64,000 bases of DNA, from the IMG/VR virus record IMGVR_UViG_3300027851_000023, positions 1,331-65,330 of that record. One strand, given 5' to 3'. Shown here one piece after another: positions 1 through 64,000 of the stretch. Position 1 is the first letter of the stretch, and each line of letters opens with the position of its first letter. Source of the stretch: a virus. Taxonomy: Duplodnaviria > Caudoviricetes. Position numbers and translations under genes: made by a program. The notes under the pieces are model-generated. The model worked only from the letters and a program-made list of their open reading frames with translations, was not told the DNA's origin and ran no database searches.

Positions 1-194
1 GGATCGCTCCCGCCGCCTTTCGCCGCCCGCAATGCGTAGGCCGCGTCGCCGCCGAGTTCTGCCGTCGCCCCACCATCTCGGCCGCGCAGTGCAACCGACT
101 GGACGACAAGATGCGAATGACCGTGGTTGGCATCTTGGCCTGAACAGCCCTGCAGCCGCGAAAAACTGGCGTCGAGGGTAGAGACGATTGTCAT
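1..194 (-). CDS. C5-methyltransferase variable-region fragment 3 (partial, runs off the window)
   Basis: Not in ORF track. ATG at 194 overlaps the TGA of ORF 191..439 (ATGA). Reads MTIVSTLDASFSRLQGCSGQDANHGHSHLVVQSVALRGRDGGATAELG, resembling variable-region segments of phage Dcm-like MTases as I recall them. Confidence 0.6.
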   Translation of the reverse strand, partial: MTIVSTLDASFSRLQGCSGQDANHGHSHLVVQSVALRGRDGGATAELGGDAAYALRAAKGGGSD

Positions 195-439
195 TGGATC
201 GGGCTCAGGACGAAGGTCTCGCTCTCGAAATCAAGGCGACCGTGCGGCCCGCCGTGGGCGTTGACCGCAGTAGCGACGACGATGGCCCCGGACTGGTTAT
301 TGCCGCCGAAAGCCATCACGACTTCACCGGCTGCAGAACCGCCGGAAAGCGGTTCTTCTCGGGCATGGTCTGGCCCTTGTAGAGAACCGCGTCGAGGGTC
401 TGGCTCACAGGCGAACCGTCCCACCATGTCGGCGGGCAT
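191..439 (-). CDS. C5-methyltransferase variable-region fragment 2
   Basis: AFGGNNQSG...RLDFESETFV segment typical of phage C5-MTase variable regions; overlaps the end of 405..1379. Confidence 0.6.
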   Translation of the reverse strand: MPADMVGRFACEPDPRRGSLQGPDHAREEPLSGGSAAGEVVMAFGGNNQSGAIVVATAVNAHGGPHGRLDFESETFVLSPIQ

Positions 440-1379
440 AGGTGTGTGTGTCGATCAGATCAGCAAGATCGTCTATCCGAGCAGTTCGTCCAGGTCCGTC
501 TCGTTCGCAGGCGACCACGGGGTCTTGTCCTCGGGGGTCTCCGCATCGCTCGACTCCGCGACCGCTGCTTGTAAGGCACGGAGCAACGGGATGGGTAACG
601 CCTTCCCCCGCTTCTCGGCTCGGCGGAGAATCCCGGCGCACGCCTTCGAACTCAAAAAGTATTGCGGCGGGATCGAACCCCTCACGAGCACTTGCGATAA
701 CGACGACACGACGGCGTCGTTGGGCCAAGCCGAAATATTGGGCGTCTCCGACTCGCCACGCGACTGCTCTTTCGGGTCCAAGCACAACACCAGCGTCCGC
801 CCACCGACCCCTTGGCGGTTCGAGCGGCACGTCTTCGCCGGCAAGAGCGCCAAGGAAGCAACCGAAGGCGTTATCCTTGGATGTGAGAACGCCCGGCACG
901 TTCTCCCAGTAGACGATGCAGGGGTCGTCGCCATGCTCGGCGCGTCGTTGGTCGATGGCATCAGCGAGATCCACAAATGAGAGAGTGAGTTGGCCACGGG
1001 CATCGCTCAGACCCTCGCGGCGACCGGCGACCGAGAATGCCTGACACGGCGTTCCGCCGCATAGCATCTCAGGTGCCTCGGCCAGTCCGGCGCGCACCAT
1101 GGCCGGCAGGACGGTGAAATCGCCGTAGTTGTTGATGCGATTGCCCCACTCGAGACGAGCGGCAGCCCTGATGGCGGCACGCCGCTCCTTGCGCACCTTT
1201 TCGTCGATGCCGACCTCATCAGGATCAAGAGGATGCAGTGGTGCAGTAGCCCCCAGCCGATAGGCAAGCACCTGCGAGGCCGCGACGTCGACCTCGGCAA
1301 GCCATGCAGCTTCCCACCCCAGGTCGTACCACGCGACAGAGGCGGCCTCGATACCTGAGCAAATTGACCCAAAACGCAA
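405..1379 (-). CDS. DNA cytosine-5 methyltransferase, catalytic part (motifs I-VIII)
   Basis: Motif I FGSICSGIEA, motif IV GGTPCQAFS, motif VI WENVPG, motif VIII QRRRRV; motifs IX/X not seen in this ORF. Confidence 0.92.
   Translation of the reverse strand: MRFGSICSGIEAASVAWYDLGWEAAWLAEVDVAASQVLAYRLGATAPLHPLDPDEVGIDEKVRKERRAAIRAAARLEWGNRINNYGDFTVLPAMVRAGLAEAPEMLCGGTPCQAFSVAGRREGLSDARGQLTLSFVDLADAIDQRRAEHGDDPCIVYWENVPGVLTSKDNAFGCFLGALAGEDVPLEPPRGRWADAGVVLGPERAVAWRVGDAQYFGLAQRRRRVVVIASAREGFDPAAILFEFEGVRRDSPPSREAGEGVTHPVAPCLTSSGRGVERCGDPRGQDPVVACERDGPGRTARIDDLADLIDTHTYARRHGGTVRL
473..1003 (-). CDS. Overlapping alternative-frame MTase small subunit (M.EcoHK31I beta-like)
   Basis: SLSQVL...PQYFLSSKACAGILRRAEKRGKALP..L..AL resembles the nested beta polypeptide of heterodimeric C5-MTases; ends in the DLDELLG tag. 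Start uncertain. Confidence 0.7.
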   Translation of the reverse strand: MPVANSLSHLWISLMPSTNDAPSMATTPASSTGRTCRAFSHPRITPSVASLALLPAKTCRSNRQGVGGRTLVLCLDPKEQSRGESETPNISAWPNDAVVSSLSQVLVRGSIPPQYFLSSKACAGILRRAEKRGKALPIPLLRALQAAVAESSDAETPEDKTPWSPANETDLDELLG

Positions 1380-1456
1380 GTTGGCGATCTCCGGTGTGAA
1401 CGGAGACCCTACGCACGTTCGGTGGGACTTTCAACCCGAATGTGATAGCCGAAGCC

Positions 1457-2173
1457 TTACAGGCGCTCGGTGAATGTCGTGATCGGCCGCAGATCCTTGG
1501 ATGCGGCGACCTCGGTGAAACCGCCCTTGCGCTTCCCGTTCGACAGGGCCTCAGCATCGATCTCGAACATGCTGACGGCCAGGTCGCCGGTTCTCACCAC
1601 GCCGATGACGAACGTATCCCCTGCACCATGGGGCACCGCGAAATGCCCATCCCTCTCCAGGGCGACGTGGAAGGCATACTGCGCGCCGCGGATGATCGCG
1701 TAGATGTCGATATGCTCACGGGCGGCCCTCTTGTCGCCCCGCTCAGGGAAAGCCGGGTTCCCGCCGCACATCTGAACGAAGCCTGCGACCACATTGACCA
1801 CGCCGTCCGCTTCGGCATTCCTGAGTTTCTGCTGGCGCGCGTCGATCTCGGGCGCGCGGCCCAGCGATAGCCATGCCTCGTCGACCTGCAGAATGATCGC
1901 AAGGGCCTTCATGGTTCCGTGCCGCGGGAGGCCCTGTCCGGCGAACCATTTGCGCACGGTCTCGGGCGTGGACTTGACTCCGTGCTTCTCGAGTTCAGTG
2001 ACGAACCACTTCAAGCGACCGAAGTTCGGCGGCGGAACATGCGGATTGCCGTCCGTCGCGGTCTGGAATCGCTTCGCGAAATCCTTGTGCGGATATGCCG
2101 TGGCCCGCTTGGGAGGGGCTGCTGGCTCGACGACCGCTGGGGAGGCGGTCGGCTTTCTGAATGGGGATTTCAT
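1457..2173 (-). CDS. XRE-like HTH transcriptional regulator, candidate repressor
   Basis: N-terminal HTH pattern ETVRKWFAG..PR...M..LA.IL.VDEAWL.LG; own upstream TTGACA near 2226-2231 overlapping an operator-like motif. Confidence 0.7.
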   Translation of the reverse strand: MKSPFRKPTASPAVVEPAAPPKRATAYPHKDFAKRFQTATDGNPHVPPPNFGRLKWFVTELEKHGVKSTPETVRKWFAGQGLPRHGTMKALAIILQVDEAWLSLGRAPEIDARQQKLRNAEADGVVNVVAGFVQMCGGNPAFPERGDKRAAREHIDIYAIIRGAQYAFHVALERDGHFAVPHGAGDTFVIGVVRTGDLAVSMFEIDAEALSNGKRKGGFTEVAASKDLRPITTFTERL

Positions 2174-2250
2174 TTTGGCGCTTCGCTGTGGATGACTTTC
2201 ACTTTTTGAATGACAAATGTCACTTTGTCAAACCGATTCGCGACTGCGTC

Positions 2251-3915
2251 TCAGGAGAGGATGTCAACCAAATCGCCACCGAATGAGACCTGCACTGCTT
2301 GCATGATTCGAACTTGCTCAGCGATCTTGGGGTCCAGGTATTTCGGGAAGACCTCGTCATCAATCGTCCCCTCAGCGATGATGACGTGATTGAACACCGG
2401 ATCGCGCCGGCCAGGGCGCAGCAGGCGCTTGAGGAACTGCAAATAGAGTTCGGCGTCCGACGTCAGGCCATATTCGCACATATGGCCTGTGCCCTTCTGC
2501 AGGTTCAGCCCGTGCCCGGCCGACGCCCGGTGTGCCAGCAGCAGCCCGATCCGATCAGCGTTCCAGTCGCGAGTGACTTTCACGGCGTTCTCGGGCCGCA
2601 TCAGCACGGCGTCAGGAAACGCCTTCATGATCCGCTCGGCGTCGAACTGATAAGTGTAGGCGACCAGGAGCGGCGTACCCTCAAGTCGCTCGACAAGCAG
2701 CTTCAGGGCCTCGATCTTGACGTCGTGAATCCAGACGTCGTCGCCGGCCTCGCGGTACATGGAGCCGTTCGCGAACTGCAACAGCTTGCCATGCAGGACA
2801 CCGCCGTTCACGGCCTCGACGTCGTATTCTTCGGAGACCATCTGCCGCTTGAAGCGCTTGTAACGATCGAGCACGGTAGCCGGCAGTTTCACGCGGATCG
2901 GATCGACGATGTAGGGTGGCAGCTGCGGCATGTCTTCGGGGTTGAGCGAGAACATGATGTCCTTCACCCGGCCCATGACCTCCCCGAAGCTATGCGCGTG
3001 CGGGATCGTCAGATGGCGGTCGCGATCAATGTTGAACCAGCGGTTCAGGAAATGCGTCTTCGCCGCGCCCAGTCGCTCGCCCAGATCGATCAGATAGATC
3101 AGGCCCCACATATTCTGCAGGCCCTTCGGCGTCGGTGTGCCGGTCAACTGGATCGTCGCCATCATCCGCTTGCGTGCCTGTGCCATGATGCCCCACCGAG
3201 AGAGCGGAGCGGGGCCCTTCTTCGGCTGGTTCTTGTCGCCCTTCTTCCGGCGCTTGCCTGATCGGCCTTCGCGACAGTCGTCGATGACCATCACGTCATA
3301 GGGCCAGTCACGCCCCTTGCGGAAATGCGCCCAGAGCCAATCGAGCCCTTCCTTGTTGATGATGTGTATCTCGGCGTCGGTGTTCGCGAGCGCGGCGAGT
3401 TTGGCGGCCTTCGCCGCGGCAATGGCCTCGAGACGATGAGGTTCCGCGCGCTCGCCGGGAGACTTTTTCAGGTTTGCCCGAGCCTTGGTTCGCGCCGAGC
3501 CTTTCGCGGCACCCAACATGATCTCGGACTGCCGCTCCAACTCGAACTCAGCCTGATAACGAGCCAGGGCCTCGGCGTAGGCAGCGTCGCCGGCCGCATT
3601 AACATCCGGGTCGTCGTCCTCGACGCGCAGCAGCTGCATCATATGGCGCAGCTGGGTCAGGTGCTCCCATTCGTCGGGCTCCTGCGGCCACACGGTCTGC
3701 GCGACAAGCAAGGGGGCGACGATGAGCACCTTTCGGATGACGAAGCCATTCAGCAGATCCAGGAGCGCCGTCAGGACGGTCACCGTCTTGCCCGCACCCG
3801 GCTCGAGCGCCAGCATCACACCCGGCAGGCGCTTCACATGGTCAGGATGGAAGCACTGCTTGATCTTACCCACGAAGAACCGCTGGAAGACGCGCAGATC
3901 GGCGCGGGTCAGCAT
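2251..3915 (-). CDS. SNF2-like superfamily 2 helicase
   Basis: Walker A PGAGKT, LIVAP, LTGTP, SAGHGLNLQ, RLLRPG; Chi-like position after VRR-NUC. Confidence 0.9.
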   Translation of the reverse strand: MLTRADLRVFQRFFVGKIKQCFHPDHVKRLPGVMLALEPGAGKTVTVLTALLDLLNGFVIRKVLIVAPLLVAQTVWPQEPDEWEHLTQLRHMMQLLRVEDDDPDVNAAGDAAYAEALARYQAEFELERQSEIMLGAAKGSARTKARANLKKSPGERAEPHRLEAIAAAKAAKLAALANTDAEIHIINKEGLDWLWAHFRKGRDWPYDVMVIDDCREGRSGKRRKKGDKNQPKKGPAPLSRWGIMAQARKRMMATIQLTGTPTPKGLQNMWGLIYLIDLGERLGAAKTHFLNRWFNIDRDRHLTIPHAHSFGEVMGRVKDIMFSLNPEDMPQLPPYIVDPIRVKLPATVLDRYKRFKRQMVSEEYDVEAVNGGVLHGKLLQFANGSMYREAGDDVWIHDVKIEALKLLVERLEGTPLLVAYTYQFDAERIMKAFPDAVLMRPENAVKVTRDWNADRIGLLLAHRASAGHGLNLQKGTGHMCEYGLTSDAELYLQFLKRLLRPGRRDPVFNHVIIAEGTIDDEVFPKYLDPKIAEQVRIMQAVQVSFGGDLVDILS

Positions 3916-4187
3916 AGCAAATCCGCGATGTCAGGATGTTCCGCCAAGGCTGCGAGAACGTCACCGTGGCAAGGCTTAGGAGCACAGAAGCATCCCAAGG
4001 TCTTTCCCCGTAGCGTAGCGATATCCGCCACGAGTTCAGGGCGATGAGCGAGATAGGTACGGTATTTCGCAATCACATCGCTTCGATCACCATCGACCCC
4101 GATGCGGAACGGATTTCCCCATTTTGACCCGCGCCCAATATAGACGTCGAACGGCGCCCGATCTTTATGAACGACCCTAGTCAGCAT
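3909..4187 (-). CDS. DUF4326 family protein
   Basis: VYIGRGSKWGNPF...LRGKTLGCFCAPKPCHGDVL; start placed at ATG 4187, coupled to the upstream stop. Confidence 0.85.
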   Translation of the reverse strand: MLTRVVHKDRAPFDVYIGRGSKWGNPFRIGVDGDRSDVIAKYRTYLAHRPELVADIATLRGKTLGCFCAPKPCHGDVLAALAEHPDIADLLC

Positions 4188-4465
4188 CAGCGGCGGGCCA
4201 GTCGATCCAGCAGCGCGATCCCGCGATCGAGGTCGTCGATCACATGGACCTTGAGCCCGGCGGCCGACATTCGGTCCCGTTCGCGAGACTGATGCGGGCA
4301 CAGTTTTCCGCCTGGGCGCTTGATCTCCATCATCACGACCTGGCCGTGGCCGTAGAAGTCGCGGTCCCGACAGCCGCGCCGACCGGCGTAAGTCATCTTC
4401 CGGCTGAACCACCCGGTCTTGTCGCCATGCTTGACGAGGCCGTCTTCGATCATCTGTTCACGCAC
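4187..4465 (-). CDS. VRR-NUC domain nuclease
   Basis: RE..IE, G..DR, MEIKRPGG...Q pattern; lies between polymerase and helicase. Confidence 0.85.
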   Translation of the reverse strand: MREQMIEDGLVKHGDKTGWFSRKMTYAGRRGCRDRDFYGHGQVVMMEIKRPGGKLCPHQSRERDRMSAAGLKVHVIDDLDRGIALLDRLARR

Positions 4466-4493
4466 TGAATGAATCTCCCGATAAAAGTGAAAC

Positions 4494-6464
4494 CTAGACC
4501 AGGGCCCATGCGATGAGGATGGGAAGGGTGTTCGCCTTGGTCATGCGGACGATCTTGGGGGGCCGGGCGAGATATCCCAGCGACATCAACATCTCCTTCG
4601 CCTCAGCGATGTAACGGTCGTAGTCGATGTCGTCGGGCAGTTGCTCAGGCAGCGTCATGCAGGGTGCCGCGCCTTCCGACTTCGGCACTTGTGGGTGCCT
4701 CCCCTTCACGTTCTGTTTGGCCTTGAGGATCGGGTCGCCGTCTGTCGACCAGTAGAACCGCACGGTCTTGCCGAGATACGAGCCGCGCCAGGTTGCCCCG
4801 CCGTCTGCTTTGATGACCGTAACGAACTGCGTGATGTCGGTGCAGCCGTAGATCGTATCGGCGAGCGGCGTGCCGTGCTTTAGCAGCGCCAGAACTGCGT
4901 CCGAGCAGATCGTCGCCGTTGGGTTCTTCATGAGCATCTTGCGCTCATCCCGGTCGCTCTTGTCGAGGTTCCAGGGGTTGCAGAAGATGCCGATGCGTTT
5001 GTGGCCACCGTTCGCTTTGATCGCGATGTAGTTGTTGACGTCGCGATTATAGACCGCAGCATATTCCGCGAACTCGAGACCGAATCCGGTCGCTTGCTCC
5101 CATTCGTCGGTAATGTTGGCCAAGTCGCTCGGCAGCAGCCGATCTTTCAGCGGACCCTCGGTGCCGACACCATCAAACATCTCGCGGGGGCAGCGGAACA
5201 GCACACCGTCCGTATTGCCGCTGATGACTTGAACGCCGGCCGCTTCGGCGCGCTCGATCAACATCAGAAGGGTCAGTTGTCCAGTTAGGGTGACGCCGAT
5301 AAGAAGATGCGGGGCGTAGAGTATTGAATATCGCGAACCAAGTTTGCCGTAGACGCCGTTCAGGGCGATCTTCATTCCCTTATCTTTGACCTTGTCGCCT
5401 GCTTTTTTGGCAGCGACCCGATCATCTTTGATCTTCTTGTAGACCGAGAGGAAATGATGACCGACGGCCTTCGGAAACAGGCCCAGTGCCATGATGATGC
5501 TCGGGTATTGTGATGTCACGTCGGCATCGATCAGGACGTAGTCCTCGTCGCTCTCGACCACGCGGCTTTTCTCAGTCGAGTGCAGGCCGCCGATGCCCAT
5601 CGAATAGACCGTGCTGCCGATGGTGACCTGGATGTCCTGAAGCCAGTCCGGCGACACAGTCTTGCCGTCAGCCCCGACGATGAACTCGGCGTCCCTGATG
5701 CGCTCGAGGATGGCTTGCAGTTTCGGCATATCGAAGCGGATGAAAGACGGAACCGGATAGCGGAAAGTCGTACCCGGCTTGGTCTCGACCTTCTGAAGCC
5801 GAGCACCTGTAAGTTTTTCGACCCGCTTCTTGACGATAGTTTCGCCGATCTGGCTGTCCGACTTGGACCGGAAATCCTGATCGTACTCAGCGCCGAGAGC
5901 CACCCGCAGTTCGAGCGGTTCCTTCAGGGCATCCCAAAGATTGTGCGTCGCGTCCAGGTCGGAGTTCAGGCAGTAGTCGGCGGTCGCGTCCATCTGTTCT
6001 TCGGTCAGGATCGTCTCGGGCGGATAAACCAGATCCTGCATACGCTTGCCGTGGAGTCGTCCGTTCAGCGTCTTCAGGCTCGCGATCGCGTTCGGCTGCG
6101 GCTCGATTAGGTCGATGTGGTCGAGCCGCGGCAGTTTGATCCCAAGCAGGTCTTCGGTCTGCCAGGAGCGCACCTTGCCGTTGATGATGGCGTCGACCTT
6201 TGCCTTGACCAGGGCGCAGACACGGGTCGCGTTCTCACCGCACTTCAGCAAATGGATCGCATAGTAGACGAGCGGGACGTCGAAACCGTTGCCGTTATAG
6301 GTGACGATGCGATTGTTGCGCATGATCTTGTCGATCCGGCGCCAGTCGAGGTCCGGCGATCGGGCGCTCAGTTCGAAGCCCACGCGATATCCGTCGCGCT
6401 CGCGTTTGAAAGCGACGTAGTAGAAGTTCTTGTAAGTCTCGATGTCGCAGAAAAGGACCGACAT
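4494..6464 (-). CDS. DNA polymerase, family B, with 3'-5' exonuclease
   Basis: Exo motifs DIET and YNG..FD; polymerase motifs DVTSQYPSI, KIALNGVYGK, NTDG. Confidence 0.9.
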   Translation of the reverse strand: MSVLFCDIETYKNFYYVAFKRERDGYRVGFELSARSPDLDWRRIDKIMRNNRIVTYNGNGFDVPLVYYAIHLLKCGENATRVCALVKAKVDAIINGKVRSWQTEDLLGIKLPRLDHIDLIEPQPNAIASLKTLNGRLHGKRMQDLVYPPETILTEEQMDATADYCLNSDLDATHNLWDALKEPLELRVALGAEYDQDFRSKSDSQIGETIVKKRVEKLTGARLQKVETKPGTTFRYPVPSFIRFDMPKLQAILERIRDAEFIVGADGKTVSPDWLQDIQVTIGSTVYSMGIGGLHSTEKSRVVESDEDYVLIDADVTSQYPSIIMALGLFPKAVGHHFLSVYKKIKDDRVAAKKAGDKVKDKGMKIALNGVYGKLGSRYSILYAPHLLIGVTLTGQLTLLMLIERAEAAGVQVISGNTDGVLFRCPREMFDGVGTEGPLKDRLLPSDLANITDEWEQATGFGLEFAEYAAVYNRDVNNYIAIKANGGHKRIGIFCNPWNLDKSDRDERKMLMKNPTATICSDAVLALLKHGTPLADTIYGCTDITQFVTVIKADGGATWRGSYLGKTVRFYWSTDGDPILKAKQNVKGRHPQVPKSEGAAPCMTLPEQLPDDIDYDRYIAEAKEMLMSLGYLARPPKIVRMTKANTLPILIAWALV

Positions 6465-6628
6465 CAGAACCTTTCGCCGGCCTTCTTCGGGACCAGCGGC
6501 ATACCGACTTCCTCGCGACGCTTCACGAACCGTGCCAAGGCTTCAGCAGATTTGCGTGTCTGCTCAGCACGCCACACGGGGTCGGCGGCACGGGCGGCGC
6601 AGATTTCGGGCGTGTCCTGGTCGATCAT
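6464..6628 (-). CDS. Hypothetical protein (54 aa)
   Basis: ATG 6628 after a purine-rich leader; stop overlaps the polymerase start (TGATG). Confidence 0.5.
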   Translation of the reverse strand: MIDQDTPEICAARAADPVWRAEQTRKSAEALARFVKRREEVGMPLVPKKAGERF

Positions 6629-6637
6629 CGTTCTTCT

Positions 6638-6791
6638 CGGGCGGTTAGGGTGCGAGTCGCGGACTTGTGCGAGGGAAGGACAACAGGGCTTTCGAGGCTC
6701 GCCTGCCATCGTCTAGCGTCGGGGCCCGGTATTCGTCGCGCCATGCTGATGCGCCACTACTAGCCGGCACGACTCGCAGCCAAACCGCCCG
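6638..6791 (-). ncRNA. Candidate structured RNA
   Basis: Arms 6638-6661 and 6768-6791 form a ~24-bp stem with 2 mismatches enclosing ~106 nt; intergenic. Confidence 0.35.
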
Positions 6792-6819
6792 GCTGCTTCA
6801 GCGGCCGGGCGACCGGGTG

Positions 6820-7527
6820 TTATGCCAGCAGGTCGTCGTCTTCGGTGACACTGCCCGAGGACGTGTCGACGTCGTCCAGGCCGTCGTCATCTTCTTCGTC
6901 AAGGTAGTCTTCGGCGTTGACCTGCCCGGCCCCGAAGGCGTCGCCGTGACGCTTGAACTTCACAACTTCCAGGGTGCAGGACACCCGGTTCTTGTGGTTC
7001 TTCTTGGAACCGTCGTATGCCCAGATCGACACGACGATGTCGTAAAAAGCGCCCGAGTAGAACAGTTCCTCGGCAGCCGATCCCTTCAGGCGAGGGAACT
7101 TTCCGTCGGCACCCTTGCGGGGACCGAGCAGTTGGACAGGATTCTTCTTCTCTTCTTCCCAGTCCTCGATCGAAACGCCATTGCTGGCCTTCAGGACGTA
7201 CATGCCCTCGTAGCCTTCATACAGGGGCTCGCGCTCGCCGGAATCTTCGTCCTTGGGCTCACCGTCGACGAAGCAGCGCTCCGTCGAGGGGATTTTCTTG
7301 TTCTGGCCCGGCCAGCGCGCCTCGATCGCCTTCTTCATCGCCGCAGCGATTTCCTCGGCAACAGGATTCTTGGCGCCGCCCACTTCCTTCGGAACCAGGA
7401 AGTTGCCGTTGAAGACGTAGCCGGTCAACTTGTCGTCGTCGTTCTTCCGCTCCTGGGGTTTGATCAGGTGCAGGAAGGAGCCGCGCACATCCTTGAGGGT
7501 GAGGCGAATGTTCTTTTGGTCTGCCAT
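6820..7527 (-). CDS. ssb: Single-stranded DNA-binding protein (DUF2815-like)
   Basis: VRGSFLHL, FYSGAF, AYD...NRVSCTL..V.F...GDAFG and an acidic tail; alternative start at 7560. Confidence 0.8.
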   Translation of the reverse strand: MADQKNIRLTLKDVRGSFLHLIKPQERKNDDDKLTGYVFNGNFLVPKEVGGAKNPVAEEIAAAMKKAIEARWPGQNKKIPSTERCFVDGEPKDEDSGEREPLYEGYEGMYVLKASNGVSIEDWEEEKKNPVQLLGPRKGADGKFPRLKGSAAEELFYSGAFYDIVVSIWAYDGSKKNHKNRVSCTLEVVKFKRHGDAFGAGQVNAEDYLDEEDDDGLDDVDTSSGSVTEDDDLLA

Positions 7528-7549
7528 GTCGGTCTCTCGGTTTCCGGTT

Positions 7550-8743
7550 TCAGTCGTCATCTAGGAGGTCATCGAACGGCGTGATTGCCGGCCGATCGTC
7601 GGTGTCCGGCACAAGGATGGGTTTGCCCGCATCCTGTGTGACGAGACGGTCCAGGGCCGACAGAACATCGGGATTCCCTGGCTTCTTTCGCCCAGGCTTC
7701 AATAGCTTTTCAACCTGAGAAACGGAAAGCACTTTTCGCGTGAAAGCATCGTCGCCAAGAACGGGCTCAAGCAGTTCCTCGACTGCCTGCTCATCCGTGT
7801 AACGACGGTTGCCACGTCGCCCGAGCACGAGTTTGGAACCTGGGTCTGGTGACCCAGCTTTCGCCGCAGCGATGCTGTCTTCATGAAGTTTGGCGAACCA
7901 CTGCTCGACCAGGTGCGAATGACGCACAATCCACCATCGGCGCTCCGGCGTGATTCTGGCCCTCGCCGGTAACTGCGGTTCTGATGCGATATCGTCATCC
8001 AGGTCGAGACCTGAGATTTCAATGATCCAGTCCTGCCTGGCTTCGCAGTCCCACTTAGCCGGACAAAAGCCGCACTGCTTGTCCCCCGGCACGAACGGAG
8101 CGGCGGGATCATCAACACGCAGCGCGGCGGCTTTGACCTCATGCGCAAACGCCAACAGTTCCTCGGTCGTTTGCGTCCAGAACTTCATGCCGCCCGCTCG
8201 CGGCTGATCGATGACCAGTACGATCTCATCGACGTCGTCCCATAGGTCGAAGTTATCAAGAACACCGATACCGTAGATGCGAAGCTGGCGAGTGCCGATC
8301 GCATCAACAGGGACGCCCGCCCCGTACTTCAAATCATCAATGATCGCTCGACGCCGCATTCTCTGGATGATCGCCGTGTCCAGCGTCCCGAACTGCCCAG
8401 GCATCCAGCGTCCGAGGTCTACGCGGTGTTCGACGATGACATCGCCCGGCTGATCGTTGACCCAGTCCATGCCCGGCTGAAGGTGTGCCGCCATTTCTTC
8501 ATCGCAGAGGTAGTCGACCCCATTGATGGTCTGCTTCGTCCCGATGAAATCCCACGCGTCCAAACCCAGTTCCAGGGCGTCACCGCGGATCTGGTGGGCC
8601 GCAGTGCCTTCGTCCGCCGCGCCCGACGAACTGCGTGGGTCAATCTTGCCATCGGCAGTCAACCGTTCGATCAGGCGAACAGACGCAGCGCAGACCATCC
8701 ATCGGTCTGCGCTAGAGGGTCCAAGGCGAGCGTGGGCTGCCAT
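7550..8743 (-). CDS. DUF2800 / Cas4-like PD-(D/E)XK exonuclease
   Basis: HARLGPSSADRWMVC, EGTAAH, FGTLD, DLKYGAG, QLRIY, C.FCPA...C. Confidence 0.88.
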   Translation of the reverse strand: MAAHARLGPSSADRWMVCAASVRLIERLTADGKIDPRSSSGAADEGTAAHQIRGDALELGLDAWDFIGTKQTINGVDYLCDEEMAAHLQPGMDWVNDQPGDVIVEHRVDLGRWMPGQFGTLDTAIIQRMRRRAIIDDLKYGAGVPVDAIGTRQLRIYGIGVLDNFDLWDDVDEIVLVIDQPRAGGMKFWTQTTEELLAFAHEVKAAALRVDDPAAPFVPGDKQCGFCPAKWDCEARQDWIIEISGLDLDDDIASEPQLPARARITPERRWWIVRHSHLVEQWFAKLHEDSIAAAKAGSPDPGSKLVLGRRGNRRYTDEQAVEELLEPVLGDDAFTRKVLSVSQVEKLLKPGRKKPGNPDVLSALDRLVTQDAGKPILVPDTDDRPAITPFDDLLDDD

Positions 8744-8904
8744 TAGCCGCGATCCGCCCTCATCATACCAATCAGATAGTCTGCGGTATCAGCAAAGCGC
8801 CGGTCATCGGCTCGCTGCGGCCAATCGCCAGCCTGGGACTCATCACCCCACTTTCGCAAGGCCGCAATCAGAGAACCCCGAGTGATTGTGATCTCATCTT
8901 CCAT
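8743..8904 (-). CDS. Small hypothetical protein (53 aa)
   Basis: Below ORF-track cutoff; MEDEITITRGSL...ADRG; AAGGA upstream; TAATG coupling to the next gene. Confidence 0.6.
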   Translation of the reverse strand: MEDEITITRGSLIAALRKWGDESQAGDWPQRADDRRFADTADYLIGMMRADRG

Positions 8905-8938
8905 GACAAAAATCCTTGAGTGAACGGAGGCGTTCAGA

Positions 8939-9014
8939 TGGTGCGTCGGGCAGGGTTCGAACCTGCGACCTTCGCTATGTCAAAGCGACGCGCTTCCAAC
9001 TGCGCCACCGACGC
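8939..9014 (-). tRNA. tRNA-Val(GAC)
   Basis: Cloverleaf: acceptor GCGTCGG/CCGACGC, anticodon arm TCGCT-TTGACAT-AGCGA, T loop GGTTCGAACC, encoded ACCA. Confidence 0.93.
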
Positions 9015-9032
9015 ACGATCTGAGCGTCTACT

Positions 9033-9107
9033 TGGTGCGAGAGGTAGGATTCGAACCTACGACCCTCCCCTTGTGACGGGGATGCGCTTCCACTGCGCCA
9101 CTCTCGC
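9033..9107 (-). tRNA. tRNA-Val(CAC)
   Basis: Acceptor GCGAGAG/CTCTCGC, anticodon arm TCCCC-GTCACAA-GGGGA, T loop GGTTCGAATCC, encoded ACCA. Confidence 0.9.
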
Positions 9108-9165
9108 TTGGGTGTGGCCCCGGCCGCCGCAGCGACCGGGGGTTTCAGAACCAGGGCCGGAAGGA

Positions 9166-9612
9166 TCAGTTCAGCAGATCGTCGTCCTCGGGGTCCGCCG
9201 TCTCGGTCTGGATCAGGTTGCCAGCGGCAATCAACTTCTCCATCGTCCGCACGACGACGTCGGTCTTGTCGGCCGGGATCTCGGACAGTTTGGTCGCGCC
9301 GACCTTGCCGAAGATTTCCTGGACCTTGGCCTTCCGGGCATCGCGCTCGGCACCCTCGATTCCGTCCAGATAGGAGACGATCGCGGCGCTGACCGGATTT
9401 TCCTTGGGGGCATCGGCCTTCTCGGTAGCGGCCGGTTTGTCGTCGGACTTCTCGGCCGGCTTCTTGGCGGCGGCGGGCTTGGTCGAAGCGCCCTTGGCGA
9501 CTTCCAGGACCGCGGCGCGGCCTTCGTTGCCCGCCTCGACGGCGGCCGTCAGGGCGATGTTGGAGGCGGTGGTGCGATCGAGAGCGGCGATCAGATTGGC
9601 GATATCGGACAT
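9166..9612 (-). CDS. Ala/Lys-rich hypothetical protein of the replication module
   Basis: GGAGA RBS before ATG 9612; typical position upstream of DUF2800; ends EDDDLLN. Confidence 0.75.
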   Translation of the reverse strand: MSDIANLIAALDRTTASNIALTAAVEAGNEGRAAVLEVAKGASTKPAAAKKPAEKSDDKPAATEKADAPKENPVSAAIVSYLDGIEGAERDARKAKVQEIFGKVGATKLSEIPADKTDVVVRTMEKLIAAGNLIQTETADPEDDDLLN

Positions 9613-9783
9613 AGGGTCTCCGGGTGGCGGGGTTTGAAAATCAGCCCGATTGCCGGGCCTCGACGACCGGAACAAACCACGTCGCCGCTACACTTTCAAC
9701 CCAAATGTGCGATTTATCACGACTGGTTTGATTTTAACCAGTGTGCTGTGTAGGGTCCACGTCGCGAGATATGAGGGCCATCC

Positions 9784-10083
9784 ATGACCACCCAACTTGT
9801 GCCGGGACCGATCAAGAGCGGTCGTCCGCGCAGCACCAACACCGACGCCCGTAAGTTCTACGACGGAAAACTCTACGCCCTGCTGCTGAAGGCGATGCCG
9901 CAGCACGTCGAAGGCGGCCGGCTCAGCCCCAAGAAGGTCGCGGACGCGATCGGCGTCCACAAGTTCACCGTCTACAAGTGGTTGACCAGGGACTTCCTGA
10001 GCCAGAAGGGCGCGAACCTTCTGATCGAGAAGTCGGATGGCGAACTGACGGCCAAGGATCTGATCTCGTTCGTGCTCTCGTAA
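9784..10083 (+). CDS. Cro-like HTH protein
   Basis: KVADAIGVHKFTVYKWL helix-turn-helix; divergent from the replication operon, upstream of primase. Confidence 0.75.
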   Translation: MTTQLVPGPIKSGRPRSTNTDARKFYDGKLYALLLKAMPQHVEGGRLSPKKVADAIGVHKFTVYKWLTRDFLSQKGANLLIEKSDGELTAKDLISFVLS

Positions 10084-10103
10084 GCCGGGAGCCCTGATCC
10101 CGC

Positions 10104-12686
10104 ATGGGAAGTGTCCCCTCAGAGAGCGACGTGCTGCTCGCCGCCCGACGACTCGTCGAGCATGGCGTCGCCGTGCATTGGTTGCATCGTCGCAAGAAAC
10201 GGCCGGTCGGTACCAACTGGCAAACGGCACCGGTACACACGATCGATTCGCTCAAGGCCGACTATCAGACAGGCTTCAACATCGGCATTCGTCCTGGTGA
10301 GCATAGCCGAACTCCCTACGGATACCTGCATCTGTTCGACGTCGACATCCGCAAGCCTGAACTCGCCAGGGAAGCCTGGGCTTGCCTACTGAAGCACTGG
10401 CCTGAGGCCCGCGAAGCACCATTTGTCATCAGCGGCTCGGGTGGCGAGAGCCGTCACGTCTATGTCTTTACGCCTGTTCCCCTGCGATCGATGAGTCTCG
10501 GCCACAGCGAAGGCTTTGAGATGGTCTTCGATCCTGAAAAGGGCAGGGATGTGAAGAAGCGCGACTGGGAAGTCTCGCTCTACGGTGCCCCGAAACAGGC
10601 CGTCCTGCCGCCCTCGGTTCACCCGGACACAGGCGAAAACTATCGCTGGGGTCGAGAAATCGAATGGGATCTGCTCGAGATGGGCCTGGGCCCGGTGGTC
10701 TCAGAGGCAGACATCGCGACTTGGGGTGCTCGCGAAGACGATCTGTCGCTGGACGATCACGATGATCTGATGGCGGCGGTTCGAGCCGCGCCAATGGGAC
10801 TAACCCAGGCTGAGATTGATCGAATACTGGCAGACCTGCCCGAGGACTGGGTTGAGGACCACGATCTCTGGGTCCAGGCTGGCATGGCGCTGCACCACGA
10901 ATACGAAGGCAGTCAACTCGGCTTCGAACGCTGGTGCGAGTGGTCAAAGCAGTCGGCCAAGTTCGACGTCAAGGATCTGAAGACCCGTTGGAAGTCGTTC
11001 AAGGATCGCAAGAACCCTGTCCGAATGGCAACGCTGATCAAAGCCGCAGGTGAAGCCCGCCTGCAGCGCGATCACGCCGACCTGGAAGACCTTTTCGGCG
11101 ATGCCGAGGTCGATGAGCCGACCACCGGGACCGCTCTGGCATTGCTGGACACCAAGACCCAGGCGACGCTCGACGACGATTTCCTCTCCGACCTGCTGAG
11201 TGAGTCGCCAAAAACAACTGACCCCGACCTGGACACCATTCTCGGCACCGATGATTCGATCGCGCCGGGCGCAAATGGAGCGTCTGGTCTGGGTCCGCTC
11301 GATCCGAACTGGAAGTCCTACCTCCAGATGACCGAGGACGGACTGGGTATCAAGGCGACCCTGCACAACGTCGAACTGATCATCCGCAACGACCCTCGCA
11401 CACGCGGGGTGATGGCCTTCAACGAGTTCACCCAGGAGATCGTGCAGCGCGGCACGCCCAAATCATTCAAACTCAAGAAGGCCGGACCCAAGCCGGTGCG
11501 CCAGCTGGACGGGCACATCTGGGACGTCCGCGACAAGGTCAACGGCGACCTGTGGTCCGACAGTCATGACGTCGGTGTCCGCGTCGTGCTCGAGGCCCCT
11601 ACCCGCCAGGGTGGCTACTCCCTGAAGACCAGCGACCGGGATCTGCGCAGTGCGCTCGACAAGGTGGCGCACCTAAATAAGTTCCACCCGATCCGCGAGT
11701 ATCTGTCCGGCCTGGTCTGGGACGGCGAGCGCCGGGTGTCCAAACTGTTCGTCGACTATGTCGGTGCGGAGGACAACGCCTACCACCGTGAGGCCGGCGT
11801 GCTGACGATGCTCGCCGCGGTCACTCGGGTGTTCGAGCCCGGCCACAAGTTCGACTTCGTGCCGATCCTGGAAGGGCTGCAGGGCAAACGGAAGTCGACC
11901 TTCATCAACATCCTGGCCCGGCACTGGTTTGCCGAACTGGAAGGCGACTTCCACGACACAAAGGCCATGGTCGAGAAGATGCAGGGCTCATGGATTCTCG
12001 AAATCCCCGAGTTGCAGGGCTTCAGCAAGGCCGAGGTCACGACCATCAAGGGCTTCGTCAGTCGCACCTTCGACAAGGTCCGCCTGGCCTACGCGAAGCG
12101 GGCTTCCGAGTTCCATCGGCAGTGCATCTTCATCGGCTCGACCAATGACGTCGAGTATCTGCGCGACAGCACGGGCGGCCGACGCTTCCTGCCGATCGCC
12201 TGCAACATCGGCGAGATCGACACCGACCTGCTCCGCAAGAATATCGACCAGTTGTGGGCCGAGGCGAAGCATCTCTACGATGTCTGGCGGCGCGAGCAGC
12301 CACACGGGACGCTTCCGCTCTATATGCGCAACGACGAAGCCTCGGCCGAGGCCAAGCGTCTGCAGGAGAGCCGCCGGCAGGTCACGACGGACGACGTCAT
12401 GGCGGCCCGGATCGAGCACTGGCTGTCGCAGCCGATCGGCTCGGACCTGGGCGGTTTCGACGACCTCGACGAAGTCGATCCCGAGTCGATCCGCTATCAC
12501 GAGGAAGTCTGCATTGCCCAAATCTGGGAGGAAATGATGGGCCAGGACATCAATCGTAAGAGCGAACGGGATCAGCAGATGCTCGGGCGCGCGATGCGAA
12601 AGGTCGAAGGCTGGGCCCCGGCCGGGCAGACGCGGTTCGCGAAGTACGGAAAACAGCGAGTCTTCCGCCGCATCGACCCGATCTGA
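10104..12686 (+). CDS. Primase-polymerase / PriCT-2 / VirE-like helicase
   Basis: N-terminal Prim-Pol (DVD, GGESRH, LPPSVHP), PriCT-2 (W..AGMALHH...WS..S.KF), VirE P-loop LEGLQGKRKST and RDSTGGRRF. Confidence 0.9.
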   Translation: MGSVPSESDVLLAARRLVEHGVAVHWLHRRKKRPVGTNWQTAPVHTIDSLKADYQTGFNIGIRPGEHSRTPYGYLHLFDVDIRKPELAREAWACLLKHWPEAREAPFVISGSGGESRHVYVFTPVPLRSMSLGHSEGFEMVFDPEKGRDVKKRDWEVSLYGAPKQAVLPPSVHPDTGENYRWGREIEWDLLEMGLGPVVSEADIATWGAREDDLSLDDHDDLMAAVRAAPMGLTQAEIDRILADLPEDWVEDHDLWVQAGMALHHEYEGSQLGFERWCEWSKQSAKFDVKDLKTRWKSFKDRKNPVRMATLIKAAGEARLQRDHADLEDLFGDAEVDEPTTGTALALLDTKTQATLDDDFLSDLLSESPKTTDPDLDTILGTDDSIAPGANGASGLGPLDPNWKSYLQMTEDGLGIKATLHNVELIIRNDPRTRGVMAFNEFTQEIVQRGTPKSFKLKKAGPKPVRQLDGHIWDVRDKVNGDLWSDSHDVGVRVVLEAPTRQGGYSLKTSDRDLRSALDKVAHLNKFHPIREYLSGLVWDGERRVSKLFVDYVGAEDNAYHREAGVLTMLAAVTRVFEPGHKFDFVPILEGLQGKRKSTFINILARHWFAELEGDFHDTKAMVEKMQGSWILEIPELQGFSKAEVTTIKGFVSRTFDKVRLAYAKRASEFHRQCIFIGSTNDVEYLRDSTGGRRFLPIACNIGEIDTDLLRKNIDQLWAEAKHLYDVWRREQPHGTLPLYMRNDEASAEAKRLQESRRQVTTDDVMAARIEHWLSQPIGSDLGGFDDLDEVDPESIRYHEEVCIAQIWEEMMGQDINRKSERDQQMLGRAMRKVEGWAPAGQTRFAKYGKQRVFRRIDPI

Positions 12687-12694
12687 GCAACTTG

Positions 12695-13130
12695 CATTTA
12701 AATCGCACTTCATGACCCCGGTGGCCCCGCGCTGCCGGGGTTTCTCGTTTAAATGCAACTTCGATCCAAATGCACTTTGAATCTTAAAGTAGTGGAACGG
12801 GTTGAGCAGACCAACCCGTTCCACCCTAAACTGCTGAAGTTGCTGACAAAAAAGGCACTTTTTGCCAGGGTGGAACGGGTTGAACCCGATTCCCATAAAC
12901 TTCACCACTAGGGTGTTTTTCAGAATCGCCTCCGACCAGTGTGATCGTCGCCAGACAAATAGGGGTCACTCTCAAATGACAACACTCTAGAATCGACTAA
13001 AACCTGTTCCACCTGTTCCACCTATTGATATTGCTAAGGAAAATACCCGGAACAGGTCGGAACACGGTCGGAACAGGTCTGAAACCCGTTCCACCTGCTG
13101 ATCTGCGGCTTTCGAAGTGCGATTTAAATG
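12695..13130. other. Putative replication origin
   Basis: AT-rich non-coding region with repeated GTGGAAC(G/A)GGT / ACC(C/T)GTTCCAC units (12792, 12812, 12870, 13002-13023, 13049-13095), bracketed by a 17-bp inverted repeat at 12695-12711 and 13114-13130. Confidence 0.65.
12714..12750 (+). terminator. Intrinsic terminator after primase
   Basis: ACCCCGGTGGC...GCTGCCGGGGT hairpin followed by TTCTCGTTT. Confidence 0.55.
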
Positions 13131-13194
13131 AGAGTTCGCCCTGGTGCCGGGCAAAAGGCATAGGTCTTTTTTGAAAACTCTCGAATAGCGGGGT

Positions 13195-13236
13195 CGGTGT
13201 CCGCCGCGCTTCCCATCAACCCGTCAAAAGGGACCC
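13195..13236 (-). other. Putative lambda-like cos site (cosQ-like plus cosN)
   Basis: Minus strand GGGTCCC, 23 nt, then CGGCGGACACCG; same spacing as lambda GGGTCCT-N23-GGGCGGCGACCT; lambda-type terminase present. Confidence 0.55.
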
Positions 13237-13342
13237 AAAGCCATTGGAATGATTGATTAAATCGGTCATTGAGACGCGCGGAATCGGGCTTCAAACGACG
13301 CTCTCGAGGTGACGAACAGGCGTCGTGACGCCGCGCCGATCA

Positions 13343-13403
13343 TTTAAACGCATCCCCTGACGCCCCTTCGCAGGGCCCGCCTCGTTTAAACGCATCCCCT
13401 GAC
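13343..13403. repeat. 19-bp direct repeat TTTAAACGCATCCCCTGAC (2 copies, 42-bp period)
   Basis: Exact copies at 13343-13361 and 13385-13403. Confidence 0.9.
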
Positions 13404-13481
13404 AAGGGACGCGAGGTCGTACGGTAGCAGCTGCGCAGGTGATCGGAGGGCGGCCGGATCTGGCCAGGGTCTGCACATAGC

Positions 13482-13511
13482 AAAAGGCCCGCCGGGCGAA
13501 CCGGGCGGGCC
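13482..13511 (-). terminator. Intrinsic terminator of the leftward early operon
   Basis: AGGCCCGCCCGG-TTCG-CCCGGCGGGCC followed by TTTT. Confidence 0.8.
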
Positions 13512-13571
13512 TGATAGGTGACGATGTCAGGTCGGGTTAGCCGCTTGCGCGGGCGCCGGCCATGGGCGGGC

Positions 13572-13700
13572 TTATGGGGCCTTGAGGAAGGATGCCAGGA
13601 CGGCACCGAATAGCAGGAGAACAACGGCCGCTCCGACCTGGCCACGGCATAGACAGATGGCACATAGGACTAGCAGCACGACGCCAAAGGGGCCCTTCAT
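13572..13700 (-). CDS. Small membrane protein (42 aa)
   Basis: MKGPFGVVLLVLCAICLCRGQVGAAVVLLLFGAVLASFLKAP; ATGA-coupled; below ORF-track cutoff. Confidence 0.6.
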   Translation of the reverse strand: MKGPFGVVLLVLCAICLCRGQVGAAVVLLLFGAVLASFLKAP

Positions 13701-13849
13701 GATCGGCCCCTTTTCAGGTCGGCAACTTGAACTCGCTTGGCCGTATCGTTCAGCGCGGCTAGGGCCCGCCAGGCCTTATCTTGTGCCTCAGGTGACGCCG
13801 CGTTTGCCCATTCGTCCATGAGACGCTGTCGCTTGGCTTCTATAGTCAT
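13697..13849 (-). CDS. Small hypothetical protein (50 aa)
   Basis: MTIEAKRQRLMDEW...; ATGA overlaps at both ends. Confidence 0.6.
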   Translation of the reverse strand: MTIEAKRQRLMDEWANAASPEAQDKAWRALAALNDTAKRVQVADLKRGRS

Positions 13850-14124
13850 GCGCCAGCCTCCAGCTTATCAGCATGGGCGATGATCCGATCAGCCCATGCG
13901 CGGGCCTCGCTGGCGACATAGCGCAACGCATCCGCCTCCGACATTGTTCGATCACCGAATACCGTCGACCCGTCGCGCGATGCGCCATAGCCATTCTGGC
14001 CTTGAGGCTTAGCGCCCCTGAACGCCCATGCGTTCGTCGACTGTCGCGCGACCTGGCCGGCGGGATAGCGTTCCGTCGGCATGGTGATCTTGGCTTCGAA
14101 ACTGATATCAAGCACAGGGCTCAT
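13846..14124 (-). CDS. Hypothetical early protein
   Basis: ATGA-coupled within the operon. Confidence 0.65.
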   Translation of the reverse strand: MSPVLDISFEAKITMPTERYPAGQVARQSTNAWAFRGAKPQGQNGYGASRDGSTVFGDRTMSEADALRYVASEARAWADRIIAHADKLEAGA

Positions 14125-14684
14125 GACAGATAAACCTTTCCATCGTCGCCCATATAGGCGTCACGGTTTCCGGCCTTGCGGGCGGCCGCGCTAAGGCGTT
14201 CGCGGATAGACTCGGCTTTCAGCCGGTTGCGTTGCGAAAGCAGCGCGTCCCAGTCGCTATTAGACCGACGCGCGTCGACCATGGCCGTTGTCAGTCGCTC
14301 ATATTCAGCCGAGTCAGGCTCGAGCGCCTCACGATCCCAGAAGCCGACTCCATGTCCGCAACGGGTAAACCAAAAGTCGCGCCCGGCTTGGCTCGCGTCA
14401 TAATCTCGCGCATAGGCAGACTCGAGCGTCGCGGCGTTCTCGCGCTCAAAGGTTTCGCAATCTGCGACGATCGTTCGGAGGGTTTCGGACGCCAAGTCGC
14501 CGAACGCGGGCGAAGTGATCCCGCCGATAAAGTCGCCCTCATCGTCAGGCCAGGTGAAGAAAAGCGCTTCAATGTACCCCTGCGCAAAGTCTGACAGGTC
14601 GGACCATTGGAGCGGGCCCGTGCTGCCATGGTGATTGATCGGAGCGGCGACGGCGCCGGACGTGTCTAGGTAAAACTCAGGCAT
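14121..14684 (-). CDS. Conserved-type phage hypothetical protein
   Basis: GRDFWFTRCGHGVGFWDR motif of a kind common in phage early proteins; repeated header and RBS upstream. Confidence 0.75.
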   Translation of the reverse strand: MPEFYLDTSGAVAAPINHHGSTGPLQWSDLSDFAQGYIEALFFTWPDDEGDFIGGITSPAFGDLASETLRTIVADCETFERENAATLESAYARDYDASQAGRDFWFTRCGHGVGFWDREALEPDSAEYERLTTAMVDARRSNSDWDALLSQRNRLKAESIRERLSAAARKAGNRDAYMGDDGKVYLS

Positions 14685-14719
14685 GGTTGACTGTCCCGTT
14701 AAAGGTGAAAAGTGACGCG

Positions 14720-15403
14720 TCAGACGTTGCGGGCTGCGCGGCCCAGGGCGTAGCGGGCGGCTTGTTCGGAGGCGTGGCCGGAAGTGCTGAAATAGGCGGT
14801 TTTACCGTCTGACGTGCCTAACCAAGCCGTCCAAAGTCCGCCGCTATTCTGCAGGGCGACAGGCGTCAGATAGGGGCCTTCGGCGATGCGTTGCGCCAGC
14901 GACTCCAGGGCGTCACCGTCCAGGTTCATGAACGCCGACTCGGCCATTCGTTCCCGATATTCGACGCCGTGTGGCGCGTTCACTTCGTCAGTGAAGCAGG
15001 ACGCGAAAAGGATATCGCCGCCGCTTTCCCGCGTAATCTCGACTCGCGCCCAAACGTCTTCGCCCTCTAGCGCGGCGTCGCGCCATTCCTCGGCTTCAGG
15101 CTGATCCATGTCGTATAGGGGCGGCCGGTCGGGAAACTGACGCGCCCATTCCGACGCCTGCGCATCCTCCGCTCTGGAGATCAGCGCGTCTAGCATTGGC
15201 GTTCCGGTTCCGGTTGAACTGTAGAACGATAGGGCCGCGTACATTGACACGGTGAATCCGTCCTGGTGCTCCAGCTTTTCCGGTTCGCGGCGGTCCAGGG
15301 CTTCGTCGTTATCAGTCATGGATTCGACAACCGCGATCATGACCGCGGCCATTTTAGCATCGATTGTCGCGGCCTGAATGTGATCGGTGTAAAGCATAGC
15401 CAT
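14720..15403 (-). CDS. Acidic hypothetical early protein
   Basis: Start at 15403 follows the repeated TTTCAC-N7-GGGA header. Confidence 0.7.
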   Translation of the reverse strand: MAMLYTDHIQAATIDAKMAAVMIAVVESMTDNDEALDRREPEKLEHQDGFTVSMYAALSFYSSTGTGTPMLDALISRAEDAQASEWARQFPDRPPLYDMDQPEAEEWRDAALEGEDVWARVEITRESGGDILFASCFTDEVNAPHGVEYRERMAESAFMNLDGDALESLAQRIAEGPYLTPVALQNSGGLWTAWLGTSDGKTAYFSTSGHASEQAARYALGRAARNV

Positions 15404-15432
15404 TGTGTGAGTGTCCCGTGAAAGGTGAAAGG

Positions 15433-15828
15433 TTAGACGGCTTGAACGACGCGGAAACCCTGCGACTCCAGCGCGCGAGTCCAGTCGTTCGAGTCCATGG
15501 CGGGACCGGCCGCTTGCATCTTCGCCCGATTGGCGTCGACCTTGTCGCCCCATGTATTGTGATGGTCCGACGGCTCGCGCTGATCGTATGCCGGGATCTT
15601 GGCGATAGCCGCGCCGACGGCCGCTGATCTCTTGTCGTATCCATAGCCGTTGGCATGGGCGCGAATCATCTGGACTCCGATCAGATGCACATAGGCATAA
15701 AGCCGTCCGGCGCCGTCGCGGGGAAACTTGATCGCCACGGTCGCGACCCGCTCGCCACTGGAGTCCAGGATGACGAAAGCGGACACACTGGCGAACGCCG
15801 CTTTATGTTGATCATAGATGTCGGACAT
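15433..15828 (-). CDS. Hypothetical protein (GYGYDKRSAA motif)
   Basis: GGAG RBS; fits operon packing. Confidence 0.7.
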   Translation of the reverse strand: MSDIYDQHKAAFASVSAFVILDSSGERVATVAIKFPRDGAGRLYAYVHLIGVQMIRAHANGYGYDKRSAAVGAAIAKIPAYDQREPSDHHNTWGDKVDANRAKMQAAGPAMDSNDWTRALESQGFRVVQAV

Positions 15829-15832
15829 TGGC

Positions 15833-15982
15833 TTAGGCTCCGAAGGCCGCGCCGATCAGCGCGGCAAGGGTTGTGAAAACGAATCCGAGAAACCAGACGC
15901 CAAAGGCGCCCGCGATTGCCAGGACGACGACGCCCCATGCGGGCCCGCGATCCGGGTTAGGCGAGTAGGGAAAGCGGCTCAT
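15833..15982 (-). CDS. Small membrane protein (49 aa)
   Basis: Hydrophobic C-terminal 35 aa; ATGA-coupled start at 15982. Confidence 0.55.
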   Translation of the reverse strand: MSRFPYSPNPDRGPAWGVVVLAIAGAFGVWFLGFVFTTLAALIGAAFGA

Positions 15983-16287
15983 GCGTACGACTCCACGACG
16001 TGAACCGGGGCCCCATGGAGTCCGGGCACGACATAGGTGCGCATGTTGCTCTGACGCGGCGTCGCGAAGATGCGAGCGGGCGGATTGAGGCGGGTCAGGG
16101 CGGCGCGGGCATCCGACTTGCGACGGAAGTTCGGGAGGGCCATGCCGTCGACCGTGACGGCCGTTGTGTGCCATCCGTTGCCGTCACTGGCCACGATGCG
16201 CCAATGACGCGGGCAGATGTCCCTGGCGACCTTAAGCGACACGTCGCGGGCGAGATAGCCGTTAGGAAGGGTGACGGTGATTGTCAT
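15979..16287 (-). CDS. Hypothetical early protein
   Basis: Start follows the repeated header. Confidence 0.65.
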   Translation of the reverse strand: MTITVTLPNGYLARDVSLKVARDICPRHWRIVASDGNGWHTTAVTVDGMALPNFRRKSDARAALTRLNPPARIFATPRQSNMRTYVVPGLHGAPVHVVESYA

Positions 16288-16315
16288 TCGGTGAGTCTCC
16301 CGTAAAAGGTGAAAG

Positions 16316-16522
16316 TTAGTCGCAAGGCTGCAGGGTTTGGATCGGAGCGAGCGCATTCGCCTGATAGATCGCTTGGACGTCCGTCACCTTGCCGACTCCG
16401 TCGCGTTCGATCCGGTCGCGAGCCTCGAGGGCCGTCCGCGCGTCGGGATATTTCAGGCCCAACTGGACGCCTAGTAGGAGGTCAATCCATCCGACGGCGT
16501 AAAGCGGTTCATTGTCTCGCAT
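16316..16522 (-). CDS. Hypothetical early protein
   Basis: AGGAG RBS upstream of ATG 16522. Confidence 0.6.
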   Translation of the reverse strand: MRDNEPLYAVGWIDLLLGVQLGLKYPDARTALEARDRIERDGVGKVTDVQAIYQANALAPIQTLQPCD

Positions 16523-16524
16523 CG

Positions 16525-16797
16525 TCAGGACTCCTTGCGGTAGGTGCGACCCGAACAATCGTCAGGGTCAAGGTGCGATCCGCCGCACAAGTGACAGAGC
16601 GGCGGAAGGGTTTCAGCGGCGCGGCGTTGCGCATGGCGAACGGCACCGCCTGCACTGGCGATAGCGGCACGGGCCTTTGCAGCTGCGGCCGTCGCGCCTG
16701 CCCTGGCCAGTTTGTCGCGAGCGCTGCGCAGGTCGACCATTGCCGACTCTGTCAAGGCGACGGTTGCGGCCGTGGCGGTTTTCAGGGGGCGGGCCAT
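16525..16797 (-). CDS. Ala-rich hypothetical protein with CxxC...H...C tail
   Basis: TGATG coupling; CHLCGGSHLDPDDC could bind zinc. Confidence 0.6.
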   Translation of the reverse strand: MARPLKTATAATVALTESAMVDLRSARDKLARAGATAAAAKARAAIASAGGAVRHAQRRAAETLPPLCHLCGGSHLDPDDCSGRTYRKES

Positions 16798-17012
16798 CAG
16801 GCACCCCGAGTCGGAGCAAGAGCGGCACCAAGTGCGCCCATGCCGATCAGGCCGCCAAGAACAAAAGTCATGGTCCCTAGCGCGTAGACCTGCGAAGAGG
16901 CTTCAAAGTCGGAGGCGACGCCGCGAACTTCGATTCCGGCTGCGCAAAGGACGAACGAAGCGAAGGCGCAAAAGGCGACAACTGCGAAGCGGATCAGGGC
17001 GGGTTTCGTCAT
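16797..17012 (-). CDS. Small two-TM membrane protein
   Basis: Two hydrophobic stretches; first gene of the leftward operon. Confidence 0.6.
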   Translation of the reverse strand: MTKPALIRFAVVAFCAFASFVLCAAGIEVRGVASDFEASSQVYALGTMTFVLGGLIGMGALGAALAPTRGA

Positions 17013-17429
17013 CTGCTTAAATCCATCTGTCTGTGAACGTGAAAGCGTTCTCTCACGCATCGCGGCGACTATCAATCAAAAAGTGAAAATAAACGAGGCG
17101 GGGCCTAGCCGCGATGCGTCGCCGCGCTCGCCAGGTCGAAAGCTGCAGCCTTTCACGGACTCCGCAATCGCGACCTGATCAGGGCGCCAGCTGACGGCCG
17201 ACCGGACGTGAGTTGCTTTAGAAAACGCGCGGGCGCGCTACGCCTGTGCGCGGGCCTGGGCACACCTGCGCGGGTGCCTGCCTGGGTGTGCGCGCGCCCG
17301 TATATGAGGGCTTACCTTGGTGACCTGGCCCGTTCCAAAATTTCAGAGCGGCCGGCGCAACCTTGGCCCTGCAGCCGGATCGAGATTCAGCCGGCGCAAC
17401 CTCGGCGACCTCGCCGGATCGGAGACAAG

Positions 17430-17459
17430 AAAAAGCCCGCCGCGGCGAACCGGGCGGGC
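17430..17459 (-). terminator. Intrinsic terminator or attenuator
   Basis: GCCCGCCCGG-TTCG-CCGCGGCGGGC-TTTTT; near copy of 13482-13511. Confidence 0.8.
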
Positions 17460-17492
17460 CAAGGTCAGGGAAGCATCATCAGGAGGCGGGGA

Positions 17493-17510
17493 TTAGCCGC
17501 CGGGGCGCAT
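17493..17510 (-). CDS. Candidate minigene / leader peptide MRPGG
   Basis: AGGAGAG-accacc-ATG CGC CCC GGC GGC TAA between a TTGACG element and a terminator. Confidence 0.45.
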   Translation of the reverse strand: MRPGG

Positions 17511-17597
17511 GGTGGTCTCTCCTGGGCTCAAGCAGCGGGTCCGCAACCTCAAAGGACTGGCCGGAACATCACGAACCTGAGCGCATCAGCCGGACAC

Positions 17598-17650
17598 GTC
17601 AAGAGAGACTTTCACTTTAATGTTGACGAACCGGATTCGTCGCTTCAATG
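17598..17650. promoter_or_regulatory. Divergent promoters with a central operator
   Basis: Minus-strand TTGACG (17598-17603) and plus-strand TTGACG (17623-17628) flank or overlap TCAC-N7-TTGA at 17612-17626. Confidence 0.6.
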
Positions 17651-17665
17651 TCAGACCACCGCAAC

Positions 17666-18803
17666 CGCCAACCACCGAGGCCGCCGCCCATGTCGCACTT
17701 CACCGTTCTCGTCGTCACCGCCACAGGTTCCAAGGACGACATCACCAAAGCCCTTGCGCCTTTCCATGAGTACGAATGCACAGGGATTGACGACGAGTTC
17801 GTCGTTGACGTCGATCGGACGGCTGATCTCCTGCAGGAGTTCGCCAAAGCTACTGTCATCCGCATGAAGGGGCCCGACGGCACGCTGCACGATCGCTTCG
17901 ACGCTGCTGGCAACTGGAAGACGCAGTTCTCCAAACTGAAGGATGACGGTCGCTTCGTGGATCGTGTGGAGTTCGTGCCGCCTGGCTACGAGCGTGTCGA
18001 GGTGCCGGCAAGCGATGTCATGGCCGCGGCAGACTGGATCAGCGATCACCATGGCTGGCCAATCTCGGGTGAGGAAGCGGTCGGCAACTACGGCTACATC
18101 CAGATTGACGCCCAGCGCAACGTGGTGAAGTGCATTGATCGCACCAATCCGAACGCAAAATGGGACTGGTGGCAGATCGGTGGGCGGTGGGCGAACATGT
18201 TGCGTACGACCGCAGGCAGCACCTGCGACAGCGCCAGAAAACGAGATCTGGCCATGGCCGCTATGCAGGAGGCAGCGCGCCTTGAGCGACTTGCCGCTGT
18301 CCGTCGCGTCTATGCCCGGATCAAGGCAAAGACCGGTGCCAGCGACGAACAGATCACCCGAGACTGGGCAACCTTCACCGCCCTGCGCACGAAACTGTTC
18401 AACGAGTACAACTCAGTTGGCGGCACCGGTATCAAAATCTGGGATTACGCCAAACAGCAAAGCAGCGAGTTCGCGCGTCTTTACGAAGTTGGGATCGTCG
18501 ACATCGGCTTCAACTTCGACAGTGCCCGTGTGCCCGAAGACGAACCTGATCCGTTCGCATGGGTCGAAAAGGCGACGGCTCTCAACACCTTTGCCTTCCT
18601 GGGACTGGATGGCGTTTGGCGCGAGCGTGGCCAGATGGGCTGGTGGGCGTGTGTCTCCGATGAAAAGCAGGCGGGCGACTGGGAGGCTGAATATGCCAAG
18701 GCGCTCGACGAGGTGCCGGAAGATCACTTCCTGACCATCGTCGACTGCCACATCTGACCGCGCCTGAACATTCACGCCAACCACCGAGGCCGCCGCCCAT
18801 GTC
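17666..18803 (+). repeat. 29-bp direct repeat CGCCAACCACCGAGGCCGCCGCCCATGTC
   Basis: Exact copies at 17666-17694 and 18775-18803, each containing an RBS and ATG. Confidence 0.9.
17690..18757 (+). CDS. Conserved-type phage hypothetical protein
   Basis: MSHFTVLV start, NPNAKWDWWQIGGRW, terminal VDCHI. Confidence 0.8.
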   Translation: MSHFTVLVVTATGSKDDITKALAPFHEYECTGIDDEFVVDVDRTADLLQEFAKATVIRMKGPDGTLHDRFDAAGNWKTQFSKLKDDGRFVDRVEFVPPGYERVEVPASDVMAAADWISDHHGWPISGEEAVGNYGYIQIDAQRNVVKCIDRTNPNAKWDWWQIGGRWANMLRTTAGSTCDSARKRDLAMAAMQEAARLERLAAVRRVYARIKAKTGASDEQITRDWATFTALRTKLFNEYNSVGGTGIKIWDYAKQQSSEFARLYEVGIVDIGFNFDSARVPEDEPDPFAWVEKATALNTFAFLGLDGVWRERGQMGWWACVSDEKQAGDWEAEYAKALDEVPEDHFLTIVDCHI

Positions 18804-19443
18804 CGACAAAGAGCAAATCGTCATCACCGTCTCTGGCCCCCAGGGGCCGGCAAGATCGGAAATGACCAAGGACATCTTGGTAGGGCTTCACCGACTGGCC
18901 AAAGGGCGCGATACCCTATTCAGGCTCCATCGTGACTTTCAGCACCAGCGTCACGCGTTCCAGGCGGTCGATGGGGCCGCAGGTGGACTGGAGATCGGCT
19001 TGGTGCTTCGACAATCCGCCCGACGCCCAGGTTTCCCACTGGTCCTGCGCACGCAGAACGAAACCCCGAGCCCTCCGCAACCGAACACCTGCGACCAAGG
19101 CAAGGTCACGATCAGTCCGCACTCCGTTCGGAGCGGCGACAGGGTGCGCATCGTCGTCGAGGGCACAGCCGAGCGATACATGGACCAAGACTTTGTCACG
19201 ATCGACGGCTGGTCCCTCCCGCTGTCGGGACAGAAATGGGGCGGTGAAATCGAACTGCTACACCGCCCCGCAAAGCCGCTCGGCCCCGGCGAACGCGTGG
19301 GCTGGTCGAAGATGCCGCCGAACACCATCGGCCGCATCATCTGGGTCGACCAGGAAACGAACGAAGCCTGGGTCCGCTGGGAGAATGAGAACAACCCGCG
19401 CGACTACAGCACAGTCAAAGTCGCCGATCTTCATCGCGCCTGA
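18799..19443 (+). CDS. Hypothetical protein
   Basis: GAGG RBS within the repeat; flanked by direct repeats. Confidence 0.7.
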   Translation: MSDKEQIVITVSGPQGPARSEMTKDILVGLHRLAKGRDTLFRLHRDFQHQRHAFQAVDGAAGGLEIGLVLRQSARRPGFPLVLRTQNETPSPPQPNTCDQGKVTISPHSVRSGDRVRIVVEGTAERYMDQDFVTIDGWSLPLSGQKWGGEIELLHRPAKPLGPGERVGWSKMPPNTIGRIIWVDQETNEAWVRWENENNPRDYSTVKVADLHRA

Positions 19444-19458
19444 ATATTCACGCCAAAC

Positions 19459-20076
19459 GTGACAACCCCTTTCAAGGATTCAATGATGACCCGGATCAAC
19501 GGCGAAATGATCGCCCAACTCTGTGCTGACGTTCATGCCGACAATGTTGCCGCCGGTTGGTGGTCGGACTTGTCGACGGGCAAGCGCATCGATCGCAACG
19601 TCGGCGAACTGCTGATGCTGATCGTGTCGGAAATCTGCGAGGGCGCAGAGGGCCTGTCCGGCAACCTGATGGACGACAAACTGCCCCATCGGAAGATGAT
19701 CGAGGTCGAACTGGCGGACTTCGCTATCCGGCTGTTCGACCTGGGTGGTGGCCTCGACCTGGCGACAGGCATATCGGAGCAGTTCGACAACATCTGTGCT
19801 GGCGATGCCGTCACCGAGGCGTTTGGCTATTATGGCAGTCAGGGAATCCTGCTGCGCATGATCCGCTTCGTCAGCGCGGCCATGGAACACCACCGGAAGG
19901 GTCGAACGGCCGAGATGTGCCGCCCCCTGGCCATGGCGCTGCACGGAGCCGTACTGCTCGGCAGCACCTTTGATCTGCACATCATGGACGCCGTCGCTGA
20001 GAAGCGCGCGTTCAACGCCATCCGTGAGGATCACAAGAAGGAAGTCCGGCAGCTGGCGGGCGGGAAAAGCTATTGA
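19459..20076 (+). CDS. MazG-like NTP pyrophosphohydrolase
   Basis: LMLIVSEICE..EG...DDKLPHR...EVELAD..IR..D, EK..FN..R.DH. Confidence 0.75.
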   Translation: MTTPFKDSMMTRINGEMIAQLCADVHADNVAAGWWSDLSTGKRIDRNVGELLMLIVSEICEGAEGLSGNLMDDKLPHRKMIEVELADFAIRLFDLGGGLDLATGISEQFDNICAGDAVTEAFGYYGSQGILLRMIRFVSAAMEHHRKGRTAEMCRPLAMALHGAVLLGSTFDLHIMDAVAEKRAFNAIREDHKKEVRQLAGGKSY

Positions 20077-20378
20077 TGGCCCGGCAATCCATCATTCGCA
20101 GCGACAGCATCGACTATTCGTTCTGGCTGATCTTCAGCGCCGACGGACAGATGCGTTTCACCAGGGGCGAGCCGACGGCCAATCGCGGCGAGCGCAAGAT
20201 GAAGTGCTCTGCTGTGCTGCCCAAGTCGCTGTTCAAGACGCCCGAACTCAAGGCCACGATCTCGGTCGGCGACGTCGGTGCGCATACTTTCAACATCGAC
20301 GTGAATGCCGTCTCCGAAGCCCTGCGGGCAACGATCGGCTGCGACATCGACCTGCGCGTGGAAAGGCCGGACGAATGA
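20073..20378 (+). CDS. Hypothetical protein
   Basis: Overlap-coupled ORF. Confidence 0.65.
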   Translation: MMARQSIIRSDSIDYSFWLIFSADGQMRFTRGEPTANRGERKMKCSAVLPKSLFKTPELKATISVGDVGAHTFNIDVNAVSEALRATIGCDIDLRVERPDE

Positions 20379-20710
20379 GCAAGGGAACCTGCGATCACCC
20401 CGGCTGCACAGATGACGCGACGGAGGAAGACATGACTACCGGACGAGAGTCCTGTCCTGCGCACCACGTCACCCCTGACCAGATCCGCGCGATCCCGCTG
20501 CCGCCGTCGACCGACATCAATGCCTGGATCGACGCCGAGATCAGCAAGGCTGCGCGGGGAACCAGTATAGTCAGTCGGAGTGATGCTGGCGAGATTGCCC
20601 GCGGTGCCGCCCTGACCGTCATTGCCGACGTCGACACGCTGATCAAGAACCTTCGGCGCATCGGTTACACGGTCCTCGAGCCACTGAGCGGACAGGACGA
20701 ACTGCGATGA
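20375..20710 (+). CDS. Hypothetical protein with N-terminal C/H motif
   Basis: ATGA-coupled start; CDHPGC...CPAH. Confidence 0.6.
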   Translation: MSKGTCDHPGCTDDATEEDMTTGRESCPAHHVTPDQIRAIPLPPSTDINAWIDAEISKAARGTSIVSRSDAGEIARGAALTVIADVDTLIKNLRRIGYTVLEPLSGQDELR

Positions 20711-21063
20711 GGTACGGCCCCGGCGTTCCGTTCTCCAACCAAGGGGTCTTTCCAGCCACGTCCGGCCGAGCCGACACCGCTGCATTCGGTGGTCCGTTCG
20801 GAGCGGTCACCGTGTTCGATATCGGTGCCGGCATGATGCGGGCGAACGAAAACTATCGCGGGCACCACCAGGACGTCTTCGGTCGCTTCCGAAATCGCGA
20901 TGACCGGCCGCCCGGCAAGTCCGTAACCGCCAAGCTGCTCGGCGACCCGGCTCCTGATCGTGTCGTGCCCGAGATCCCCGAAGAAACCGGATCGGGCTGC
21001 CGCAGGCCGTCCCCCATTCATCTGACGTTCCGCGAGATGCGGGCGGCGCACGGAGAAGACTGA
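20707..21063 (+). CDS. Hypothetical protein
   Basis: ATGA-coupled; TAKLLGDPAPDR motif. Confidence 0.6.
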   Translation: MRYGPGVPFSNQGVFPATSGRADTAAFGGPFGAVTVFDIGAGMMRANENYRGHHQDVFGRFRNRDDRPPGKSVTAKLLGDPAPDRVVPEIPEETGSGCRRPSPIHLTFREMRAAHGED

Positions 21064-21251
21064 TGTCGCAGACGACACCAAAACTATCAGCGAAAGCGAA
21101 GGGTCTAGTGACCCGAGCCATCAATGGCGGTGCAAATCTAACCTGGAAGGGTTCACAGCACCCCGACGACTGGGCTCACATCGAACGGCAGGCCGAGCAG
21201 ACACGCGCCAAACTGGAAGAGTACATCGCCGGTCTGGAAGCAACCCGATGA
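21063..21251 (+). CDS. Hypothetical protein
   Basis: Coupled at both ends; GGAG RBS. Confidence 0.6.
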   Translation: MSQTTPKLSAKAKGLVTRAINGGANLTWKGSQHPDDWAHIERQAEQTRAKLEEYIAGLEATR

Positions 21252-22660
21252 TCGCCGCTCACCCTGCCTTGAGCAGTCACCCGGAGCAGCAGTATCTCGA
21301 CCTGCTCCGTACTTTGCTAACCTCGACGGATCGCCCGGATCGCACCGGGACGGGCGTGCGCGGCATCTTCGACTACCGGATGGAGTTCGACCTGGCGCAC
21401 GGCTTCCCGCTGCTGACCACGAAGAAACAGTTCTTCAGGGGAATGGTTACCGAAATTCTGTGGTTTATATCTGGATCAACAGACGTTCGGGTTCTCCAAG
21501 AACAGCGCGTCAACTTCTGGGATTCGTGGCAGGGCGACGATGGTACGATCGGCTATGGTTACGGCAAGCAAATGCGGAATCAAGAGTTTTGGACCGCTCT
21601 GACGCCCAAGGTATACGAGCCTGAACCATGGGACGATGTTGTCGAGGTTCGTTCCGTGTATGGTGTTGGCTACTACGGGTGCGACGATAAGAAAGATCCG
21701 TTCTACCAAATCCTCGTTGACACTTGGCGCCAGATGCTGCGTCGTTGTTACGACTCTACGTCGCTTTCATTTAACGCCGGATATGGTGCGAACGGTGTCC
21801 ATGTGGATAACCGCTGGCATTGCTTTGCAAACTTTCAATCCGACGCCCGGAAGTTGCCGAACTGGCCGCTGAAGGCAGAGTTTCCCAGTCAGTATTCGAT
21901 CGACAAGGACACCCTCTGGGCCTCCAACCGCTATGCTCCGCACACTGTGATGTGGGCGTGTGATCAAACACAGAACGCCAACCGCTGCAATACGGCGTTT
22001 TTCACTGCTGTCGATCCTGCCGGAAACACCAAGTGGATGACCTCAATAGGAAGTACGAAACGAGACTATGACTTAAACGTCAGTGCCGTACATCGCTGTC
22101 TCAATGGGAAACTACGCACTCACCATGGATGGTCGGACTTCCAGTATATCGAATGTCCGCCAGGGCAGGTTCTGCGCTACATGCGCGTCGACCAGTTGCT
22201 AAATCTGTTCTGCGGATTGAAGCACGAGCCGTTCGGTCGCCGCCACATCATGACGCTTTGGAACCCCGGCGACCTTGGTCGCACTACGCTCCCGCCCTGC
22301 CACGGTAGCTTGGTTCAGTTCTACGTTGAGAACGATGGTCGCCTGAGCCTGAAGATGAATCAGCGCAGCGCTGACGCGTTTCTGGGCCTACCGGTAAACA
22401 TCGCCAGTTACGCCCTGCTGCTGACCATGTTCGCCAGTGCGCTCGATCGTCAACCTGGCCGGTTCATCTGGGATGGCGGCGACGTGCATCTCTACTCGAA
22501 CCATGTCGAGCAGGCCCAGGAGCAGGTCTCGCGTGTGCCGAGGCCCTTCCCGCAGCTGGCGGTCGCCAAGCGTCTCGATTTGGACTCCTGGTCGATCGGC
22601 GACTTCACCGTCACCGGTTATGAGCCCCACCCACATATCGCGGGAGATGTGGCCCGATGA
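21248..22660 (+). CDS. thyA: Thymidylate synthase with an in-frame HNH-type endonuclease insert
   Basis: DRTGTG, FPLLTTK, EILWF, LPPCH, QRSADAFLGLPVNIASY, DVHLYSNH; about 200 extra aa between YGKQMR and VDQL. Confidence 0.92.
   Translation: MIAAHPALSSHPEQQYLDLLRTLLTSTDRPDRTGTGVRGIFDYRMEFDLAHGFPLLTTKKQFFRGMVTEILWFISGSTDVRVLQEQRVNFWDSWQGDDGTIGYGYGKQMRNQEFWTALTPKVYEPEPWDDVVEVRSVYGVGYYGCDDKKDPFYQILVDTWRQMLRRCYDSTSLSFNAGYGANGVHVDNRWHCFANFQSDARKLPNWPLKAEFPSQYSIDKDTLWASNRYAPHTVMWACDQTQNANRCNTAFFTAVDPAGNTKWMTSIGSTKRDYDLNVSAVHRCLNGKLRTHHGWSDFQYIECPPGQVLRYMRVDQLLNLFCGLKHEPFGRRHIMTLWNPGDLGRTTLPPCHGSLVQFYVENDGRLSLKMNQRSADAFLGLPVNIASYALLLTMFASALDRQPGRFIWDGGDVHLYSNHVEQAQEQVSRVPRPFPQLAVAKRLDLDSWSIGDFTVTGYEPHPHIAGDVAR
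21581..22186 (+). mobile_element. HNH-like homing endonuclease domain with C-terminal HTH inside thyA
   Basis: WRQMLRRCY...YG..GV.V..RW..F.NF..D...YSIDKD...YAP...W...Q..NR, then AVHRCLNGKLRTHHGW; visibly lower GC. Confidence 0.75.
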
Positions 22661-22986
22661 GCGACCTGGACAAGTCCGTCGCTCTGCTCACCGATCCGAA
22701 GACGTGGCGGATTCTGGGCTATCTGACGCCGTATCCTGACCATGCCGTACCCACAGCGCGCCTGAACCAGGCCATGGGTCTGACGTCGATCAAGACCGAG
22801 ACGCAGCGGACCCGATTGTTCCTTCGGCGGATGGCCGCCGAGGGACTGGTGGAGGGCGCGGCGGACATGGCCGGTGCCGTTCGCCGCTGGAAGATCACCG
22901 ACAAGGGACGCGATCTGGTTCGCAGTGTCAGTGAGCGTGAGCGAAAGCCACAACCGTTTAGGTTATCAGCGAAAAAAGCACGTTGA
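22657..22986 (+). CDS. Winged-helix-like protein
   Basis: LRRMAAEGLVE...RWKITDKGR wing pattern. Confidence 0.6.
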   Translation: MSDLDKSVALLTDPKTWRILGYLTPYPDHAVPTARLNQAMGLTSIKTETQRTRLFLRRMAAEGLVEGAADMAGAVRRWKITDKGRDLVRSVSERERKPQPFRLSAKKAR

Positions 22987-23042
22987 CGGCGACTAACTTT
23001 CACGTCAAAGGTGACAAACAAACCGCCCAGAGAAAAGTCACC

Positions 23043-23330
23043 ATGCCCGTCCCCCTCACGACCACCGAGGCCCGGATCGTCGAACGTCTGCGTGACGGCC
23101 CCTGTGACACTGACGTGTTGCAGGCGGCCGCGGGCATCACAAGTCGAAAGTCGCTGCACGTCATGGTCCACCGCATCAACACCAAGGGCTTCACAGTCAA
23201 GTGTCAGAAGCGCTGGGCCCATGGGTCGGTCGGCAGCAACACCGGCCAATATCACCTGGTCACAGATCCCGAGCCGCCGTTTGTCGGCGACTATCTTTCA
23301 ATGGCCCGATCGATGGGAGCCGCAGCATGA
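23043..23330 (+). CDS. Stand-alone winged-HTH protein
   Basis: LTTTEARIVERL...SLHVMVHRINTK...YHL resembles an OmpR-type DNA-binding domain; preceded by TTGACG and an operator. Confidence 0.6.
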   Translation: MPVPLTTTEARIVERLRDGPCDTDVLQAAAGITSRKSLHVMVHRINTKGFTVKCQKRWAHGSVGSNTGQYHLVTDPEPPFVGDYLSMARSMGAAA

Positions 23331-23530
23331 ATGAGACCCTGAAACTGCGTGATCCCGCATCGCCTGAGGACGGTTTCGACTTCACAGCGATCGGTGCCGG
23401 CGAGGTCTACATCATCGCTCGAGACACCGGTAGCGCGGTTGGCGAGGGCCCCATTTCTCGCACCCAGGTCGACCAACTGCGGGACTTTCTGAACGCCGTC
23501 GCGCCGCAAAACGCAGGAGAGAAGGCATGA
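23327..23530 (+). CDS. Hypothetical protein
   Basis: GGGAG RBS, ATGA coupling. Confidence 0.6.
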   Translation: MNETLKLRDPASPEDGFDFTAIGAGEVYIIARDTGSAVGEGPISRTQVDQLRDFLNAVAPQNAGEKA

Positions 23531-23718
23531 CCGAACAAGAATTCTGCGCGCGCTTCGTCACTGAAATGATGACCGCCGCGCCCATTTACGACGGCTCGCC
23601 AGCCGAGTTGCGGGCCTATGCCAACGCGGTCGCGCCGACGTATTGGGCCGAGGAAGACCAGCGCGAGGAAGGCCCCGAAGCCTGCGCTCAGTCCGACATC
23701 GGCTATTGGGAGGATTGA
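23527..23718 (+). CDS. Hypothetical acidic protein
   Basis: RBS and coupling. Confidence 0.65.
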   Translation: MTEQEFCARFVTEMMTAAPIYDGSPAELRAYANAVAPTYWAEEDQREEGPEACAQSDIGYWED

Positions 23719-23721
23719 GGC

Positions 23722-24243
23722 ATGACCGACACGAACAATGGCGGGGGTGATCACACGGCCTCTGGATCGGTGGATGATTTGGCCCACGAACTGGTGGGCT
23801 TGGCGCAGCTTCTCTCGATTGAGAAGGGTCCGAACTACCTGGGGCGGGTCGGCTTTCTGAACCGGGCGGCGGGCCAGGTCACAGCGCTTCGTGCCGCCCT
23901 CCAGCCCCACCCCAGCCAGCAGGCCGGGCCTTCTACCATCAAAGACGGTGACGCTTCAGACGCTGAAATGGGCCAAGCCTGCCGCAAGTTCAATATCGGC
24001 ACACCGGAACGGCTAGCGGAAGTGATGGCCTCTCGGACCAGCCAGCAGGCCGGGACGGAGGGGGCGCGAGAGATCGCGGCGCGCGCTGTTTATGCCTCTC
24101 GACCGGCTCGCTGGCTATACCCCGAGGAGCGGAACATTTCGTGGGACGAGGCCCAAACCGAATGTCCCGACCGGATTGCCACGATCTACCGTGACGTGGA
24201 CGCCATCCTCACCGCCCTCTCCCCCAAGACGGGGGAAGGGTGA
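23722..24243 (+). CDS. Hypothetical mosaic protein
   Basis: Internal 17-bp repeat CCAGCCAGCAGGCCGGG at 23912 and 24038. Confidence 0.6.
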   Translation: MTDTNNGGGDHTASGSVDDLAHELVGLAQLLSIEKGPNYLGRVGFLNRAAGQVTALRAALQPHPSQQAGPSTIKDGDASDAEMGQACRKFNIGTPERLAEVMASRTSQQAGTEGAREIAARAVYASRPARWLYPEERNISWDEAQTECPDRIATIYRDVDAILTALSPKTGEG

Positions 24244-24392
24244 TGGGCTGGGCAATCTATCTCGTGGTGGGCGTGGCCCTGTCCTTCGTGTTCGAGCCTG
24301 AAGATGAGGACCGATCTGTTGGATGGGTCTGCGCTATGGCAATGTTCTGGCCTCTCGCCCTTTTTGTCGCCCTCATGAGAGTTCGACTGTGA
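24243..24392 (+). CDS. Small membrane protein (49 aa)
   Basis: MGWAIYLVVGVALSFVF...FWPLALFVALMRVRL; coupled at both ends; below ORF-track cutoff. Confidence 0.6.
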   Translation: MGWAIYLVVGVALSFVFEPEDEDRSVGWVCAMAMFWPLALFVALMRVRL

Positions 24393-24844
24393 CCGCCCCC
24401 CAGGAACCGACCGCCGGGGAGATCGTCCGCGACTGGCTGGACATGGCGGAACGAGCGCCCGTCACGTCGTGCAAGGTATTGCGACACCCTCCTATATGCC
24501 AGTCTGAGATCGACGCCATCCGGTCCCTCGTCGAGAGCCGCGCCCCTGCGTCTGTCGCAGCGGAGGGGGAGGCTGTGGCGTGGCGTTATCGCCAACGGAA
24601 CCCAGACATGCCGGGTTGGTCGGTCACGATGGACCAGAGCATTTCTTCATGGCCCAACCTGATCGTCGAGCCTCTCTACGCCCATCCCGCAAGGATGCCG
24701 ACGCGGCAACAGGTCCAACTGAAAATCCATGAGTGGATACGGGACCGGACGACGACGTCGCTCAAGTCTGCGATCACGCCCGACCAAATCGACCCGCTCG
24801 CAGACATGATGATCGCCCTATTCACCGACACAAGGGGGGCGTGA
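24389..24844 (+). CDS. Hypothetical protein
   Basis: GTGA-coupled; EAVAWRY...EPLYA motif common in phage accessory genes. Confidence 0.6.
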   Translation: MTAPQEPTAGEIVRDWLDMAERAPVTSCKVLRHPPICQSEIDAIRSLVESRAPASVAAEGEAVAWRYRQRNPDMPGWSVTMDQSISSWPNLIVEPLYAHPARMPTRQQVQLKIHEWIRDRTTTSLKSAITPDQIDPLADMMIALFTDTRGA

Positions 24845-24846
24845 GC

Positions 24847-25203
24847 ATGGCAGAGATATTCGTCTTCGGCTCGAACCTGGCCGGTCGCCACGGCAAGGGC
24901 GCGGCCCTGTTCGCCCGTCAGAACCACGGCGCGATCTATGGCTGTGGCGAGGGCAGGCAGGGCAATAGATACGGCATTCCAACCAAAGGCTTCCGCTTGG
25001 AAGTGTTAACTCTGGAACAGATCGACCGGCACGTTGCGTCGTTCTTAGAACACGCCCGTCTGTCGCCATCTGACACCTTCCGCGTGACCCCGATTGGCTG
25101 CGGCCTCGCGGGATACAAGCCGCATCAGATCGCGCCGATGTTCGCCGGGTCGCCAGAGAACGTGATCCTTCCGTCCGAGTTCAAGGACCACCCCCATGAA
25201 TAG
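24847..25203 (+). CDS. A1S_2505-family / macro-like phage protein
   Basis: IFVFGSNLAGRHGKGAA, YGIPTK, VTPIGCGLAGY. Confidence 0.75.
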   Translation: MAEIFVFGSNLAGRHGKGAALFARQNHGAIYGCGEGRQGNRYGIPTKGFRLEVLTLEQIDRHVASFLEHARLSPSDTFRVTPIGCGLAGYKPHQIAPMFAGSPENVILPSEFKDHPHE

Positions 25204-25945
25204 CCCGGTTCCTATGACCCACTCACTGATCAACACAGGTGCCGGCTGGACCTGCATCAACTGCAAGCGCGCCTGGGACCAGGGCGAAAGCCCGCCCGAG
25301 CATTGTGTGTCTGACGACTATCCGTTCAACGCCGAGGAAGTCGGGGTTCGGGCCATATTCGACGGTGAGCGAGTGCCGCCTCATTTCGTCAATGTGTCGA
25401 TCACCGGCCCACTGGACGACGATCCTGACTGTCAGATACGCTTCTTTCCGTTCGAGCCTGCCGAGATGACCAATCTTCGACTGCCGGATACACCTGAAAT
25501 GCGAAACTATCTCGACGCCATCGATCGGTATCGCGGCACGCTGCCGATGCCCAAGACGGCACAGGTCGGCGGCCGGCACTATTCGGACCTGGCCATCCAG
25601 CCGACCGAGTTCTGCATGAAGAACGGGCTCGACTTCTGCATCGGATCGACGCTGAAGTATCTGACCCGCTGGCGAGCCAAGAACGGCGTCGAGGATCTGC
25701 GCAAGGCCCGTCACTTCGTCGAGATCAGGGAGTCGCATTGGCAGGAAATCCAGCCCGTCGGCAGGATCAGAATCACGATGCTCGAGTATGTCACGCGCAA
25801 CCGGATTCGCCCGGACGATGCGGAGGCCCTGTACCGCCTGGAAGCCTACTACAACGCCGCGGCCTCGCCGGGCACCGCTGCCCACGGTGTCGGCCCGAAG
25901 CGATTGATCGGGGAAATCGACAATCTGATCGCCCGCGCCGCTTGA
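25196..25945 (+). CDS. DUF3310 domain protein
   Basis: QVGGRHY...IQP.EF...KYLTRWRAKNGVEDLRKA. Confidence 0.8.
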   Translation: MNSPVPMTHSLINTGAGWTCINCKRAWDQGESPPEHCVSDDYPFNAEEVGVRAIFDGERVPPHFVNVSITGPLDDDPDCQIRFFPFEPAEMTNLRLPDTPEMRNYLDAIDRYRGTLPMPKTAQVGGRHYSDLAIQPTEFCMKNGLDFCIGSTLKYLTRWRAKNGVEDLRKARHFVEIRESHWQEIQPVGRIRITMLEYVTRNRIRPDDAEALYRLEAYYNAAASPGTAAHGVGPKRLIGEIDNLIARAA

Positions 25946-26000
25946 CACCCCATACTTTCACTTTCAATGTGTGTTTCACACTCTCTTAGGAATCACCGCC

Positions 26001-26288
26001 ATGACGAAACGCGCTTTCTTCCGCCGTCGCAAGAACGGCCCGAACAACGACAACATCTTCGGCCTGCGCGGTCTGCAGAATCTGTTCCGCCGCGGCGCTG
26101 CCGGACGGATTCCCGCCGAGGATTTCGCCCGTATCCGGGCCGGCGTGCCTGCTCGTCGAGATACCGGACACCATCCGGGCGAGACCGGTCGTCAGCTGGC
26201 GCAGCGTCTGCGCGCCCAGGCGACCACCGAGACCCCGGTCGAAGCGCCCAAGCGCGTCCGCAAGTCCCGCGCCAAGGTCGCCGCCTGA
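26001..26288 (+). CDS. Basic hypothetical protein
   Basis: AGGA RBS; follows TTGACA and an operator; Arg/Lys-rich. Confidence 0.65.
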   Translation: MTKRAFFRRRKNGPNNDNIFGLRGLQNLFRRGAAGRIPAEDFARIRAGVPARRDTGHHPGETGRQLAQRLRAQATTETPVEAPKRVRKSRAKVAA

Positions 26289-26433
26289 TGCCGGTGTTCA
26301 GCAGCCGCGCTCGGTTGATGACCTCCACGTCACCCCTGGCCTTGGCAGGGCGGGGCATCGGTGGCTCGAACTACGTCGAGTTCCAGTTTCCGCCTATGGC
26401 CATTCTGCCAACCTGGTTCGAGGAAAGCGTGCC

Positions 26434-26676
26434 ATGATCGGCTGGGCACAGATCATCACCATCGTCTGCCTGGTCGTCACCTATGGCTGGGCGTTCTGGA
26501 ACATCGCACTGGCGGCGATCCGGGCCCTGCAGTGGGCGGAATACACCCGGACACTACCGGGTTCGCCGCATCGCTTCTGGCCGCTGTTCGTCGAAGAAGC
26601 AGGCACACACCTGGTCACCGTCGCCTCCATGACGTGCTGGATCGTGCTGCTGACCTGGGGCGGTTTCTGGTCATGA
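26434..26676 (+). CDS. Two-TM membrane protein
   Basis: Two hydrophobic segments; ATGA coupling. Confidence 0.6.
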   Translation: MIGWAQIITIVCLVVTYGWAFWNIALAAIRALQWAEYTRTLPGSPHRFWPLFVEEAGTHLVTVASMTCWIVLLTWGGFWS

Positions 26677-26778
26677 TCTCCTGCCTGATCGCACTCACGC
26701 CCGTCGTCCTCCTGGCCGCGATTTTCTGGCCCCATCGGCAGCGCGATCAGCGCCGGCCCGAGCGCAGGAGTCGCGCCC

Positions 26779-27120
26779 ATGACTGACGAAGACCTTCTGG
26801 GCGACCTCGCCCATGAGCCCCGCAACGCCCGCAGCCGAGATGAAACCATGGACGACGAATCCTTCGACGCCAGTCCCGACGTCCTGACATCGGCCGCCCA
26901 GGGCCGCCTGCGCACCCTCATCGAGCGGATCGAACGGCTCGAGGAAGATGAGGCCGCCGTGAAGGTCGACAAGAAAGAGGTCTACGGCGAGGCCAAGGGG
27001 GAGGGCTACGACGTCAAGATCCTTCGCCAGGTCATCCGCATCCGCAAGCAGGACAAGGCCAAGCGCCAGGAACAAGAGGCGATCCTGGACCTCTATCTTT
27101 CCGCGCTCGGGGAAATCTGA
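26779..27120 (+). CDS. gapR: GapR (DUF2312) nucleoid-associated protein homologue
   Basis: AQGRLRTLIERIERLEE...KEVYGEAKGEGYDVKILRQVIRIRKQDKAKRQEQEAILDLYLSALGEI, very close to Caulobacteraceae GapR as I recall it. Confidence 0.92.
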   Translation: MTDEDLLGDLAHEPRNARSRDETMDDESFDASPDVLTSAAQGRLRTLIERIERLEEDEAAVKVDKKEVYGEAKGEGYDVKILRQVIRIRKQDKAKRQEQEAILDLYLSALGEI

Positions 27121-27353
27121 TGGACCTGTTTCACGAGATTCCAGATGGGATGGTCATCCTGCGCACCAAGGGCGTGTTCAAACAGGCGAAGGTCTTCAGG
27201 CGCGGTGCCGACGTCTTCGCCGCACACGGGTCCGGCTTCATTCGGTTGCTGCAGCATAGCGGCACCACGATCCCGACAACGCACTGGCTCGACCTGGACG
27301 CACAGAACGTCAGTCACCCTGTCGGCCGCGCGCCAACCTGGAACGCCCGCTGA
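27120..27353 (+). CDS. Hypothetical protein
   Basis: TGATG-coupled to both gapR and ctrA. Confidence 0.7.
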
Positions 27354-28036
27354 TGAGAATCCTGCTCGTCGAAGATGATCGCTGTACAGCGCAGTCGATC
27401 GAACTGATGATGAAGTCGGAAGGCTTCAACGTCTACACGACCGACCTGGGCGAAGAAGGCGTCGATCTCGCCACGATCTACGATTACGACCTGATCCTGC
27501 TGGACTCGCACCTTCCCGACATGGCCGGACTGGATGTGCTGCGCAAGATCCGGCTCGCCCGCATCAACACGCCTGTCATGATGCTCAGTGCCTACGACGA
27601 TATCGAATATCTGGTGCGCACGTTCGGTGCGGGTGCCGACGACTGGCTGGCCAAGCCCTTCCACAAGGATGCTCTGATCTGCCGATCGTGGGCCATCATT
27701 CGGCGGTCCAAGGGTCACGCCCAGGCCGTGATTCGCACCGGCAACTTGGACCTGAACCTCGACGCCAAGGAAGTCAGCGTCGCCGGCAAACTGGTTCATC
27801 TGACTGGCAAGGAATACATGCTGCTCGAACTGATGGCGCTGCGCAAAGGCGCAACCATCACGAAAGAGATGTTCCTGAACCACCTGTACGGCGGCATGGA
27901 TGAGCCCGAGATCAAGATCGTCGATGTGTTCGTCTGCAAGCTGCGCAAGAAACTGCGCCAGGCGGCGTCCGACGCCGTGATCGGCACGAACTGGGGCAAA
28001 GGCTACGTCCTGCGCGACCCGCCCTTGACCGCCTGA
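27353..28036 (+). CDS. ctrA: CtrA cell-cycle response regulator homologue
   Basis: [29 protein letters not shown](51), [47 protein letters not shown]. Confidence 0.95.
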
Positions 28037-28083
28037 GATTTCACCTTAGAAGTGACAACCGAACAATAAGAGAGACCGCCACT

Positions 28084-28434
28084 ATGCTCGTGAAGACCCT
28101 GAATGGACAAATCCGCAAGACCGAAGGGTCCGTCAAACTGGAACTGGCCACTGCTGCAGGCGTGATCATCGTCGGCCTGGTCAAGTCGGAACTGGTCGCC
28201 GGGGTCGCCGCCCTGCACCCTGACAACAAGGCCGAGACCTATCTGGAAGTCGTGAACGGGGTGCTGAAGCATACCGACGACGGCGCCCGTCAGTCGGCCC
28301 GTGAGGTTGCAGGGATCGAACCGGCAGAAACCGTGGCCCTGGACGATTTCACCGACGACCTGCTCGATGACGTCCCGCAGGCGACTCTGCTCGGGGGTCT
28401 CGACGTCGAGGATCTAGACGATCTGCTCGCGTGA
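28084..28434 (+). CDS. Hypothetical protein with acidic tail (EDLDDLLA)
   Basis: RBS; follows a perfect operator at 28041. Confidence 0.7.
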   Translation: MLVKTLNGQIRKTEGSVKLELATAAGVIIVGLVKSELVAGVAALHPDNKAETYLEVVNGVLKHTDDGARQSAREVAGIEPAETVALDDFTDDLLDDVPQATLLGGLDVEDLDDLLA

Positions 28435-28697
28435 TGACCGCCTTCGAACAGTGGTTCTCGGGCGACTGGCAGAAACTTCTGCACAGCGTGCCCGATGACC
28501 GGACGGTGCTGTCGTCCGGCTTCACGATCGCGACCGCCAGTTGGGACCGTCGGGCCGCCTATCTGCTGTGGGTCGAACTCGGCAAGCCCGATGCGTCCTG
28601 GGTCCAGCAGATGCGCCGCTTCAAAGAAACCCTGGCGAAACAGCCACCGCCGACGTTCGCGCCGATCGCCAAAGACATTGAGGACTTGCTGTCATGA
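28431..28697 (+). CDS. Hypothetical protein (DIEDLLS tail)
   Basis: Coupled ORF. Confidence 0.65.
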   Translation: MMTAFEQWFSGDWQKLLHSVPDDRTVLSSGFTIATASWDRRAAYLLWVELGKPDASWVQQMRRFKETLAKQPPPTFAPIAKDIEDLLS

Positions 28698-28978
28698 CCG
28701 ACAAACGGTTTTTGCAAGACGGCTTCGACAAGCAACTTGGTCATCTGATTGAAGAAATGGGTGAGGTTGGGGCCGCGGCCGGAAAAACCCTTCGATGGGG
28801 TCCGCTATCCACCAATCCGCTTTTGCCGCCTAACGAGCGTGAGGCGAACATCACCTGGCTGTGGCGCGAAATGCACGACTTGCAGCACGTTCTGAATCGC
28901 CTAGCCCTCACGATGCAGGCCGACTTCCCCGTCGAATGCACCGACATTCCCCTACGAACAGGCGTGAGTGAATACTGA
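28694..28978 (+). CDS. MazG-like protein
   Basis: LIEEMGEV..AAGK.LRWG...L..EMHDL. Confidence 0.55.
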   Translation: MTDKRFLQDGFDKQLGHLIEEMGEVGAAAGKTLRWGPLSTNPLLPPNEREANITWLWREMHDLQHVLNRLALTMQADFPVECTDIPLRTGVSEY

Positions 28979-29403
28979 TGAAGATCATCACCTGGGGCCC
29001 CTCGGCCGATGGCCCGCCTTCGCAAGCCTGGCTCGCGCGCTATCTCGACGGCAAGCGCTTCCTGCCCGCGCTGATTTCGGGCTCTACCGAAGATGCCGTG
29101 AAGACCAAGGCCCAGGAGTTCTGGGACGCTGAGACGACGCGCTTCGCCAAGCGTGAGGGTCGCAAGCCCGAGACGGTAGCCGATACCCTGGTCGAGCGCG
29201 TGGGCGCAGCTGATCCGGTCGTCGAGGGAGTCGCCCACCTAACGGCGGCTGAGCGCGCCTGGGGTGAAGACGTGGCCGTAGACTTCATGATGACAGCCAT
29301 GGAGCGCGTCGTCGCTTCGGCTGACCCTGATGGTGAGCGCGACATCATTCGCGAAGAACTTGGCCTTCCCACACTAGGCGACCTGGACGACCTGCTCGCA
29401 TGA
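28978..29403 (+). CDS. Hypothetical protein (DLDDLLA tail)
   Basis: Coupled ORF. Confidence 0.65.
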   Translation: MKIITWGPSADGPPSQAWLARYLDGKRFLPALISGSTEDAVKTKAQEFWDAETTRFAKREGRKPETVADTLVERVGAADPVVEGVAHLTAAERAWGEDVAVDFMMTAMERVVASADPDGERDIIREELGLPTLGDLDDLLA

Positions 29404-30437
29404 CTCCCTCAGTTGTGCTGTATCAGGGTGACTGTCTAAAAACCCTTCGTTCCATGGAGTCGGAGTCGGTAGACTGCGTGGTAACAAGCCCGCCGTATTG
29501 GGGCCTGCGGGACTATGGTGTTGACGGACAACTGGGTCTTGAGCCGACTCTGTGTTCGCATATCGAAGCGCTCGTATTGCTTTTTCGCGAAGTGCGTCGA
29601 GTGCTGAAGCCGAAAGGCACTTGCTGGGTAAACTACGGAGACTGTTATGCTACGCAGAGAAACGGTCGATCCGCTGCGGACACAAAGAAGGCGGGTAAAG
29701 ACGACCGCACGTTCAGAGATAAACCCTTTGACACCACCAAGGCCGCAGGCTTGCTCTCTGGAAACTTGTGTCTGATACCTGAGCGACTCGCCTTGGCTTT
29801 CCAAGATGACGGTTGGATAGTTCGCTCGCGCATTGTGTGGGGCAAGCGAAACACAAAGCCGGACTCAAGCGGGCGGTTCCGACCATCCTATAATCACGAA
29901 ATGATATGGATGTTGTCAAAACAGATGCCCTGTTACTACGACTCTGTTGCGGTTCGCCAGCCCACGGCGGCATCAACCCGATCCAGGTTGCAACAGGACG
30001 TCACAAACCAAATCGGAAGTTTTCGGCAGCCTGGTAGAACGAATGGCCCGCTGAAGGCGGTAGGCTCGATCGAAGATCGTCTTCTGCGTGCATATGAGGC
30101 TGCAGAAGTGGATGTCTGGGAAATGGCGACAGCTTCCTTCAGAGAGGCGCATTTCGCCACGTTTCCCCCAGAACTAGTTCGGCGATGCGTATTGGCCGGG
30201 TGTCCCGAAGGCGGTGTCGTGTTGGATCCATTTATGGGCGCAGGAACCACCGCGTTAGTTGCCCGAGAACTTGGTCGTCATAGCGTGGGCATCGAACTTA
30301 ATGCTGAATACATAACCATCTCACGTCGTCGCCTGGGCTTGCCGACATCAACGGGAATCCCCGCAGACCTGCGCGATCTCCTGGATATTCCGTGTCCTGT
30401 GCAGTTTGCGGACGATTTGGCCGATCTATTTTTATGA
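29400..30437 (+). CDS. N4-cytosine/N6-adenine DNA methyltransferase (beta class)
   Basis: VVTSPPYW catalytic motif, HFATFP, VLDPFMGAGTT SAM-binding motif, GIELN. Confidence 0.92.
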   Translation: MTPSVVLYQGDCLKTLRSMESESVDCVVTSPPYWGLRDYGVDGQLGLEPTLCSHIEALVLLFREVRRVLKPKGTCWVNYGDCYATQRNGRSAADTKKAGKDDRTFRDKPFDTTKAAGLLSGNLCLIPERLALAFQDDGWIVRSRIVWGKRNTKPDSSGRFRPSYNHEMIWMLSKQMPCYYDSVAVRQPTAASTRSRLQQDVTNQIGSFRQPGRTNGPLKAVGSIEDRLLRAYEAAEVDVWEMATASFREAHFATFPPELVRRCVLAGCPEGGVVLDPFMGAGTTALVARELGRHSVGIELNAEYITISRRRLGLPTSTGIPADLRDLLDIPCPVQFADDLADLFL

Positions 30438-30589
30438 GACTTTCACCTGACAGTTGACAGTTTGCGCGTTCGGTGAAAAAGTAACCCTACCGATCCTGCG
30501 TCCGACTTTGACGTGGGTTAGGTTGTTCGTCCGGGGCGCACGAACTACAAGAATAGGAATGCGTTCCCATCAGGAAGGTCGGGTAATCA

Positions 30590-30877
30590 ATGTCTACACA
30601 GAATGTCTTGTCGGAGTTGCCGTTCGTCGTGTCCATCAAAGGTATGGCTGTCTCCCTCTGGGAGCCTGTGACCACCGGGGTCTGGGGCACCGACAATGAG
30701 GCCGGTCGCAATCACGCCGACGCCTTGATCGAGGTCATCAGGGCGCACGATGCGCCGCCGCTGCTCGGCCAGGTCGTCAAGGCCCTCGGCCGAAGCGGAC
30801 GATGGAGTGGTGTCGAGGTCGGCTTCACCCAGCGACTGGCGGAATGGGCTGTTGCGGGCTACGGGATCGCCAACTAG
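30590..30877 (+). CDS. Hypothetical protein
   Basis: Stand-alone ORF after TTGACA and an operator at about 30443-30459. Confidence 0.55.
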   Translation: MSTQNVLSELPFVVSIKGMAVSLWEPVTTGVWGTDNEAGRNHADALIEVIRAHDAPPLLGQVVKALGRSGRWSGVEVGFTQRLAEWAVAGYGIAN

Positions 30878-31275
30878 GAGCCCGGCTTCCATCCGGCCGC
30901 CGCAATCGCAGCTGCTCCCACTGCGAAGATCCAGGGCGCCGTTTGACGCAACCAGTCGACGAGCGCCTTGGCCCCCTTCTGCTGGTCGTGAAGCGATTGC
31001 ATCTTGTCGATGCGGCTGTCGATCTTCTCGATCCACCCCACCAATCGCTCAATCTCGCGACCGTGCTTCTGTTCTTCCAGTCGGATCAGTCGACTGTTCA
31101 TGCCTTCCACGCGCTCGCCCAGGCGTTCCATGGCGCGCGTGTTCGCCTCCATATGGGCGCTGACCTGTTTGCCCTGTAGAGCGATGGCGTCGGCGACCTG
31201 ACGCATGGCGTGGATCTCAGCCGCGACCAGGGCTTCCGGTTTGTCTACGGACATCATGATCTGCTCGTCGCCCAT
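30874..31275 (-). CDS. Coiled-coil protein with C-terminal TM (lysis-cassette associated)
   Basis: Heptad-rich body, C-terminal hydrophobic anchor. Confidence 0.65.
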   Translation of the reverse strand: MGDEQIMMSVDKPEALVAAEIHAMRQVADAIALQGKQVSAHMEANTRAMERLGERVEGMNSRLIRLEEQKHGREIERLVGWIEKIDSRIDKMQSLHDQQKGAKALVDWLRQTAPWIFAVGAAAIAAAGWKPGS

Positions 31276-31276
31276 T

Positions 31277-31555
31277 CTATTTGCATCCCCGCAGCACGAC
31301 GCGCGCCTCGGCGATCCAGGCGTCTCGCTCGAGGAACCCTGCACCCAGCAGACGAAGACGCTCGGAAGCATCCGAGGCGGCGACGATATCCTCGCGGTTA
31401 ACCCGGAAGTTCGGCTCGACCTGGGCGTTCGCCGGGACACAGGTCGTCGCGACCGGCACCTGAACCTCGATCGTGCGGATGATCGGTTCGGCCGGCGTGC
31501 TGGCGCAGGCAGCGACCAGGGTTACCGCGAACACGGCGGCGAAGGTGCGGATCAT
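31277..31555 (-). CDS. Rz1: Outer-membrane spanin (lipoprotein)
   Basis: Signal peptide with lipobox VAAC, Pro/Val-rich, terminal Cys. Confidence 0.75.
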   Translation of the reverse strand: MIRTFAAVFAVTLVAACASTPAEPIIRTIEVQVPVATTCVPANAQVEPNFRVNREDIVAASDASERLRLLGAGFLERDAWIAEARVVLRGCK

Positions 31556-31986
31556 TGGAAGGCCTCCAGGACGGCGCGGTCGATCTGCTCGACCCGTTCA
31601 CAAAGAGTGGCACCCGTCGCCGGGGCGGACAGCAGGCGGTTCAGACGGGTGTTCAGACCCGCATTATCCCGGCGGGCGGCGGACAGGGCGGCGTCAGCTG
31701 CGGCCAGTCGCGCCGCCGATTGCTCGCCGAGAGCGACGATCTTCTTGTTCTGCTGCTCGACCGAGGCTTCCAGTGTCAGGACGTTGCCGCGGCATTGGCC
31801 GAACCTGGCCCGCCAGCCGGTCGTCGGATGCTCGACCGAGGACTCCAGCTTGTCGCGCTCGCGCTCGACCCCCGCCTTCTGTACGGTGGCGACGCCGAGC
31901 AGCACGGCCAGGCCAACAGCGACAGCCGTGGCGATGGGACCAGCAAGTCGGGATGTGAGCACAGACCAGGCGAACGTCAGCATCAT
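31552..31986 (-). CDS. Rz: Inner-membrane spanin
   Basis: N-terminal TM plus coiled coil, directly after the endolysin. Confidence 0.75.
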   Translation of the reverse strand: MMLTFAWSVLTSRLAGPIATAVAVGLAVLLGVATVQKAGVERERDKLESSVEHPTTGWRARFGQCRGNVLTLEASVEQQNKKIVALGEQSAARLAAADAALSAARRDNAGLNTRLNRLLSAPATGATLCERVEQIDRAVLEAFQ

Positions 31987-32762
31987 CGGATGACCTTTCG
32001 GGCTTCATCGGTCTTGGTGATCCGCTCGGCCAGTCCGTTCGAACCCCCGTTGACCCGGCGCGTGACTTCCTTGATGTCGCCGATCAGGGCAGGCCCGACG
32101 CAGCCGTGCGAGACGAAGAACTTCGCTGCGGCCAGGCAGGACTTGTGGATGTCCGTGCGCAGTTCCTCGGGCGAGAAGCCCGACGCCTGGGTGTTGGCGC
32201 GACCGGTGATCTGCTTCACCCCCGAGCCCCTGAAGCGCCAGCCGTCGCCCGGCTGCGTGTTCCCCAGGTTCTTCCTGCCCCACTCACCGCCGTAGATGAT
32301 GTTGGCGATCGCCTCCTGATCGGCGGGGCGACCCGGCGCGCGGCCATAGCGTTCGGCATCGACCAGGCTGATACGGTGCCGGCCGAACATCGTCTTCAGT
32401 GCCTCGACTGAATAGTTCAGATTCTCGGTGAGCGTGGAGAAGCCCGCGCTCTCGACCCACATCTGGCCGAGCCAGTTTTCCAGTACCCTATGCTGTTGAA
32501 GGTCAGGTGTCGCCGCGATCGCTGCTTCCAGGGCGGGCAGGGTGCCGGGCACGGCTCGTGGTGCCCAGGATGCGAACGCCACGGTGTCCAGCCGGTCACT
32601 GCTGAGCGCGGGACCAGACGCCGCGCGGATCAGTGCGCGCAAAGCCAGGCGACCTTCTTCGCCCCATTCGCCGTCGGCACCGTAGCGCGGCATGGGGAAG
32701 CCGGCGTCGATGATGGTCTGCTGGATCTCGGCGATGTCCTGATTACGGGCCATGGAGGTCAC
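31983..32762 (-). CDS. Endolysin, glycoside hydrolase family 19
   Basis: Q..VESAGF...ENLNYS, LGNTQPGDGWRFRGSG..QITGRAN, VNGGSNGL.ER; N-terminal YGADGEWG peptidoglycan-binding-like segment. Confidence 0.88.
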   Translation of the reverse strand: MTSMARNQDIAEIQQTIIDAGFPMPRYGADGEWGEEGRLALRALIRAASGPALSSDRLDTVAFASWAPRAVPGTLPALEAAIAATPDLQQHRVLENWLGQMWVESAGFSTLTENLNYSVEALKTMFGRHRISLVDAERYGRAPGRPADQEAIANIIYGGEWGRKNLGNTQPGDGWRFRGSGVKQITGRANTQASGFSPEELRTDIHKSCLAAAKFFVSHGCVGPALIGDIKEVTRRVNGGSNGLAERITKTDEARKVIR

Positions 32763-33127
32763 TCGGGCTTTCTGCTGAGAAGCGACTCGTCCTGCGGCAC
32801 CGGATCGCTTTCGGCCATCTCAACCCCGAACGGCACGGCAGGCGGCTGCGGGCCGGCACCTGCGATCTGCGACAGGGCTGCGGCCTGCGCCTCGCTGACC
32901 TTGGCCGCGGTGTCGGCCGCCTGTTTGGCACCGAGGCTGTTGCCCCATCGGAACGCGCCATAGGAGACGGGAATGCCCAGGATCGCCGTGGCCAGGCTGG
33001 AGATGATGGGCGCGACCGCCGGATCGATCTCGAAAAGAAACAGCCCGACGATGATCCCGCCGACCATGGACAGAGCCATGATGACGGCGATCGCGTCGAG
33101 CGTTTCATAGTTGCGTTGCGGCATCAC
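32759..33127 (-). CDS. Holin candidate
   Basis: Two TMs upstream of the endolysin; FRWGNSLG motif. Confidence 0.65.
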   Translation of the reverse strand: MMPQRNYETLDAIAVIMALSMVGGIIVGLFLFEIDPAVAPIISSLATAILGIPVSYGAFRWGNSLGAKQAADTAAKVSEAQAAALSQIAGAGPQPPAVPFGVEMAESDPVPQDESLLSRKPE

Positions 33128-33150
33128 GCCCTCCCGGCGAAGGGAAGGGA

Positions 33151-33519
33151 TCAGGCTTTGCGGACCAGGACGCGCAGCGTGGCCGAAGCCAGGTTGACCG
33201 CACCGCCGGACTCATTCGACTGGACCACCGTGACGGTGTCGGTTGCCGAGACATAGCCAGTCAGCAGCGTGCCGGTCTGATCGACGCTGACCGACACGCC
33301 GGTCACGAAGTCACCCAGGGCCGCTCCGGTCACGGTCACCGTGGTCGTCGCCTGGGCACCATCGGCCAGATCGGCGAAGTCGTGCGTCTTGCTGCCCGAG
33401 AGCACTTCGCCGACGGCCCCATCGACCTTCAGGAAGGCGGCCTTGAGCGCATTGCGCAGCACCGGACCTGCGCCAACGAACGACGCGAGGTCCAGTTTCA
33501 GCTTGGTGGTGTCGGCCAT
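33151..33519 (-). CDS. Putative virion protein (beta-rich)
   Basis: TTTVTVTGAALGDFV...YVSATDTVTV; GGAG RBS. Confidence 0.6.
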   Translation of the reverse strand: MADTTKLKLDLASFVGAGPVLRNALKAAFLKVDGAVGEVLSGSKTHDFADLADGAQATTTVTVTGAALGDFVTGVSVSVDQTGTLLTGYVSATDTVTVVQSNESGGAVNLASATLRVLVRKA

Positions 33520-33583
33520 CGTGTCACTCCGAATGTGCAAATCACGTTGGGCGAGAGTCTATAGGCGAAGTTTTTACGCTGCG

Positions 33584-33973
33584 CTAGTCAACGGCGACAG
33601 AAAGCGCACCGATGGCGAAGGTGACCGCGTTGCCGGTGGCCACCGTGCGGGCGTTGTCCAGGATGCCAGACGCAATCAGATTGCCGGAAGACGCCGCATC
33701 GAACAGACCGAAGTGCGTGACGCTGGCCCCGCCAGCTGCCGTACCGAAATCGACGACGCCCGAGTTCAGGATCGCCCCGGCGCTGATCGAGCCGAAGGTG
33801 ACGGTCGGCCGCCCGGCAGGACGAACCGTGGTCGTGACCTCGGACCCACCGGACCCGGCCTCGCCCGGATCGCCGTTGAAGATGCCGACATAGACGTTGC
33901 CTGGCGCTGTCGGAAAGGTGGTGCCCTTGATCCAGTTCAGGATCGCGTTCTCGGTGTAGTTGGAAAAACTCAT
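33584..33973 (-). CDS. Putative tail fibre-associated structural protein
   Basis: MSFSNYTENAILN, VTHFGLFDAASSGN; AGGAG RBS. Confidence 0.65.
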   Translation of the reverse strand: MSFSNYTENAILNWIKGTTFPTAPGNVYVGIFNGDPGEAGSGGSEVTTTVRPAGRPTVTFGSISAGAILNSGVVDFGTAAGGASVTHFGLFDAASSGNLIASGILDNARTVATGNAVTFAIGALSVAVD

Positions 33974-33983
33974 GGTCTTTCTC

Positions 33984-36080
33984 CTATGGTGTGACTGTGA
34001 GGTTGCCGGTGAAGGTGCCCAGGACAGCCGTGTCGCCGGCAAGGGTTGAGGCTGTGCCGATATTGCCGGTGAGTGCCCCGGTGGCAGCGATACCACCCGC
34101 CAGTTCGGCGCGGACGTCCATCGACCCGCTGGTGCTGCTCGAGCCCGCGATCGATCCTGCCAGGGCCGTTGCGACCTTGAGATCGGCAGTCAGGGTGGCC
34201 GATCCGGCAAGCGCGCCGGAAAGTTCCTGGTTGATCACCAGATTGGTGATTGAAATCTCGTGGGCCTGAATGGACTCGAAACCGTCCCGCTCGGCCTTCA
34301 CACGAACGCGACCGGCGCTTTCGCCTTCGAAGGCGGCGAGGGACAGGCTGTAGGATGTGCCGACCAGTCCGGCGATCGTGTTCAACACCGTGCCCGACCC
34401 GTCCATGACCTCGATCGTCGTGGTCTGGCCAGATTCGGGGGACACAGACGCGTTGTTCCATGCGAGGATCTGACTGGTCTCCTGGAGCCGGTTGCGATTG
34501 GCCCAGGTGACGTTCAGCGACGACAGGCCCGATGCATCCAGCGAGCCGAAGCCGACATCATTGACCTTCACATTGGCCGGTCGGTTGGGCAGATGCGGGC
34601 GAGCGGACAGGGTCGGTGTGACCGGATCGGCGTCGTCGAACGCCAGCAGCCCGCGCGACGTTCGGGTCAGCAGTCGATAGTCGGGCGTCTCGCCTTCTGC
34701 TCTGAGCGTGGTATCGGCGATCAACAGGTCTTCGGGCACGGACCAGACTCGCGTACCTGTGGTCCAGGCCCGCGGAACGGTATCGAGCACGCCGCGCGTC
34801 AGCACCCAACCGGCTTCCGTCACTTCCTTGACCAGGGCGATCTCGACATCCTCGTCACCACCGTCGCCCAGCAGCACGAAGGTGCCTGTCAACGGGCTAC
34901 CGCCCGTGGCATCGTTGAACGATGTGATGGTCGTTTCGACCTCGGCCGGTACGTCTGCGGCCAGGGTCGCCCCGCCGACGAAATGCCGCGCACCGAAACT
35001 GGTATAGACCAGGTCACCGGTTGTCAGCGCGGTCTGCCCGATCAGTTCGAAATCCAGATCATCCTGGCTATCAGGGGCCGCGAAGACAACGCTGATGACC
35101 TCGGGGTAGATCAGGTCGGACGGACTGGTCAGAGCGAGCGCAGACGCCGCGATGAAGGCAGGCGCGGTCAGGATCATCTGATAGTCGAGTGGGGCCGGGT
35201 CTTCGCTCGGGTCCACCCATGACGTCGCAGGTGGCGCAAGATACTGGGCGCGGGCCAGGCTGAAGATGTCCTCATACAGCGTGGTCTTGATCAGGCCCGC
35301 ACCGGGTCTGCCGTAGTTGATCACGCCAACCCGGACCACGAGTTCGGCGATGTTCTTTTCGGGCCAACTCAGTTTGACGACCTCGCCGGGAATCAAGTCC
35401 CAGGCCGTGCGGTCGATTTCGACGTCGGACGTCGCGAGCGGCATTGAGGCTGCACGCAAGTCCCGCTCGGCCACACGAGCGGCCAGTTCCTTGTTGCGGA
35501 TCGCATAATAGTTGCGCCCATTGGAGATGACGCCGCCCTGCATGGAGATGTTGGCGAGATCCTGCGCCCCGACCGTTTCCTCACCCTCGTTGATCGGGTT
35601 GGTGAAGGTGACGATCAGTTCGTTCGATGTCTCGCCCCAGAGTTTGCGCTGGAAGTTCGTCAGTCGGGCGTTGCTGGGGGTGATCACACGCAGCGAGTCA
35701 TAGTCGAAATCGTCGCGCAGCAACTTCAGCGTCATCAGGCCGGTGCGCGGATCGACGAACAAGGTGGCGTGGATATGGTCGATGATCTCGGTGACGAACG
35801 CCTCGATCGTCGTCGATCGCGTCCATTGCAGCGAGAGACCGAACGCCTCGTCGTAGAGGGTCTGGGCACAGACCTCGAAACTGCTGATATTGAAGATGCC
35901 GAAACTGGCACCCATTCCCCAGTCGCGGTTGGTCATGCACTCAAAGATGATGTGCGCAGGATTGGCGTCCGGCCCGATCATGGCAATCGCAGGGTTGAGC
36001 CCCTTCGGCGCACGACGGGCCCGGACCCAGATCGACCTGAGATAGGGGTTGTTCGCGCCCCAATAGAAACCGGCGGCCAT
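33984..36080 (-). CDS. Tail tip / central tail protein, C-terminal part
   Basis: NNPYL, ANPAHIIFECMTNRDWGMG, LLRDD, GEVVKLSWP, RGVLDTVP, Gly/Ala/Thr repeat tail. Confidence 0.8.
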   Translation of the reverse strand: MAAGFYWGANNPYLRSIWVRARRAPKGLNPAIAMIGPDANPAHIIFECMTNRDWGMGASFGIFNISSFEVCAQTLYDEAFGLSLQWTRSTTIEAFVTEIIDHIHATLFVDPRTGLMTLKLLRDDFDYDSLRVITPSNARLTNFQRKLWGETSNELIVTFTNPINEGEETVGAQDLANISMQGGVISNGRNYYAIRNKELAARVAERDLRAASMPLATSDVEIDRTAWDLIPGEVVKLSWPEKNIAELVVRVGVINYGRPGAGLIKTTLYEDIFSLARAQYLAPPATSWVDPSEDPAPLDYQMILTAPAFIAASALALTSPSDLIYPEVISVVFAAPDSQDDLDFELIGQTALTTGDLVYTSFGARHFVGGATLAADVPAEVETTITSFNDATGGSPLTGTFVLLGDGGDEDVEIALVKEVTEAGWVLTRGVLDTVPRAWTTGTRVWSVPEDLLIADTTLRAEGETPDYRLLTRTSRGLLAFDDADPVTPTLSARPHLPNRPANVKVNDVGFGSLDASGLSSLNVTWANRNRLQETSQILAWNNASVSPESGQTTTIEVMDGSGTVLNTIAGLVGTSYSLSLAAFEGESAGRVRVKAERDGFESIQAHEISITNLVINQELSGALAGSATLTADLKVATALAGSIAGSSSTSGSMDVRAELAGGIAATGALTGNIGTASTLAGDTAVLGTFTGNLTVTP

Positions 36081-36541
36081 CAGAGCGGCTCCAGAGTTCG
36101 GATGTCACCACCAGGTGGAGTCCAGCCTTCGCTTGAACCGCCTCCCGAACCGCCTCCGCTTCCGTTGCCGCCTCCCGGCACGGGCTCCCAGGCAGAGTCA
36201 TTTACGAACGACCCTACAAAGAACAGGGACGTCAGGCCGCGAAAACCAGGTGCGGTGTTGCGGGTCAAGCCCCAGCGTGCGGCCAGGGCGTCAGGGGTCG
36301 TCTGAAGCGGGCCGCCGAGCAGCAGATAGGCAATCCCCTTGACGCCGCCTTCCTTCTTGATGCCGCCGAACAGGGTCGGCGCATTGACGATGATCGGTCC
36401 CTCGGCCGAGGCAGTGCCCGACCAGGCCGTCTTCTCGCCGATCTGGATTTCCAGGATCTCGTCGACCTCCGAACAGACGCCGATGTGCATCGACATGGTG
36501 TATTCGACGACGCGCTGCTTCCCGCCTGAAGACTTACCCAT
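36080..36541 (-). CDS. Tail tip protein, N-terminal part
   Basis: Y.MSMHIGVC, LFGG.KKEGGV.G, PGFRGL; TGATG-coupled to the next ORF. Confidence 0.75.
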   Translation of the reverse strand: MGKSSGGKQRVVEYTMSMHIGVCSEVDEILEIQIGEKTAWSGTASAEGPIIVNAPTLFGGIKKEGGVKGIAYLLLGGPLQTTPDALAARWGLTRNTAPGFRGLTSLFFVGSFVNDSAWEPVPGGGNGSGGGSGGGSSEGWTPPGGDIRTLEPL

Positions 36542-36752
36542 TTTCGCGCGCCATCTTGCGGTCGATCACCTGAACGGCCAGTCCGTTGTCGGGCACGGCC
36601 AGAAGGACTGATGCAGGAAGACCGCCGCCTTTTTCCACGGGTTTCAGGAAGGTGCGGAAGTCGAGACTGTTCTGTTCGAACCAGTCGCGACAGCCAGCCA
36701 CGCAATGTCCCGCCAGTCGCACGTCGTTGATGGTCACAATGATGTCGGCCAT
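36534..36752 (-). CDS. Small tail assembly protein
   Basis: HCVAGCRDWF...LDFRTFL motif of Chi-like small tail genes. Confidence 0.7.
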   Translation of the reverse strand: MADIIVTINDVRLAGHCVAGCRDWFEQNSLDFRTFLKPVEKGGGLPASVLLAVPDNGLAVQVIDRKMARENG

Positions 36753-36991
36753 CAGGCGTTGACCTCGTAGACATTGGTGCCCTTCTCGCCGAACCAACAG
36801 ATGTTCGGGTCTTTGATGAGCACTGTCCCGAAGATCACGGGGAAAGGTTTGCCTGCGCTGACGGTGGGGCTTTCGAGTTGCGTCACCGCTTCAGGCTTCG
36901 GCCCCTTGGGCTTGGGCATCAGGACGTAGGCGACGACGTTGATGACGACCGCGATGGCGACCTGGATCAACAGGCTGATGGGGTCGAACAT
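36752..36991 (-). CDS. Small tail assembly protein
   Basis: N-terminal TM, PT..AGKPFPVIFGT...PN..W.G. Confidence 0.75.
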   Translation of the reverse strand: MFDPISLLIQVAIAVVINVVAYVLMPKPKGPKPEAVTQLESPTVSAGKPFPVIFGTVLIKDPNICWFGEKGTNVYEVNA

Positions 36992-37035
36992 TTTGGTCGC
37001 CTCCCTCGGCCGAGATTTTCACGCAGAACGTGACT

Positions 37036-39555
37036 TTAGTAGAAAGGATTGTACGCGCCAACCGGATTCGTCAGCGGGATAAACGGCTGACCACCGAAGT
37101 TGTGAATGTTGTCGTGCAGGTCGGAACAGTCGCCCATGGTCCGATTGCATCCGAGGATGACCTGAATCGTGTCATCCACCGCGATGCCTCGCAGGATGCC
37201 GGCGATGAGCAGCGTATTCCCGTCTTCGACCCGCAGTATGGTGCGCAGTTCGGCCGCGCCGTTCGGTTGCTGCCATCCGATCATTCCGCCGGCATATTTC
37301 GATACCTCAAGGTCGCCCTCCCACCCGTCGGGCAGGGTGATGCGCTGCCCGACGATGGACGACACGACCACGTCGGTCGTCGCCGCCTTGCGGTTGGCGC
37401 GGCACTGACTTCCGTAGAGGATGTGCGGGCAGGAAAGCTGGTAGTTCCGGCGCAGGCCGGGGCGCTTGATCGCCGTTGAGACGGGCTCGCAGGTGAACTC
37501 GGTCTCGGCGGGAGGATGCGCGCAGCCGAGCACGCGACCTGTCCAGATGACCGGCCAGTCTGCCAGTCGGGACGTTGCCTCGCCGACGTGGCCCTGGCGG
37601 ATGATCAGGTTGACCACCTGGGCAGGCGGATAGGCGAGAAACTGATCACCGAGCGGCATTCCCTGCTGCATCGTGACCTTGAGCATCGCCTTGTCTAGCG
37701 ACCCGCTCGCGCTGATCCCGTCGCGCTTTACGGCAACAGGTTGATAGGTGACGCCGTCAAAGGTGATCGGTGTTTCGGCATCGGTGTAGGCGTACGGCCC
37801 GAACTCGCCACTATCGAAGTCCCGGCCGGCGTATATCCGCCCGTTGATCCAGTGACCGAGTCCATAGTTGGGTGCGTCGCCCCAGTAGTCATCGCGTTGC
37901 GGGAAGGCGGGATAGGGCCGGCCATCCCAGGTCCAGACGCTCGCGGTCTTCCACTCGATCATCTCGGCATCGTAGACGTCGCTGATCGGGTTGTTGCCGC
38001 CCGACGGCCGCCAGTAGTGCAGCCATGCCTCGAGATAGGCGCGCTGCATGGCGTCGTCGCGAATGCCCGAAGAGAAATAGGGGAGGGCGGACTCGTCCGA
38101 CTTCTCGTCAACGAAGACGTTCGGCTGGTTCGCGCCCTTGTTGACCGCCGCACAGCCGATCTCGGTGAAGACGATCGGCTTGGATTCCGGGGCCCAGGCG
38201 GTCGCGCTGCCGCTGCGCACACCACCGGGCCGATTGTGATGATCGTTCGACCACCAGCCGCGCATATCCTTGTTGCGGAAGACCCAGTGTTCCTCGGCGT
38301 CGTCACCGTCCACGATCAGCGAGCGCACCTGATCGTCCCGGTCATCCTGGTCCGCATAGAACCAGTCGAAATACTCGCCGCCTTCAATGTTGGACTGCAG
38401 GTAGCGACGATCATGCGCGGACAAGTGACCCGCCTGCCGATCCAGATGGTCCTGGGTATCGCGCCAGTCGGAGACCGGCAGATAGTTGTCGATGCCCACG
38501 AAGTCGATGTCGCTCGACGCCCACAGCGGGTCCAGGTGGAAGAAGACGTCACCCGAACCGTCAGCGGGACGGTAGGAGTGATATTCGGACCAGTCGGCGG
38601 CATAGGAGATACGCGGGCCGACGCCCAGTTTCGACCGAACGTCGGCGGCCAGGGTGACCATCTTGGCGACCGCCGGGAAGGTCGTCGCATCGGAACGAAT
38701 GGTCGTCAGTCCCACCATTTCCGAACCGATCAGGAAATCATCAACTTCGGCGGCTTCGGCGATCGTCGCCATGTGCAGGATGAAGCGACGGAACGACCAT
38801 TCGGCGGGCCCGCTGTAGGTGACGATCTTGTTCGTGGCGTCCCAGCCGAAGTCACCATGAGCGGCAGCGCCGAAGAAGGCGTTGACCTGCGTGGCTGCCG
38901 CAGCCGTCTTGTCGACCGTGCCGACCTCACCCGGTGCCGGCGTGCAGGTGATCCGTCCGCGCCAAGGATAGGCAGGCTGACCGGTGCCGCCATAGGGGTT
39001 TGGCAGGCTGTTGCTGTCGGCGATATCCATCAGCACGAACGGATAGAGCGTCACCCGAAGGCCGCGGGCCTTGATGGCGATCAGGGCCTCATATATCGAG
39101 CGATCGGCTGGCGCACCACCGACAGCAGGCTTGCCTGCGATCTGACTGACCACCTGCGCGGTCCCGCGCGTGGTCGGCCCAACCTGCCAGGAATAGGGTG
39201 ACGTGGCGGCCGTGGGAGTTTCGACCTTGGGCCGGATCTCGCAACTGCCGCAACGCAGGTCCGTCCCGTGCCATGCGACAACCAGGCTGACGTGATCCAC
39301 GTCGGTCGCAGCTGCGGTCAGATCGTTCAGGGAGGCTTCGAAGTCTGTGACAGGCAGATTGGCCAGATGGTTCGCCGCCGCGCCATCCTTGGTGACCTTG
39401 GTCGTCCCGTAGCCGAACTCGGTCGCGCCGGGAATGATCGTGACCGAGCGCAGCATGGATTCCAGAGTCGGGTCAGCACCTTTGAACAGATAGAGTTCGA
39501 CCGGCTCGCCGAGAGAGCGACTGGTTTCGCGGGCGGTGAAGGTCACGCCGTCCAT
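37036..39555 (-). CDS. Baseplate hub (DUF2163/BR0599-like) with an inserted GTA-type TIM-barrel domain
   Basis: N-term E.S...GEPVELYLF; TIM motifs YPWRGRI, IGSEMVGLT, YAADWSEY, FFHLDPLW, GIDNYLP, GANQPNVF; C-term CPHILYG..C and GCNRT..C...N..NFGG.P.IP. Confidence 0.85.
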   Translation of the reverse strand: MDGVTFTARETSRSLGEPVELYLFKGADPTLESMLRSVTIIPGATEFGYGTTKVTKDGAAANHLANLPVTDFEASLNDLTAAATDVDHVSLVVAWHGTDLRCGSCEIRPKVETPTAATSPYSWQVGPTTRGTAQVVSQIAGKPAVGGAPADRSIYEALIAIKARGLRVTLYPFVLMDIADSNSLPNPYGGTGQPAYPWRGRITCTPAPGEVGTVDKTAAAATQVNAFFGAAAHGDFGWDATNKIVTYSGPAEWSFRRFILHMATIAEAAEVDDFLIGSEMVGLTTIRSDATTFPAVAKMVTLAADVRSKLGVGPRISYAADWSEYHSYRPADGSGDVFFHLDPLWASSDIDFVGIDNYLPVSDWRDTQDHLDRQAGHLSAHDRRYLQSNIEGGEYFDWFYADQDDRDDQVRSLIVDGDDAEEHWVFRNKDMRGWWSNDHHNRPGGVRSGSATAWAPESKPIVFTEIGCAAVNKGANQPNVFVDEKSDESALPYFSSGIRDDAMQRAYLEAWLHYWRPSGGNNPISDVYDAEMIEWKTASVWTWDGRPYPAFPQRDDYWGDAPNYGLGHWINGRIYAGRDFDSGEFGPYAYTDAETPITFDGVTYQPVAVKRDGISASGSLDKAMLKVTMQQGMPLGDQFLAYPPAQVVNLIIRQGHVGEATSRLADWPVIWTGRVLGCAHPPAETEFTCEPVSTAIKRPGLRRNYQLSCPHILYGSQCRANRKAATTDVVVSSIVGQRITLPDGWEGDLEVSKYAGGMIGWQQPNGAAELRTILRVEDGNTLLIAGILRGIAVDDTIQVILGCNRTMGDCSDLHDNIHNFGGQPFIPLTNPVGAYNPFY

Positions 39556-42500
39556 CCCACCGTCGCCGTGTCGTCGACGATCTCCGCGCCAGTGCCGAAG
39601 ACGTACTCCGACCCGCCGACGGAGATGACGCGCTTCTTGCGGACCTTGGCCGGTTCGGCCGCCAGGGTGCGTCCCCCAGCGGGCGTGATGATCGTGTGGT
39701 CCTGGACGAACAGGCTCGGCACGCCGCTCGTGTTTGCGCCCTTGACGCCGTAGGGCGTCGCAGCACCGTCCGCGTTCGCCTCGCTGACGCCGCCAGCGAG
39801 CCAGCGCCGGCTGTCCTCGATGTCGGTGATGACCTCACCGTTCTTGCTGAACCTATAGTCCGGGTTGATGGTCCCGACCTTGGCGTGACCGTGGGCGGTG
39901 CTGATCTGGCGAGAGCTTCCCACCCCATAGACGCCTGCGTTTCTGCCGATGCACTCGATCTCCAGAGCGCCCTGGGGCTCCGCGCCCGAACCCCGGACGT
40001 GCCAGTTGAACACGTCCTTGCCCGCCCCGACGCCGACGCACTTCGTCAGTGCGGCCAGCTTGGAGCCCCTAGCCGCGAAGCAGTCCATATCGGGGTAGGT
40101 CGCCGGGTTGCCGGGGTAGTACGCACCCATGCCGTACAGAGAGATGGTGCGATCGTAGGCCACGGCGTCGAAGTCGAGGACCGCCGAGGTATTGAGGCTA
40201 CCGTCTCCGTTCGGCAGTCCCCCGTACATCTTGAAGTCCTCCATGTAGATGTCGGTGACGCAGGCGTTCATGTTGGCGGCGACGTAGTTCCTGGTGACGA
40301 ACGTCGTCTCGTTGTTCGGCATGACTCCGTCGATTGGGTGGTAGTAGTTCCTGGTGTCGCCGTCGCCAGCGGCGATGTTCGTGCACCACGATCCGGGCGT
40401 GGCCTGCACCGAGGCCATGTCACCGTCCGGGAACTGGGTTGCTCGGAACTCCACATAGTCGTCGACGATGTGGGTCGCGATGATGTTGTGGACCGCGTTT
40501 CGGTTGAAGCGGACGCACGCGGTGTACGTCGCGTCGAACGACGCGGGCCACGTCGTCGACTGCCCGGCGATGTGCTTGATGGGCACCCCGTCGTCACAGA
40601 CGAAGGCCATCGGCTTCAGCGGGGCGACGCCCAGGGAGCCACTGAGGCTGTCGGCGTAGTGGTACTGGCCCCCGGCACCGCGACCCCGGACGACCGCTCC
40701 GGCCTCGGCGTGGGCGTTGGCGACCTGCACCGCCGCCCATATCGAGCGCTTCGCAGACGCCGCTGAGAGCCCGCTGTTGGCGTTGGAGCCCGCGGGGCTG
40801 TAGAAGACCTCGACCCCGTTCCATGCCACGTCGGAGATCAGGGCGCGGGCGGCCGACCGATCGAACAGCGTCTCGATCTTGCCGGACTGGTTTCTGAAGA
40901 CGTAGGGCACGGCGTGCTCCCAGGCCATTCCCGGCGGGAACGTCTGTACCGTCCCAGCGATCGCGCGCTGCGTCTTGGCCTGCCCGACCTCCAAGTCGGT
41001 CAGGCGGGTGTTTGGGACGACCAGAGCAGCCTCGATCAGTTCCTCTGTCGTGAACTGGGGCGGGGGCAGGCGGAACGCCGCGTTGGAGCCCGGCGCGATA
41101 AGCAAGTTGCGAACATAGACCTTGCGCCCGGAGGCCCCCGTGATCGTGACCTCCATCTCGACCTGCTCGGTGCCAGACGCCATGAGCCTACCTGCGTCTT
41201 GAAACTGGCGAGGGTCGTCTGGGGTCAGGGTCTCGCCCGCGTTCAGGAGGGGCAGACTGTAGCGGATGGTTGCGTCTAGTTCCGACCCGGCGAGGTTGCG
41301 CTGATAGATGCTCGCGCCGACCGTTCCGGCAGCGTCATAGTCGGCTTGTACCAACTCGAATGCGGTGGAGACGTAGTCAGGATCACCAAGACTGCTCAGA
41401 GTTTTTGCGCTGCTGGCGCGGGCCGTCCCGCTCGTGTTCTTCGTGATTACCCAGCTGGCCGAGCCCGTACTATCAACACCTGCCGCAACGGTACATCCCA
41501 CCAGCGACGTAAAGGGGCTCACAGTAAAGTCATGAGCCGACTTGGGGATAGCATTCGGTTCACGGTCGATCAGGGCTACTGCCCCCTCGACCTGTCGTGT
41601 CTGCTGCCTCATCTCCTCGTGGGCCGCCCGCGTCATTTCGACTATGGCCATCAGAGTGTTCAGCAGAGCCGCGACCTCTGGCGTCGTATCAGAGACGCGA
41701 CCTGCTATGGCGACGCATACGATCTGCGTATCTGAGACACCATTACTATCTAACTGCCAAGCAGTCGCAGACAGAGTTGCATGATTATTGACTAACTCCA
41801 CCCGATTAATCTGACGGTTCCTTGTGATGGCAAGGGGCGTAGTAGTCACCACGCCCGTTCCGGGCCTGAGCAGGGACAGCCTGGCCCCTGCGCCGTTACC
41901 GGCCCCGAGGTAGAAGACGGTGAGGTACTTACCAGCGGGCACTGGGGCAGCCAGAGGTTTTGAAACAGACGAAAACGCGATCGAAGTCTCGACGACGTTG
42001 AGCCCGATCAGCCCGTTCTGCGTGGCGGTATTGTAGCCGACGTTGGTGAGGGTGCCGGTGAAGCCCACGTTGGCGAACCTCGAGGCCCCGAGAGTGGTCT
42101 GCAGGCTGACGTCGGGGACAAGCAGAGGGGTCGACGACCCGTCGTTCTGGTACGACTGCAGCGTGAACCCGTCGGCAGAGAGGGCGAGGTACTGACCCGC
42201 AGTGGGCACCCTGGGGGCGACTACGGCGGTGAGGGTCGTCCCGGCTGGCAGGGTCGCCCCTGCCGGCTTGGCCCAGGTGGGGGGCGTGGTGCCGGACCCG
42301 AGGCCAGGGTTGACGACCTGGATCGATGCGGCAGTCGCGGAGGAGACGACGAGGTTGGCCTGGACGCCTGTGATGCTGCCGCCGCTGGGGGTCAAGGCGT
42401 AGACGCCAGGCGTGGCACCAGTGACCGCGGTGCCCCCAACGGTGCCGCTCATGACGCCCCTGGGCAGCGCTGTTCGGTAAGCACTTGGATACAGGGTGTC

Positions 42501-42746
42501 GAATCCTGGCGTCGCCATGATTTCGCGCACATGGTCTGCGGCCGTAGTGTCCAGTTCTTCGATTTTCTCGGCCAGTGCGGCCTCGGCTTCCGCGACGACG
42601 CGGGGCACGGACTTCACGAGCCCGTCGTCGGTCTCGATTTCTGAGCCGGGCCCACTGGCCGGGCCGTTCACAATCCCATCGAGCCGATCAAGGTTCGTGG
42701 GCAGTTTTTCGATCTTGGCAGCGAGTTCGGCCGGCGTCGTCATCAT
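39543..42746 (-). CDS. Tail fibre / receptor-binding protein
   Basis: About 1067 aa; N-terminal ETDDGLVKSVPR anchor-like segment; beta-helix-like C-terminus after GSNANSGLSAASAKRSI. Confidence 0.7.
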   Translation of the reverse strand: MMTTPAELAAKIEKLPTNLDRLDGIVNGPASGPGSEIETDDGLVKSVPRVVAEAEAALAEKIEELDTTAADHVREIMATPGFDTLYPSAYRTALPRGVMSGTVGGTAVTGATPGVYALTPSGGSITGVQANLVVSSATAASIQVVNPGLGSGTTPPTWAKPAGATLPAGTTLTAVVAPRVPTAGQYLALSADGFTLQSYQNDGSSTPLLVPDVSLQTTLGASRFANVGFTGTLTNVGYNTATQNGLIGLNVVETSIAFSSVSKPLAAPVPAGKYLTVFYLGAGNGAGARLSLLRPGTGVVTTTPLAITRNRQINRVELVNNHATLSATAWQLDSNGVSDTQIVCVAIAGRVSDTTPEVAALLNTLMAIVEMTRAAHEEMRQQTRQVEGAVALIDREPNAIPKSAHDFTVSPFTSLVGCTVAAGVDSTGSASWVITKNTSGTARASSAKTLSSLGDPDYVSTAFELVQADYDAAGTVGASIYQRNLAGSELDATIRYSLPLLNAGETLTPDDPRQFQDAGRLMASGTEQVEMEVTITGASGRKVYVRNLLIAPGSNAAFRLPPPQFTTEELIEAALVVPNTRLTDLEVGQAKTQRAIAGTVQTFPPGMAWEHAVPYVFRNQSGKIETLFDRSAARALISDVAWNGVEVFYSPAGSNANSGLSAASAKRSIWAAVQVANAHAEAGAVVRGRGAGGQYHYADSLSGSLGVAPLKPMAFVCDDGVPIKHIAGQSTTWPASFDATYTACVRFNRNAVHNIIATHIVDDYVEFRATQFPDGDMASVQATPGSWCTNIAAGDGDTRNYYHPIDGVMPNNETTFVTRNYVAANMNACVTDIYMEDFKMYGGLPNGDGSLNTSAVLDFDAVAYDRTISLYGMGAYYPGNPATYPDMDCFAARGSKLAALTKCVGVGAGKDVFNWHVRGSGAEPQGALEIECIGRNAGVYGVGSSRQISTAHGHAKVGTINPDYRFSKNGEVITDIEDSRRWLAGGVSEANADGAATPYGVKGANTSGVPSLFVQDHTIITPAGGRTLAAEPAKVRKKRVISVGGSEYVFGTGAEIVDDTATVGWTA

Positions 42747-44050
42747 ATCCCCGCAATGTCTGGATACCGGACATTCACCGCCCATTCGAGCGGATCACAT
42801 AGCACATATTCCGTGAAATATTCCCCGTAAGTTGAAAGCATATATGCGCTGAGTGCGTCAAGTTCGCTCGCACCACCTTCATCCGCTGAAGCAGGCAGAG
42901 TCTTGAAGCCCAGGGTCGTCTGCGCCACCTGGTCGGTGATCCATTCGATCGTCAGACTGTCCGAGGCAAACCGGCAAACCGGCATCCACGAGATCGTCAC
43001 GACCTCCTGCGGATCAAGGTCGAACGCCCAAGGCGTGCTGAGCGTGACGACGCTGTCGCCGCCTGACAGGGCGATGGACTCGATGGAGCGAGGGAAGTAG
43101 CGGCCGATCTTGGTGGTGATCAGGATCGTGCGATGGACCGGGTCGTCGGCGTAGGCGGCGAAGACCTCGCTGCCTGCAATCGTGATGGTCGACGTCCCGA
43201 CTTCCGCGCGCTCCTTGAGCGGCAGGTCGTCCTCCCAAGAGGGTAGGTGGAACTCGCCCCGCTGACCCTTCATCCGCGCGAAGAACTGGCGGACGTATTG
43301 CACATCGTCTGCCGAGCGATTCAGATAGGCCGCCTGGAAGACACGCGTGCCGAAGTCCACCGGGAGAAAGCGAGCGACCCGGCCCCGACCATAGTCCACC
43401 GTTTCGACGTCATGCTGAAACTGCGCGGTCGCCGGTCGCGCCCAGTTCGGTCGCGCCATGAAAATCTCACGGCCTTCGTACCAGTTGACATAATCGATCT
43501 CGCCTTCATCGACCGCCTCGGTGGCAGGAGCCACGTCGAAATCGACATCGACGGTTCCGATCATTCCCGTTCGCATGGACGCCTGGACCGAGTCGGACAT
43601 CCAGCCTTCGACAAGAGGGGAGAGCAGGGCCCCGGACGCCATGGCCAGATCGGCAGCGCTCGTGAACTGCACCACGTCGCCGACCACCGTATCCACTTCG
43701 AACTCGCGAACGCGACGGCGACTGGCAAGACCCACAGCCGCACCAGGCACCAGCCATTCGGGCACAGATCGAACCGTGATGCTGTTGCCGCCCGACGGCA
43801 GGGCCGTCGTTGAGCGGACGCCGCGGGTGACCTCGGGCATCTTCGTTGCGAGCGGCGAGCCTGCCAGAAACGCGCTCAGGGTCCGCATCCGATCATGGTC
43901 GGCCAGGGCTGAGAAACTGAACGAGCGACGGGGTGTCGTCCGAAGTGCGCGACGCTGCTCTGTCCCGTCGCGGCTGACCAGAACCTCCGTCTTGAAGGCG
44001 AGCGACTCCTTGACCGCGCTCGACCAGTTGGGAACCAGGGGCCACATCAT
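42743..44050 (-). CDS. Distal tail-like protein
   Basis: PNW...V.E.L.FKT.V..SRDGTEQRRALR..PRR; follows the tape measure gene. Confidence 0.75.
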   Translation of the reverse strand: MMWPLVPNWSSAVKESLAFKTEVLVSRDGTEQRRALRTTPRRSFSFSALADHDRMRTLSAFLAGSPLATKMPEVTRGVRSTTALPSGGNSITVRSVPEWLVPGAAVGLASRRRVREFEVDTVVGDVVQFTSAADLAMASGALLSPLVEGWMSDSVQASMRTGMIGTVDVDFDVAPATEAVDEGEIDYVNWYEGREIFMARPNWARPATAQFQHDVETVDYGRGRVARFLPVDFGTRVFQAAYLNRSADDVQYVRQFFARMKGQRGEFHLPSWEDDLPLKERAEVGTSTITIAGSEVFAAYADDPVHRTILITTKIGRYFPRSIESIALSGGDSVVTLSTPWAFDLDPQEVVTISWMPVCRFASDSLTIEWITDQVAQTTLGFKTLPASADEGGASELDALSAYMLSTYGEYFTEYVLCDPLEWAVNVRYPDIAGI

Positions 44051-47000
44051 CCAGCGAGCGCCGCTTGGAAGGCACGCGGATTGGCGCGGACCACGTTCAG
44101 CAAGACCTTCTGGCCCACTTCGCTCTCCATGACGGCTTCAGCCAGGTCGTTGATGTCGAACAGATTGACCGCCTTGAAGTTGACGGGCCCGCCGCTCATG
44201 CCGCCGTTCGCGCGATGGCGCGGGTCGCCCGCATCCAGGACTTCTTCGCCCTTCTCGGCGATGATCGGCACTTCGTTCGGTGCGAGCCCGACGACACCGC
44301 CGCTGTGATAGCGGGTGGCATTGGCGAAGTGACCCGCCCAGACGGATTTGTAGCCGCCGCCAGATCCCGCAAGCCCGCCGTTGTGGCGAAACAGACCGTT
44401 TATCCAACCGGCGATCGCGCCACCTGCGCCGCCCTGGCCGCCGGATGCACCGCCACCCAGGGCATTCAGGATCGCCTGTCTGAGGATCATCTGTGCGATT
44501 TCGCGCAGGAAGTCGGCGGCGAACTGCAGGAAGGCGTCGCGCGCGCTTTCGAGCACATTCTTGCCTTCGGCGATGGCCTGCGAAAAACGATCAAACGCCT
44601 GGGCACCCCCGTTGGCGATGCTCTCGTTGATGGCCTTGCCGGTCGTGATGGCCGTCGTGTTGACGGCGTTCAGGCCGTTACGCACATTCTGCAAGCCCAG
44701 AATGGCAGCTGCCGCACCGGGGTTCGTCGCAGGATCAAGTGCCTGATAGAAGGCAAGCGCGGCATCGACCGCCTTCAGCAGTTCGGCGTTCACGCCTTCC
44801 AACTGGATTTGCAGTTCGCCCGCGATGCCGAGTTGACCCTGCTCCTGGAAGAAGGTGATCTGTTCCATCAGCGCTTGCTGTTGCGCCTGAAGGTTGCTGA
44901 CAGCGGCATCCGCCGCCTGCTGTGCAGCCTTCCGGGCGGTCTCGGCGGCGGTGACGTCGTAGATCAGACCCAGGACGTGCGCGAGTTCGCGACCGTAATC
45001 ACTCTCGGCCGAGATGTTGGCCTCTGCCAGTCCGGCAGTGATGAACTCCTGGCGGGTCTGCTCGACACCCTGGGCGCGCAGCAGTTCGGTGTTCCGTTCG
45101 AGGATCGCACTTCGTCCACGCTCGGCCTCCTGTGCGTCGTAGAGCGCGCCCGTCGATGAGACGATCGCCTCGCGCTGAGCGTCGCTGAGGATGACGTTAT
45201 CTTCCAGAGCCTGGGTCTCGGCCTGACGCAAGGCCAGAGCGATGACTTGCTCGCGCTGTGTCCGGCCCATCTGGGCCAGTTCGAACTCGCGCTGACTGAT
45301 GCCGGTCGCGATCTCGGCGTTGTATTCCTCCTGGGCCCGACGCTGGTCGGCCAGGATGTCTGCAACCTGCTGCTGCGCCTCGACGGCTGTCTCGGACACG
45401 CCCATCTTCGACGCGGACCAGTCAATCACCTGACCCGCAGTCTGGCCGCGGCCCAGCACTTCAGGGTTGGCGCGAACCGATGCAGGACTGACGATGTCGG
45501 TGATCGGCGTCCCGCGATCCGCCTGCAAGACCTTGATGGCGTCAGACGGGCCGAGGAAATGCGCCAGATATTTGTTCGTGTCGGTTGCGGCGAATCCGGC
45601 GCGTGCCAGCATGGCGGCGTTTTCTTCGGTCAACAGTTCGGTCATACGGCGATTCATCTCTGGATCGCTTCGGAGGCTCAAGATGGCCGCCCGCGTCATT
45701 CCCGAAGCCATTTCAGGGAAGTGGCGGCGGAACAGGACCAGCCAGGTCTCTTCGATGAATTGGCTTCCGCCGACGGCCGATGAGCGCGCTCGACCGCTGA
45801 CAGGGTCGATTGGGCGGGCCGTGTTGCGACCTTGCACCGGGCTTTCGGCACCCATCAGATTATCGATGTAAGAACCGCTCGATCCGCGCGAGTTTTCACG
45901 AATAAACGCCTCGCGGGCCGCTTTCCAAACCCGCGTCGCTTCGTTCATCAATGCGATGCTTTCCGCCGTCCCTTCGCCAGCGTTCTCCAGCGCCTTGCGA
46001 TAGGCGTCGTCGATTTCCTTCAGTCCCGCTTCGAAGTCCAGTTGGACCTTGAGATCAGGAACGCTTTCGGACAACTTCTTCAGCGCGGCCGTATAGGCAT
46101 CGATCGCTGATGTATCGGCCGCTGCGTTCACGCCATCCAGGGCGTTTTCCAGACCCAGCAGTTGACGATCAGCGGCGGTCGCCGTGCCGCCGAGCGCGCG
46201 CATGGCCGCGTCGTTTTCCTTCAGGCTCTGCTCGGACTTCTCGCCCTCACGGACGATGTCCAGCAACTGCTTGGCATAACGGTCGAGTCGCGGGTCCGTA
46301 TTCGCCAGGCGTTCCGTTTCCTTGCGGAAGTCGGCCAGGCTCATTTCGCCTTTCTGCACTTTCGCCGCGAGATCCAGGAAGGCCACGATCGCCGCCTGCA
46401 GGTCCGGCTTGAACGACAGCAGGGGATCGTCCGTCCAGTCCGAAACCGTCGCACCGATACGTCGCTTGGAATCGGCGAGGCTCTTTTCCAGATCGTCCGC
46501 ATTGACGCGAAGTTCGACCAGGCTGAGATCCTTGAGTTCGTCGGCCCAGTCCTTCACGTTGCCGGAGGCAGCCGTGTAGCCCTCGCGCACACGCCCCATC
46601 ATTCGGTCGTGATCGGCCAGTGCAGCATTGGCCTTGTCCGCCGAAGTCAGCCATTTGCCGACCAGGGACGTGACGATGAACGTCAGGCCGGTGATCAGAA
46701 CGCCAGGCAGACCACCGATAGCAGCCCACATGGTGCGCGCCGCTGCGGCCAAGGCGATCATGCCGCCACGAAGGCTGACCATGACGCCGGTCAGCCCCAT
46801 CAACGAACTGCGGACGACGCCCGACGACGTGCCGGCGAGGATTTGCATCGACAGGGTGAGCCCGAGCACGTCGGTGCGCGCCTTGGCCGTGGCGAGGCTC
46901 AGACCGCCCATGCCGCCGATCAGCGACATGATCACCTGACCGACCTTCAGGGCGGCGAAGACCTGGAACAGCAGGACGAACTTGTCGATGTTCTGGATGA

Positions 47001-48987
47001 CCTGGGGTAGGATGCCGACCAGTTTGCCGAGCGCCGCGCCGATATCTTCGAAGAACTTGATGCCGTCTTCGCTGACGAACCAGGCGTTCATCTCCTTCAG
47101 CGATCCATTGAAGCCGTCGATGAAGCCACCCTGGGCGACCCGAAGTTGCGCCTGCTCGAGGTTGTTCGAGAAGCGACCCATTTCGGCCGAGACGGATTGA
47201 AGCGATCCGGCCAGTTGCGGGCCGAAGCGCTCATTCAGTTCATCGGCGAAGGCGACGATCGTCGAGCGATTGGCCACGACCTCGCCGGCCTCGAGCATCT
47301 TGTCCAGTTCGGCCGTCGTGACGCCGAGCGCCGCGGCGAAGATCGTGAAGGCACCCGACATGCGGTCGCCGATCTGTCCGCGCAGTTCTTCGGCCTGGAC
47401 CTTGCCCTTCGACATGATCTGGGTCAGCGCCTTGAACAGGCCCCCCATGTCTTCCTGGCTGACTTTCATCACGCGACCGGCCTCGGCCATGGCCATGAAG
47501 GTTCGGCGCGTGTCCTCGATCGTGAAGTTGGCGGCCTGGGCGGCGAAGGCGAACTTGCCGTATTCGTCCGAGAGCACCGAGAACTGGACGCCCAGTCGCA
47601 TCGCCTCGCCGCGAAGCCAGGCAATCTCGCCCGCGACGCGCGCCGTGTTCTGGGCGAAGACGACACCCAGTCGGGACTGCGTCGCCTCCAACTGGGTGTA
47701 GGTGTTGATGACGCTGATGATCCCGCCGATCGCGGCGTACAGACCGACGTATCCGGCGGCCAGGGACAGCACTTCACCGCGCAGCCGCTGGAACAGGTTC
47801 ATCGCCTGCCGCGACTCGCCGTAGATCGCCTTGAACGAGTCGCGCAGACGGAAACCCTGGCCCGCTGCCTGCTGCATGGCGGCACCGGACGTCGATGTCA
47901 CCGGAACGAACTGGCGCACGCCTGCCGTCGCCTGCTGTGTGACGACGTTGGCCTGACGCTGAGCGGCGACGTACTGGCCCAGGTTACCGCGCAGCTGGTT
48001 CAGAGCCGCACCCTGGGCCAGATACTCCTGCTTCGCCGCACGCGATGCTGCCTGTGCGAGCAGGAAGGCCGTCTGTTGCTCGCGCGTCGGGGCTTCGGTG
48101 CTGCGGATCGCCGTGGCGAGTTTGTTGGCCTCGGCCTGGGCCTCACGCCACGCCACCTTTGCCGCATCCACGGCGGCGATCTGCTGACGGTAGGCACTGG
48201 TCACGCCCGCCGCACTGGTCGGCGACGCCACGGCTGTCGAGCCGCCTGCCTGCCGGCCGAGAGCCGCGTTCAGCCGTTCGATATCACCGGCAGCGCGCGC
48301 AGATGCGGCAGCAACGGCCGCCTGCGTCGCTTCGACACCGCCGAGGGCTGCCGACGCCTTGTTGGCGAGCCCGGCGATCTGACTGAGTTCTTCGTTGGCA
48401 CCGGCCAGGGCGACGCGGCTCTCATCGGCGGCGTCGGCTGCGGCCGACAGTTGTGACCGCAGCAGTCCTTCGTTTCGCTCGGCAGCCTTCAGCGCCACAT
48501 TGGCTTCGTTCAGCGAGACCTTGAGCGCGTCACGACTGGCGCGGGCGGCGTCCGTCGCCGTCTTGTCCTTGCGCTGCTCTGCGGTGAGCGCGGCCACGGC
48601 GGCGCGCTGCTTGTCGTATGCTGCTTTCGCGGCTTCGGTGGCGGCCCGCGCATCGGCGGCGGATTTGGACGCCTTCTCAAGCGACGCACTCAGTTTCTCC
48701 TGATCCTGAGCGGCGCGGGCGGCGGCGGCATCCAGTCGGCCGACAGCGGCAGCGGCCTTGTCCAGTTGCCCGGCGACCTTGTTCAGGGCCGCGAGACCAC
48801 GAGCTTCGCGATCCAGGGCCGCGAGTTCATTCTTGAGTTTGCCCAGGAGACCGTCGGTCTTTGCGGCAGACTGGCCGACATCCTTTTGGACATCGGCCAG
48901 TTCGCGCAGGGCGTTCGCGACAGAGTCAACCGCCTTCGTGGCCTGCTCTTTGGCCTTGATGACGAGGTTGACGTCGCGATTAGCCAT
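44047..48987 (-). CDS. Tape measure protein with a lytic-transglycosylase-like domain
   Basis: 1646 aa, Ala-rich; ALTQIMSKGKVQAEELRGQIGDR; AES...SSAVGGSQFIEETW...YLAHFLG. Confidence 0.92.
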   Translation of the reverse strand: MANRDVNLVIKAKEQATKAVDSVANALRELADVQKDVGQSAAKTDGLLGKLKNELAALDREARGLAALNKVAGQLDKAAAAVGRLDAAAARAAQDQEKLSASLEKASKSAADARAATEAAKAAYDKQRAAVAALTAEQRKDKTATDAARASRDALKVSLNEANVALKAAERNEGLLRSQLSAAADAADESRVALAGANEELSQIAGLANKASAALGGVEATQAAVAAASARAAGDIERLNAALGRQAGGSTAVASPTSAAGVTSAYRQQIAAVDAAKVAWREAQAEANKLATAIRSTEAPTREQQTAFLLAQAASRAAKQEYLAQGAALNQLRGNLGQYVAAQRQANVVTQQATAGVRQFVPVTSTSGAAMQQAAGQGFRLRDSFKAIYGESRQAMNLFQRLRGEVLSLAAGYVGLYAAIGGIISVINTYTQLEATQSRLGVVFAQNTARVAGEIAWLRGEAMRLGVQFSVLSDEYGKFAFAAQAANFTIEDTRRTFMAMAEAGRVMKVSQEDMGGLFKALTQIMSKGKVQAEELRGQIGDRMSGAFTIFAAALGVTTAELDKMLEAGEVVANRSTIVAFADELNERFGPQLAGSLQSVSAEMGRFSNNLEQAQLRVAQGGFIDGFNGSLKEMNAWFVSEDGIKFFEDIGAALGKLVGILPQVIQNIDKFVLLFQVFAALKVGQVIMSLIGGMGGLSLATAKARTDVLGLTLSMQILAGTSSGVVRSSLMGLTGVMVSLRGGMIALAAAARTMWAAIGGLPGVLITGLTFIVTSLVGKWLTSADKANAALADHDRMMGRVREGYTAASGNVKDWADELKDLSLVELRVNADDLEKSLADSKRRIGATVSDWTDDPLLSFKPDLQAAIVAFLDLAAKVQKGEMSLADFRKETERLANTDPRLDRYAKQLLDIVREGEKSEQSLKENDAAMRALGGTATAADRQLLGLENALDGVNAAADTSAIDAYTAALKKLSESVPDLKVQLDFEAGLKEIDDAYRKALENAGEGTAESIALMNEATRVWKAAREAFIRENSRGSSGSYIDNLMGAESPVQGRNTARPIDPVSGRARSSAVGGSQFIEETWLVLFRRHFPEMASGMTRAAILSLRSDPEMNRRMTELLTEENAAMLARAGFAATDTNKYLAHFLGPSDAIKVLQADRGTPITDIVSPASVRANPEVLGRGQTAGQVIDWSASKMGVSETAVEAQQQVADILADQRRAQEEYNAEIATGISQREFELAQMGRTQREQVIALALRQAETQALEDNVILSDAQREAIVSSTGALYDAQEAERGRSAILERNTELLRAQGVEQTRQEFITAGLAEANISAESDYGRELAHVLGLIYDVTAAETARKAAQQAADAAVSNLQAQQQALMEQITFFQEQGQLGIAGELQIQLEGVNAELLKAVDAALAFYQALDPATNPGAAAAILGLQNVRNGLNAVNTTAITTGKAINESIANGGAQAFDRFSQAIAEGKNVLESARDAFLQFAADFLREIAQMILRQAILNALGGGASGGQGGAGGAIAGWINGLFRHNGGLAGSGGGYKSVWAGHFANATRYHSGGVVGLAPNEVPIIAEKGEEVLDAGDPRHRANGGMSGGPVNFKAVNLFDINDLAEAVMESEVGQKVLLNVVRANPRAFQAALAG

Positions 48988-49288
48988 CCGAGAGATCCTT
49001 CATCGTCCTGTCGAAATCACTCGACGCCTTCTTGCTCAGCACTGCCGAGACCGCCTTGTTCACGAGTTTCGCCTGTAGGGCCTGCAGGGCGTTGACCCGC
49101 TCGACCACGAGAGACGCTTCCTCCCAAACACGGCGCAGGGGATAGAACTGCGCGTGGGGGTGGCCGTGATCCAGGAGAAGGCTCACCTGGCGACGCACCC
49201 CCCAAATCCACTCGTCTAGGCTTTGAGGCCCCTGAGCAGACTTGTTGCGCCTCCGACTGCGCTTAGGACGATCTCGAGCACTTTTCCC
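48980..49288 (-). CDS. Tail assembly chaperone frameshift extension (gpT-like)
   Basis: The -1 frame is open from slippery G GGA AAA (49288-49282) through LDEWIWGVRRQVSLLLDHGH to 48980. Confidence 0.7.
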   Translation of the reverse strand, partial: GKSARDRPKRSRRRNKSAQGPQSLDEWIWGVRRQVSLLLDHGHPHAQFYPLRRVWEEASLVVERVNALQALQAKLVNKAVSAVLSKKASSDFDRTMKDLSDG

Positions 49289-49650
49289 GCGCCGCCCTCG
49301 GCCGCGAACGTCAGTTCGGCGACCTTTTCGAGCAGCACGAGTTGGGTGGACGCCGGAATCTTGAGGGCGGGCCCCACGTTTTCCGGCGGTTCGTCCGACG
49401 CGACGACCAGAATATCGGCAGCCACTTCGGGAAGGGCCGAGAGCAGACCTGCACCAATGGCGCCGGCTGCCGAGAGATCCTGGTCAGTGTTGCCGGACAG
49501 GTCGGCGAAGGCGGCCGTGATCGGAGCCTTGTGGCGTTCGATCAGGCCCATGATGTCCACCAGGTTCAGGCCCCGGACGGCGTGTTTGCCGCCCGGAACC
49601 GGAACCTCGACCTTGGACGCGAATGCGATGTCGGCGAGTGCCATCGTCAA
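49216..49650 (-). CDS. Tail assembly chaperone (gpG-like)
   Basis: VRGL.L.DI motif; between tail tube and tape measure genes. Confidence 0.8.
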   Translation of the reverse strand: MTMALADIAFASKVEVPVPGGKHAVRGLNLVDIMGLIERHKAPITAAFADLSGNTDQDLSAAGAIGAGLLSALPEVAADILVVASDEPPENVGPALKIPASTQLVLLEKVAELTFAAEGGAGKVLEIVLSAVGGATSLLRGLKA

Positions 49651-49658
49651 TCGCCCCC

Positions 49659-50435
49659 TTAAACCGTGGACGCCTGGCCATCCGCATACACGGGGGCCAG
49701 ATCACCCTTCTTCAGGACTTCGATGCTGAACGGCAGGGTCAGCCAGTCGTCCGCCTTCAGGGCGAAGTCGCCGTTCGGGGTCAGTTTCACCCAGGGCATG
49801 AAATAGTCGGTCTTGGGTCCGACCGGGTTGAACGACTTGAAGTGCAGCGCACCCTCGATCGTCTTGTTGCCCGAGATGACCTGTTTCCGGGTCGACGCCG
49901 CCACGTTGTAGGTGATCGTGGCAGGATCGCCGGCCTCGATCGTGCCGCCTTCCAGGAAGGTCACGGTGCCGTATTCCGCGTCGATGACGTAGTCGACACC
50001 CGCCACATAGGTGACCGGCGTGCCGCCTGCGCCGTCGGTCACGACCACGGAGGCGATCTTGCGATGACCGGTCGGACGATTAGCCGTCACGCCCAACTGA
50101 TAGGTACCAAACGCGATTGCGGCGACGGTGTCGACGACGGCAGTGGCCGACGTCACGGCCAGGCTGGACGACGTGCCCAGGAAGAACAGGGCGACGTTCT
50201 CGTAGTCGATGTTGTCGGTGACGACGGTGCCGGACTGCATGAACGACGTCTGGACGGAATCGTCCTTGAACCGAACGCCGTGGTCGGCGTCCATGTGTTC
50301 CAGCACTTCGCTTTCCGAGGTCAGGGTGAACTCGGGCGTGTTGCCGATATAGCGACGCGCGGTCGGCGTCTGGGTGTTGGCGAGGAACGGAGCGAAGGAA
50401 ACTTCCCCCGAACCGTAAGTGTGCTGCTTGATCAT
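49659..50435 (-). CDS. Major tail tube protein
   Basis: RYIGNTPEF, DNI..ENVALFFLG, V.LTPNGDFALK.DDW. Confidence 0.85.
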   Translation of the reverse strand: MIKQHTYGSGEVSFAPFLANTQTPTARRYIGNTPEFTLTSESEVLEHMDADHGVRFKDDSVQTSFMQSGTVVTDNIDYENVALFFLGTSSSLAVTSATAVVDTVAAIAFGTYQLGVTANRPTGHRKIASVVVTDGAGGTPVTYVAGVDYVIDAEYGTVTFLEGGTIEAGDPATITYNVAASTRKQVISGNKTIEGALHFKSFNPVGPKTDYFMPWVKLTPNGDFALKADDWLTLPFSIEVLKKGDLAPVYADGQASTV

Positions 50436-50483
50436 CTTCGTCCACTCCTTGAGGGGGTTTTCACTTCTAACGTGAGAATGTCG

Positions 50484-51035
50484 TCAAGCAAAGGGCTGTT
50501 CGACATCCTCGGCCAGGGTCAGGGTCAAGGTGAACCAGAAGAACGCCTTGTCCGAGTTGACTCCGTCCGCGGGACGCACGACCGGCGAGCCGATCGCGAG
50601 TTTGGTGACGCAGGGCATGGTGCTGCCGAGACCGAGAATATTCGGTTCCCGCCCGTTGCTGCCGCCCTTGCGTTTGCCTTCCTTGGCGAGACATTTGATG
50701 ACGTCGGCCACCAGCATGTCTGCGTTGTCGGTCGGGTCTTCAAAATCGTCATCGGCGAAGCCCTGAATGAGCAGATCCCATTCGCCGACCCGCTGCGAGT
50801 CGTGGTCCGGTGCCAGCAGCGCGTCGAGCGCACGAGGATGTTCGAGGATACTGACCATCGGGATCGGGTCATTGTCGCCGAACTGCAGCCGGCCACGGAA
50901 GACCCGCCTCTGCGCCTTGCCGCTCGTTTTGGTGAAATCCGCCAGGTCCGCCACATACCCATTGGCGGGTGTCACGGTCTTGATCGCCGCGGTGAGCGCC
51001 TTCTTGACGCGCAGGCGAAAAGGTTCGTCGGCCAT
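50484..51035 (-). CDS. Tail terminator-like protein
   Basis: ANGY..DL, VFRGR..FG..DP.P..SILE, DD...PTD.A. Confidence 0.7.
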   Translation of the reverse strand: MADEPFRLRVKKALTAAIKTVTPANGYVADLADFTKTSGKAQRRVFRGRLQFGDNDPIPMVSILEHPRALDALLAPDHDSQRVGEWDLLIQGFADDDFEDPTDNADMLVADVIKCLAKEGKRKGGSNGREPNILGLGSTMPCVTKLAIGSPVVRPADGVNSDKAFFWFTLTLTLAEDVEQPFA

Positions 51036-51625
51036 CAGTTCAGGCTCCCCAGGTCCAGCAGACGGTTGAACTCGCGCTCGAGAAAGTCAGCCATCGGCTC
51101 GGCGACGTCCTCGGCAACCGAACGAAACACCTGGTCGACACTCGGCCCGTACAGAAGGTAGAGGTTTTCGCTCAGCTTCTTCGGCTTGTAGGCACCCTTT
51201 GGGGGGCCGCCTGATGTGCGGATCGCGAGCCCGGTGTTGCCGTTTTTCAGTTTGAACGTGAATGTTCGGCTCATGTAGCGAGCCACGCCCGGCTTCACTT
51301 CGACCCGCACGCCCTTGCCTTTCTGGCCGCCAGTGATGAACCGGGCCAGAGATGTCGCTTCACCCCGGCCACGGATCACGGCTTCAAGATCATCCGCACT
51401 GGCCTTCTTCACGATCGACAGCCGTCCATCGGCCGACGACAGGTATCGAGCGGGGAAGTTGACCTGACCGCGCATCTCTCGCGCTGACGCGGTGCGGGCT
51501 CGCTCGCTTGTTCGGTTCACGGCGCGTGCAGCGGCAATGCGGATATTTGCCGGTATGGATTCGATGTCGCTGATCACGGACTGAAGCCCGCCCGACACCG
51601 ACAGGAACACGAAGGAATCGGCCAT
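51035..51625 (-). CDS. Minor tail / neck protein (gpZ-like)
   Basis: AARAVNRT, TSLARF, LYGPSVDQVF. Confidence 0.75.
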   Translation of the reverse strand: MADSFVFLSVSGGLQSVISDIESIPANIRIAAARAVNRTSERARTASAREMRGQVNFPARYLSSADGRLSIVKKASADDLEAVIRGRGEATSLARFITGGQKGKGVRVEVKPGVARYMSRTFTFKLKNGNTGLAIRTSGGPPKGAYKPKKLSENLYLLYGPSVDQVFRSVAEDVAEPMADFLEREFNRLLDLGSLN

Positions 51626-52053
51626 CAGATGACCCCCGTCAGAATGTCGGCGTAGGTCGGATTGACGGCCGGGGTCGCCGCAGCCTTCAGCGCGGCGAAA
51701 TCGAATGTCCGGGTCTTCTCCTGCGTCATCGCCGTGACCTGGGCGAAGACGAACTCATCGTCAGCCGGGTCGCTCTCGCCCACGCGATAGCCTTCCTCGA
51801 CAGTCAGCAGCAGCACTGCCCCTGTCTCGGGCATATCGATTTCCTTGCGATCAAAGCGAACACGCGGTCGCTGATCCAGCATGGCGGCGAGTCCGTTCTC
51901 GCCCTCGATCTCACCCTTTGCGAAGGTGACGTGCGGGCGGATGTTGACCAGCAGGGGGGCGCTCGTAGGCGTCAGAAGGTAGAGCGCCGGGACAAGCATC
52001 GTACGATGCACATCCCGGCGCATGGCGCGCTTGATGTCACGCCAGCTGCCCAT
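51625..52053 (-). CDS. Head-tail joining protein
   Basis: R..K...RRDVH.TM.VPALY motif; position. Confidence 0.65.
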   Translation of the reverse strand: MGSWRDIKRAMRRDVHRTMLVPALYLLTPTSAPLLVNIRPHVTFAKGEIEGENGLAAMLDQRPRVRFDRKEIDMPETGAVLLLTVEEGYRVGESDPADDEFVFAQVTAMTQEKTRTFDFAALKAAATPAVNPTYADILTGVI

Positions 52054-52457
52054 TACTCGGACAGGGCCTTGCGCTGCTCGACGATCCAGCCTTCGGCGGC
52101 ATCCTTGCTGTCGAAGCCGCCCTGGACCAGGACTTCGCCGTTGACGACGTCGAACTTGCCCGCGCCGCGGTGCTTGGGTGCGAAGGCGGCGAGTTCTTCC
52201 ACCGAATAGCGGGACGTGCGAACGCCGCCCTGGCCGACGCCGGGACCACCTGCGGCAGGCGGGGTGACCGGCTCACGATCATCCTTGCCGGCCTTGCGCA
52301 CGGCACGCAGGCCCTCGGGGCCCAGTTCGGCGAACTGTTCGACACGCATCTTGAACGGCGCGTCGGCCGAGGTCTTCACTTCCTCGGGCTTCTCGGGGTC
52401 GGGAGAGTGGTGAACGGTGTGGTTGCCCAGCACCTTCACGGTGACGAAATCAGACAT
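52053..52457 (-). CDS. Hypothetical virion-associated protein
   Basis: Position; HRGAGKFDVV motif. Confidence 0.6.
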   Translation of the reverse strand: MSDFVTVKVLGNHTVHHSPDPEKPEEVKTSADAPFKMRVEQFAELGPEGLRAVRKAGKDDREPVTPPAAGGPGVGQGGVRTSRYSVEELAAFAPKHRGAGKFDVVNGEVLVQGGFDSKDAAEGWIVEQRKALSE

Positions 52458-52519
52458 CGCGTGAGTCCCTGTTCAGAACGTGAAAGTCCGGGCGACCGAC
52501 TGGCCGCCCGGTTGCAGGC

Positions 52520-52912
52520 TTACGCCAGCAGGTCGTTTTCGCCGCTTCCGGGCTTCGCCAGGCGGGCCGCGCGGATGGCCTTGACGATCTCGGCCTTGGT
52601 CTTGGCCTCGCCCAGGTCGATCGTCTCGTCTTCGGCCAGGGTCTTCAGTTGCGACACGGTCATGTCAGGCAGACCGTCGCCGGGCGGCAGTTGGCCGACG
52701 TCTTCGTCCTCAGCCGCCGTGTCGGGCGCCAGATCCTTCTTGGTCGCGACGCGGATGGCGCGACGATCAATCAAGCGCTGCTCCTGCGCCTCGGTGTAGT
52801 CGGCGGTGAAAACGCCCTTCGTCTTCTTGTCGTTGGGACGGGCGAAGACGCGCTCGCCGGCATTGTTCCGATAATCGACGGTGGCGAGGGCCACATACTT
52901 CTTGCGAGCCAT
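52520..52912 (-). CDS. Hypothetical protein with HeH/Rho-N-like C-terminus
   Basis: MTVSQLKTLA....IDL....TKAEIV; AAGGA RBS; ends GENDLLA. Confidence 0.7.
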   Translation of the reverse strand: MARKKYVALATVDYRNNAGERVFARPNDKKTKGVFTADYTEAQEQRLIDRRAIRVATKKDLAPDTAAEDEDVGQLPPGDGLPDMTVSQLKTLAEDETIDLGEAKTKAEIVKAIRAARLAKPGSGENDLLA

Positions 52913-52941
52913 GCTCGGTATCCTTCTGGTGCGGTGAAAAC

Positions 52942-52973
52942 AAAAGTGGCGGCGACCCCGTAGAGCCGCCGCC
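52942..52973 (-). terminator. Intrinsic terminator after the major capsid gene
   Basis: GGCGGCTCT-AC-GGGGTCGCCGCC hairpin followed by ACTTTTGTTTT. Confidence 0.7.
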
Positions 52974-52977
52974 GGGC

Positions 52978-54054
52978 TTATTCGTCGTCGAGGACGGTGG
53001 CCTTGAAGGTGCAGTTGGGGCGCAGCGGGATCGGCAGCGGCGACGACTGGTGCATCAGGTAGATGACCGAGGGGTCGGGGTTCGGCCACATCTTGGGGAA
53101 GATGTCGATCGCCGTGGCTTCGTCCATCGCATCGACGTCGTAGATCGCACCATAGGCACGAACGCCGCGGGCACCCGGCGCGACCAGAAGGATGTCCTTC
53201 GGATCGAGCAGGTCGACCATCACGCCGTTGTCGTTCTCGACTTCATCCTTGTAGACGAAGACCTCGATCCCGGCACCGACGGTGCCCAGGCGGGTGATCG
53301 GCTCATCGTAGCGGATGATGCCGGTCTGGACGTTCACCTGGTTCCCGCGAACCGTGGTGTCCATCTCGGCGATGACTTGCTTGTTCTTGTTGAAGAACGG
53401 AGCGACCTCGGCACCGAGCCACAGTTGCGACGGGAAACCGCCGCGCGTCGCCAGGCGCATCGTGTTCGCCCAGGTCTGAATGTCGTCCAGAATCGGGTGA
53501 TCCGGGTCCGACCAGAACGCGGCCGACAGCACGACGGTGTGGCCGGCGTCACGACCGAAGTCCAGGATGACTTCGGGGTTCGGCTGACCCTGATCGCGAT
53601 CGTATTTGATCGTGACCCGACCGTCGATGAATCCACGCGCGGCCATCCACGCCTCGGTCATCTTGATCGCACGCAGATGGAAGGCCATGACCTCGGCCAC
53701 GCGCAGGTTGAACCGCTCCTGCAGCGTCAGGGGCGCACGGCGCAGGATTTCGCTCGGACGCGGGGTCCGGGCATCCTGCGGACGAACAGCGTCCTTCGGC
53801 TTGATGTAGGGCGGGGTGATCGACTTCACCTTCTCGGCCTTGGCCTTGAAGATCGGCTTGCCCTGCTCGCTGGGCAGCACGAAGGGTGCCATGACGCGAT
53901 AGGCGTCCGGCAGTTCGGAGATCAGGATTTCCTGATCGTTCGAGAAGAAGGTCTCGGTGAAGAACGTGTCGAGAATGTACGACGGAATCGGGTCCATCCG
54001 ATCGTCGGTCAGGGTCTCGTACAGTTCGCCCGAAGTCCAGAGTTCGAGTGCCAT
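52978..54054 (-). CDS. Major capsid protein (lambda gpE-like)
   Basis: MAPFVLP, PPYIKPK, EAWMAA, DFGRDA, YGAI.D, QSSPLP. Confidence 0.9.
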   Translation of the reverse strand: MALELWTSGELYETLTDDRMDPIPSYILDTFFTETFFSNDQEILISELPDAYRVMAPFVLPSEQGKPIFKAKAEKVKSITPPYIKPKDAVRPQDARTPRPSEILRRAPLTLQERFNLRVAEVMAFHLRAIKMTEAWMAARGFIDGRVTIKYDRDQGQPNPEVILDFGRDAGHTVVLSAAFWSDPDHPILDDIQTWANTMRLATRGGFPSQLWLGAEVAPFFNKNKQVIAEMDTTVRGNQVNVQTGIIRYDEPITRLGTVGAGIEVFVYKDEVENDNGVMVDLLDPKDILLVAPGARGVRAYGAIYDVDAMDEATAIDIFPKMWPNPDPSVIYLMHQSSPLPIPLRPNCTFKATVLDDE

Positions 54055-54093
54055 GATGTGTTTATCCCATCAAAAGTGAAAGATTGGCGCGGC

Positions 54094-54516
54094 TTAGACC
54101 GACAGGGTCTTCGGGCGACGGACGACGATCTGCGTCGGCGAGGGAGCGCCATTGAACGCGGCGAACTTCTCGGCTTCGGTGTCGTAGGACGCCGGCCAGT
54201 TCAGCTTGTCGGGGTTGACCACGCCCGAGCGGTAGATGGGAGCCCCGATGTAGCTGGAGCCGGACGGGCTGGCGATGGCCGCGACCGTGAAGCCGATGGC
54301 CTGGGTGGTGCCCGAGACAGCCGGGACGATGCGACCCGAGCCGTCGAAGCCAACCGGCGTATAGGCCGGAATGGTCTGCGATGCAGCGACGATCAGATCC
54401 TGGGTCAGAGGGGCGGGGTAGTCGCCAGTCCACAGGGGAATGTCGACGGCCGTGATGTCTTCGCTCCACTGAGCCGGGACGCCAGCGCCCGCCGAACGAT
54501 CGGTGATGTTGACCAT
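54094..54516 (-). CDS. Head decoration protein (gpD-like)
   Basis: Y.SG.VNPD.L.WP motif; between protease and capsid genes. Confidence 0.8.
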   Translation of the reverse strand: MVNITDRSAGAGVPAQWSEDITAVDIPLWTGDYPAPLTQDLIVAASQTIPAYTPVGFDGSGRIVPAVSGTTQAIGFTVAAIASPSGSSYIGAPIYRSGVVNPDKLNWPASYDTEAEKFAAFNGAPSPTQIVVRRPKTLSV

Positions 54517-54552
54517 GGTGGTCGTTCCTTATTCGAGAGGGATGATCGGGGG

Positions 54553-55863
54553 TTAGGCGGCCTTGGGACGCTTGTGACCGCGCAGGGCGAAGACGGAGTC
54601 GGCCTTGGAAGCCTTCTCACCGTTGCCGTCGTCGCCTTCACCGCCTTCGCCCAGGTTGGGGTTTTCAGTGCGGTTCATGGCATCCGCGAAAGCGTTGCCC
54701 ACGCCGGCACCGGAAGCCTGGGGAGCGGCCTCGGTGGGCAGGTCGGCGAGAACGGCGGTCGTTGATTCGGCATCCATGCCGCCCTTCAGGGCCAGCGACA
54801 GGGCGGCCTTCGGACGATCCTTGGCTTCGTCCGATGCCAGAATGGCGCTGATGCGGGCACGCTCGGCGGTTGCGCCTTCGGTGCGAGCGGCGGCCAGGGC
54901 CGTCGCGTGGTCGGCAGTGGCCTTGGCCACGGCGCTGTCGATGTCGGCCTGGGTGAGATCGGCCATGGTCTCGTCTCCTTCTTGAGGGTTGAGGCTGGCC
55001 GAGAAGTCAGCCAGGGCGTCGTCGAACGGGCCGATCTTGTCAGCCAGTCCGATCGACAGTGCTTCCGGGGCGCTGTAGGTCAGGGCTTCGGTGTCCCGAA
55101 CCGCCTGCTCATCCAGTCCCCTATTCCGCGCCACGCAGGCGACGAAAATGCTGTAGATGTCGTCGATGCGCGCCTGGATGCGCGCCTTCACGTCGTCGGG
55201 CAGGGCGGCGTACGGATTGCCGTCGACCTTGTGCTTGCCGGCGTAGATGAAGGTGATCGAATATCCGGCCTGCTCCATCGCCTTCGACACGTCGAAGTGG
55301 GACGTGACGACGCCAACCGATCCGACGCCGCCTGTGCGGCTGACCGTGACCTCATCGGACGTGCTGATGATCGAGTATCCAGCCGAATAGGCGCTCTCAT
55401 GCGCGTAGCCGCGCACGGGTTTGCGGTTCGGATAGTCCCGCATCTTGTCGCAGAGTTCGAAGTTGCCCGCGACCATGCCGCCGGGCGTGTCGCAGACCAG
55501 GGCGATCCCCTTCACTTCGGGGTCGCGCTGACCACGCTCGAACGCGCGCCAGATGTATTGATACCCGGTCGCCCAGGAACCGAAGTTGTAGGAGAAGTCG
55601 TTCAGCAGAACGCCCTTCACCGGGATCAGCAGAACGCCGTCCTTGACGACATAGGGACGGTAGGCCGCGCGCCAGTCGTCCGGCGCGAACCAGAAGCCGT
55701 CCGTATCCATCTTCGGCTGATCGGTGGCGGCGTCGATCCGCGACTGGATCTGCGACGCCTGCTGCAGACACGCAGCGAACATCAGTTGCGCTTCGGGTGC
55801 GACCAGGACGGGCTCGTTGTTCTGGAAGCGAGCGGCGAAGGGGTTGGCGTTGGTCAGGCTCAC
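54553..55863 (-). CDS. Head maturation protease (S49) with scaffold C-terminus
   Basis: DTPGG, AYSAGY, GSVGVV, AGKHKVDGNPY. Confidence 0.9.
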   Translation of the reverse strand: MSLTNANPFAARFQNNEPVLVAPEAQLMFAACLQQASQIQSRIDAATDQPKMDTDGFWFAPDDWRAAYRPYVVKDGVLLIPVKGVLLNDFSYNFGSWATGYQYIWRAFERGQRDPEVKGIALVCDTPGGMVAGNFELCDKMRDYPNRKPVRGYAHESAYSAGYSIISTSDEVTVSRTGGVGSVGVVTSHFDVSKAMEQAGYSITFIYAGKHKVDGNPYAALPDDVKARIQARIDDIYSIFVACVARNRGLDEQAVRDTEALTYSAPEALSIGLADKIGPFDDALADFSASLNPQEGDETMADLTQADIDSAVAKATADHATALAAARTEGATAERARISAILASDEAKDRPKAALSLALKGGMDAESTTAVLADLPTEAAPQASGAGVGNAFADAMNRTENPNLGEGGEGDDGNGEKASKADSVFALRGHKRPKAA

Positions 55864-57524
55864 GATTCACGCTCCTGCGGTGTGCCGCTGAGGGCGTTCT
55901 CGGCGTCGCTCATGGCCATGGAGAAGACCGACGGAATATCGAGTTCAGAGTCGTTCGCCATCTCGCGAGCGATCTGACGCGAGACCATTCGCCAGTCGCC
56001 GCCATGAAGACGCGCGATGACGTTTTCCTTGGTGTTCAGCCCGTTCTTGAGTTGCAGCACGAGGGCCTGCGTCTCTTTCAGGGGTTCGATCAGACCTGCG
56101 CCCGCGCCGATCCAGTCGCAGTTCGAATAGGCTTCGGCGTTCAGGCCCTCGTAGAAGGACGGGACCACGCGACGCTTCAACGTCTCGAGTTGGTTGGCGT
56201 TGATCTGTTCTTCCAGCCACAGGCGATAGGCGAAGTTGGCCGTGCGATCGGCCACGCGTTTCTTGCGCGACGCCAGGTGCTTCTCGGTCTCGCCGCGGCT
56301 GGCGCGGGCTGACGAATAGTTCGTCTGGCTGTAGTCGCGCGAAAGCTGCTCGTAGCTGACGTTCAGCGCCGAGGCGACGTAGCGCAGCACTGACTGCTCG
56401 AACTTGTCGCCTGCCGGGCTCTCGGCACCGGGGTTCTTCAGGTTCAGCTTCGTGCCGGGCATGAAGACCGGTATCTTCACGCCATCGATCGTCAGGTTCT
56501 TGGACGCACCGGAGTATTCCTGGATCGCGGCCAGATACTCGCGCATCCACTCGATCGAGGGGTTCGCAGACTGGTCGTTCCCGCCCATCGAACGGAAAAT
56601 GTCGGCGGCCGGCAGTTCGGATTCGATGCTGGCGGCGTAGGTGGCGGCCAGGACGGCGCGCTGAAGTTCAACCTTGCGGAAGCCTTTCAGCATCTTCATC
56701 TCGGACAGGGCCGCTGCCATGCCGCTGATGCCGCGCGACTGGTCCGGCCGCATCTGCTCGTAGATGTGCAGGATCTGCGGGCGACCCCAGGGCTTGCGGG
56801 CCATGACCCGCTTCCAGATGTAGGATTGCGGGTTGGTGAAGTCGGAGGGATGGCCCATCCGAATGTGGTAGGCGATCGGCGCACCGCGCATGTCGCGCTC
56901 GACGCCGCGGCGAATCTTGTTGGACCGCCACTGATTGAACGGATTGCTCAGACGATCCGTGTCGACCATCTGGATCGCCGTGCGGCAGGGACGGCCGTCG
57001 TTCGGCATCCATTCCGCCGAGGCCAGCACTTCGCCGCCCGCCAGGTCTACGCCCACGGCCAGTCGGACGATGTCGGTCAGGGTCTTGACGCGCTGCGCGT
57101 CCAGCCAGCACTCGGGGCTCTCGGCCGTCAGGTGGAAGCGGGTCTCGACTTCCTCCTGGTATTCTTCTTCCCAGACCGGATCGCGCTTGCCGAACAGCAC
57201 CGCCGACATCGGCTTGGCGTTTAGCAGATAGGTCGCGCCGACGATGTTGTCCTTGTGCAGCGTGCTCGCGCCCTGGATATGGGCGTCGTTCCGCAGCATG
57301 TCGCGCACACGGGCATCGACGGTCGGCTTCTCGGGCAGGATTTCGGCGTCGGCCGAACGGATCGACGGCGCCCACAGCGCCAACTGGTCGAAGGTGCTCG
57401 AGCCCTCATAGGCCGCATCGCCCCCCACCGCGACCGCCGACACGGCGGGGGGCGCGACTGCATCGACCAGGGCGGGGGAGGCACCGGTGTCGAGCAGTTC
57501 TGCAAGGTCCGACGGAATATCCAT
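55860..57524 (-). CDS. Portal protein, lambda family
   Basis: RPDQSRG, YEQLSRDYSQTNYSSARA, IEPLKE. Confidence 0.92.
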   Translation of the reverse strand: MDIPSDLAELLDTGASPALVDAVAPPAVSAVAVGGDAAYEGSSTFDQLALWAPSIRSADAEILPEKPTVDARVRDMLRNDAHIQGASTLHKDNIVGATYLLNAKPMSAVLFGKRDPVWEEEYQEEVETRFHLTAESPECWLDAQRVKTLTDIVRLAVGVDLAGGEVLASAEWMPNDGRPCRTAIQMVDTDRLSNPFNQWRSNKIRRGVERDMRGAPIAYHIRMGHPSDFTNPQSYIWKRVMARKPWGRPQILHIYEQMRPDQSRGISGMAAALSEMKMLKGFRKVELQRAVLAATYAASIESELPAADIFRSMGGNDQSANPSIEWMREYLAAIQEYSGASKNLTIDGVKIPVFMPGTKLNLKNPGAESPAGDKFEQSVLRYVASALNVSYEQLSRDYSQTNYSSARASRGETEKHLASRKKRVADRTANFAYRLWLEEQINANQLETLKRRVVPSFYEGLNAEAYSNCDWIGAGAGLIEPLKETQALVLQLKNGLNTKENVIARLHGGDWRMVSRQIAREMANDSELDIPSVFSMAMSDAENALSGTPQERES

Positions 57525-57736
57525 CAGACGAACATCGGACGCATGGGCCCGCTCATCGGCGTGGTGCCGGCGATCTCGGCTTTCAGGTCCGAGATGTATG
57601 CACGCAGACGGCTGACATTGGCGGTCGTATAGGTGACGCTTTCACCGTTCGAGTCCTGAACACGCTGAATGCCTCGACCCGTGAGGATTGAGTGCAGCGC
57701 GGCTTCGGCTTCGACCAGTCGTTCGGCAGCAGTCAT
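57524..57736 (-). CDS. Head-tail adaptor (gpW-like)
   Basis: L.EAEAALH..LTG...DSNGESVTYT.AN...L..YI..L. Confidence 0.85.
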   Translation of the reverse strand: MTAAERLVEAEAALHSILTGRGIQRVQDSNGESVTYTTANVSRLRAYISDLKAEIAGTTPMSGPMRPMFV

Positions 57737-57831
57737 GCGCGGATGGGCCCTCGGGGAAATCCCGACACCCTATTACGCCGCAAACGCTACAACTTTCAAG
57801 TCAAACGCGACTTTCTACTTTCTATTGAAAG

Positions 57832-59955
57832 TCAGGTCAAGTCTTTGGCCAGGTCGGCGAAAGACTTCCTGGGCTTCGCGGGCTCGATCAGACCGGCGGT
57901 TGCCTTGGGATCGAAGACCATGTCGTTCTCATCCCAGGGTGCGGCCCAGGACGGCGGTTTATCCCAGTCGATCCGATCCCAGCGGAAGACGACCCAGGGG
58001 GCGTTTGTCGCGATGTCCGGCGGACGGATGGCGACCGCGACGGCATAGTAGGCCAGATCCCACGCTTCGTTGCGGCGCTGGCGTGGGTTTTCCCAGCCCT
58101 TCGCCGTACGGATTTCGGTCGTCATCTGCGCGTAGAACCACTCGGGCATCCACTTCGGATAGCGCAGCATCCCGCCGCCCGGCTCGGCCTGATCGACACG
58201 GCGCGCGAGCATCAGGTCCACAGTGTCTTTCAGGCCATTCGACTGCAGCCGCAGCACCGGCACGTCACCACGCACCGGGCTATCCTTGTCCTTATGCTGC
58301 TGGTCCGGCCAGGAGACGGCGGTGCGCGGGGCCTTGGGCGATCCGTCGCCCTTCAGCAGAAGCACGCGGCGGTGCAGACCCTCGCCGCCGTCCCGCAGGC
58401 GTCGCCACCAGGCATAGGCGTTCGTGGTGAAACCCTCGCGGCCGGCACTGTCCGAGCCTGTCGCGCGGATCGACATCATCCGCCCGGTCGCGTCGTCCAC
58501 GGGATAGGACTTGCGAACCACTTCCTCGGTGATCCGGTCCCAGTCCTCGGCATAGGCGGCGGGATTGATCATCTCGCGTTCACCGTCGGCGTTCAGGCGG
58601 GCCGAGCGGGTGATCTTGAAACCGTCGATGACGACGATGTCCTTCTCGGCCGTGAAGCCGTGAACCTGGACGACGAACGCCCGCGCCTGAACGTCTACGG
58701 TCGCGATCAGGAAGCGGACCCCGCGAGGCACGGTCGGGCTGTCTTCGGTCGAACCCCAGTCCTCGGCCCTGTTCTTCATGTCTTCCGGCGCCCGCTCCGA
58801 CAGCCGCGACTTGGCGATATAGAACTCGCCCTGGTCGGTCGTGATCGTCTTGCGCAGCGGCAGTTCGTCCCCGGTGTCATCGTATTCCTGCTCGGCACGC
58901 AGGTAGTTGAGCACGATCTTGTCCCAGTCCTGGAAGATCGCAGCGGGCCCCTTCATCCAGAACGAAGCGATGTCGGAGCGGGCCACACGCTCCCCGTTGA
59001 TCTGGACGATGTCTCGGCTCTCGGGACGCCAGACCATGCCGTCCTTGACCCACCGACCGCCGCTGTTCAGTTCTTCCTTATGGCCCGGAACCATGTCGAA
59101 CTGGCAGTGTGGGCACCGCAGCGTGACCATCTCGGCCGCTTCCATGTGGTCGGTGCTCTTGGGATAGTTGAACAGTTTGAAAGACGGCTCGAAACTGGCG
59201 TGGCAGGAGGGACATTCCCAGTACCAGCGCCGCCTGTCGCCGCGGTTGTAGAGCGAGAAGATGCCCTTGATCGGCGGGGCCTCATGAGGCGTTTTCGGAC
59301 GCCACTTGGGATCGGCGATTTCCTTGTCCGGGTTGGGTGAGGACTCGGCCACGGTCATGCGGAAGCGCTTGAACGATTCGCCGCGCTTGTCGGTCAGGTC
59401 GAACGCGTTGCCTTCACCGTCGATGTTATCTTCGATCCGGTCGTAGTCCATGATGAAGTTGATGCGGACAGTCTTGCCGGACAGGTTGGTCGCCGTCGGC
59501 CAGCTGATGATCAGGTTCATCCCCGAGATGAACGCCTTGTCGAAGGTGTTGTCGTTCTGCCGGCCGGGCTTCAGCAGGGCGCCGATTTCCTTGCTGTCCC
59601 GCAGCATCTTGCCCAGTTCGCGTTTCGACCAGTCCCGCCCCGTGTGTTGGGTCATGTGAACGATCTGCAGGTCAGTCGGGTCGGTCTTGGCCGTGTGGGC
59701 GACCAGGTTGAGCGCCATCTGGGATTTCAGCGAGCGGGCCGGGCCGACGAAGATGACGCCTGTGAAATCCAGGCTCGTCATCAGTTCCTGCGGCTCGACG
59801 ATGTAGGGAGCCTTCTTCTCGGACCAGTAGCCGACGTAAGACCCAGGTTGGCGGATGAAGACATACTTCTTCGCCGCCTCGACGACGTTCAGCCGCTCGT
59901 TGGGCCGAGCCGCTTCGAAGGTCTGGGCGACCATTTGCTCGATCGAGGCGAACAT
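57832..59955 (-). CDS. terL: Terminase large subunit (GpA family)
   Basis: GPARSLKS, DYDR, ESSP, GDRRRWYWECPSC, ATVDVQ, RNEAWDL. Confidence 0.92.
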   Translation of the reverse strand: MFASIEQMVAQTFEAARPNERLNVVEAAKKYVFIRQPGSYVGYWSEKKAPYIVEPQELMTSLDFTGVIFVGPARSLKSQMALNLVAHTAKTDPTDLQIVHMTQHTGRDWSKRELGKMLRDSKEIGALLKPGRQNDNTFDKAFISGMNLIISWPTATNLSGKTVRINFIMDYDRIEDNIDGEGNAFDLTDKRGESFKRFRMTVAESSPNPDKEIADPKWRPKTPHEAPPIKGIFSLYNRGDRRRWYWECPSCHASFEPSFKLFNYPKSTDHMEAAEMVTLRCPHCQFDMVPGHKEELNSGGRWVKDGMVWRPESRDIVQINGERVARSDIASFWMKGPAAIFQDWDKIVLNYLRAEQEYDDTGDELPLRKTITTDQGEFYIAKSRLSERAPEDMKNRAEDWGSTEDSPTVPRGVRFLIATVDVQARAFVVQVHGFTAEKDIVVIDGFKITRSARLNADGEREMINPAAYAEDWDRITEEVVRKSYPVDDATGRMMSIRATGSDSAGREGFTTNAYAWWRRLRDGGEGLHRRVLLLKGDGSPKAPRTAVSWPDQQHKDKDSPVRGDVPVLRLQSNGLKDTVDLMLARRVDQAEPGGGMLRYPKWMPEWFYAQMTTEIRTAKGWENPRQRRNEAWDLAYYAVAVAIRPPDIATNAPWVVFRWDRIDWDKPPSWAAPWDENDMVFDPKATAGLIEPAKPRKSFADLAKDLT

Positions 59956-60716
59956 CAGGCGAGCATGTCTTCCAGGTCGTCGCCATCATCATAGTCACCG
60001 ATGGCGTCGAGTTCGTTCTGCTCGATCTCACCGTCCAGTTCGGTGATCGTGCTCTGGGTCCGCCGCTTCCTGGGCATCTTGATCAGTTTCTTGGTGATCT
60101 CATCCTGCAGATCGGAAACGCTGGCGGTCAGCGCCTCGTATTGCTCGGCAGTCATCATGTCCTTGCCGGGCAGGTTCTCGATCCAAAGCTGCATGGCGTC
60201 CTTCATGGTCATGGCCACGTCGCCCAGGACCGCGAGCACGTCTTCGTCCTTCCAGGTGTGCCGGGCGCGTTCTTCCCACCGCTGCTTGGCCAGTTTGGCG
60301 TCCCAGAACATCTTGTTCAGGTGCGGGGGGATGTTGTTGCCGTTCAGGCTCGACAGGTAGTCCATCAGGTCCACCTTCGGGGGGACCAGATAGGAGGCGG
60401 CCGTGACGAAGTCCCACAGAGGGACCGGGCGGTTCTGGTGCGTGCCCCATTCCATGACCGGGCACTTCCGAAGCGCCTTGTGGATCGCCCGCTGCTCCTT
60501 GCGGAACACATCGGCCAGGAACTTCACGCCGACCGGGCGATAGAACATCCCCTTGTCCGGCAGTTCGATCTTGCCGTCAGCCTCGCCAGCCGCCCGAGCC
60601 GCGATCTTGGCAGCCGCTTCCTCTCGCGTCGGTCGACCCCGACGACCCTTCACGGGCACGATCGTCTTCGAAACGACGTCGGTATCGATGTCTAGAAAGT
60701 CCAGGTCGTCGATCAT
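59955..60716 (-). CDS. terS: Terminase small subunit (DUF1441-like)
   Basis: Coupled upstream of terL; PP.L.K.FWD......WE......W motif. Confidence 0.75.
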   Translation of the reverse strand: MIDDLDFLDIDTDVVSKTIVPVKGRRGRPTREEAAAKIAARAAGEADGKIELPDKGMFYRPVGVKFLADVFRKEQRAIHKALRKCPVMEWGTHQNRPVPLWDFVTAASYLVPPKVDLMDYLSSLNGNNIPPHLNKMFWDAKLAKQRWEERARHTWKDEDVLAVLGDVAMTMKDAMQLWIENLPGKDMMTAEQYEALTASVSDLQDEITKKLIKMPRKRRTQSTITELDGEIEQNELDAIGDYDDGDDLEDMLA

Positions 60717-60916
60717 CCCAGGATCTCCGACAGGTCGGACGGATAGCCCAGGACGGCGGCGACCCAGGCATCAATCTCTGCTTCGGCCCAGACCGTGACT
60801 CGGCTGCTGAGTTTGCGCCGGGCCGGAAAATCGCCCCGCTTCTCTCGCCGATAGATTTCCGTTTTCGACAGCCCGGTCTTCGACTTGACGGCGGGGAGAC
60901 GAAGCAGGCCGGGCAT
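60713..60916 (-). CDS. alpA: AlpA-family regulator / excisionase
   Basis: LLRLPAVKSKTGLSKTEIYR....GDFP..RKLS.R...W...EI..W. Confidence 0.9.
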   Translation of the reverse strand: MPGLLRLPAVKSKTGLSKTEIYRREKRGDFPARRKLSSRVTVWAEAEIDAWVAAVLGYPSDLSEILG

Positions 60917-60987
60917 CTGTGGTTCTCACTGGGTCAAACGAGACCTAGCGGATAATCACTTCTAATGTGAAAGACAACCCGGAAAGT

Positions 60988-62172
60988 TCACCCGAGCAGG
61001 TCGGCCAGGTCGTCCTGACGAAGAAGCCACGCGGAATACCATTCCATCATCGCGCGCCGCTGCGGCATCCAGCGGGCGTTGTTGTAGGCGCTGCGGACCT
61101 TGTTGGAAGGAACGTGGGCTAACTGGCGCTCGATCCAGTCCTCCTGAAAGAGCGTGCTTTCGTTCAGCACGGTCGAGGCCAGAGAGCGGAACCCGTGAAT
61201 GGTCGCGCGATGATGATAGCCCATTCGATAGAGCGCGTAGAGCATGGTGTTCTCAGAAATCGGTTTGCCCCGCACGCCGGGCAGAACCCAGTGACTGTCG
61301 CCGGCAATGACCTTGAGTTGGGCAAGCAGTCCCTGGACATGAGGCGTCAGCGGAACGATGTGCTCCCGGCCCATCTTCATCCGTTCGGCCGGCACCCGCC
61401 AGATGTCCTTTTCGATCTCGGACCACTGCGCCATTCGCATCTCACTGGTGCGAACGAAGGTGTGCATCACGACCTCGACGGCAAGACGGGTCTGCTTTTC
61501 ACCGTCATAGGCGCGCAGTTTGATCAGGAACTCAGGAACGTCTGCGACCTTCAAACTGGCCTGGTGCTGGACCCTGGGCGCGGGCTTCAGCGCACCGACC
61601 AGATCCGCGGCCGGATTGCGCTGCGCCTTGCCGCACGCGATGGCGTAGCCGAAAATCTGACTGACGTTCTGCAGGGACCGCTTGGCCATGTCGATCGCCC
61701 CGCGGCCTTCGACCTTTCGAATGGCCGCCAGAACGTCTTGGGCACCGATGTCTTCGATCGGCGACTCGCCCAGGTCAGGGAAGACGTCGCGCTCGAGCCG
61801 ACGCCGCACGCGTTCAAAGTGCGGGAGGGCCCATCGCACCTTCATGCCATCCAGCCATTCGTCGGCGACGGCCTGAAAGGTCGGTCGGTTGTCCGGGGCC
61901 TGCTCCGCAACCGCCTTGGCCCTCGGTGACGGGTCTTTGCCGTCAGCCAGTTCCTTCCGCGCGGCTGCCCGTCGTTCGCGGGCCTCGGCCAACATGACGT
62001 CGGGGTAGGCACCCAGGCTGATCGTCTTCTGCCTGCCCTCGAACCGATAGGACAGGCGCCAGAGCCGGGCACCGTTGGGCTGGACCAGTAGGTGCATCCC
62101 CGCGCCGTCGGTCATTTTGTAGGCGGTCGCTCGGCCACGGGCGTTCTTGCAGGCGGTGTCGGTCAGCGGCAT
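60988..62172 (-). CDS. int: Tyrosine integrase, P4-like
   Basis: Arm-binding N-terminus (YKMTDGAGM.L.V.P.G...W), VRTSE, RMKM..EH.VPL, HGFR, QLAH, AYN. Confidence 0.93.
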   Translation of the reverse strand: MPLTDTACKNARGRATAYKMTDGAGMHLLVQPNGARLWRLSYRFEGRQKTISLGAYPDVMLAEARERRAAARKELADGKDPSPRAKAVAEQAPDNRPTFQAVADEWLDGMKVRWALPHFERVRRRLERDVFPDLGESPIEDIGAQDVLAAIRKVEGRGAIDMAKRSLQNVSQIFGYAIACGKAQRNPAADLVGALKPAPRVQHQASLKVADVPEFLIKLRAYDGEKQTRLAVEVVMHTFVRTSEMRMAQWSEIEKDIWRVPAERMKMGREHIVPLTPHVQGLLAQLKVIAGDSHWVLPGVRGKPISENTMLYALYRMGYHHRATIHGFRSLASTVLNESTLFQEDWIERQLAHVPSNKVRSAYNNARWMPQRRAMMEWYSAWLLRQDDLADLLG

Positions 62173-62173
62173 T

Positions 62174-62419
62174 TGTTGGTATCCCGGCAAGTCCGGGGAC
62201 AATACCAACAGGCCCTACCAACACAAGTGCGGGCTCCTATGGTCCGGCTTGGTCCAAACAAAAGCCCGATTTTCCGAAAAATGCCAGTCGCAACGGGTGT
62301 TTGCGGATCGCGCTGGTTCTTTCTGGTCCAAACGGTGAAGGGGAATGGTGCCGGTTGCAGGAACCACAGTGTTTGAAAAGGCATCACAATCCGGTGCGCT
62401 ACCAACGAAACTACCAACA
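62174..62419. other. attP with a tRNA-3'-end core and arm repeats
   Basis: Core 62346-62363 is the reverse complement of TTCCTGCAACCGGCACCA; TACCAAC(A/G) arm repeats at 62174 (inverted), 62203, 62216, 62400, 62412. Confidence 0.8.
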
Positions 62420-62499
62420 CAAAAACGGGCTGCGGATAGTGCCAGTTTGGACCAGCAGGTGCCGTGTGCTATTCATCAACCCGGTGCTGTGAGGGGTCA

Positions 62500-62829
62500 A
62501 TGGGAAAGCCGGGCTTCAACATTCTGGTCGCAGTGGCGGTCATCGGGGTCTGCGTTTGGGTCTCGCAGTGTGTCGATTTCGACACGAGCGATGCCCGCTC
62601 TGCTAAATCCCAGGTCGATACTGCCGGCCTTCGGACCCAGGCAGCCGATGTCGTCAGGGCCGCTGGCTATTGGTGCGATCCGCCGACTGAGTTGCGTGAG
62701 GGCCTTTGGGGCCAGTCCGCCAATCGCACGGCCTATGTCCTGGTCTGCGACGATGGGGCCGACCGGTTCGCGCGCTACGAGATCGCCATGAATCCGACAA
62801 CGGGCGCTGGCTCGGTTCGACCGCTCTGA
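62500..62829 (+). CDS. Membrane-anchored / exported protein
   Basis: GAGGGG RBS, N-terminal hydrophobic segment, paired Cys. Confidence 0.65.
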   Translation: MGKPGFNILVAVAVIGVCVWVSQCVDFDTSDARSAKSQVDTAGLRTQAADVVRAAGYWCDPPTELREGLWGQSANRTAYVLVCDDGADRFARYEIAMNPTTGAGSVRPL

Positions 62830-62847
62830 TGAATGTCGGATTCCGCG

Positions 62848-62896
62848 TTGACAGGGCTGCGATGCGGCCTATAAATGACTTTCACTTTAGAAGTGA
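62848..62896 (+). promoter_or_regulatory. Sigma70-type promoter with operator
   Basis: TTGACA...TATAAAT followed by a perfect TCAC-tttagaa-GTGA (62882-62896). Confidence 0.7.
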
Positions 62897-62902
62897 CTTT
62901 CG

Positions 62903-63088
62903 ATGACTGCGGCAGAGATTTTTCAAACGACGGGGCTCGATCGCACCGACAGCCAGCGGATGGCCGCAGAACTGATCGACGCCCCAGCCATCGTCGTCAC
63001 ATCTTTCCGAGCCATGTCTTCCATCGGAGCGTATTCGGTCGACGAAATGATCGAACGCCTTCGCGCTGTCAGGATGATGGCGAAATGA
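62903..63088 (+). CDS. Hypothetical protein
   Basis: First ORF after the promoter; ATGA-coupled to the next. Confidence 0.55.
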   Translation: MTAAEIFQTTGLDRTDSQRMAAELIDAPAIVVTSFRAMSSIGAYSVDEMIERLRAVRMMAK

Positions 63089-63480
63089 GAATCGTCGACC
63101 GCGCCACCTTCCTCGCCATGCCCGCAGGCACGGTGTTCATGAAGTGGCCCGAGCAGCCTGCGGACGGCAGCTATCACGACCTGGCCCCAAGTGGTCGGGT
63201 GCAGATCAAATGGGACACCTGCGGCCAAGATTTCGTTTGCCAGGATCTCGAACCGTTCCCGGAAGGGTGGCAGGATAGCGGCGACATCTCTGATGATCGC
63301 ATCGCCATGTTGCACGGCGAGGAAGGCAAGCCTGCCGACTATGACTGCGCCGGTCGCGATGGACTGTTCGACCGTGAACAACTTTTTCTCGTGTGGGACA
63401 AGGAGGCCCACGCGAAACTGATCGCACTGCTTCAGCAGGCGTTCGAGTGCGCTGAAGAAGGGACGATTGTGCCGAGATGA
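63085..63480 (+). CDS. Conserved-type phage hypothetical protein
   Basis: MRIVDRATFLAMPAGTVF...RDGLFD..QLF.VW. Confidence 0.75.
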   Translation: MRIVDRATFLAMPAGTVFMKWPEQPADGSYHDLAPSGRVQIKWDTCGQDFVCQDLEPFPEGWQDSGDISDDRIAMLHGEEGKPADYDCAGRDGLFDREQLFLVWDKEAHAKLIALLQQAFECAEEGTIVPR

Positions 63481-63707
63481 GCGATATAAACTATCCCCAT
63501 ATCCGGCTTTGCGGAGGCCCGCTCAGCGGAGAGGTACGATACAACCACGTCGGCGAGATTCTGCTCGTTCAAGAACTGCCGCGCCCCGACTGGCGAGCCC
63601 CACCTGATAAGCCTGCTGTTTGGCCTCCGAAGATCGGTCGCTACAAGGACGCCGGCCGCGCGGGTCGCGATGGGTTCTGGCGGTTCGAATGGGCCGGATG
63701 GTATTGA
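63477..63707 (+). CDS. Hypothetical protein
   Basis: ATGA-coupled; L.GGPL.G motif. Confidence 0.6.
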   Translation: MSDINYPHIRLCGGPLSGEVRYNHVGEILLVQELPRPDWRAPPDKPAVWPPKIGRYKDAGRAGRDGFWRFEWAGWY

Positions 63708-63764
63708 TGCATCCTGCAATAATTGCAGGTGCCCGGATACTGGGTCCGAGATGCGGAGGCTGGG

Positions 63765-64000
63765 ATGACGTGCGACCACGTCTGGATCGAAATCACGAAA
63801 TCCTCGGACGGCAAGGCTCCGTATCGCATGTGCTCCCGCTGCGGTGAGCGCGTCTATCCGCCAATGTCCGAAAGCAGTTCGGACCATTTGCCGAACTGGC
63901 TGGCCAATCTTCGTCAGGAACTGGCGGGCACCATGACTGTTCCCGATGGCATAGATATCATGGCTCCAACCGACGAAATGTGGGACGCGGACACCCCCAT
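63765..64000 (+). CDS. Hypothetical protein (partial) with C-x-H...CxxC
   Basis: GGAGG RBS; MTCDHVW...MCSRCG; open to the window end. Confidence 0.55.
   Translation, partial: MTCDHVWIEITKSSDGKAPYRMCSRCGERVYPPMSESSSDHLPNWLANLRQELAGTMTVPDGIDIMAPTDEMWDADTP

Follow-up and report, generated by a model that had tools for sequence, protein, structure and literature searches.

The proteins of this phage carry a short acidic peptide tag, as shown by its enrichment at protein ends, selection at the peptide level, conservation in relatives, positional freedom and co-variation across proteins. The tag most likely plugs about 15 unrelated DNA-handling and packaging proteins into one partner. The window, i.e. 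the whole stretch of 64,000 nucleotides analysed, corresponds to bases 1331-65330 of a 65,330-bp record, on which our own codon-model gene call predicted 91 proteins. Thirteen of these 91 end in [DE][LIM][LF]x-stop against 0.24 expected from the internal rate of the motif (49 in 18,776 positions; binomial P ~4e-19), and 5000 residue shuffles rendered a mean of 0.19 and a maximum of 3 such ends; the shared terminal motif proposed in an earlier note on this DNA is therefore commoner than chance. The long form, D[LI]x[DE][LIM][LF]x-stop, closes 9 of the 91 proteins versus 0.01 expected (internal rate, 3 in 18,503 positions). The tails of the 13 proteins run L-L-[AGSNCL], with L or F as the penultimate residue in all 13 and F, W or Y as the last residue in none. 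All 14 tails listed in the earlier note are present at their stops; 13 of them end plausible genes (stops 2251, 3909, 6820, 7550, 9166, 28434, 28697, 29403, 30437, 52520, 59955, 60713 and 60988), and that at 473 probably does not.

Tagged proteins and selection on the peptide

At the left of the window and on the minus strand, the tag terminates an SNF2-type helicase (GDLVDILS, 2254-2277; gene 2251-3915), a DUF4326 protein (PDIADLLC, 3912-3935, 9 residues past the domain; gene 3909-4187), an SSB of the T7 gp2.5/Enc34 type (TEDDDLLA, 6823-6846; gene 6820-7560) matching Pfam Enc34_ssDNA-bd over residues 20-226 of 246 (E 1.6e-17), a DUF2800/Cas4-like nuclease (FDDLLDDD, 7553-7576; gene 7550-8743) and a 148-aa protein with no function assigned (PEDDDLLN, 9169-9192; gene 9166-9612). 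Plus-strand copies end three further proteins with no function assigned, of 116 aa (EDLDDLLA, 28408-28431; gene 28084-28434), 87 aa (KDIEDLLS, 28671-28694; gene 28434-28697) and 141 aa (GDLDDLLA, 29377-29400; gene 28978-29403), as well as an N6/N4 DNA methylase (gene 29400-30437) whose tail, located after the Pfam domain (24-308), holds both an internal ADLRDLLD at residue 323 and a terminal DDLADLFL (30366-30434). The primase-polymerase (gene 10104-12686, plus strand) bears an internal DLEDLFG at residue 326 (11079-11099), in the linker between PriCT_2 (239-315) and VapE (534-757).

The head module is of the lambda type according to Pfam (gpA, gpW, portal_2, S49 protease, gpD and gpE), and its tagged members are encoded on the minus strand. 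These are a 130-aa protein in the lambda FI position, directly after the major capsid gene (SGENDLLA, 52523-52546; gene 52520-52912), the lambda-family portal (gene 55860-57524) and TerS (gene 59955-60716; C-terminal DDLEDMLA, 59958-59981). The same strand encodes a tagged AlpA/excisionase (SDLSEILG, 60716-60739; gene 60713-60916) and a P4-type integrase (DDLADLLG, 60991-61014; gene 60988-62172), and a further tagged gene, YpsA/SLOG-like with the tail EDVRDLLG, lies on the minus strand just outside the window (genome 143-652). The N-terminal copies previously described on three proteins were all located: DEDLLGDL at residues 3-10 of GapR (26785-26808, plus strand; gene 26779-27120), preceding the GapR domain (residues 40-111); SDLAELLD at residues 5-12 of the portal (57489-57512), within an arm (residues 1-42) predicted to be disordered (pLDDT <50); and IDDLDFLD at residues 2-9 of TerS (60690-60713).

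The fourteenth tail, TDLDELLG (476-499, minus strand), ends an alternative-frame ORF (473-1003) without a Pfam match and is probably neither translated nor a real protein end, because the overlapping ORF in another frame (405-1379, minus strand) is a P1 Dmt/DNA_methylase homologue, with a Pfam DNA_methylase match and 47% identity to residues 1-246 of P1 Dmt; the alignment backs this frame to at least position 603. This ORF, an N-terminal fragment of a C5-methylase, has a DDLADLID of its own 17 residues ahead of the stop (447-470).

The tails fall outside Pfam domain boundaries. In pairwise comparisons of identical tag residues, the codon was shared in 120 of 271 cases versus 127.6 expected from genome codon usage, i.e. 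codon sharing stays at the level of genome usage with no conservation of the DNA, in keeping with the earlier statement that the tag is not a DNA repeat. Overlap with the next start is seen in seven of 14 tagged genes and is missing from the other seven, and conservation was not found in the DNA downstream of tagged genes. Ribosome binding or coupling, already set aside in the earlier note, is thus not the explanation.

The proposal that the tag had been appended even to imported genes held for DUF4326 and failed for the P4-type integrase. The DUF4326 domain usually ends 2-6 residues past CHGDVLAxLA and is followed here by a 9-residue extension, a loose match to the tail being present in only 3 of the 120 best homologues. 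The integrase tail, on the other hand, is widespread in homologues: 37 of the 120 best match the tail regular expression and about 20 more have a DL[ST]DLL tail by eye, their sources including Mesorhizobium, Cereibacter, Paracoccus and others, and integrases of unrelated Rhodobacterales islands also end in it. Addition of this tail by the phage is therefore ruled out, given its wide occurrence in alphaproteobacterial integrases.

Conservation and co-variation in related phages

Rhodobacter phage RcRios ends 9 of its 93 proteins in [LA][LIF][VI] versus 0.34 expected, an ending found on none of the 91 proteins of the present phage, and no tag was found in RcTitan (0/60) or RcCronus (0/45), unrelated phages of the RcRios host. 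In G007, the closest complete relative, 8 of 96 proteins end in DDLLG, EDLLG, DDLGL or similar as judged by eye; its gene in the position of the 148-aa gene ends in DDDLGL and its homologue of the 87-aa protein in DDEEDLLG. Nearly all relatives have the tag on the T7-type SSB, the Cas4-like nuclease, TerS and the small FI-position protein, to which a temperate branch adds the N-termini of TerS and portal. Orthologous proteins can carry the peptide at opposite ends, since the N-terminal tag of GapR corresponds to a C-terminal ENALLV in the RcRios homologue, and the C-terminal peptide of the Cas4 nuclease is N-terminal in the G007 orthologue.

The form of the tag varies by lineage. Across 59 terminase-related loci, with genes called by our own heuristic and many loci being fragments of about 10 kb each side of TerL, the SSB, Cas4 and TerS tails carry a common cap per locus, e.g. 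DDEV, DDDL or DDLGI. A capped acidic tail occurs on the gene following the capsid gene in 42 of 47 loci, and 48 of 69 comparisons of this tail with TerS, SSB or Cas4 give the same last residue, a value reached by none of 5000 shuffles (mean 19.3, maximum 38) in a set where cap co-variation is confounded by the common ancestry of the loci. TerS and portal of the temperate branch start with one and the same peptide, and it changes in both proteins together within each phage: the best 6-mer identity between both proteins averages 4.41 within phages (n=17) versus 3.36 across them (n=272), a result not equalled in any of 5000 permutations.

A lineage-specific form changing in step across proteins points to one co-evolving reader, and together with retention in relatives and movement between termini it upholds the idea of a peptide-level tag for a common receptor; we infer that a single reader very probably exists. 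The tag would be a short linear docking motif, that is, an acidic amphipathic mini-helix with the core [DE]-Phi-Phi and the long form D-[LI]-x-[DE]-[LIM]-[LF], placed in linkers or on flexible arms at either terminus. A lineage with a lambda-type head and Chi/RcD-like relatives may use it to plug DNA-handling and packaging proteins into this co-evolving reader, and the present phage would have widened its use to about 15 proteins by including the helicase, methylases, integrase, AlpA, GapR, DUF4326, SLOG and the three small proteins encoded after ctrA.

Candidate readers of the tag

By analogy with lambda biology, the large terminase of the lambda gpA type (57832-59955, minus strand; GpA_ATPase 41-302, GpA_nuclease 329-642) is our leading candidate for the reader, if somewhat short of a probable one. 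Lambda gpA is reported to bind the C-terminus of Nu1, FI and the portal (PMC3224144), gpFI being described as a bridge between the capsid and the terminase-DNA complex (PMC13595911), and the tagged packaging proteins of our phage, i.e. TerS, the FI-position protein and the portal, are exactly the three lambda gpA partners. Docking on the motor would gather TerS, the FI-like factor and the portal, and would also draw SSB, nuclease, helicase, methylases and recombination proteins to the DNA under maturation or packaging, with competition for one site imposing an ordered hand-off. Several observations count against the terminase. A 22-residue leader of the lambda portal is removed in maturation, according to PMC3224144 and also to its annotation, and should this phage process its portal likewise, the tag on it would act ahead of packaging. 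A reason for SSB, integrase or methylases to bind a terminase is also hard to see. The assignment is further weakened by the tailed integrases on Rhodobacterales islands; because these islands have no terminase, the integrase copy either works without TerL or is a separate feature.

Two other machineries could be addressed by the tag, both unlikely in our view. One is a T7-like replisome: the tag would copy the SSB tail and be read by the SSB OB-fold groove, the family-B polymerase or the helicase/primase, and DNA under replication would attract the proteins of packaging and recombination. The SSB is indeed a constant tail carrier of the Enc34/T7 gp2.5 family, and the helicase, nuclease and primase of this phage are tagged. 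The acidic C-terminal segment of Enc34 SSB has been reported in a β-sheet groove of its neighbour, burying 842 square angstroms, with similar C-terminal contacts for T7 gp2.5, whose tail is cited as binding polymerase and primase-helicase; the last 11 residues of Enc34 SSB, cap included, are however described in the same source as invisible in the crystal (PMC5686142). Moreover, the polymerase type of this phage occurs in none of three Chi-like records at least 90% complete with DDEV tags (one of five related records overall), and replisome docking does not account for the fact that, SSB and Cas4 aside, the tag is most constant on TerS, the FI-position protein and the portal.

The other machinery is the host's own, on which the phage would place its proteins by binding them to a conserved alphaproteobacterial hub such as the beta sliding clamp. 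Clamp-binding peptides typically work at the N-terminus, at the C-terminus and in linkers, and phage Mu has reportedly been found to use the clamp. DL[ST]DLL occurs on P4-type integrases of many Rhodobacterales and Rhizobiales genomes, in islands otherwise without common genes, and none of the 40 loci read by eye as non-alphaproteobacterial has the tail. Nevertheless, none of 14 tags opens with Q as the canonical clamp motif does, and other phages of R. capsulatus have canonical-looking tails (QASLFDL and QPSLF in RcCronus, SASLF in RcTitan) with no DLL/LLV tags. In addition, no gene of a complete Tabrizicola genome ends in D-L-x-[DE]-L-L-x-stop, the single pattern match ending in TGG and a control pattern giving 4 matches, and the fine co-variation of TerS and portal between related phages fits a fast-evolving phage reader better than a host protein.

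A signal for degradation or processing, by which host ClpXP or Lon or the phage S49 prohead protease would read the tail for timing or trimming, is improbable. The tails combine Leu-Leu with a small residue (LLA, LLG, LLS), an ending that loosely resembles the C-terminal LAA of the ssrA tag, and excisionases and integrases are classic targets of proteolysis; the portal leader of lambda is also reported to be cleaved (PMC3224144). These traits are at odds with the N-terminal and internal copies, with carriers such as SSB and packaging factors that are needed in quantity, and with related lineages, whose caps (V, L, I or GL, closing long acidic runs) are unlike known ClpX motifs.

Nor do we favour the absence of any common reader, with every tail serving the protein or oligomer it belongs to, either as an autoinhibitory mimic of DNA or as a swapped arm, which appears slightly more improbable still. 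It could account for the integrase, whose tail is predicted by AlphaFold2 to form the end of a confidently ordered helix (366-393, pLDDT ~97), and for SSB acidic tails, which papers cited in PMC5686142 report as folding back onto the DNA-binding surface of the same protein. Unrelated folds would, however, not converge on one peptide nor alter it jointly per lineage, and the tag shifts between the two ends of orthologues.

Finally, docking on the receiver domain of the phage CtrA or of a host protein is highly improbable: a full CtrA is encoded here (Response_reg 3-109 plus Trans_reg_C) with three tagged small genes coming next, and the earlier note had likened the tag to the CheZ and FliM peptides that bind CheY, yet the CtrA-like protein of RcRios consists of the DNA-binding domain only, and PF00072, found in 12 of 14 control genomes, is present in none of five complete tag-bearing records (RcRios and four relatives); the receiver is unlikely as a general reader.

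Known docking peptides and the packaging motor as a possible hub

Literature searches found no published description of such a tag, as the earlier note had anticipated, with the T7 gp2.5/gp4 tails that dock on the gp5 polymerase standing as a clear precedent. As in T7, an acidic tail with a hydrophobic end lies on a disordered segment of a T7-type SSB and of a helicase, and several proteins appear to share one docking logic, the SNF2 helicase ending in GDLVDILS and the primase linker containing DLEDLFG. T7 tails end in an aromatic residue, whereas the ends here are Leu-Leu plus a small residue (0/13 aromatic). Carriers here number about 15 and include terminase, portal, integrase, excisionase, methylases and GapR, the tag is also placed at N-termini and in linkers, and the polymerase type is not conserved across tag-bearing relatives (1/5 records), all of which differs from T7.

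The C-terminal tip of bacterial SSB (DDDIPF), an acidic run with a hydrophobic tip, is a hub signal for DNA-metabolism proteins with one carrier and many readers, in contrast to the many carriers and probably one reader proposed here; DDEIPF-type tails are found on other proteins of RcTitan, RcCronus and L005 and not in this phage. The bacterial clamp-binding consensus (QL[SD]LF or QLxLxL), and likewise the gp45-binding C-terminal tails of T4 and PIP boxes, are alike in being short terminal or linker motifs common to many DNA-acting proteins, which are said to use one ring as a tool belt. Unlike them the tags lack the initial Q, and no clamp gene was found in this phage by Pfam or PHROGs. The ssrA-like ClpX degron is strictly C-terminal and ends in Ala-Ala, differing from a tag with N-terminal and linker copies and a penultimate L or F in every one of the 13 tails.

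The packaging contacts of lambda offer a further parallel, since the head genes here match those of lambda in order and family and the cleaved leader of the lambda portal contains TIPTLLGPDG, resembling the DLLG peptides. To our knowledge no shared peptide has been described for the contacts of gpNu1, gpFI and portal with gpA, and we know of no use of these contacts by replication or recombination proteins. It is possible, if rather doubtful, that the packaging motor, i.e. the gpA-type terminase or the portal vertex on which it docks, is a hub reading a portable acidic Leu-Leu peptide by one groove; in a bolder variant, some of the tagged enzymes might enter the capsid and be delivered with the DNA. 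If the motor were such a hub, each phage lineage would keep its private version of the code, and replication, recombination, methylation, integration/excision and nucleoid proteins would be physically coupled to genome packaging.

A recurrent acidic peptide at protein termini

Thirteen of the 91 proteins of the phage end in the acidic, leucine-rich core [DE][LIM][LF]x-stop, where 0.24 would be expected from the occurrence of the same four-residue pattern at 49 of 18,776 internal positions (P = 4e-19), and 5000 shuffles gave a mean of 0.19 and a maximum of 3. The long form D[LI]x[DE][LIM][LF]x-stop is found on nine of the 91 (expected 0.01). Chance or composition is thus ruled out as its cause by both the internal rate and the shuffles, and the tag is real, strongly non-random and conserved. 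The C-terminal copies amount to 14 once the FDDLLDDD tail of the DUF2800/Cas4-like nuclease is added, and one of these 14, the EDVRDLLG end of a YpsA/SLOG-like protein, is encoded outside the window. GapR, portal and TerS also have a copy at the N-terminus, the primase has one in its linker, and the N6/N4 methylase has another upstream of its terminal copy. The tails fall outside Pfam domain limits, and the first 42 residues of the portal are predicted to be disordered, in contrast to the integrase tail. The claims of the earlier note that unrelated proteins share a C-terminal tag, and that some carry it at the N-terminus, are therefore upheld.

The protein set derives from our own codon-model call, edited by hand, on the 65,330-bp record (62% G+C), of which the window covers bases 1331-65330; genes of records lacking annotation were called by a heuristic of our own. 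Pfam and PHROGs delineate two modules: a lambda-type head module (TerS, gpA-type TerL, gpW, lambda-family portal, S49 protease, gpD-like decoration protein and gpE-like capsid protein) and an Enc34/Chi-type replication module consisting of the nuclease, a T7 gp2.5-type SSB, a family-B-like polymerase (a call backed by weak PDB matches), a VRR-NUC-like protein, an SNF2 helicase and a primase-polymerase/VapE. A P4-type integrase, AlpA, GapR, a full CtrA, two or three DNA methylases and ThyA are also encoded; within the thymidylate synthase gene (21248-22660, + strand), Pfam indicates an in-frame insertion of an I-HmuI NUMOD-like endonuclease segment.

One tail of the earlier list, TDLDELLG at 473, had to be dropped because the real frame of the methylase, as indicated by alignment with P1 Dmt, is another one; ORF 473-1003, which ends in this peptide, is probably an alternative frame rather than a true gene. 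Its last 95 residues have no Pfam match, and a supposed match of its tail to a methylase C-terminus was not borne out. The C5 cytosine methylase gene itself is split (window 1-1379; 649-1524 of the phage's full record), with small ORFs between the halves: ORF 405-1379 on the minus strand holds the N-terminal part with motifs up to VIII and aligns with residues 1-246 of P1 Dmt (47% identity over 246 residues), and motifs IX-X reside in an upstream ORF (window -681 to 194).

A DNA-level origin of the tag was also rejected. Identical tag residues share their codon in 120 of 271 comparisons, where genome codon usage predicts 127.6, confirming that the tag is not a DNA repeat; the sequence 3' of the stop codons is unrelated between tagged genes, and only 7/14 of these are coupled to the next start, the other seven having no coupled downstream start, so that a ribosome-binding-site constraint, as already argued in the earlier note, does not explain the peptide.

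Origin of the tails and their variation among relatives

The proposal that the tag was appended to imported genes holds for DUF4326 and not for the integrase. In DUF4326 the tail is an addition: among the 120 best homologues only three match it, and those loosely, and the domain ordinarily ends shortly after CHGDVLAxLA. As for the integrase, 37 of the 120 best homologues match the regular expression and some 20 more have, by eye, the same tail plus one or two residues. Across 80 GTDB genome loci, what follows the conserved WW[SA]DYL helix of P4-type integrases depends on the lineage: DL[ST]DLL in Rhodobacterales, NIAVLRAA in Sphingomonadales and, in the beta and gamma proteobacteria, a segment of the V[IV]P[LF] type (GA[DE]V[IV]P[LF]xxxxA), whereas Planctomycetes lack such a segment. 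The islands adjoining tagged integrases are mutually unrelated and contain no other tags. An AlphaFold2 model (120-row alignment, mean pLDDT 94) places the tail at the end of a helix spanning residues 366-393 (pLDDT ~97). This tail was thus inherited, not added by the phage.

Single queries retrieved few relatives or none: megablast of the window matched only P1 dmt and RcD portal/terminase, TerL against genome contigs and TerS against viral contigs retrieved none, the polymerase found three loci in viral contigs, and tblastn of the SSB against phages gave five records, all distant. Among cultured phages, those of the R. capsulatus RcD cluster are the nearest (portal ~71-75% nucleotide identity); the closest complete relative is the genome G007, with a TerL 63% identical, and a sister phage is known from a 78% identical integrase (P0002) on a 65,679-bp contig. 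RcRios, a Rhodobacter phage with homologues of 35 of the 91 proteins, ends nine of its 93 proteins in [LA][LIF][V/I]-stop (0.34 expected; P = 9e-11), a form found on none of the 91 proteins studied here; neither form occurs in the unrelated same-host phages RcTitan (0/60) and RcCronus (0/45). Orthologues tagged in both RcRios and our phage include the FI-position protein (the 130-aa product encoded directly after the major capsid gene, as lambda FI), the methylase, integrase, SSB and GapR, the last bearing the tag at opposite ends in the two phages. In G007, eight of 96 proteins, counted by eye, end in DDLLG, EDLLG, DDLGL, EDMGL or similar, including the counterpart of the three-gene block that follows ctrA in the window, and the nuclease has DDLLDDD at its N-terminus.

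A TerL profile retrieved 80 IMG/VR loci, of which the 57 of at least 12 kb were analysed together with RcRios and the window phage. The tails of SSB, nuclease and TerS have a cap in common whose form varies with the lineage, being DDEV in the Chi-like group and, in other groups, DDDL, DDEL, DDLGI or DLLV. A capped acidic tail ends the FI-position protein in 42/47 loci. In a temperate branch, TerS and portal both begin with the peptide in 17 phages (e.g. DLSDLLG), and the two copies are most alike within one phage, as with RY[SA]DVLG, FDDLFG and EF[DA]D[IV]LG in the loci L101, L104 and L105, respectively. The FI-position protein has the same last residue as TerS, SSB or nuclease in 48/69 comparisons (shuffle mean 19.3; 0/5000 reach it), and the mean best 6-mer identity of TerS and portal peptides is 4.41 within and 3.36 across phages (0/5000 permutations reach it), all these tests among relatives being inflated by the shared ancestry of the loci; despite this inflation, that many proteins change tag form together is the point.

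Two other shared endings were noticed. A hydrophobic tail is found on the family-B polymerase and its neighbours: the product of 4494-6464 (minus strand) ends in LPILIAWALV and its RcRios counterpart in LALILALAA; in the related locus L004 the polymerase ends in LLLWGLAA and two other proteins in DLWALVA and MLFALAA; in G007 the polymerase ends in WLLVAAVMD and an adjacent 200-aa protein in WLLIAAIMD. A family of 183-aa neck/tail proteins (50484-51035, minus strand) ends in E-D-x-x-x-P-F-[AGLV]-stop in many loci, as AEDVEQPFA here and AENLETPFA in others.

Candidate readers of the peptide

Most likely the tag serves to dock its carriers on a single co-evolving partner. Among the phage proteins TerL stands out because the partners of its lambda counterpart match the tagged packaging proteins: two reports describe gpA binding to the Nu1 C-terminus, FI and portal (PMC3224144; PMC13595911), and these three correspond to the three tagged packaging proteins of our phage. 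By this analogy TerL or the packaging motor may be the reader; it is the leading candidate, put forward only tentatively. Against it, island integrases with the tail have no terminase nearby and the lambda portal leader is cleaved in maturation. A complex prediction for TerL (44-row alignment) and TerS (28-row), run without controls, gave scores of 0.29 and 0.14, the mark being 0.32, and counts neither for nor against the pairing. The TerL C-terminus itself (57832-57900, minus strand) conserves Y-[DS]-F-[AS]-x-L-[AG]-x-x-L-[AG]-stop across the 59 related loci, reading SFADLAKDLT in our phage, and by lambda analogy would be a portal-binding tail.

A replisome protein is a doubtful reader. Of contacts that resemble reading, the one at the SSB groove alone has been observed by experiment for this SSB family (PMC5686142). 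The polymerase type of our phage is missing from three tagged Chi-like records that are complete or nearly so. Neither a clamp nor any other obvious hub was detected in the phage with Pfam and PHROGs, the RcTitan 'processivity factor' has no homologue in it, and the look-alikes in the ESM Atlas of the 355-aa protein encoded at 17690-18757, considered as a candidate, are all unnamed. Equally doubtful is a host hub: no gene of a complete Tabrizicola genome, which may not be the host, ends in the long form, and in other R. capsulatus phages there are, in place of the tag, tails that look like canonical clamp or SSB-type ones. In RcCronus the methylase ends in GQASLFDL, a 61-aa protein in NQPSLF and the SSB in DDEIPF; in RcTitan the polymerase ends in SASLF and the annotated processivity factor in DDEIPF. 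That the peptide is a protease signal seems improbable, that it has no common reader still less probable, and general reading by the receiver domain of the phage CtrA, suggested in the earlier note, very improbable, given that PF00072 occurs in 0/5 relatives.

Known systems and biological meaning

As a precedent, the pair of T7 tails comes closest. The tag also has some features in common with the SSB tip, with clamp motifs and with the lambda packaging contacts, but none of these systems matches it in sequence or scope. Within positions 1-8000 of lambda, head proteins likewise have terminal Leu-Leu peptides: the 22-residue leader cleaved from the portal starts with MKTPTIPTLLGPDG, Nu1 ends in LDELIPGLLSEYIEQSG and C/Nu3 in DAVNDLLNTPV. 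A literature search, supplementary files aside, found no published proteome-wide tag of this kind, in agreement with the earlier note. Among the new points are the pairing of N-terminal copies between TerS and portal, the prevalence of the FI-position tail and the shift of the tag between ends of orthologues, as well as the inheritance of the integrase tail and the sequence evidence that makes CtrA and the polymerase type of our phage unlikely general readers.

Should a single peptide direct some 15 unrelated proteins to the same partner, an organisation layer of infection would exist that is invisible to gene annotation, and the 6-8 residue tag would be a handle for pulling down the hub. It would also help to explain the coupling of replication, recombination and packaging in the large group of lambda-headed, Chi/RcD-like phages, where lineage-specific versions of the tag could serve as a barrier or compatibility code in the exchange of modules between phages.

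Follow-up and report, generated by a model that had tools for sequence, protein, structure and literature searches.

The locus lies in the 65.3 kb genome of a tailed phage, whose record is rated 100% complete; the window, that is the whole stretch of DNA analyzed, spans 64,000 nucleotides, and all positions refer to it. The features that concern us, centered on a ctrA-like gene and the two genes preceding it, are as follows.

26779..27120, plus strand: gapR homologue, 113 aa (PF10073 at 4e-31), first of the coupled trio
27118..27122, plus strand: TGATG stop/start overlap of gapR and orf77, read from the sequence
27120..27353, plus strand: orf77, a 77-aa orphan ORF between gapR and ctrA
27351..27355, plus strand: TGATG stop/start overlap of orf77 and ctrA, read from the sequence
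27353..28036, plus strand: phage ctrA-like gene, 227 aa plus stop (ORF; Pfam REC and Trans_reg_C)
27353..27712, plus strand: receiver domain, aa 1-120 (AF2 model; alignment to 80 cellular CtrAs; 4QPJ)
27503-27505, plus strand: codon of the phospho-acceptor D51 (receiver alignment)
27644-27646, plus strand: codon of the switch residue W98 (receiver alignment)
aa 84-120 of the product, plus strand: alpha4-beta5-alpha5 (AF2 secondary structure and alignment)
27728..28012, plus strand: winged-helix DNA-binding domain, aa 126-220 (Trans_reg_C; AF2 secondary structure; alignment)
28013..28036, plus strand: C-terminal tail RDPPLTA, 7 residues, plus stop (alignment)

The domain layout and length of the phage protein are those of CtrA, namely a receiver followed by an OmpR-type winged helix in about 230 aa. 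It matches PF00072 over aa 3-109 and PF00486 (Trans_reg_C) over aa 146-220, its AF2 model (mean pLDDT 84.2) shows both domains, and the CtrA receiver structure 4QPJ is matched at 2.9e-45. The intact ORF, the two Pfam domains and an identity of 69-72% to the best cellular CtrAs, which average 84% among themselves, bear out the proposal of an earlier sequence-only reading that the phage encodes a full-length CtrA homologue. Against the NCBIfam equivalog NF045991 it scores 346.5 bits, just under the curated cutoff of 350, as compared with 411.9, 415.0 and 433.4 bits for three cellular control CtrAs and 309-364 bits for other viral CtrAs. Given this score and a next-best family at 152.6 bits, it is best described as derived from CtrA, albeit beyond the range of the curated equivalog. 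An origin from a group of cellular CtrA paralogues was rejected, as these are 49-67% identical to it against 70% for the main copies, and do not carry its special residues. The top matches P0002-P0004 were likewise rejected as relatives, since each contains an internally repeated stretch and is probably a misassembly. None of 50,697 deposited phage records contains a full-length CtrA, the closest full-length hit having 38% identity, and we found no phage-encoded CtrA described in the literature.

Both flanks of ctrA consist of phage genes rather than host sequence, and the gene sits among replication and nucleotide-metabolism genes in a long block on the plus strand. Both junctions are bridged by contigs and an identical ctrA allele was recovered in a second study; the locus is a bona fide, single-copy phage locus and not a chimera. 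The phage encodes an integrase and is temperate. It is a freshwater, RcD-like siphophage, whose nearest, albeit distant, kin are the Rhodobacter RcD phages. The ctrA product is its sole receiver domain, and neither a histidine kinase nor a GcrA was found in the phage genome. Its GapR is 79% identical to that of two Brevundimonas genomes, and the host is probably a Brevundimonas-like member of the Caulobacteraceae.

As judged from the two TGATG overlaps, gapR, orf77 and ctrA are translationally coupled and form an operon. Scans of positions 22500-31500 recovered one promoter-like site (2.1 expected) and seven terminator-like sites (5.8 expected), neither above chance, and thus do not point to a transcription unit of its own. 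The gapR product scores 140.3 bits against NF052541 (cutoff 140). Searches for relatives of orf77 yielded no Pfam match, no PHROG match and no usable Atlas relative, and a model of its complex with the phage CtrA, scoring 0.00 (mark 0.32) with the fold of orf77 itself uncertain, counts neither for nor against an interaction. The earlier suggestion that gapR and ctrA constitute a cell-cycle module therefore holds in part: the operon is confirmed, but gapR by itself, present in 102 of the 50,697 deposited phage records, is common in alphaproteobacterial phages.

Divergence, constraint and origin

We defined as conserved the 151 positions that are at least 95% conserved across 80 cellular CtrAs. 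The phage CtrA is changed at 27 of these, 14 of them in the DNA-binding domain, whereas cellular CtrAs are changed at a mean of 0.49 and a maximum of 8. At the variable positions the changes amount to 39/72, as against 27/151 at the conserved ones (odds ratio 0.18, p=1e-7). This contrast was used as the measure of constraint because there is no close relative for a direct dN/dS estimate, the sole cluster at >=90% identity being the phage CtrA itself, on two contigs, with identical sequences from a second run. The sparing of conserved sites indicates divergence and not decay, and the neutral decay that the earlier reading had named as its refutation is not seen.

In the light of these observations it is very improbable that the gene is a passenger, captured recently, with no adaptive role and drifting to loss. 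Such a status would fit the score just short of the equivalog cutoff, the many substitutions at otherwise invariant sites, and the existence of one known lineage with the same sequence in both samples holding it. However, the ORF is intact with every catalytic residue present, its substitutions avoid conserved sites, its codon usage has ameliorated to that of the phage (GC3 of 0.81, within the 0.78-0.85 of other phage genes), it is translationally coupled in an operon, and independent viral lineages also retain full-length CtrAs.

Constraining the phage CtrA to group with the Caulobacteraceae gives a likelihood better by 7.5 (p-AU 0.78). The free tree of a reduced sequence set did not resolve its position, and the placement rests on AU tests. 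These sequence relationships suggest that ctrA was probably captured from a Brevundimonas-like host of the Caulobacteraceae. Diverged CtrAs are also found on at least five other viral contigs, and a common origin of all six full-length viral CtrAs is rejected (p-AU 0.012). The other viral CtrA-derived genes (L002-L007 and L010) and gp59 of the Rhodobacter RcD phages lie within phage early/replication regions, and as a group the viral CtrA-derived genes are strongly diverged, with 18-50 of the 151 conserved sites changed and recurrent changes at K41, L66, S162, L52, H113, Q156, L169 and L187; in the present phage CtrA the change at K41 is K41T. Their architectures differ: in L003 and L005, P occupies position 8 and E replaces the D51 that the present phage CtrA keeps, and L010 is a DNA-binding domain without the receiver, in contrast to the two domains of the present protein. 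The Rhodobacter RcD phages have a fusion of DUF6456 with a CtrA-like winged helix at a similar genome position, typified by RcPutin gp59, which has no CtrA receiver.

The receiver domain and the C-terminal tail

Relative to the cellular CtrAs of the Caulobacteraceae (Brevundimonas, Caulobacter and Phenylobacterium), the phage version has the same architecture, length, pocket, ChpT-docking residues and dimer salt-bridge residues, but differs in the switch residue, alpha5, the load of changes at conserved sites and the tail. The phospho-acceptor pocket is complete, with D8, D9, D51, S79 and K101 all retained. The residues S15, L18 and M19, described as the ChpT contacts on alpha1 of CtrA (Bruederlin et al. 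2023, PMC9981736), are also retained, the lone conserved-site change on this helix, as compared with the Caulobacterales/Rhizobiales type, being L20M. Likewise, the predicted dimer salt-bridge residues (D96-R118 and D97-R111) as well as R67 and R117 are kept, and E107, given by the same authors as the intramolecular partner of R111, is replaced by alanine. An interpretation in which an intermolecular K87-E107 salt bridge had become a hydrophobic pair was dropped in view of this intramolecular pairing. The retained ChpT-contact and dimer residues, taken together with the absence of a phage kinase, suggest that the phage CtrA is wired to the host phosphorelay, and they lend no support to the "insulated" CtrA entertained earlier.

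The changes in the receiver comprise Y98W, L52S/N53H, G80A, K87L, T100A, E107A, A110C and H113W, with K87L, A110C and H113W on the same alpha4-beta5-alpha5 face as E107A. Position 98 is Y in 80/80 cellular CtrAs and in all 5 of the other viral CtrAs, while 9/9 cellular paralogues have Y or F there, so that W98 is confined to the present phage among the viral CtrAs compared. Along with L87, A107 and C110, it is absent from all three of these sets. The alignment thus confirms the unusual changes at the switch residue, immediately after D51, on alpha5 and at the C-terminus that had been noticed from the sequence. A precedent for a Y-to-W change at the switch residue is reportedly provided by CheY Y106W, CheY being from a different receiver subfamily.

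The same features could belong to a dominant negative or phosphate sink, which would drain ChpT phosphate from host CtrA and CpdR, form inactive heterodimers or occupy CtrA boxes unproductively. Host CtrA output would then fall, with consequences such as relief of the replication block, or loss of pilus or flagellum receptor synthesis and thereby exclusion of superinfection. The kept alpha1 docking surface and D96, D97, R111 and R118 render competition and heterodimerization sterically plausible, the alteration of the switch and alpha5 at sites invariant in cells could uncouple phosphorylation from activation, and a temperate phage is suited to lysogenic conversion or exclusion. We nevertheless regard this alternative as unlikely, given that the helix 2-3 loop and recognition helix of the DNA-binding domain are essentially intact, which is more conservation than a mere sink needs, and that the 14 conserved-site changes in this domain, amid strong constraint, suggest that the output domain is in use.

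The C-terminal Ala-Ala of Caulobacter CtrA is a ClpXP tag. This Caulobacter-type terminus is absent from the phage CtrA, which ends in ...PLTA. Cellular CtrA tails are 9-25 residues long and end in AA in the Caulobacteraceae; this ending is seen in 24/27 of the CtrAs labelled as Caulobacterales and in 14/14 Caulobacteraceae CtrAs and paralogues. By comparison of the aligned termini, the 7-residue tail with its PLTA end is a departure from the pattern of the host group. Across all orders, AA ends account for 37 of the 80 cellular CtrAs and TA ends for 13 (e.g. Sinorhizobium fredii L087), and the phage tail may therefore still act as a ClpXP tag. A CtrA that is re-tuned, and possibly resistant to proteolysis, is a plausible reading.

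The DNA-binding domain and its putative targets

The recognition helix (aa 188-204) is changed only at I190V and I194V and retains its polar residues. Also unchanged are the YGGMDEPE loop between helices 2 and 3 of this domain and T168 and T170, which are assigned a role as promoter-switch residues by Delaby et al. 2019. On the other hand, T167A, L169I, L187I, I190V and I194V each alter a residue that is 100% conserved among cellular CtrAs, the wing is altered by E211G, V213N and R216K, and the alpha1'/alpha2' helices are also changed at conserved sites. The conserved-site changes in this domain, in particular those of the wing and T167A/L169I, may have altered the specificity of the protein or the promoters that it chooses.

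Within the 64 kb, a search with a simple pattern, as opposed to the scoring matrix of Mascolo et al., recovered no exact CtrA box (0.02 expected) and one with a single mismatch (1.22 expected), and there are no dimeric boxes of the form TTAA-N6/7/8-TTAA in the window. This lack of CtrA boxes in the phage points to host DNA as the likely target. All five RTTTAAAY sites of the window lie at 12697-13391; their 10 strand matches compare with 1.75 expected, a level reached in 0/100 shuffles, and they are spaced 42-375 bp apart, which is not one helical turn. The repeat region at 12.69-13.45 kb, which also holds 7 of the 20 TTAA motifs of the window, is AT-richer and resembles an iteron origin.

This concentration of both motifs in the repeat region raises the alternative that the phage CtrA is a regulator of changed specificity that acts on the promoters or the origin of the phage (e.g. 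through RTTTAAAY), with the host relay serving solely as a cell-cycle sensor. The conserved-site changes in the wing and alpha1'/alpha2' could be accommodated by such a role, the similarly placed winged-helix fusion of the RcD phages hints at an ancestral phage regulatory function, and CtrA sites allow the phages described by Mascolo et al. (2022, PMC9437464) to follow the host cell cycle. Yet the absence of dimeric boxes, the irregular spacing of the RTTTAAAY sites and the unchanged polar residues of the recognition helix all argue against it, and an AT-richer, iteron-like origin would hold such motifs anyway. A phage-directed role hence appears decidedly unlikely to us.

A viral CtrA in the host cell cycle

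In the alphaproteobacterial cell cycle, CtrA acts as the central switch and is normally controlled by phosphorylation, localized proteolysis and accessory proteins. Phage homologues of host cell-cycle regulators include GcrA, CcrM-like methylases and GapR. GcrA is encoded by phiCbK-like Caulobacter phages, and Gill et al. (2012, PMC3556154) propose that it alters the replicative state of the host and may resist degradation. The present virus resembles these in being, in all probability, a phage of a dimorphic alphaproteobacterium with a master regulator of the host cell cycle, which is here CtrA, without GcrA. It differs from the lytic-deferment phages of Caulobacterales and Hyphomicrobiales, which according to Mascolo et al. 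read the host cell cycle via clustered CtrA sites: these carry a dense, skewed cluster of sites for the host CtrA, whereas the present phage carries the regulator itself and no boxes.

The above features, as read from the sequence, suggest a direct manipulation of the host cell cycle by the phage. The explanation that we favor, and to which we give an even chance, is that ctrA was captured and kept under selection as a regulator driven by the host relay and directed at host DNA, but re-tuned and possibly long-lived, which holds the host in a CtrA-high, non-replicating state. The host CckA-ChpT relay would phosphorylate it, since the phage is without a kinase, and it would recognize the TTAA-type CtrA boxes to which host CtrA binds, with the host replication origin and the CtrA regulon as its presumptive targets. 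With less certainty, Y98W, L52S, N53H, G80A, T100A, K87L, E107A, A110C and H113W might re-tune its phosphorylation kinetics and the equilibrium between active and inactive forms, and the trimmed, non-AA tail may lower ClpXP-dependent clearance. The host would in that case face a phage-supplied CtrA activity that it cannot turn off on schedule, and the cell would stay CtrA-high and non-replicating, to the advantage of the phage.

A broader and more tentative possibility, which we hold to be somewhat doubtful, is that alphaproteobacterial phages have repeatedly taken ctrA and re-engineered it in at least three ways to evade host control, the present version being hyperactive and/or long-lived and locking the host in a CtrA-high state. 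In the first route, that of the present phage, phosphorylation would have been kept, the switch residue altered and the degradation tail trimmed; in the second (L003 and L005), a phosphorylation-independent form would have arisen through E at position 51 and destruction of the acidic pocket; and in the third, the receiver would have been dropped, as in L010 and in the RcD gp59 with its different N-terminal domain. On this broader reading the present CtrA would still draw phosphate from host ChpT, and the co-translated GapR and the phage replisome would serve phage DNA in a non-replicating, Brevundimonas-like host.

The phage CtrA would represent a natural separation-of-function allele, in which the input and DNA-binding surfaces are largely kept and the switch, alpha5 and tail are changed, and its altered residues would point to what matters for activation, dimer choice and recognition by ClpXP and its adaptors. 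The recurrent changes of independent viral CtrAs at K41, L66, H113, Q156 and S162 further suggest host-control surfaces that are as yet unmapped. If the favored explanation is true, phage use of the host cell cycle would extend from the reading of sites and copies of GcrA, CcrM and GapR to the supply of CtrA itself.

The phage CtrA and its genomic setting

The ORF under study encodes a protein with the two-domain architecture and canonical fold of CtrA, and is embedded in a replication-gene block of a real, probably temperate phage. Its main features are as follows.

Features of the phage ctrA gene, its product and its genome
27353-28036, plus strand: ctrA-like ORF, ATG start, 227 residues
Residues 3-109: receiver domain (Pfam, 89 bits)
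Residues 146-220: OmpR-type winged-helix domain (Pfam, 64.7 bits)
Alpha1 10-22, beta4 75-79, alpha4 84-93, beta5 97-100, alpha5 105-120: receiver elements of the AlphaFold2 model
Helices 152-163, 171-179 and 188-204, wing 210-220: DNA-binding-domain elements of the AlphaFold2 model
26779-27120: gapR, first gene of a coupled trio
27120-27353: orphan 77-codon ORF between gapR and ctrA
60988-62208, minus strand: complete tyrosine integrase

The CtrA equivalog NF045991 is by a wide margin the top NCBIfam match of the phage protein (346.5 bits, just short of the curated cutoff of 350), the second-best family, PmrA, scoring only 152.6 bits; three cellular CtrAs scanned as controls scored 411.9, 415.0 and 433.4 bits. 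Of solved structures, the nearest is that of the receiver of Brucella CtrA bound to ChpT (4QPJ; E 2.9e-45), and the AlphaFold2 model, computed from a 34-row alignment (mean pLDDT 84.2), has the canonical fold.

The window covers bases 1331-65330 of a 65,330-bp virus record with a CheckV completeness of 100% and only one ctrA-like gene. PHROG matches include a DNA polymerase, helicases, a primase/helicase, thymidylate synthase, tape measure, portal, large terminase, major head protein and endolysin. The core proteins mostly share 35-63% identity with their counterparts in the Rhodobacter phage RcPutin (terminase 53%, portal 63%, head protein 53%, polymerase 56%, integrase 52%), whose cluster, RcD (Casjensviridae), has been described as including apparent lysogens (Rapala et al. 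2021, PMC8601537). The region 24000-32000 is tiled by exact contigs from the likely source run that link ctrA to phage genes on both sides, and a freshwater metagenome run from a different study yielded pieces identical to the phage at 27621-27819 (199 nt within ctrA), 29776-29978 and 30663-30813, at low but matched depths of 2-5. Because exact contigs span both junctions and identical pieces recur in the second study, ctrA is not an assembly artefact; the latter pieces also imply that the phage was present in more than one sample. At 80% likeness gapR and ctrA show a large excess of read depth, for which cellular homologues in these metagenomes account.

Two TGATG stop/start overlaps link gapR, the 77-codon ORF and ctrA, and the trio lies in a long plus-strand run of genes for replication and nucleotide metabolism. 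The GC3 of ctrA (0.81) matches that of other phage genes (0.78-0.85), Caulobacteraceae ctrA genes being slightly higher (0.86-0.90). A scan for a separate promoter or terminator around ctrA gave nothing above chance, and searches of the phage recovered no other receiver domain, HisKA domain or GcrA.

Several other features of the window were observed. An adjacent pair of tRNA-Val genes with anticodons GAC and CAC lies at 8939-9107 on the minus strand. The 470-residue product of the plus-strand ORF 21248-22660 matches thymidylate synthase in two stretches (strongest at residues 291-469) and an HNH endonuclease at 135-303, which suggests that a homing endonuclease was inserted or fused. Strong avoidance is seen for GANTC (152 copies, 368 +/- 18 expected) and enrichment for GATC (589 copies, 442 +/- 26 expected). 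An N6/N4 methylase gene is present at 29400-30437 on the plus strand, and the match of its product to the CcrM model is confined to a C-terminal segment (86 bits, the cutoff being 830).

Conserved and altered surfaces

The phage CtrA is strongly diverged from the cellular versions examined. Among 5.8 billion proteins its only relative at 90% identity or more is itself, on two contigs, and the closest cellular CtrAs are 69-72% identical; the same ceiling was met in a one-genome-per-species search (best 80 loci of more than 600 matched stretches), and none of the matches found in 379 of 401 Caulobacteraceae genomes exceeded 72% (a tally that takes in the unpublished genomes G030, G280 and G394, with one ordinary match apiece). 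The 80 aligned cellular CtrAs, drawn from Caulobacterales, Hyphomicrobiales/Rhizobiales, Rhodobacterales and others, share a mean pairwise identity of 84% (minimum 71%), as against a mean of 68% to the phage protein. At the 151 positions conserved in at least 95% of this set the phage CtrA departs 27 times, and the cellular proteins themselves 0.49 times on average (maximum 8). Some Caulobacteraceae genomes (G047, G012, G313, G229 and G345; loci L110-L123) carry three to four CtrA-like genes; the paralogues are 49-67% identical to the phage CtrA, and all nine that were aligned retain K87, E107 and A110 and have an AA terminus.

Conserved sites changed in the phage CtrA
Receiver residues 1-81: V3I, L20M, K41T, L52S, L66I, I77M, G80A
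Alpha4-beta5-alpha5: K87L, Y98W, T100A, E107A, A110C, H113W
DNA-binding domain, first part: V134L, T140E, Q156M, M157L, L161M, S162A, T167A, L169I
DNA-binding domain, second part: L187I, I190V, I194V, E211G, V213N, R216K

With the Caulobacteraceae consensus as reference, substitutions occupy 27 of the 151 conserved sites and 39 of the 72 variable ones (odds ratio 0.18, Fisher p=1e-7). The ORF is intact, and no remnant of a longer tail was found downstream in another frame. Judged by this substitution pattern the gene is under constraint and not in neutral decay.

According to Bruederlin et al. 2023 (PMC9981736), ChpT contacts CtrA chiefly through alpha1 (S15 and M19 against N33, L18 against L37), D96-R118 and D97-R111 are the predicted salt bridges of the CtrA dimer, R67 and R117 make backbone hydrogen bonds, and an E107-R111 bridge is intramolecular. 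In the alignment the phage protein retains S15, L18, M19, D96, D97, R111, R118, R67 and R117, E107 alone being lost; its alpha1 is of the Caulobacterales/Rhizobiales and not the Rhodobacterales type, with L20M as the sole conserved-site change. T168 and T170, which lie in the highly conserved stretch 167-191 and determine whether late-S or G1 promoters are chosen (Delaby et al. 2019, PMC6847485), are likewise retained, with T167A, L169I, L187I and I190V altered in that stretch. I190V and I194V are the only differences in the recognition helix, and the YGGMDEPE loop before it shows none. On these comparisons the input and base-reading faces are conserved at the level of sequence. The proposal of an "insulated" CtrA is thus unsupported, as the ChpT-contact residues S15, L18 and M19 are in place.

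The altered positions comprise the switch residue, the flanks of the phospho-aspartate and of the conserved Ser/Lys (L52S, N53H, G80A, T100A), parts of helices alpha4 and alpha5, in the DNA-binding domain the wing and the first helix, and the C-terminal tail. The D+1/D+2 and T+1 positions of receivers influence phosphorylation kinetics, and the Y106W form of CheY is hyperactive; W98 is found in the window's protein alone among the CtrAs examined. The sequence-only reading had the changes cluster on alpha4-beta5-alpha5, taken here as residues 82-120 in line with the AlphaFold2 model, as well as after D51 and at the C-terminus. Of the conserved sites in residues 82-120, 6/20 are changed, against 21/131 elsewhere (p=0.20); radical changes, at a BLOSUM62 <=0 threshold picked after inspection of the data, number 5/20 against 8/131 (p=0.016). 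On these counts the face takes harsher substitutions, yet changes overall are spread across both domains.

The tail following the WGxGYxx motif is RDPPLTA; it has 7 residues, cellular CtrAs having 9-25 (median 12). The final two residues of the 80 cellular proteins are AA in 37, TA in 13 and SA in 11; AA closes 24 of 27 loci titled as Caulobacterales taxa, and all five main CtrAs and nine paralogues of five Caulobacteraceae genomes. As those Caulobacteraceae proteins end in AA, the phage tail is atypical for the inferred host group. The Ala-Ala tag has a role in the recognition of CtrA by ClpXP. The phage tail might have lost this recognition, a proposal kept tentative because TA endings occur in other orders. 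On the whole, the residue-level features initially read from the sequence were all correct in the alignment, and a phage-borne, functional-looking, full-length CtrA with altered regulatory surfaces and tail is borne out.

Viral CtrA homologues, origin and host

A scan of IMG/VR recovered nine loci with CtrA-like genes, five of them encoding full-length proteins (L002, L003, L004, L005 and L007), each with REC and Trans_reg_C domains and 309-364 bits to the equivalog. The contexts are mostly phage-like, the flanking genes of L002 giving no match.

CtrA-like genes in other viruses
L004: between DNA polymerase/primase and ligase
L003: adjoining DNA polymerase
L009: helicase and gapR nearby
L005: contig with gapR and a homologue of window ORF 19459-20076
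L007: transposase-type gene and RecE-like exonuclease nearby
L010, 5929-6327: 165-kb viral contig; 133 residues, DNA-binding domain alone, no receiver
RcPutin gp59 (L092), 1646-2251, minus strand: annotated merely as HTH protein; DUF6456 plus CtrA-like winged helix

The contigs range from 32% to 61% GC, each gene following the codon bias of its own contig, and in each viral CtrA between 18 and 50 of the 151 conserved sites depart from the cellular consensus. Every other viral CtrA resembles cellular CtrAs more closely than it does the window's protein, and a single clade of all six viral proteins, the window's included, is rejected (lnL 25 worse, p-AU 0.012), which supports, though it does not prove given the long branches, several independent viral captures of ctrA. 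K41, L66 and S162 are altered in 5 of 6 viral CtrAs, and V3, L32, L52, M57, I77, H113, H149, Q156, L169, L187 and K199 in 4 of 6; part of this repetition could be due to some sites tolerating change better than others and to a degree of common ancestry. In L003 (5207-6031) and L005 (1340-2080) the phospho-acceptor D51 is replaced by E, and P occupies acidic-pocket position 8, and none of the 80 cellular CtrAs has either residue at its respective position. The D51E form of CtrA is active, and these two homologues look like phosphorylation-independent forms. The L010 protein scores 163.8 bits over equivalog positions 124-224. The winged helix of RcPutin gp59 is 44% identical over 75 residues to the CtrA DNA-binding domain; its gene is roughly syntenic with the phage ctrA, an ADP-ribosyltransferase homologue lies nearby in both genomes, and the CtrA query matched 21 Rhodobacter phage records.

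A search of 50,697 deposited phage records gave 38% identity for the best full-length match to the phage CtrA, a generic likeness within the OmpR family, and the sole match above 60% is partial, on a 4-kb unannotated fragment. No description of a phage-encoded CtrA was found in the literature searched, which is not proof of absence as most subscription-journal papers fell outside its coverage.

A quick 86-row tree places the phage CtrA inside Caulobacteraceae with weak support (SH-aLRT 82) and a terminal branch of 3.93 against a median of 0.046; a free tree of a 32-row subset did not resolve its placement, and constraining it with Caulobacteraceae gave a likelihood 7.5 units above the free search (p-AU 0.78). 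The phage GapR is 79% identical to that of two Brevundimonas genomes, as against 63-70% for the best match per genome in Asticcacaulis, Caulobacter and Phenylobacterium, and the gapR DNA shares 79-81% identity with gapR of Brevundimonas jumbo phages. The phage occurs in runs from freshwater metagenomes, and its host is best inferred to be Brevundimonas-like.

Candidate targets and biological implications

The CtrA box consensus, TTAA-N7-TTAA, has no exact copy in the window (0.02 expected) and one copy with a single mismatch, at 12698 (1.22 expected); N6/N8 variants and the TTAACCAT half-site are absent from the window, and TTAA itself is depleted (20 copies against 39 +/- 6 expected). Lacking canonical boxes, this phage is unlike those described by Mascolo et al. 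2022, in whose genomes sites for host CtrA are densely clustered. If the phage CtrA binds canonical boxes, these would lie in the host chromosome. Within the phage, one region stands out.

12690-13450: non-coding, AT-richer region of about 750 bp (GC 0.49-0.52), directly past the primase/helicase gene
12689-12711 / 13114-13136: 23-nt inverted repeat

Iteron-like GTTCCACC / GGTGGAAC(R)GG units are found here (5 of the 7 exact copies in the window), together with every RTTTAAAY site of the window (five sites, giving 10 strand matches where 1.75 would be expected) and 7 of the window's 20 TTAA. The region is probably a phage origin or regulatory hub, at which the phage CtrA might act.

Other phage-borne homologues of host cell-cycle regulators are known. 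Gill et al. 2012 reported GcrA homologues in phiCbK-like phages, proposing host cell-cycle manipulation and possible degradation resistance, and CcrM-like phage methylases are mentioned by Mascolo et al. A 2025 Erythrobacter phage paper calls its GapR the first in a phage genome (PMC12185513), contrary to which tblastn recovered GapR homologues in 102 deposited phage records. To these GcrA, CcrM-like and GapR copies the window's phage adds CtrA. Given the 102 records, gapR beside ctrA is ordinary taken alone; of the gapR-ctrA module that had been proposed, the translational coupling through TGATG overlaps is the notable part. The kept and altered residues together draw a protein that looks plugged into the host relay, and that may be constitutive, hyperactive or dominant negative. 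For a master regulator as widely studied as CtrA, the phage protein offers natural separation-of-function alleles, and it points towards a viral strategy that recurs.
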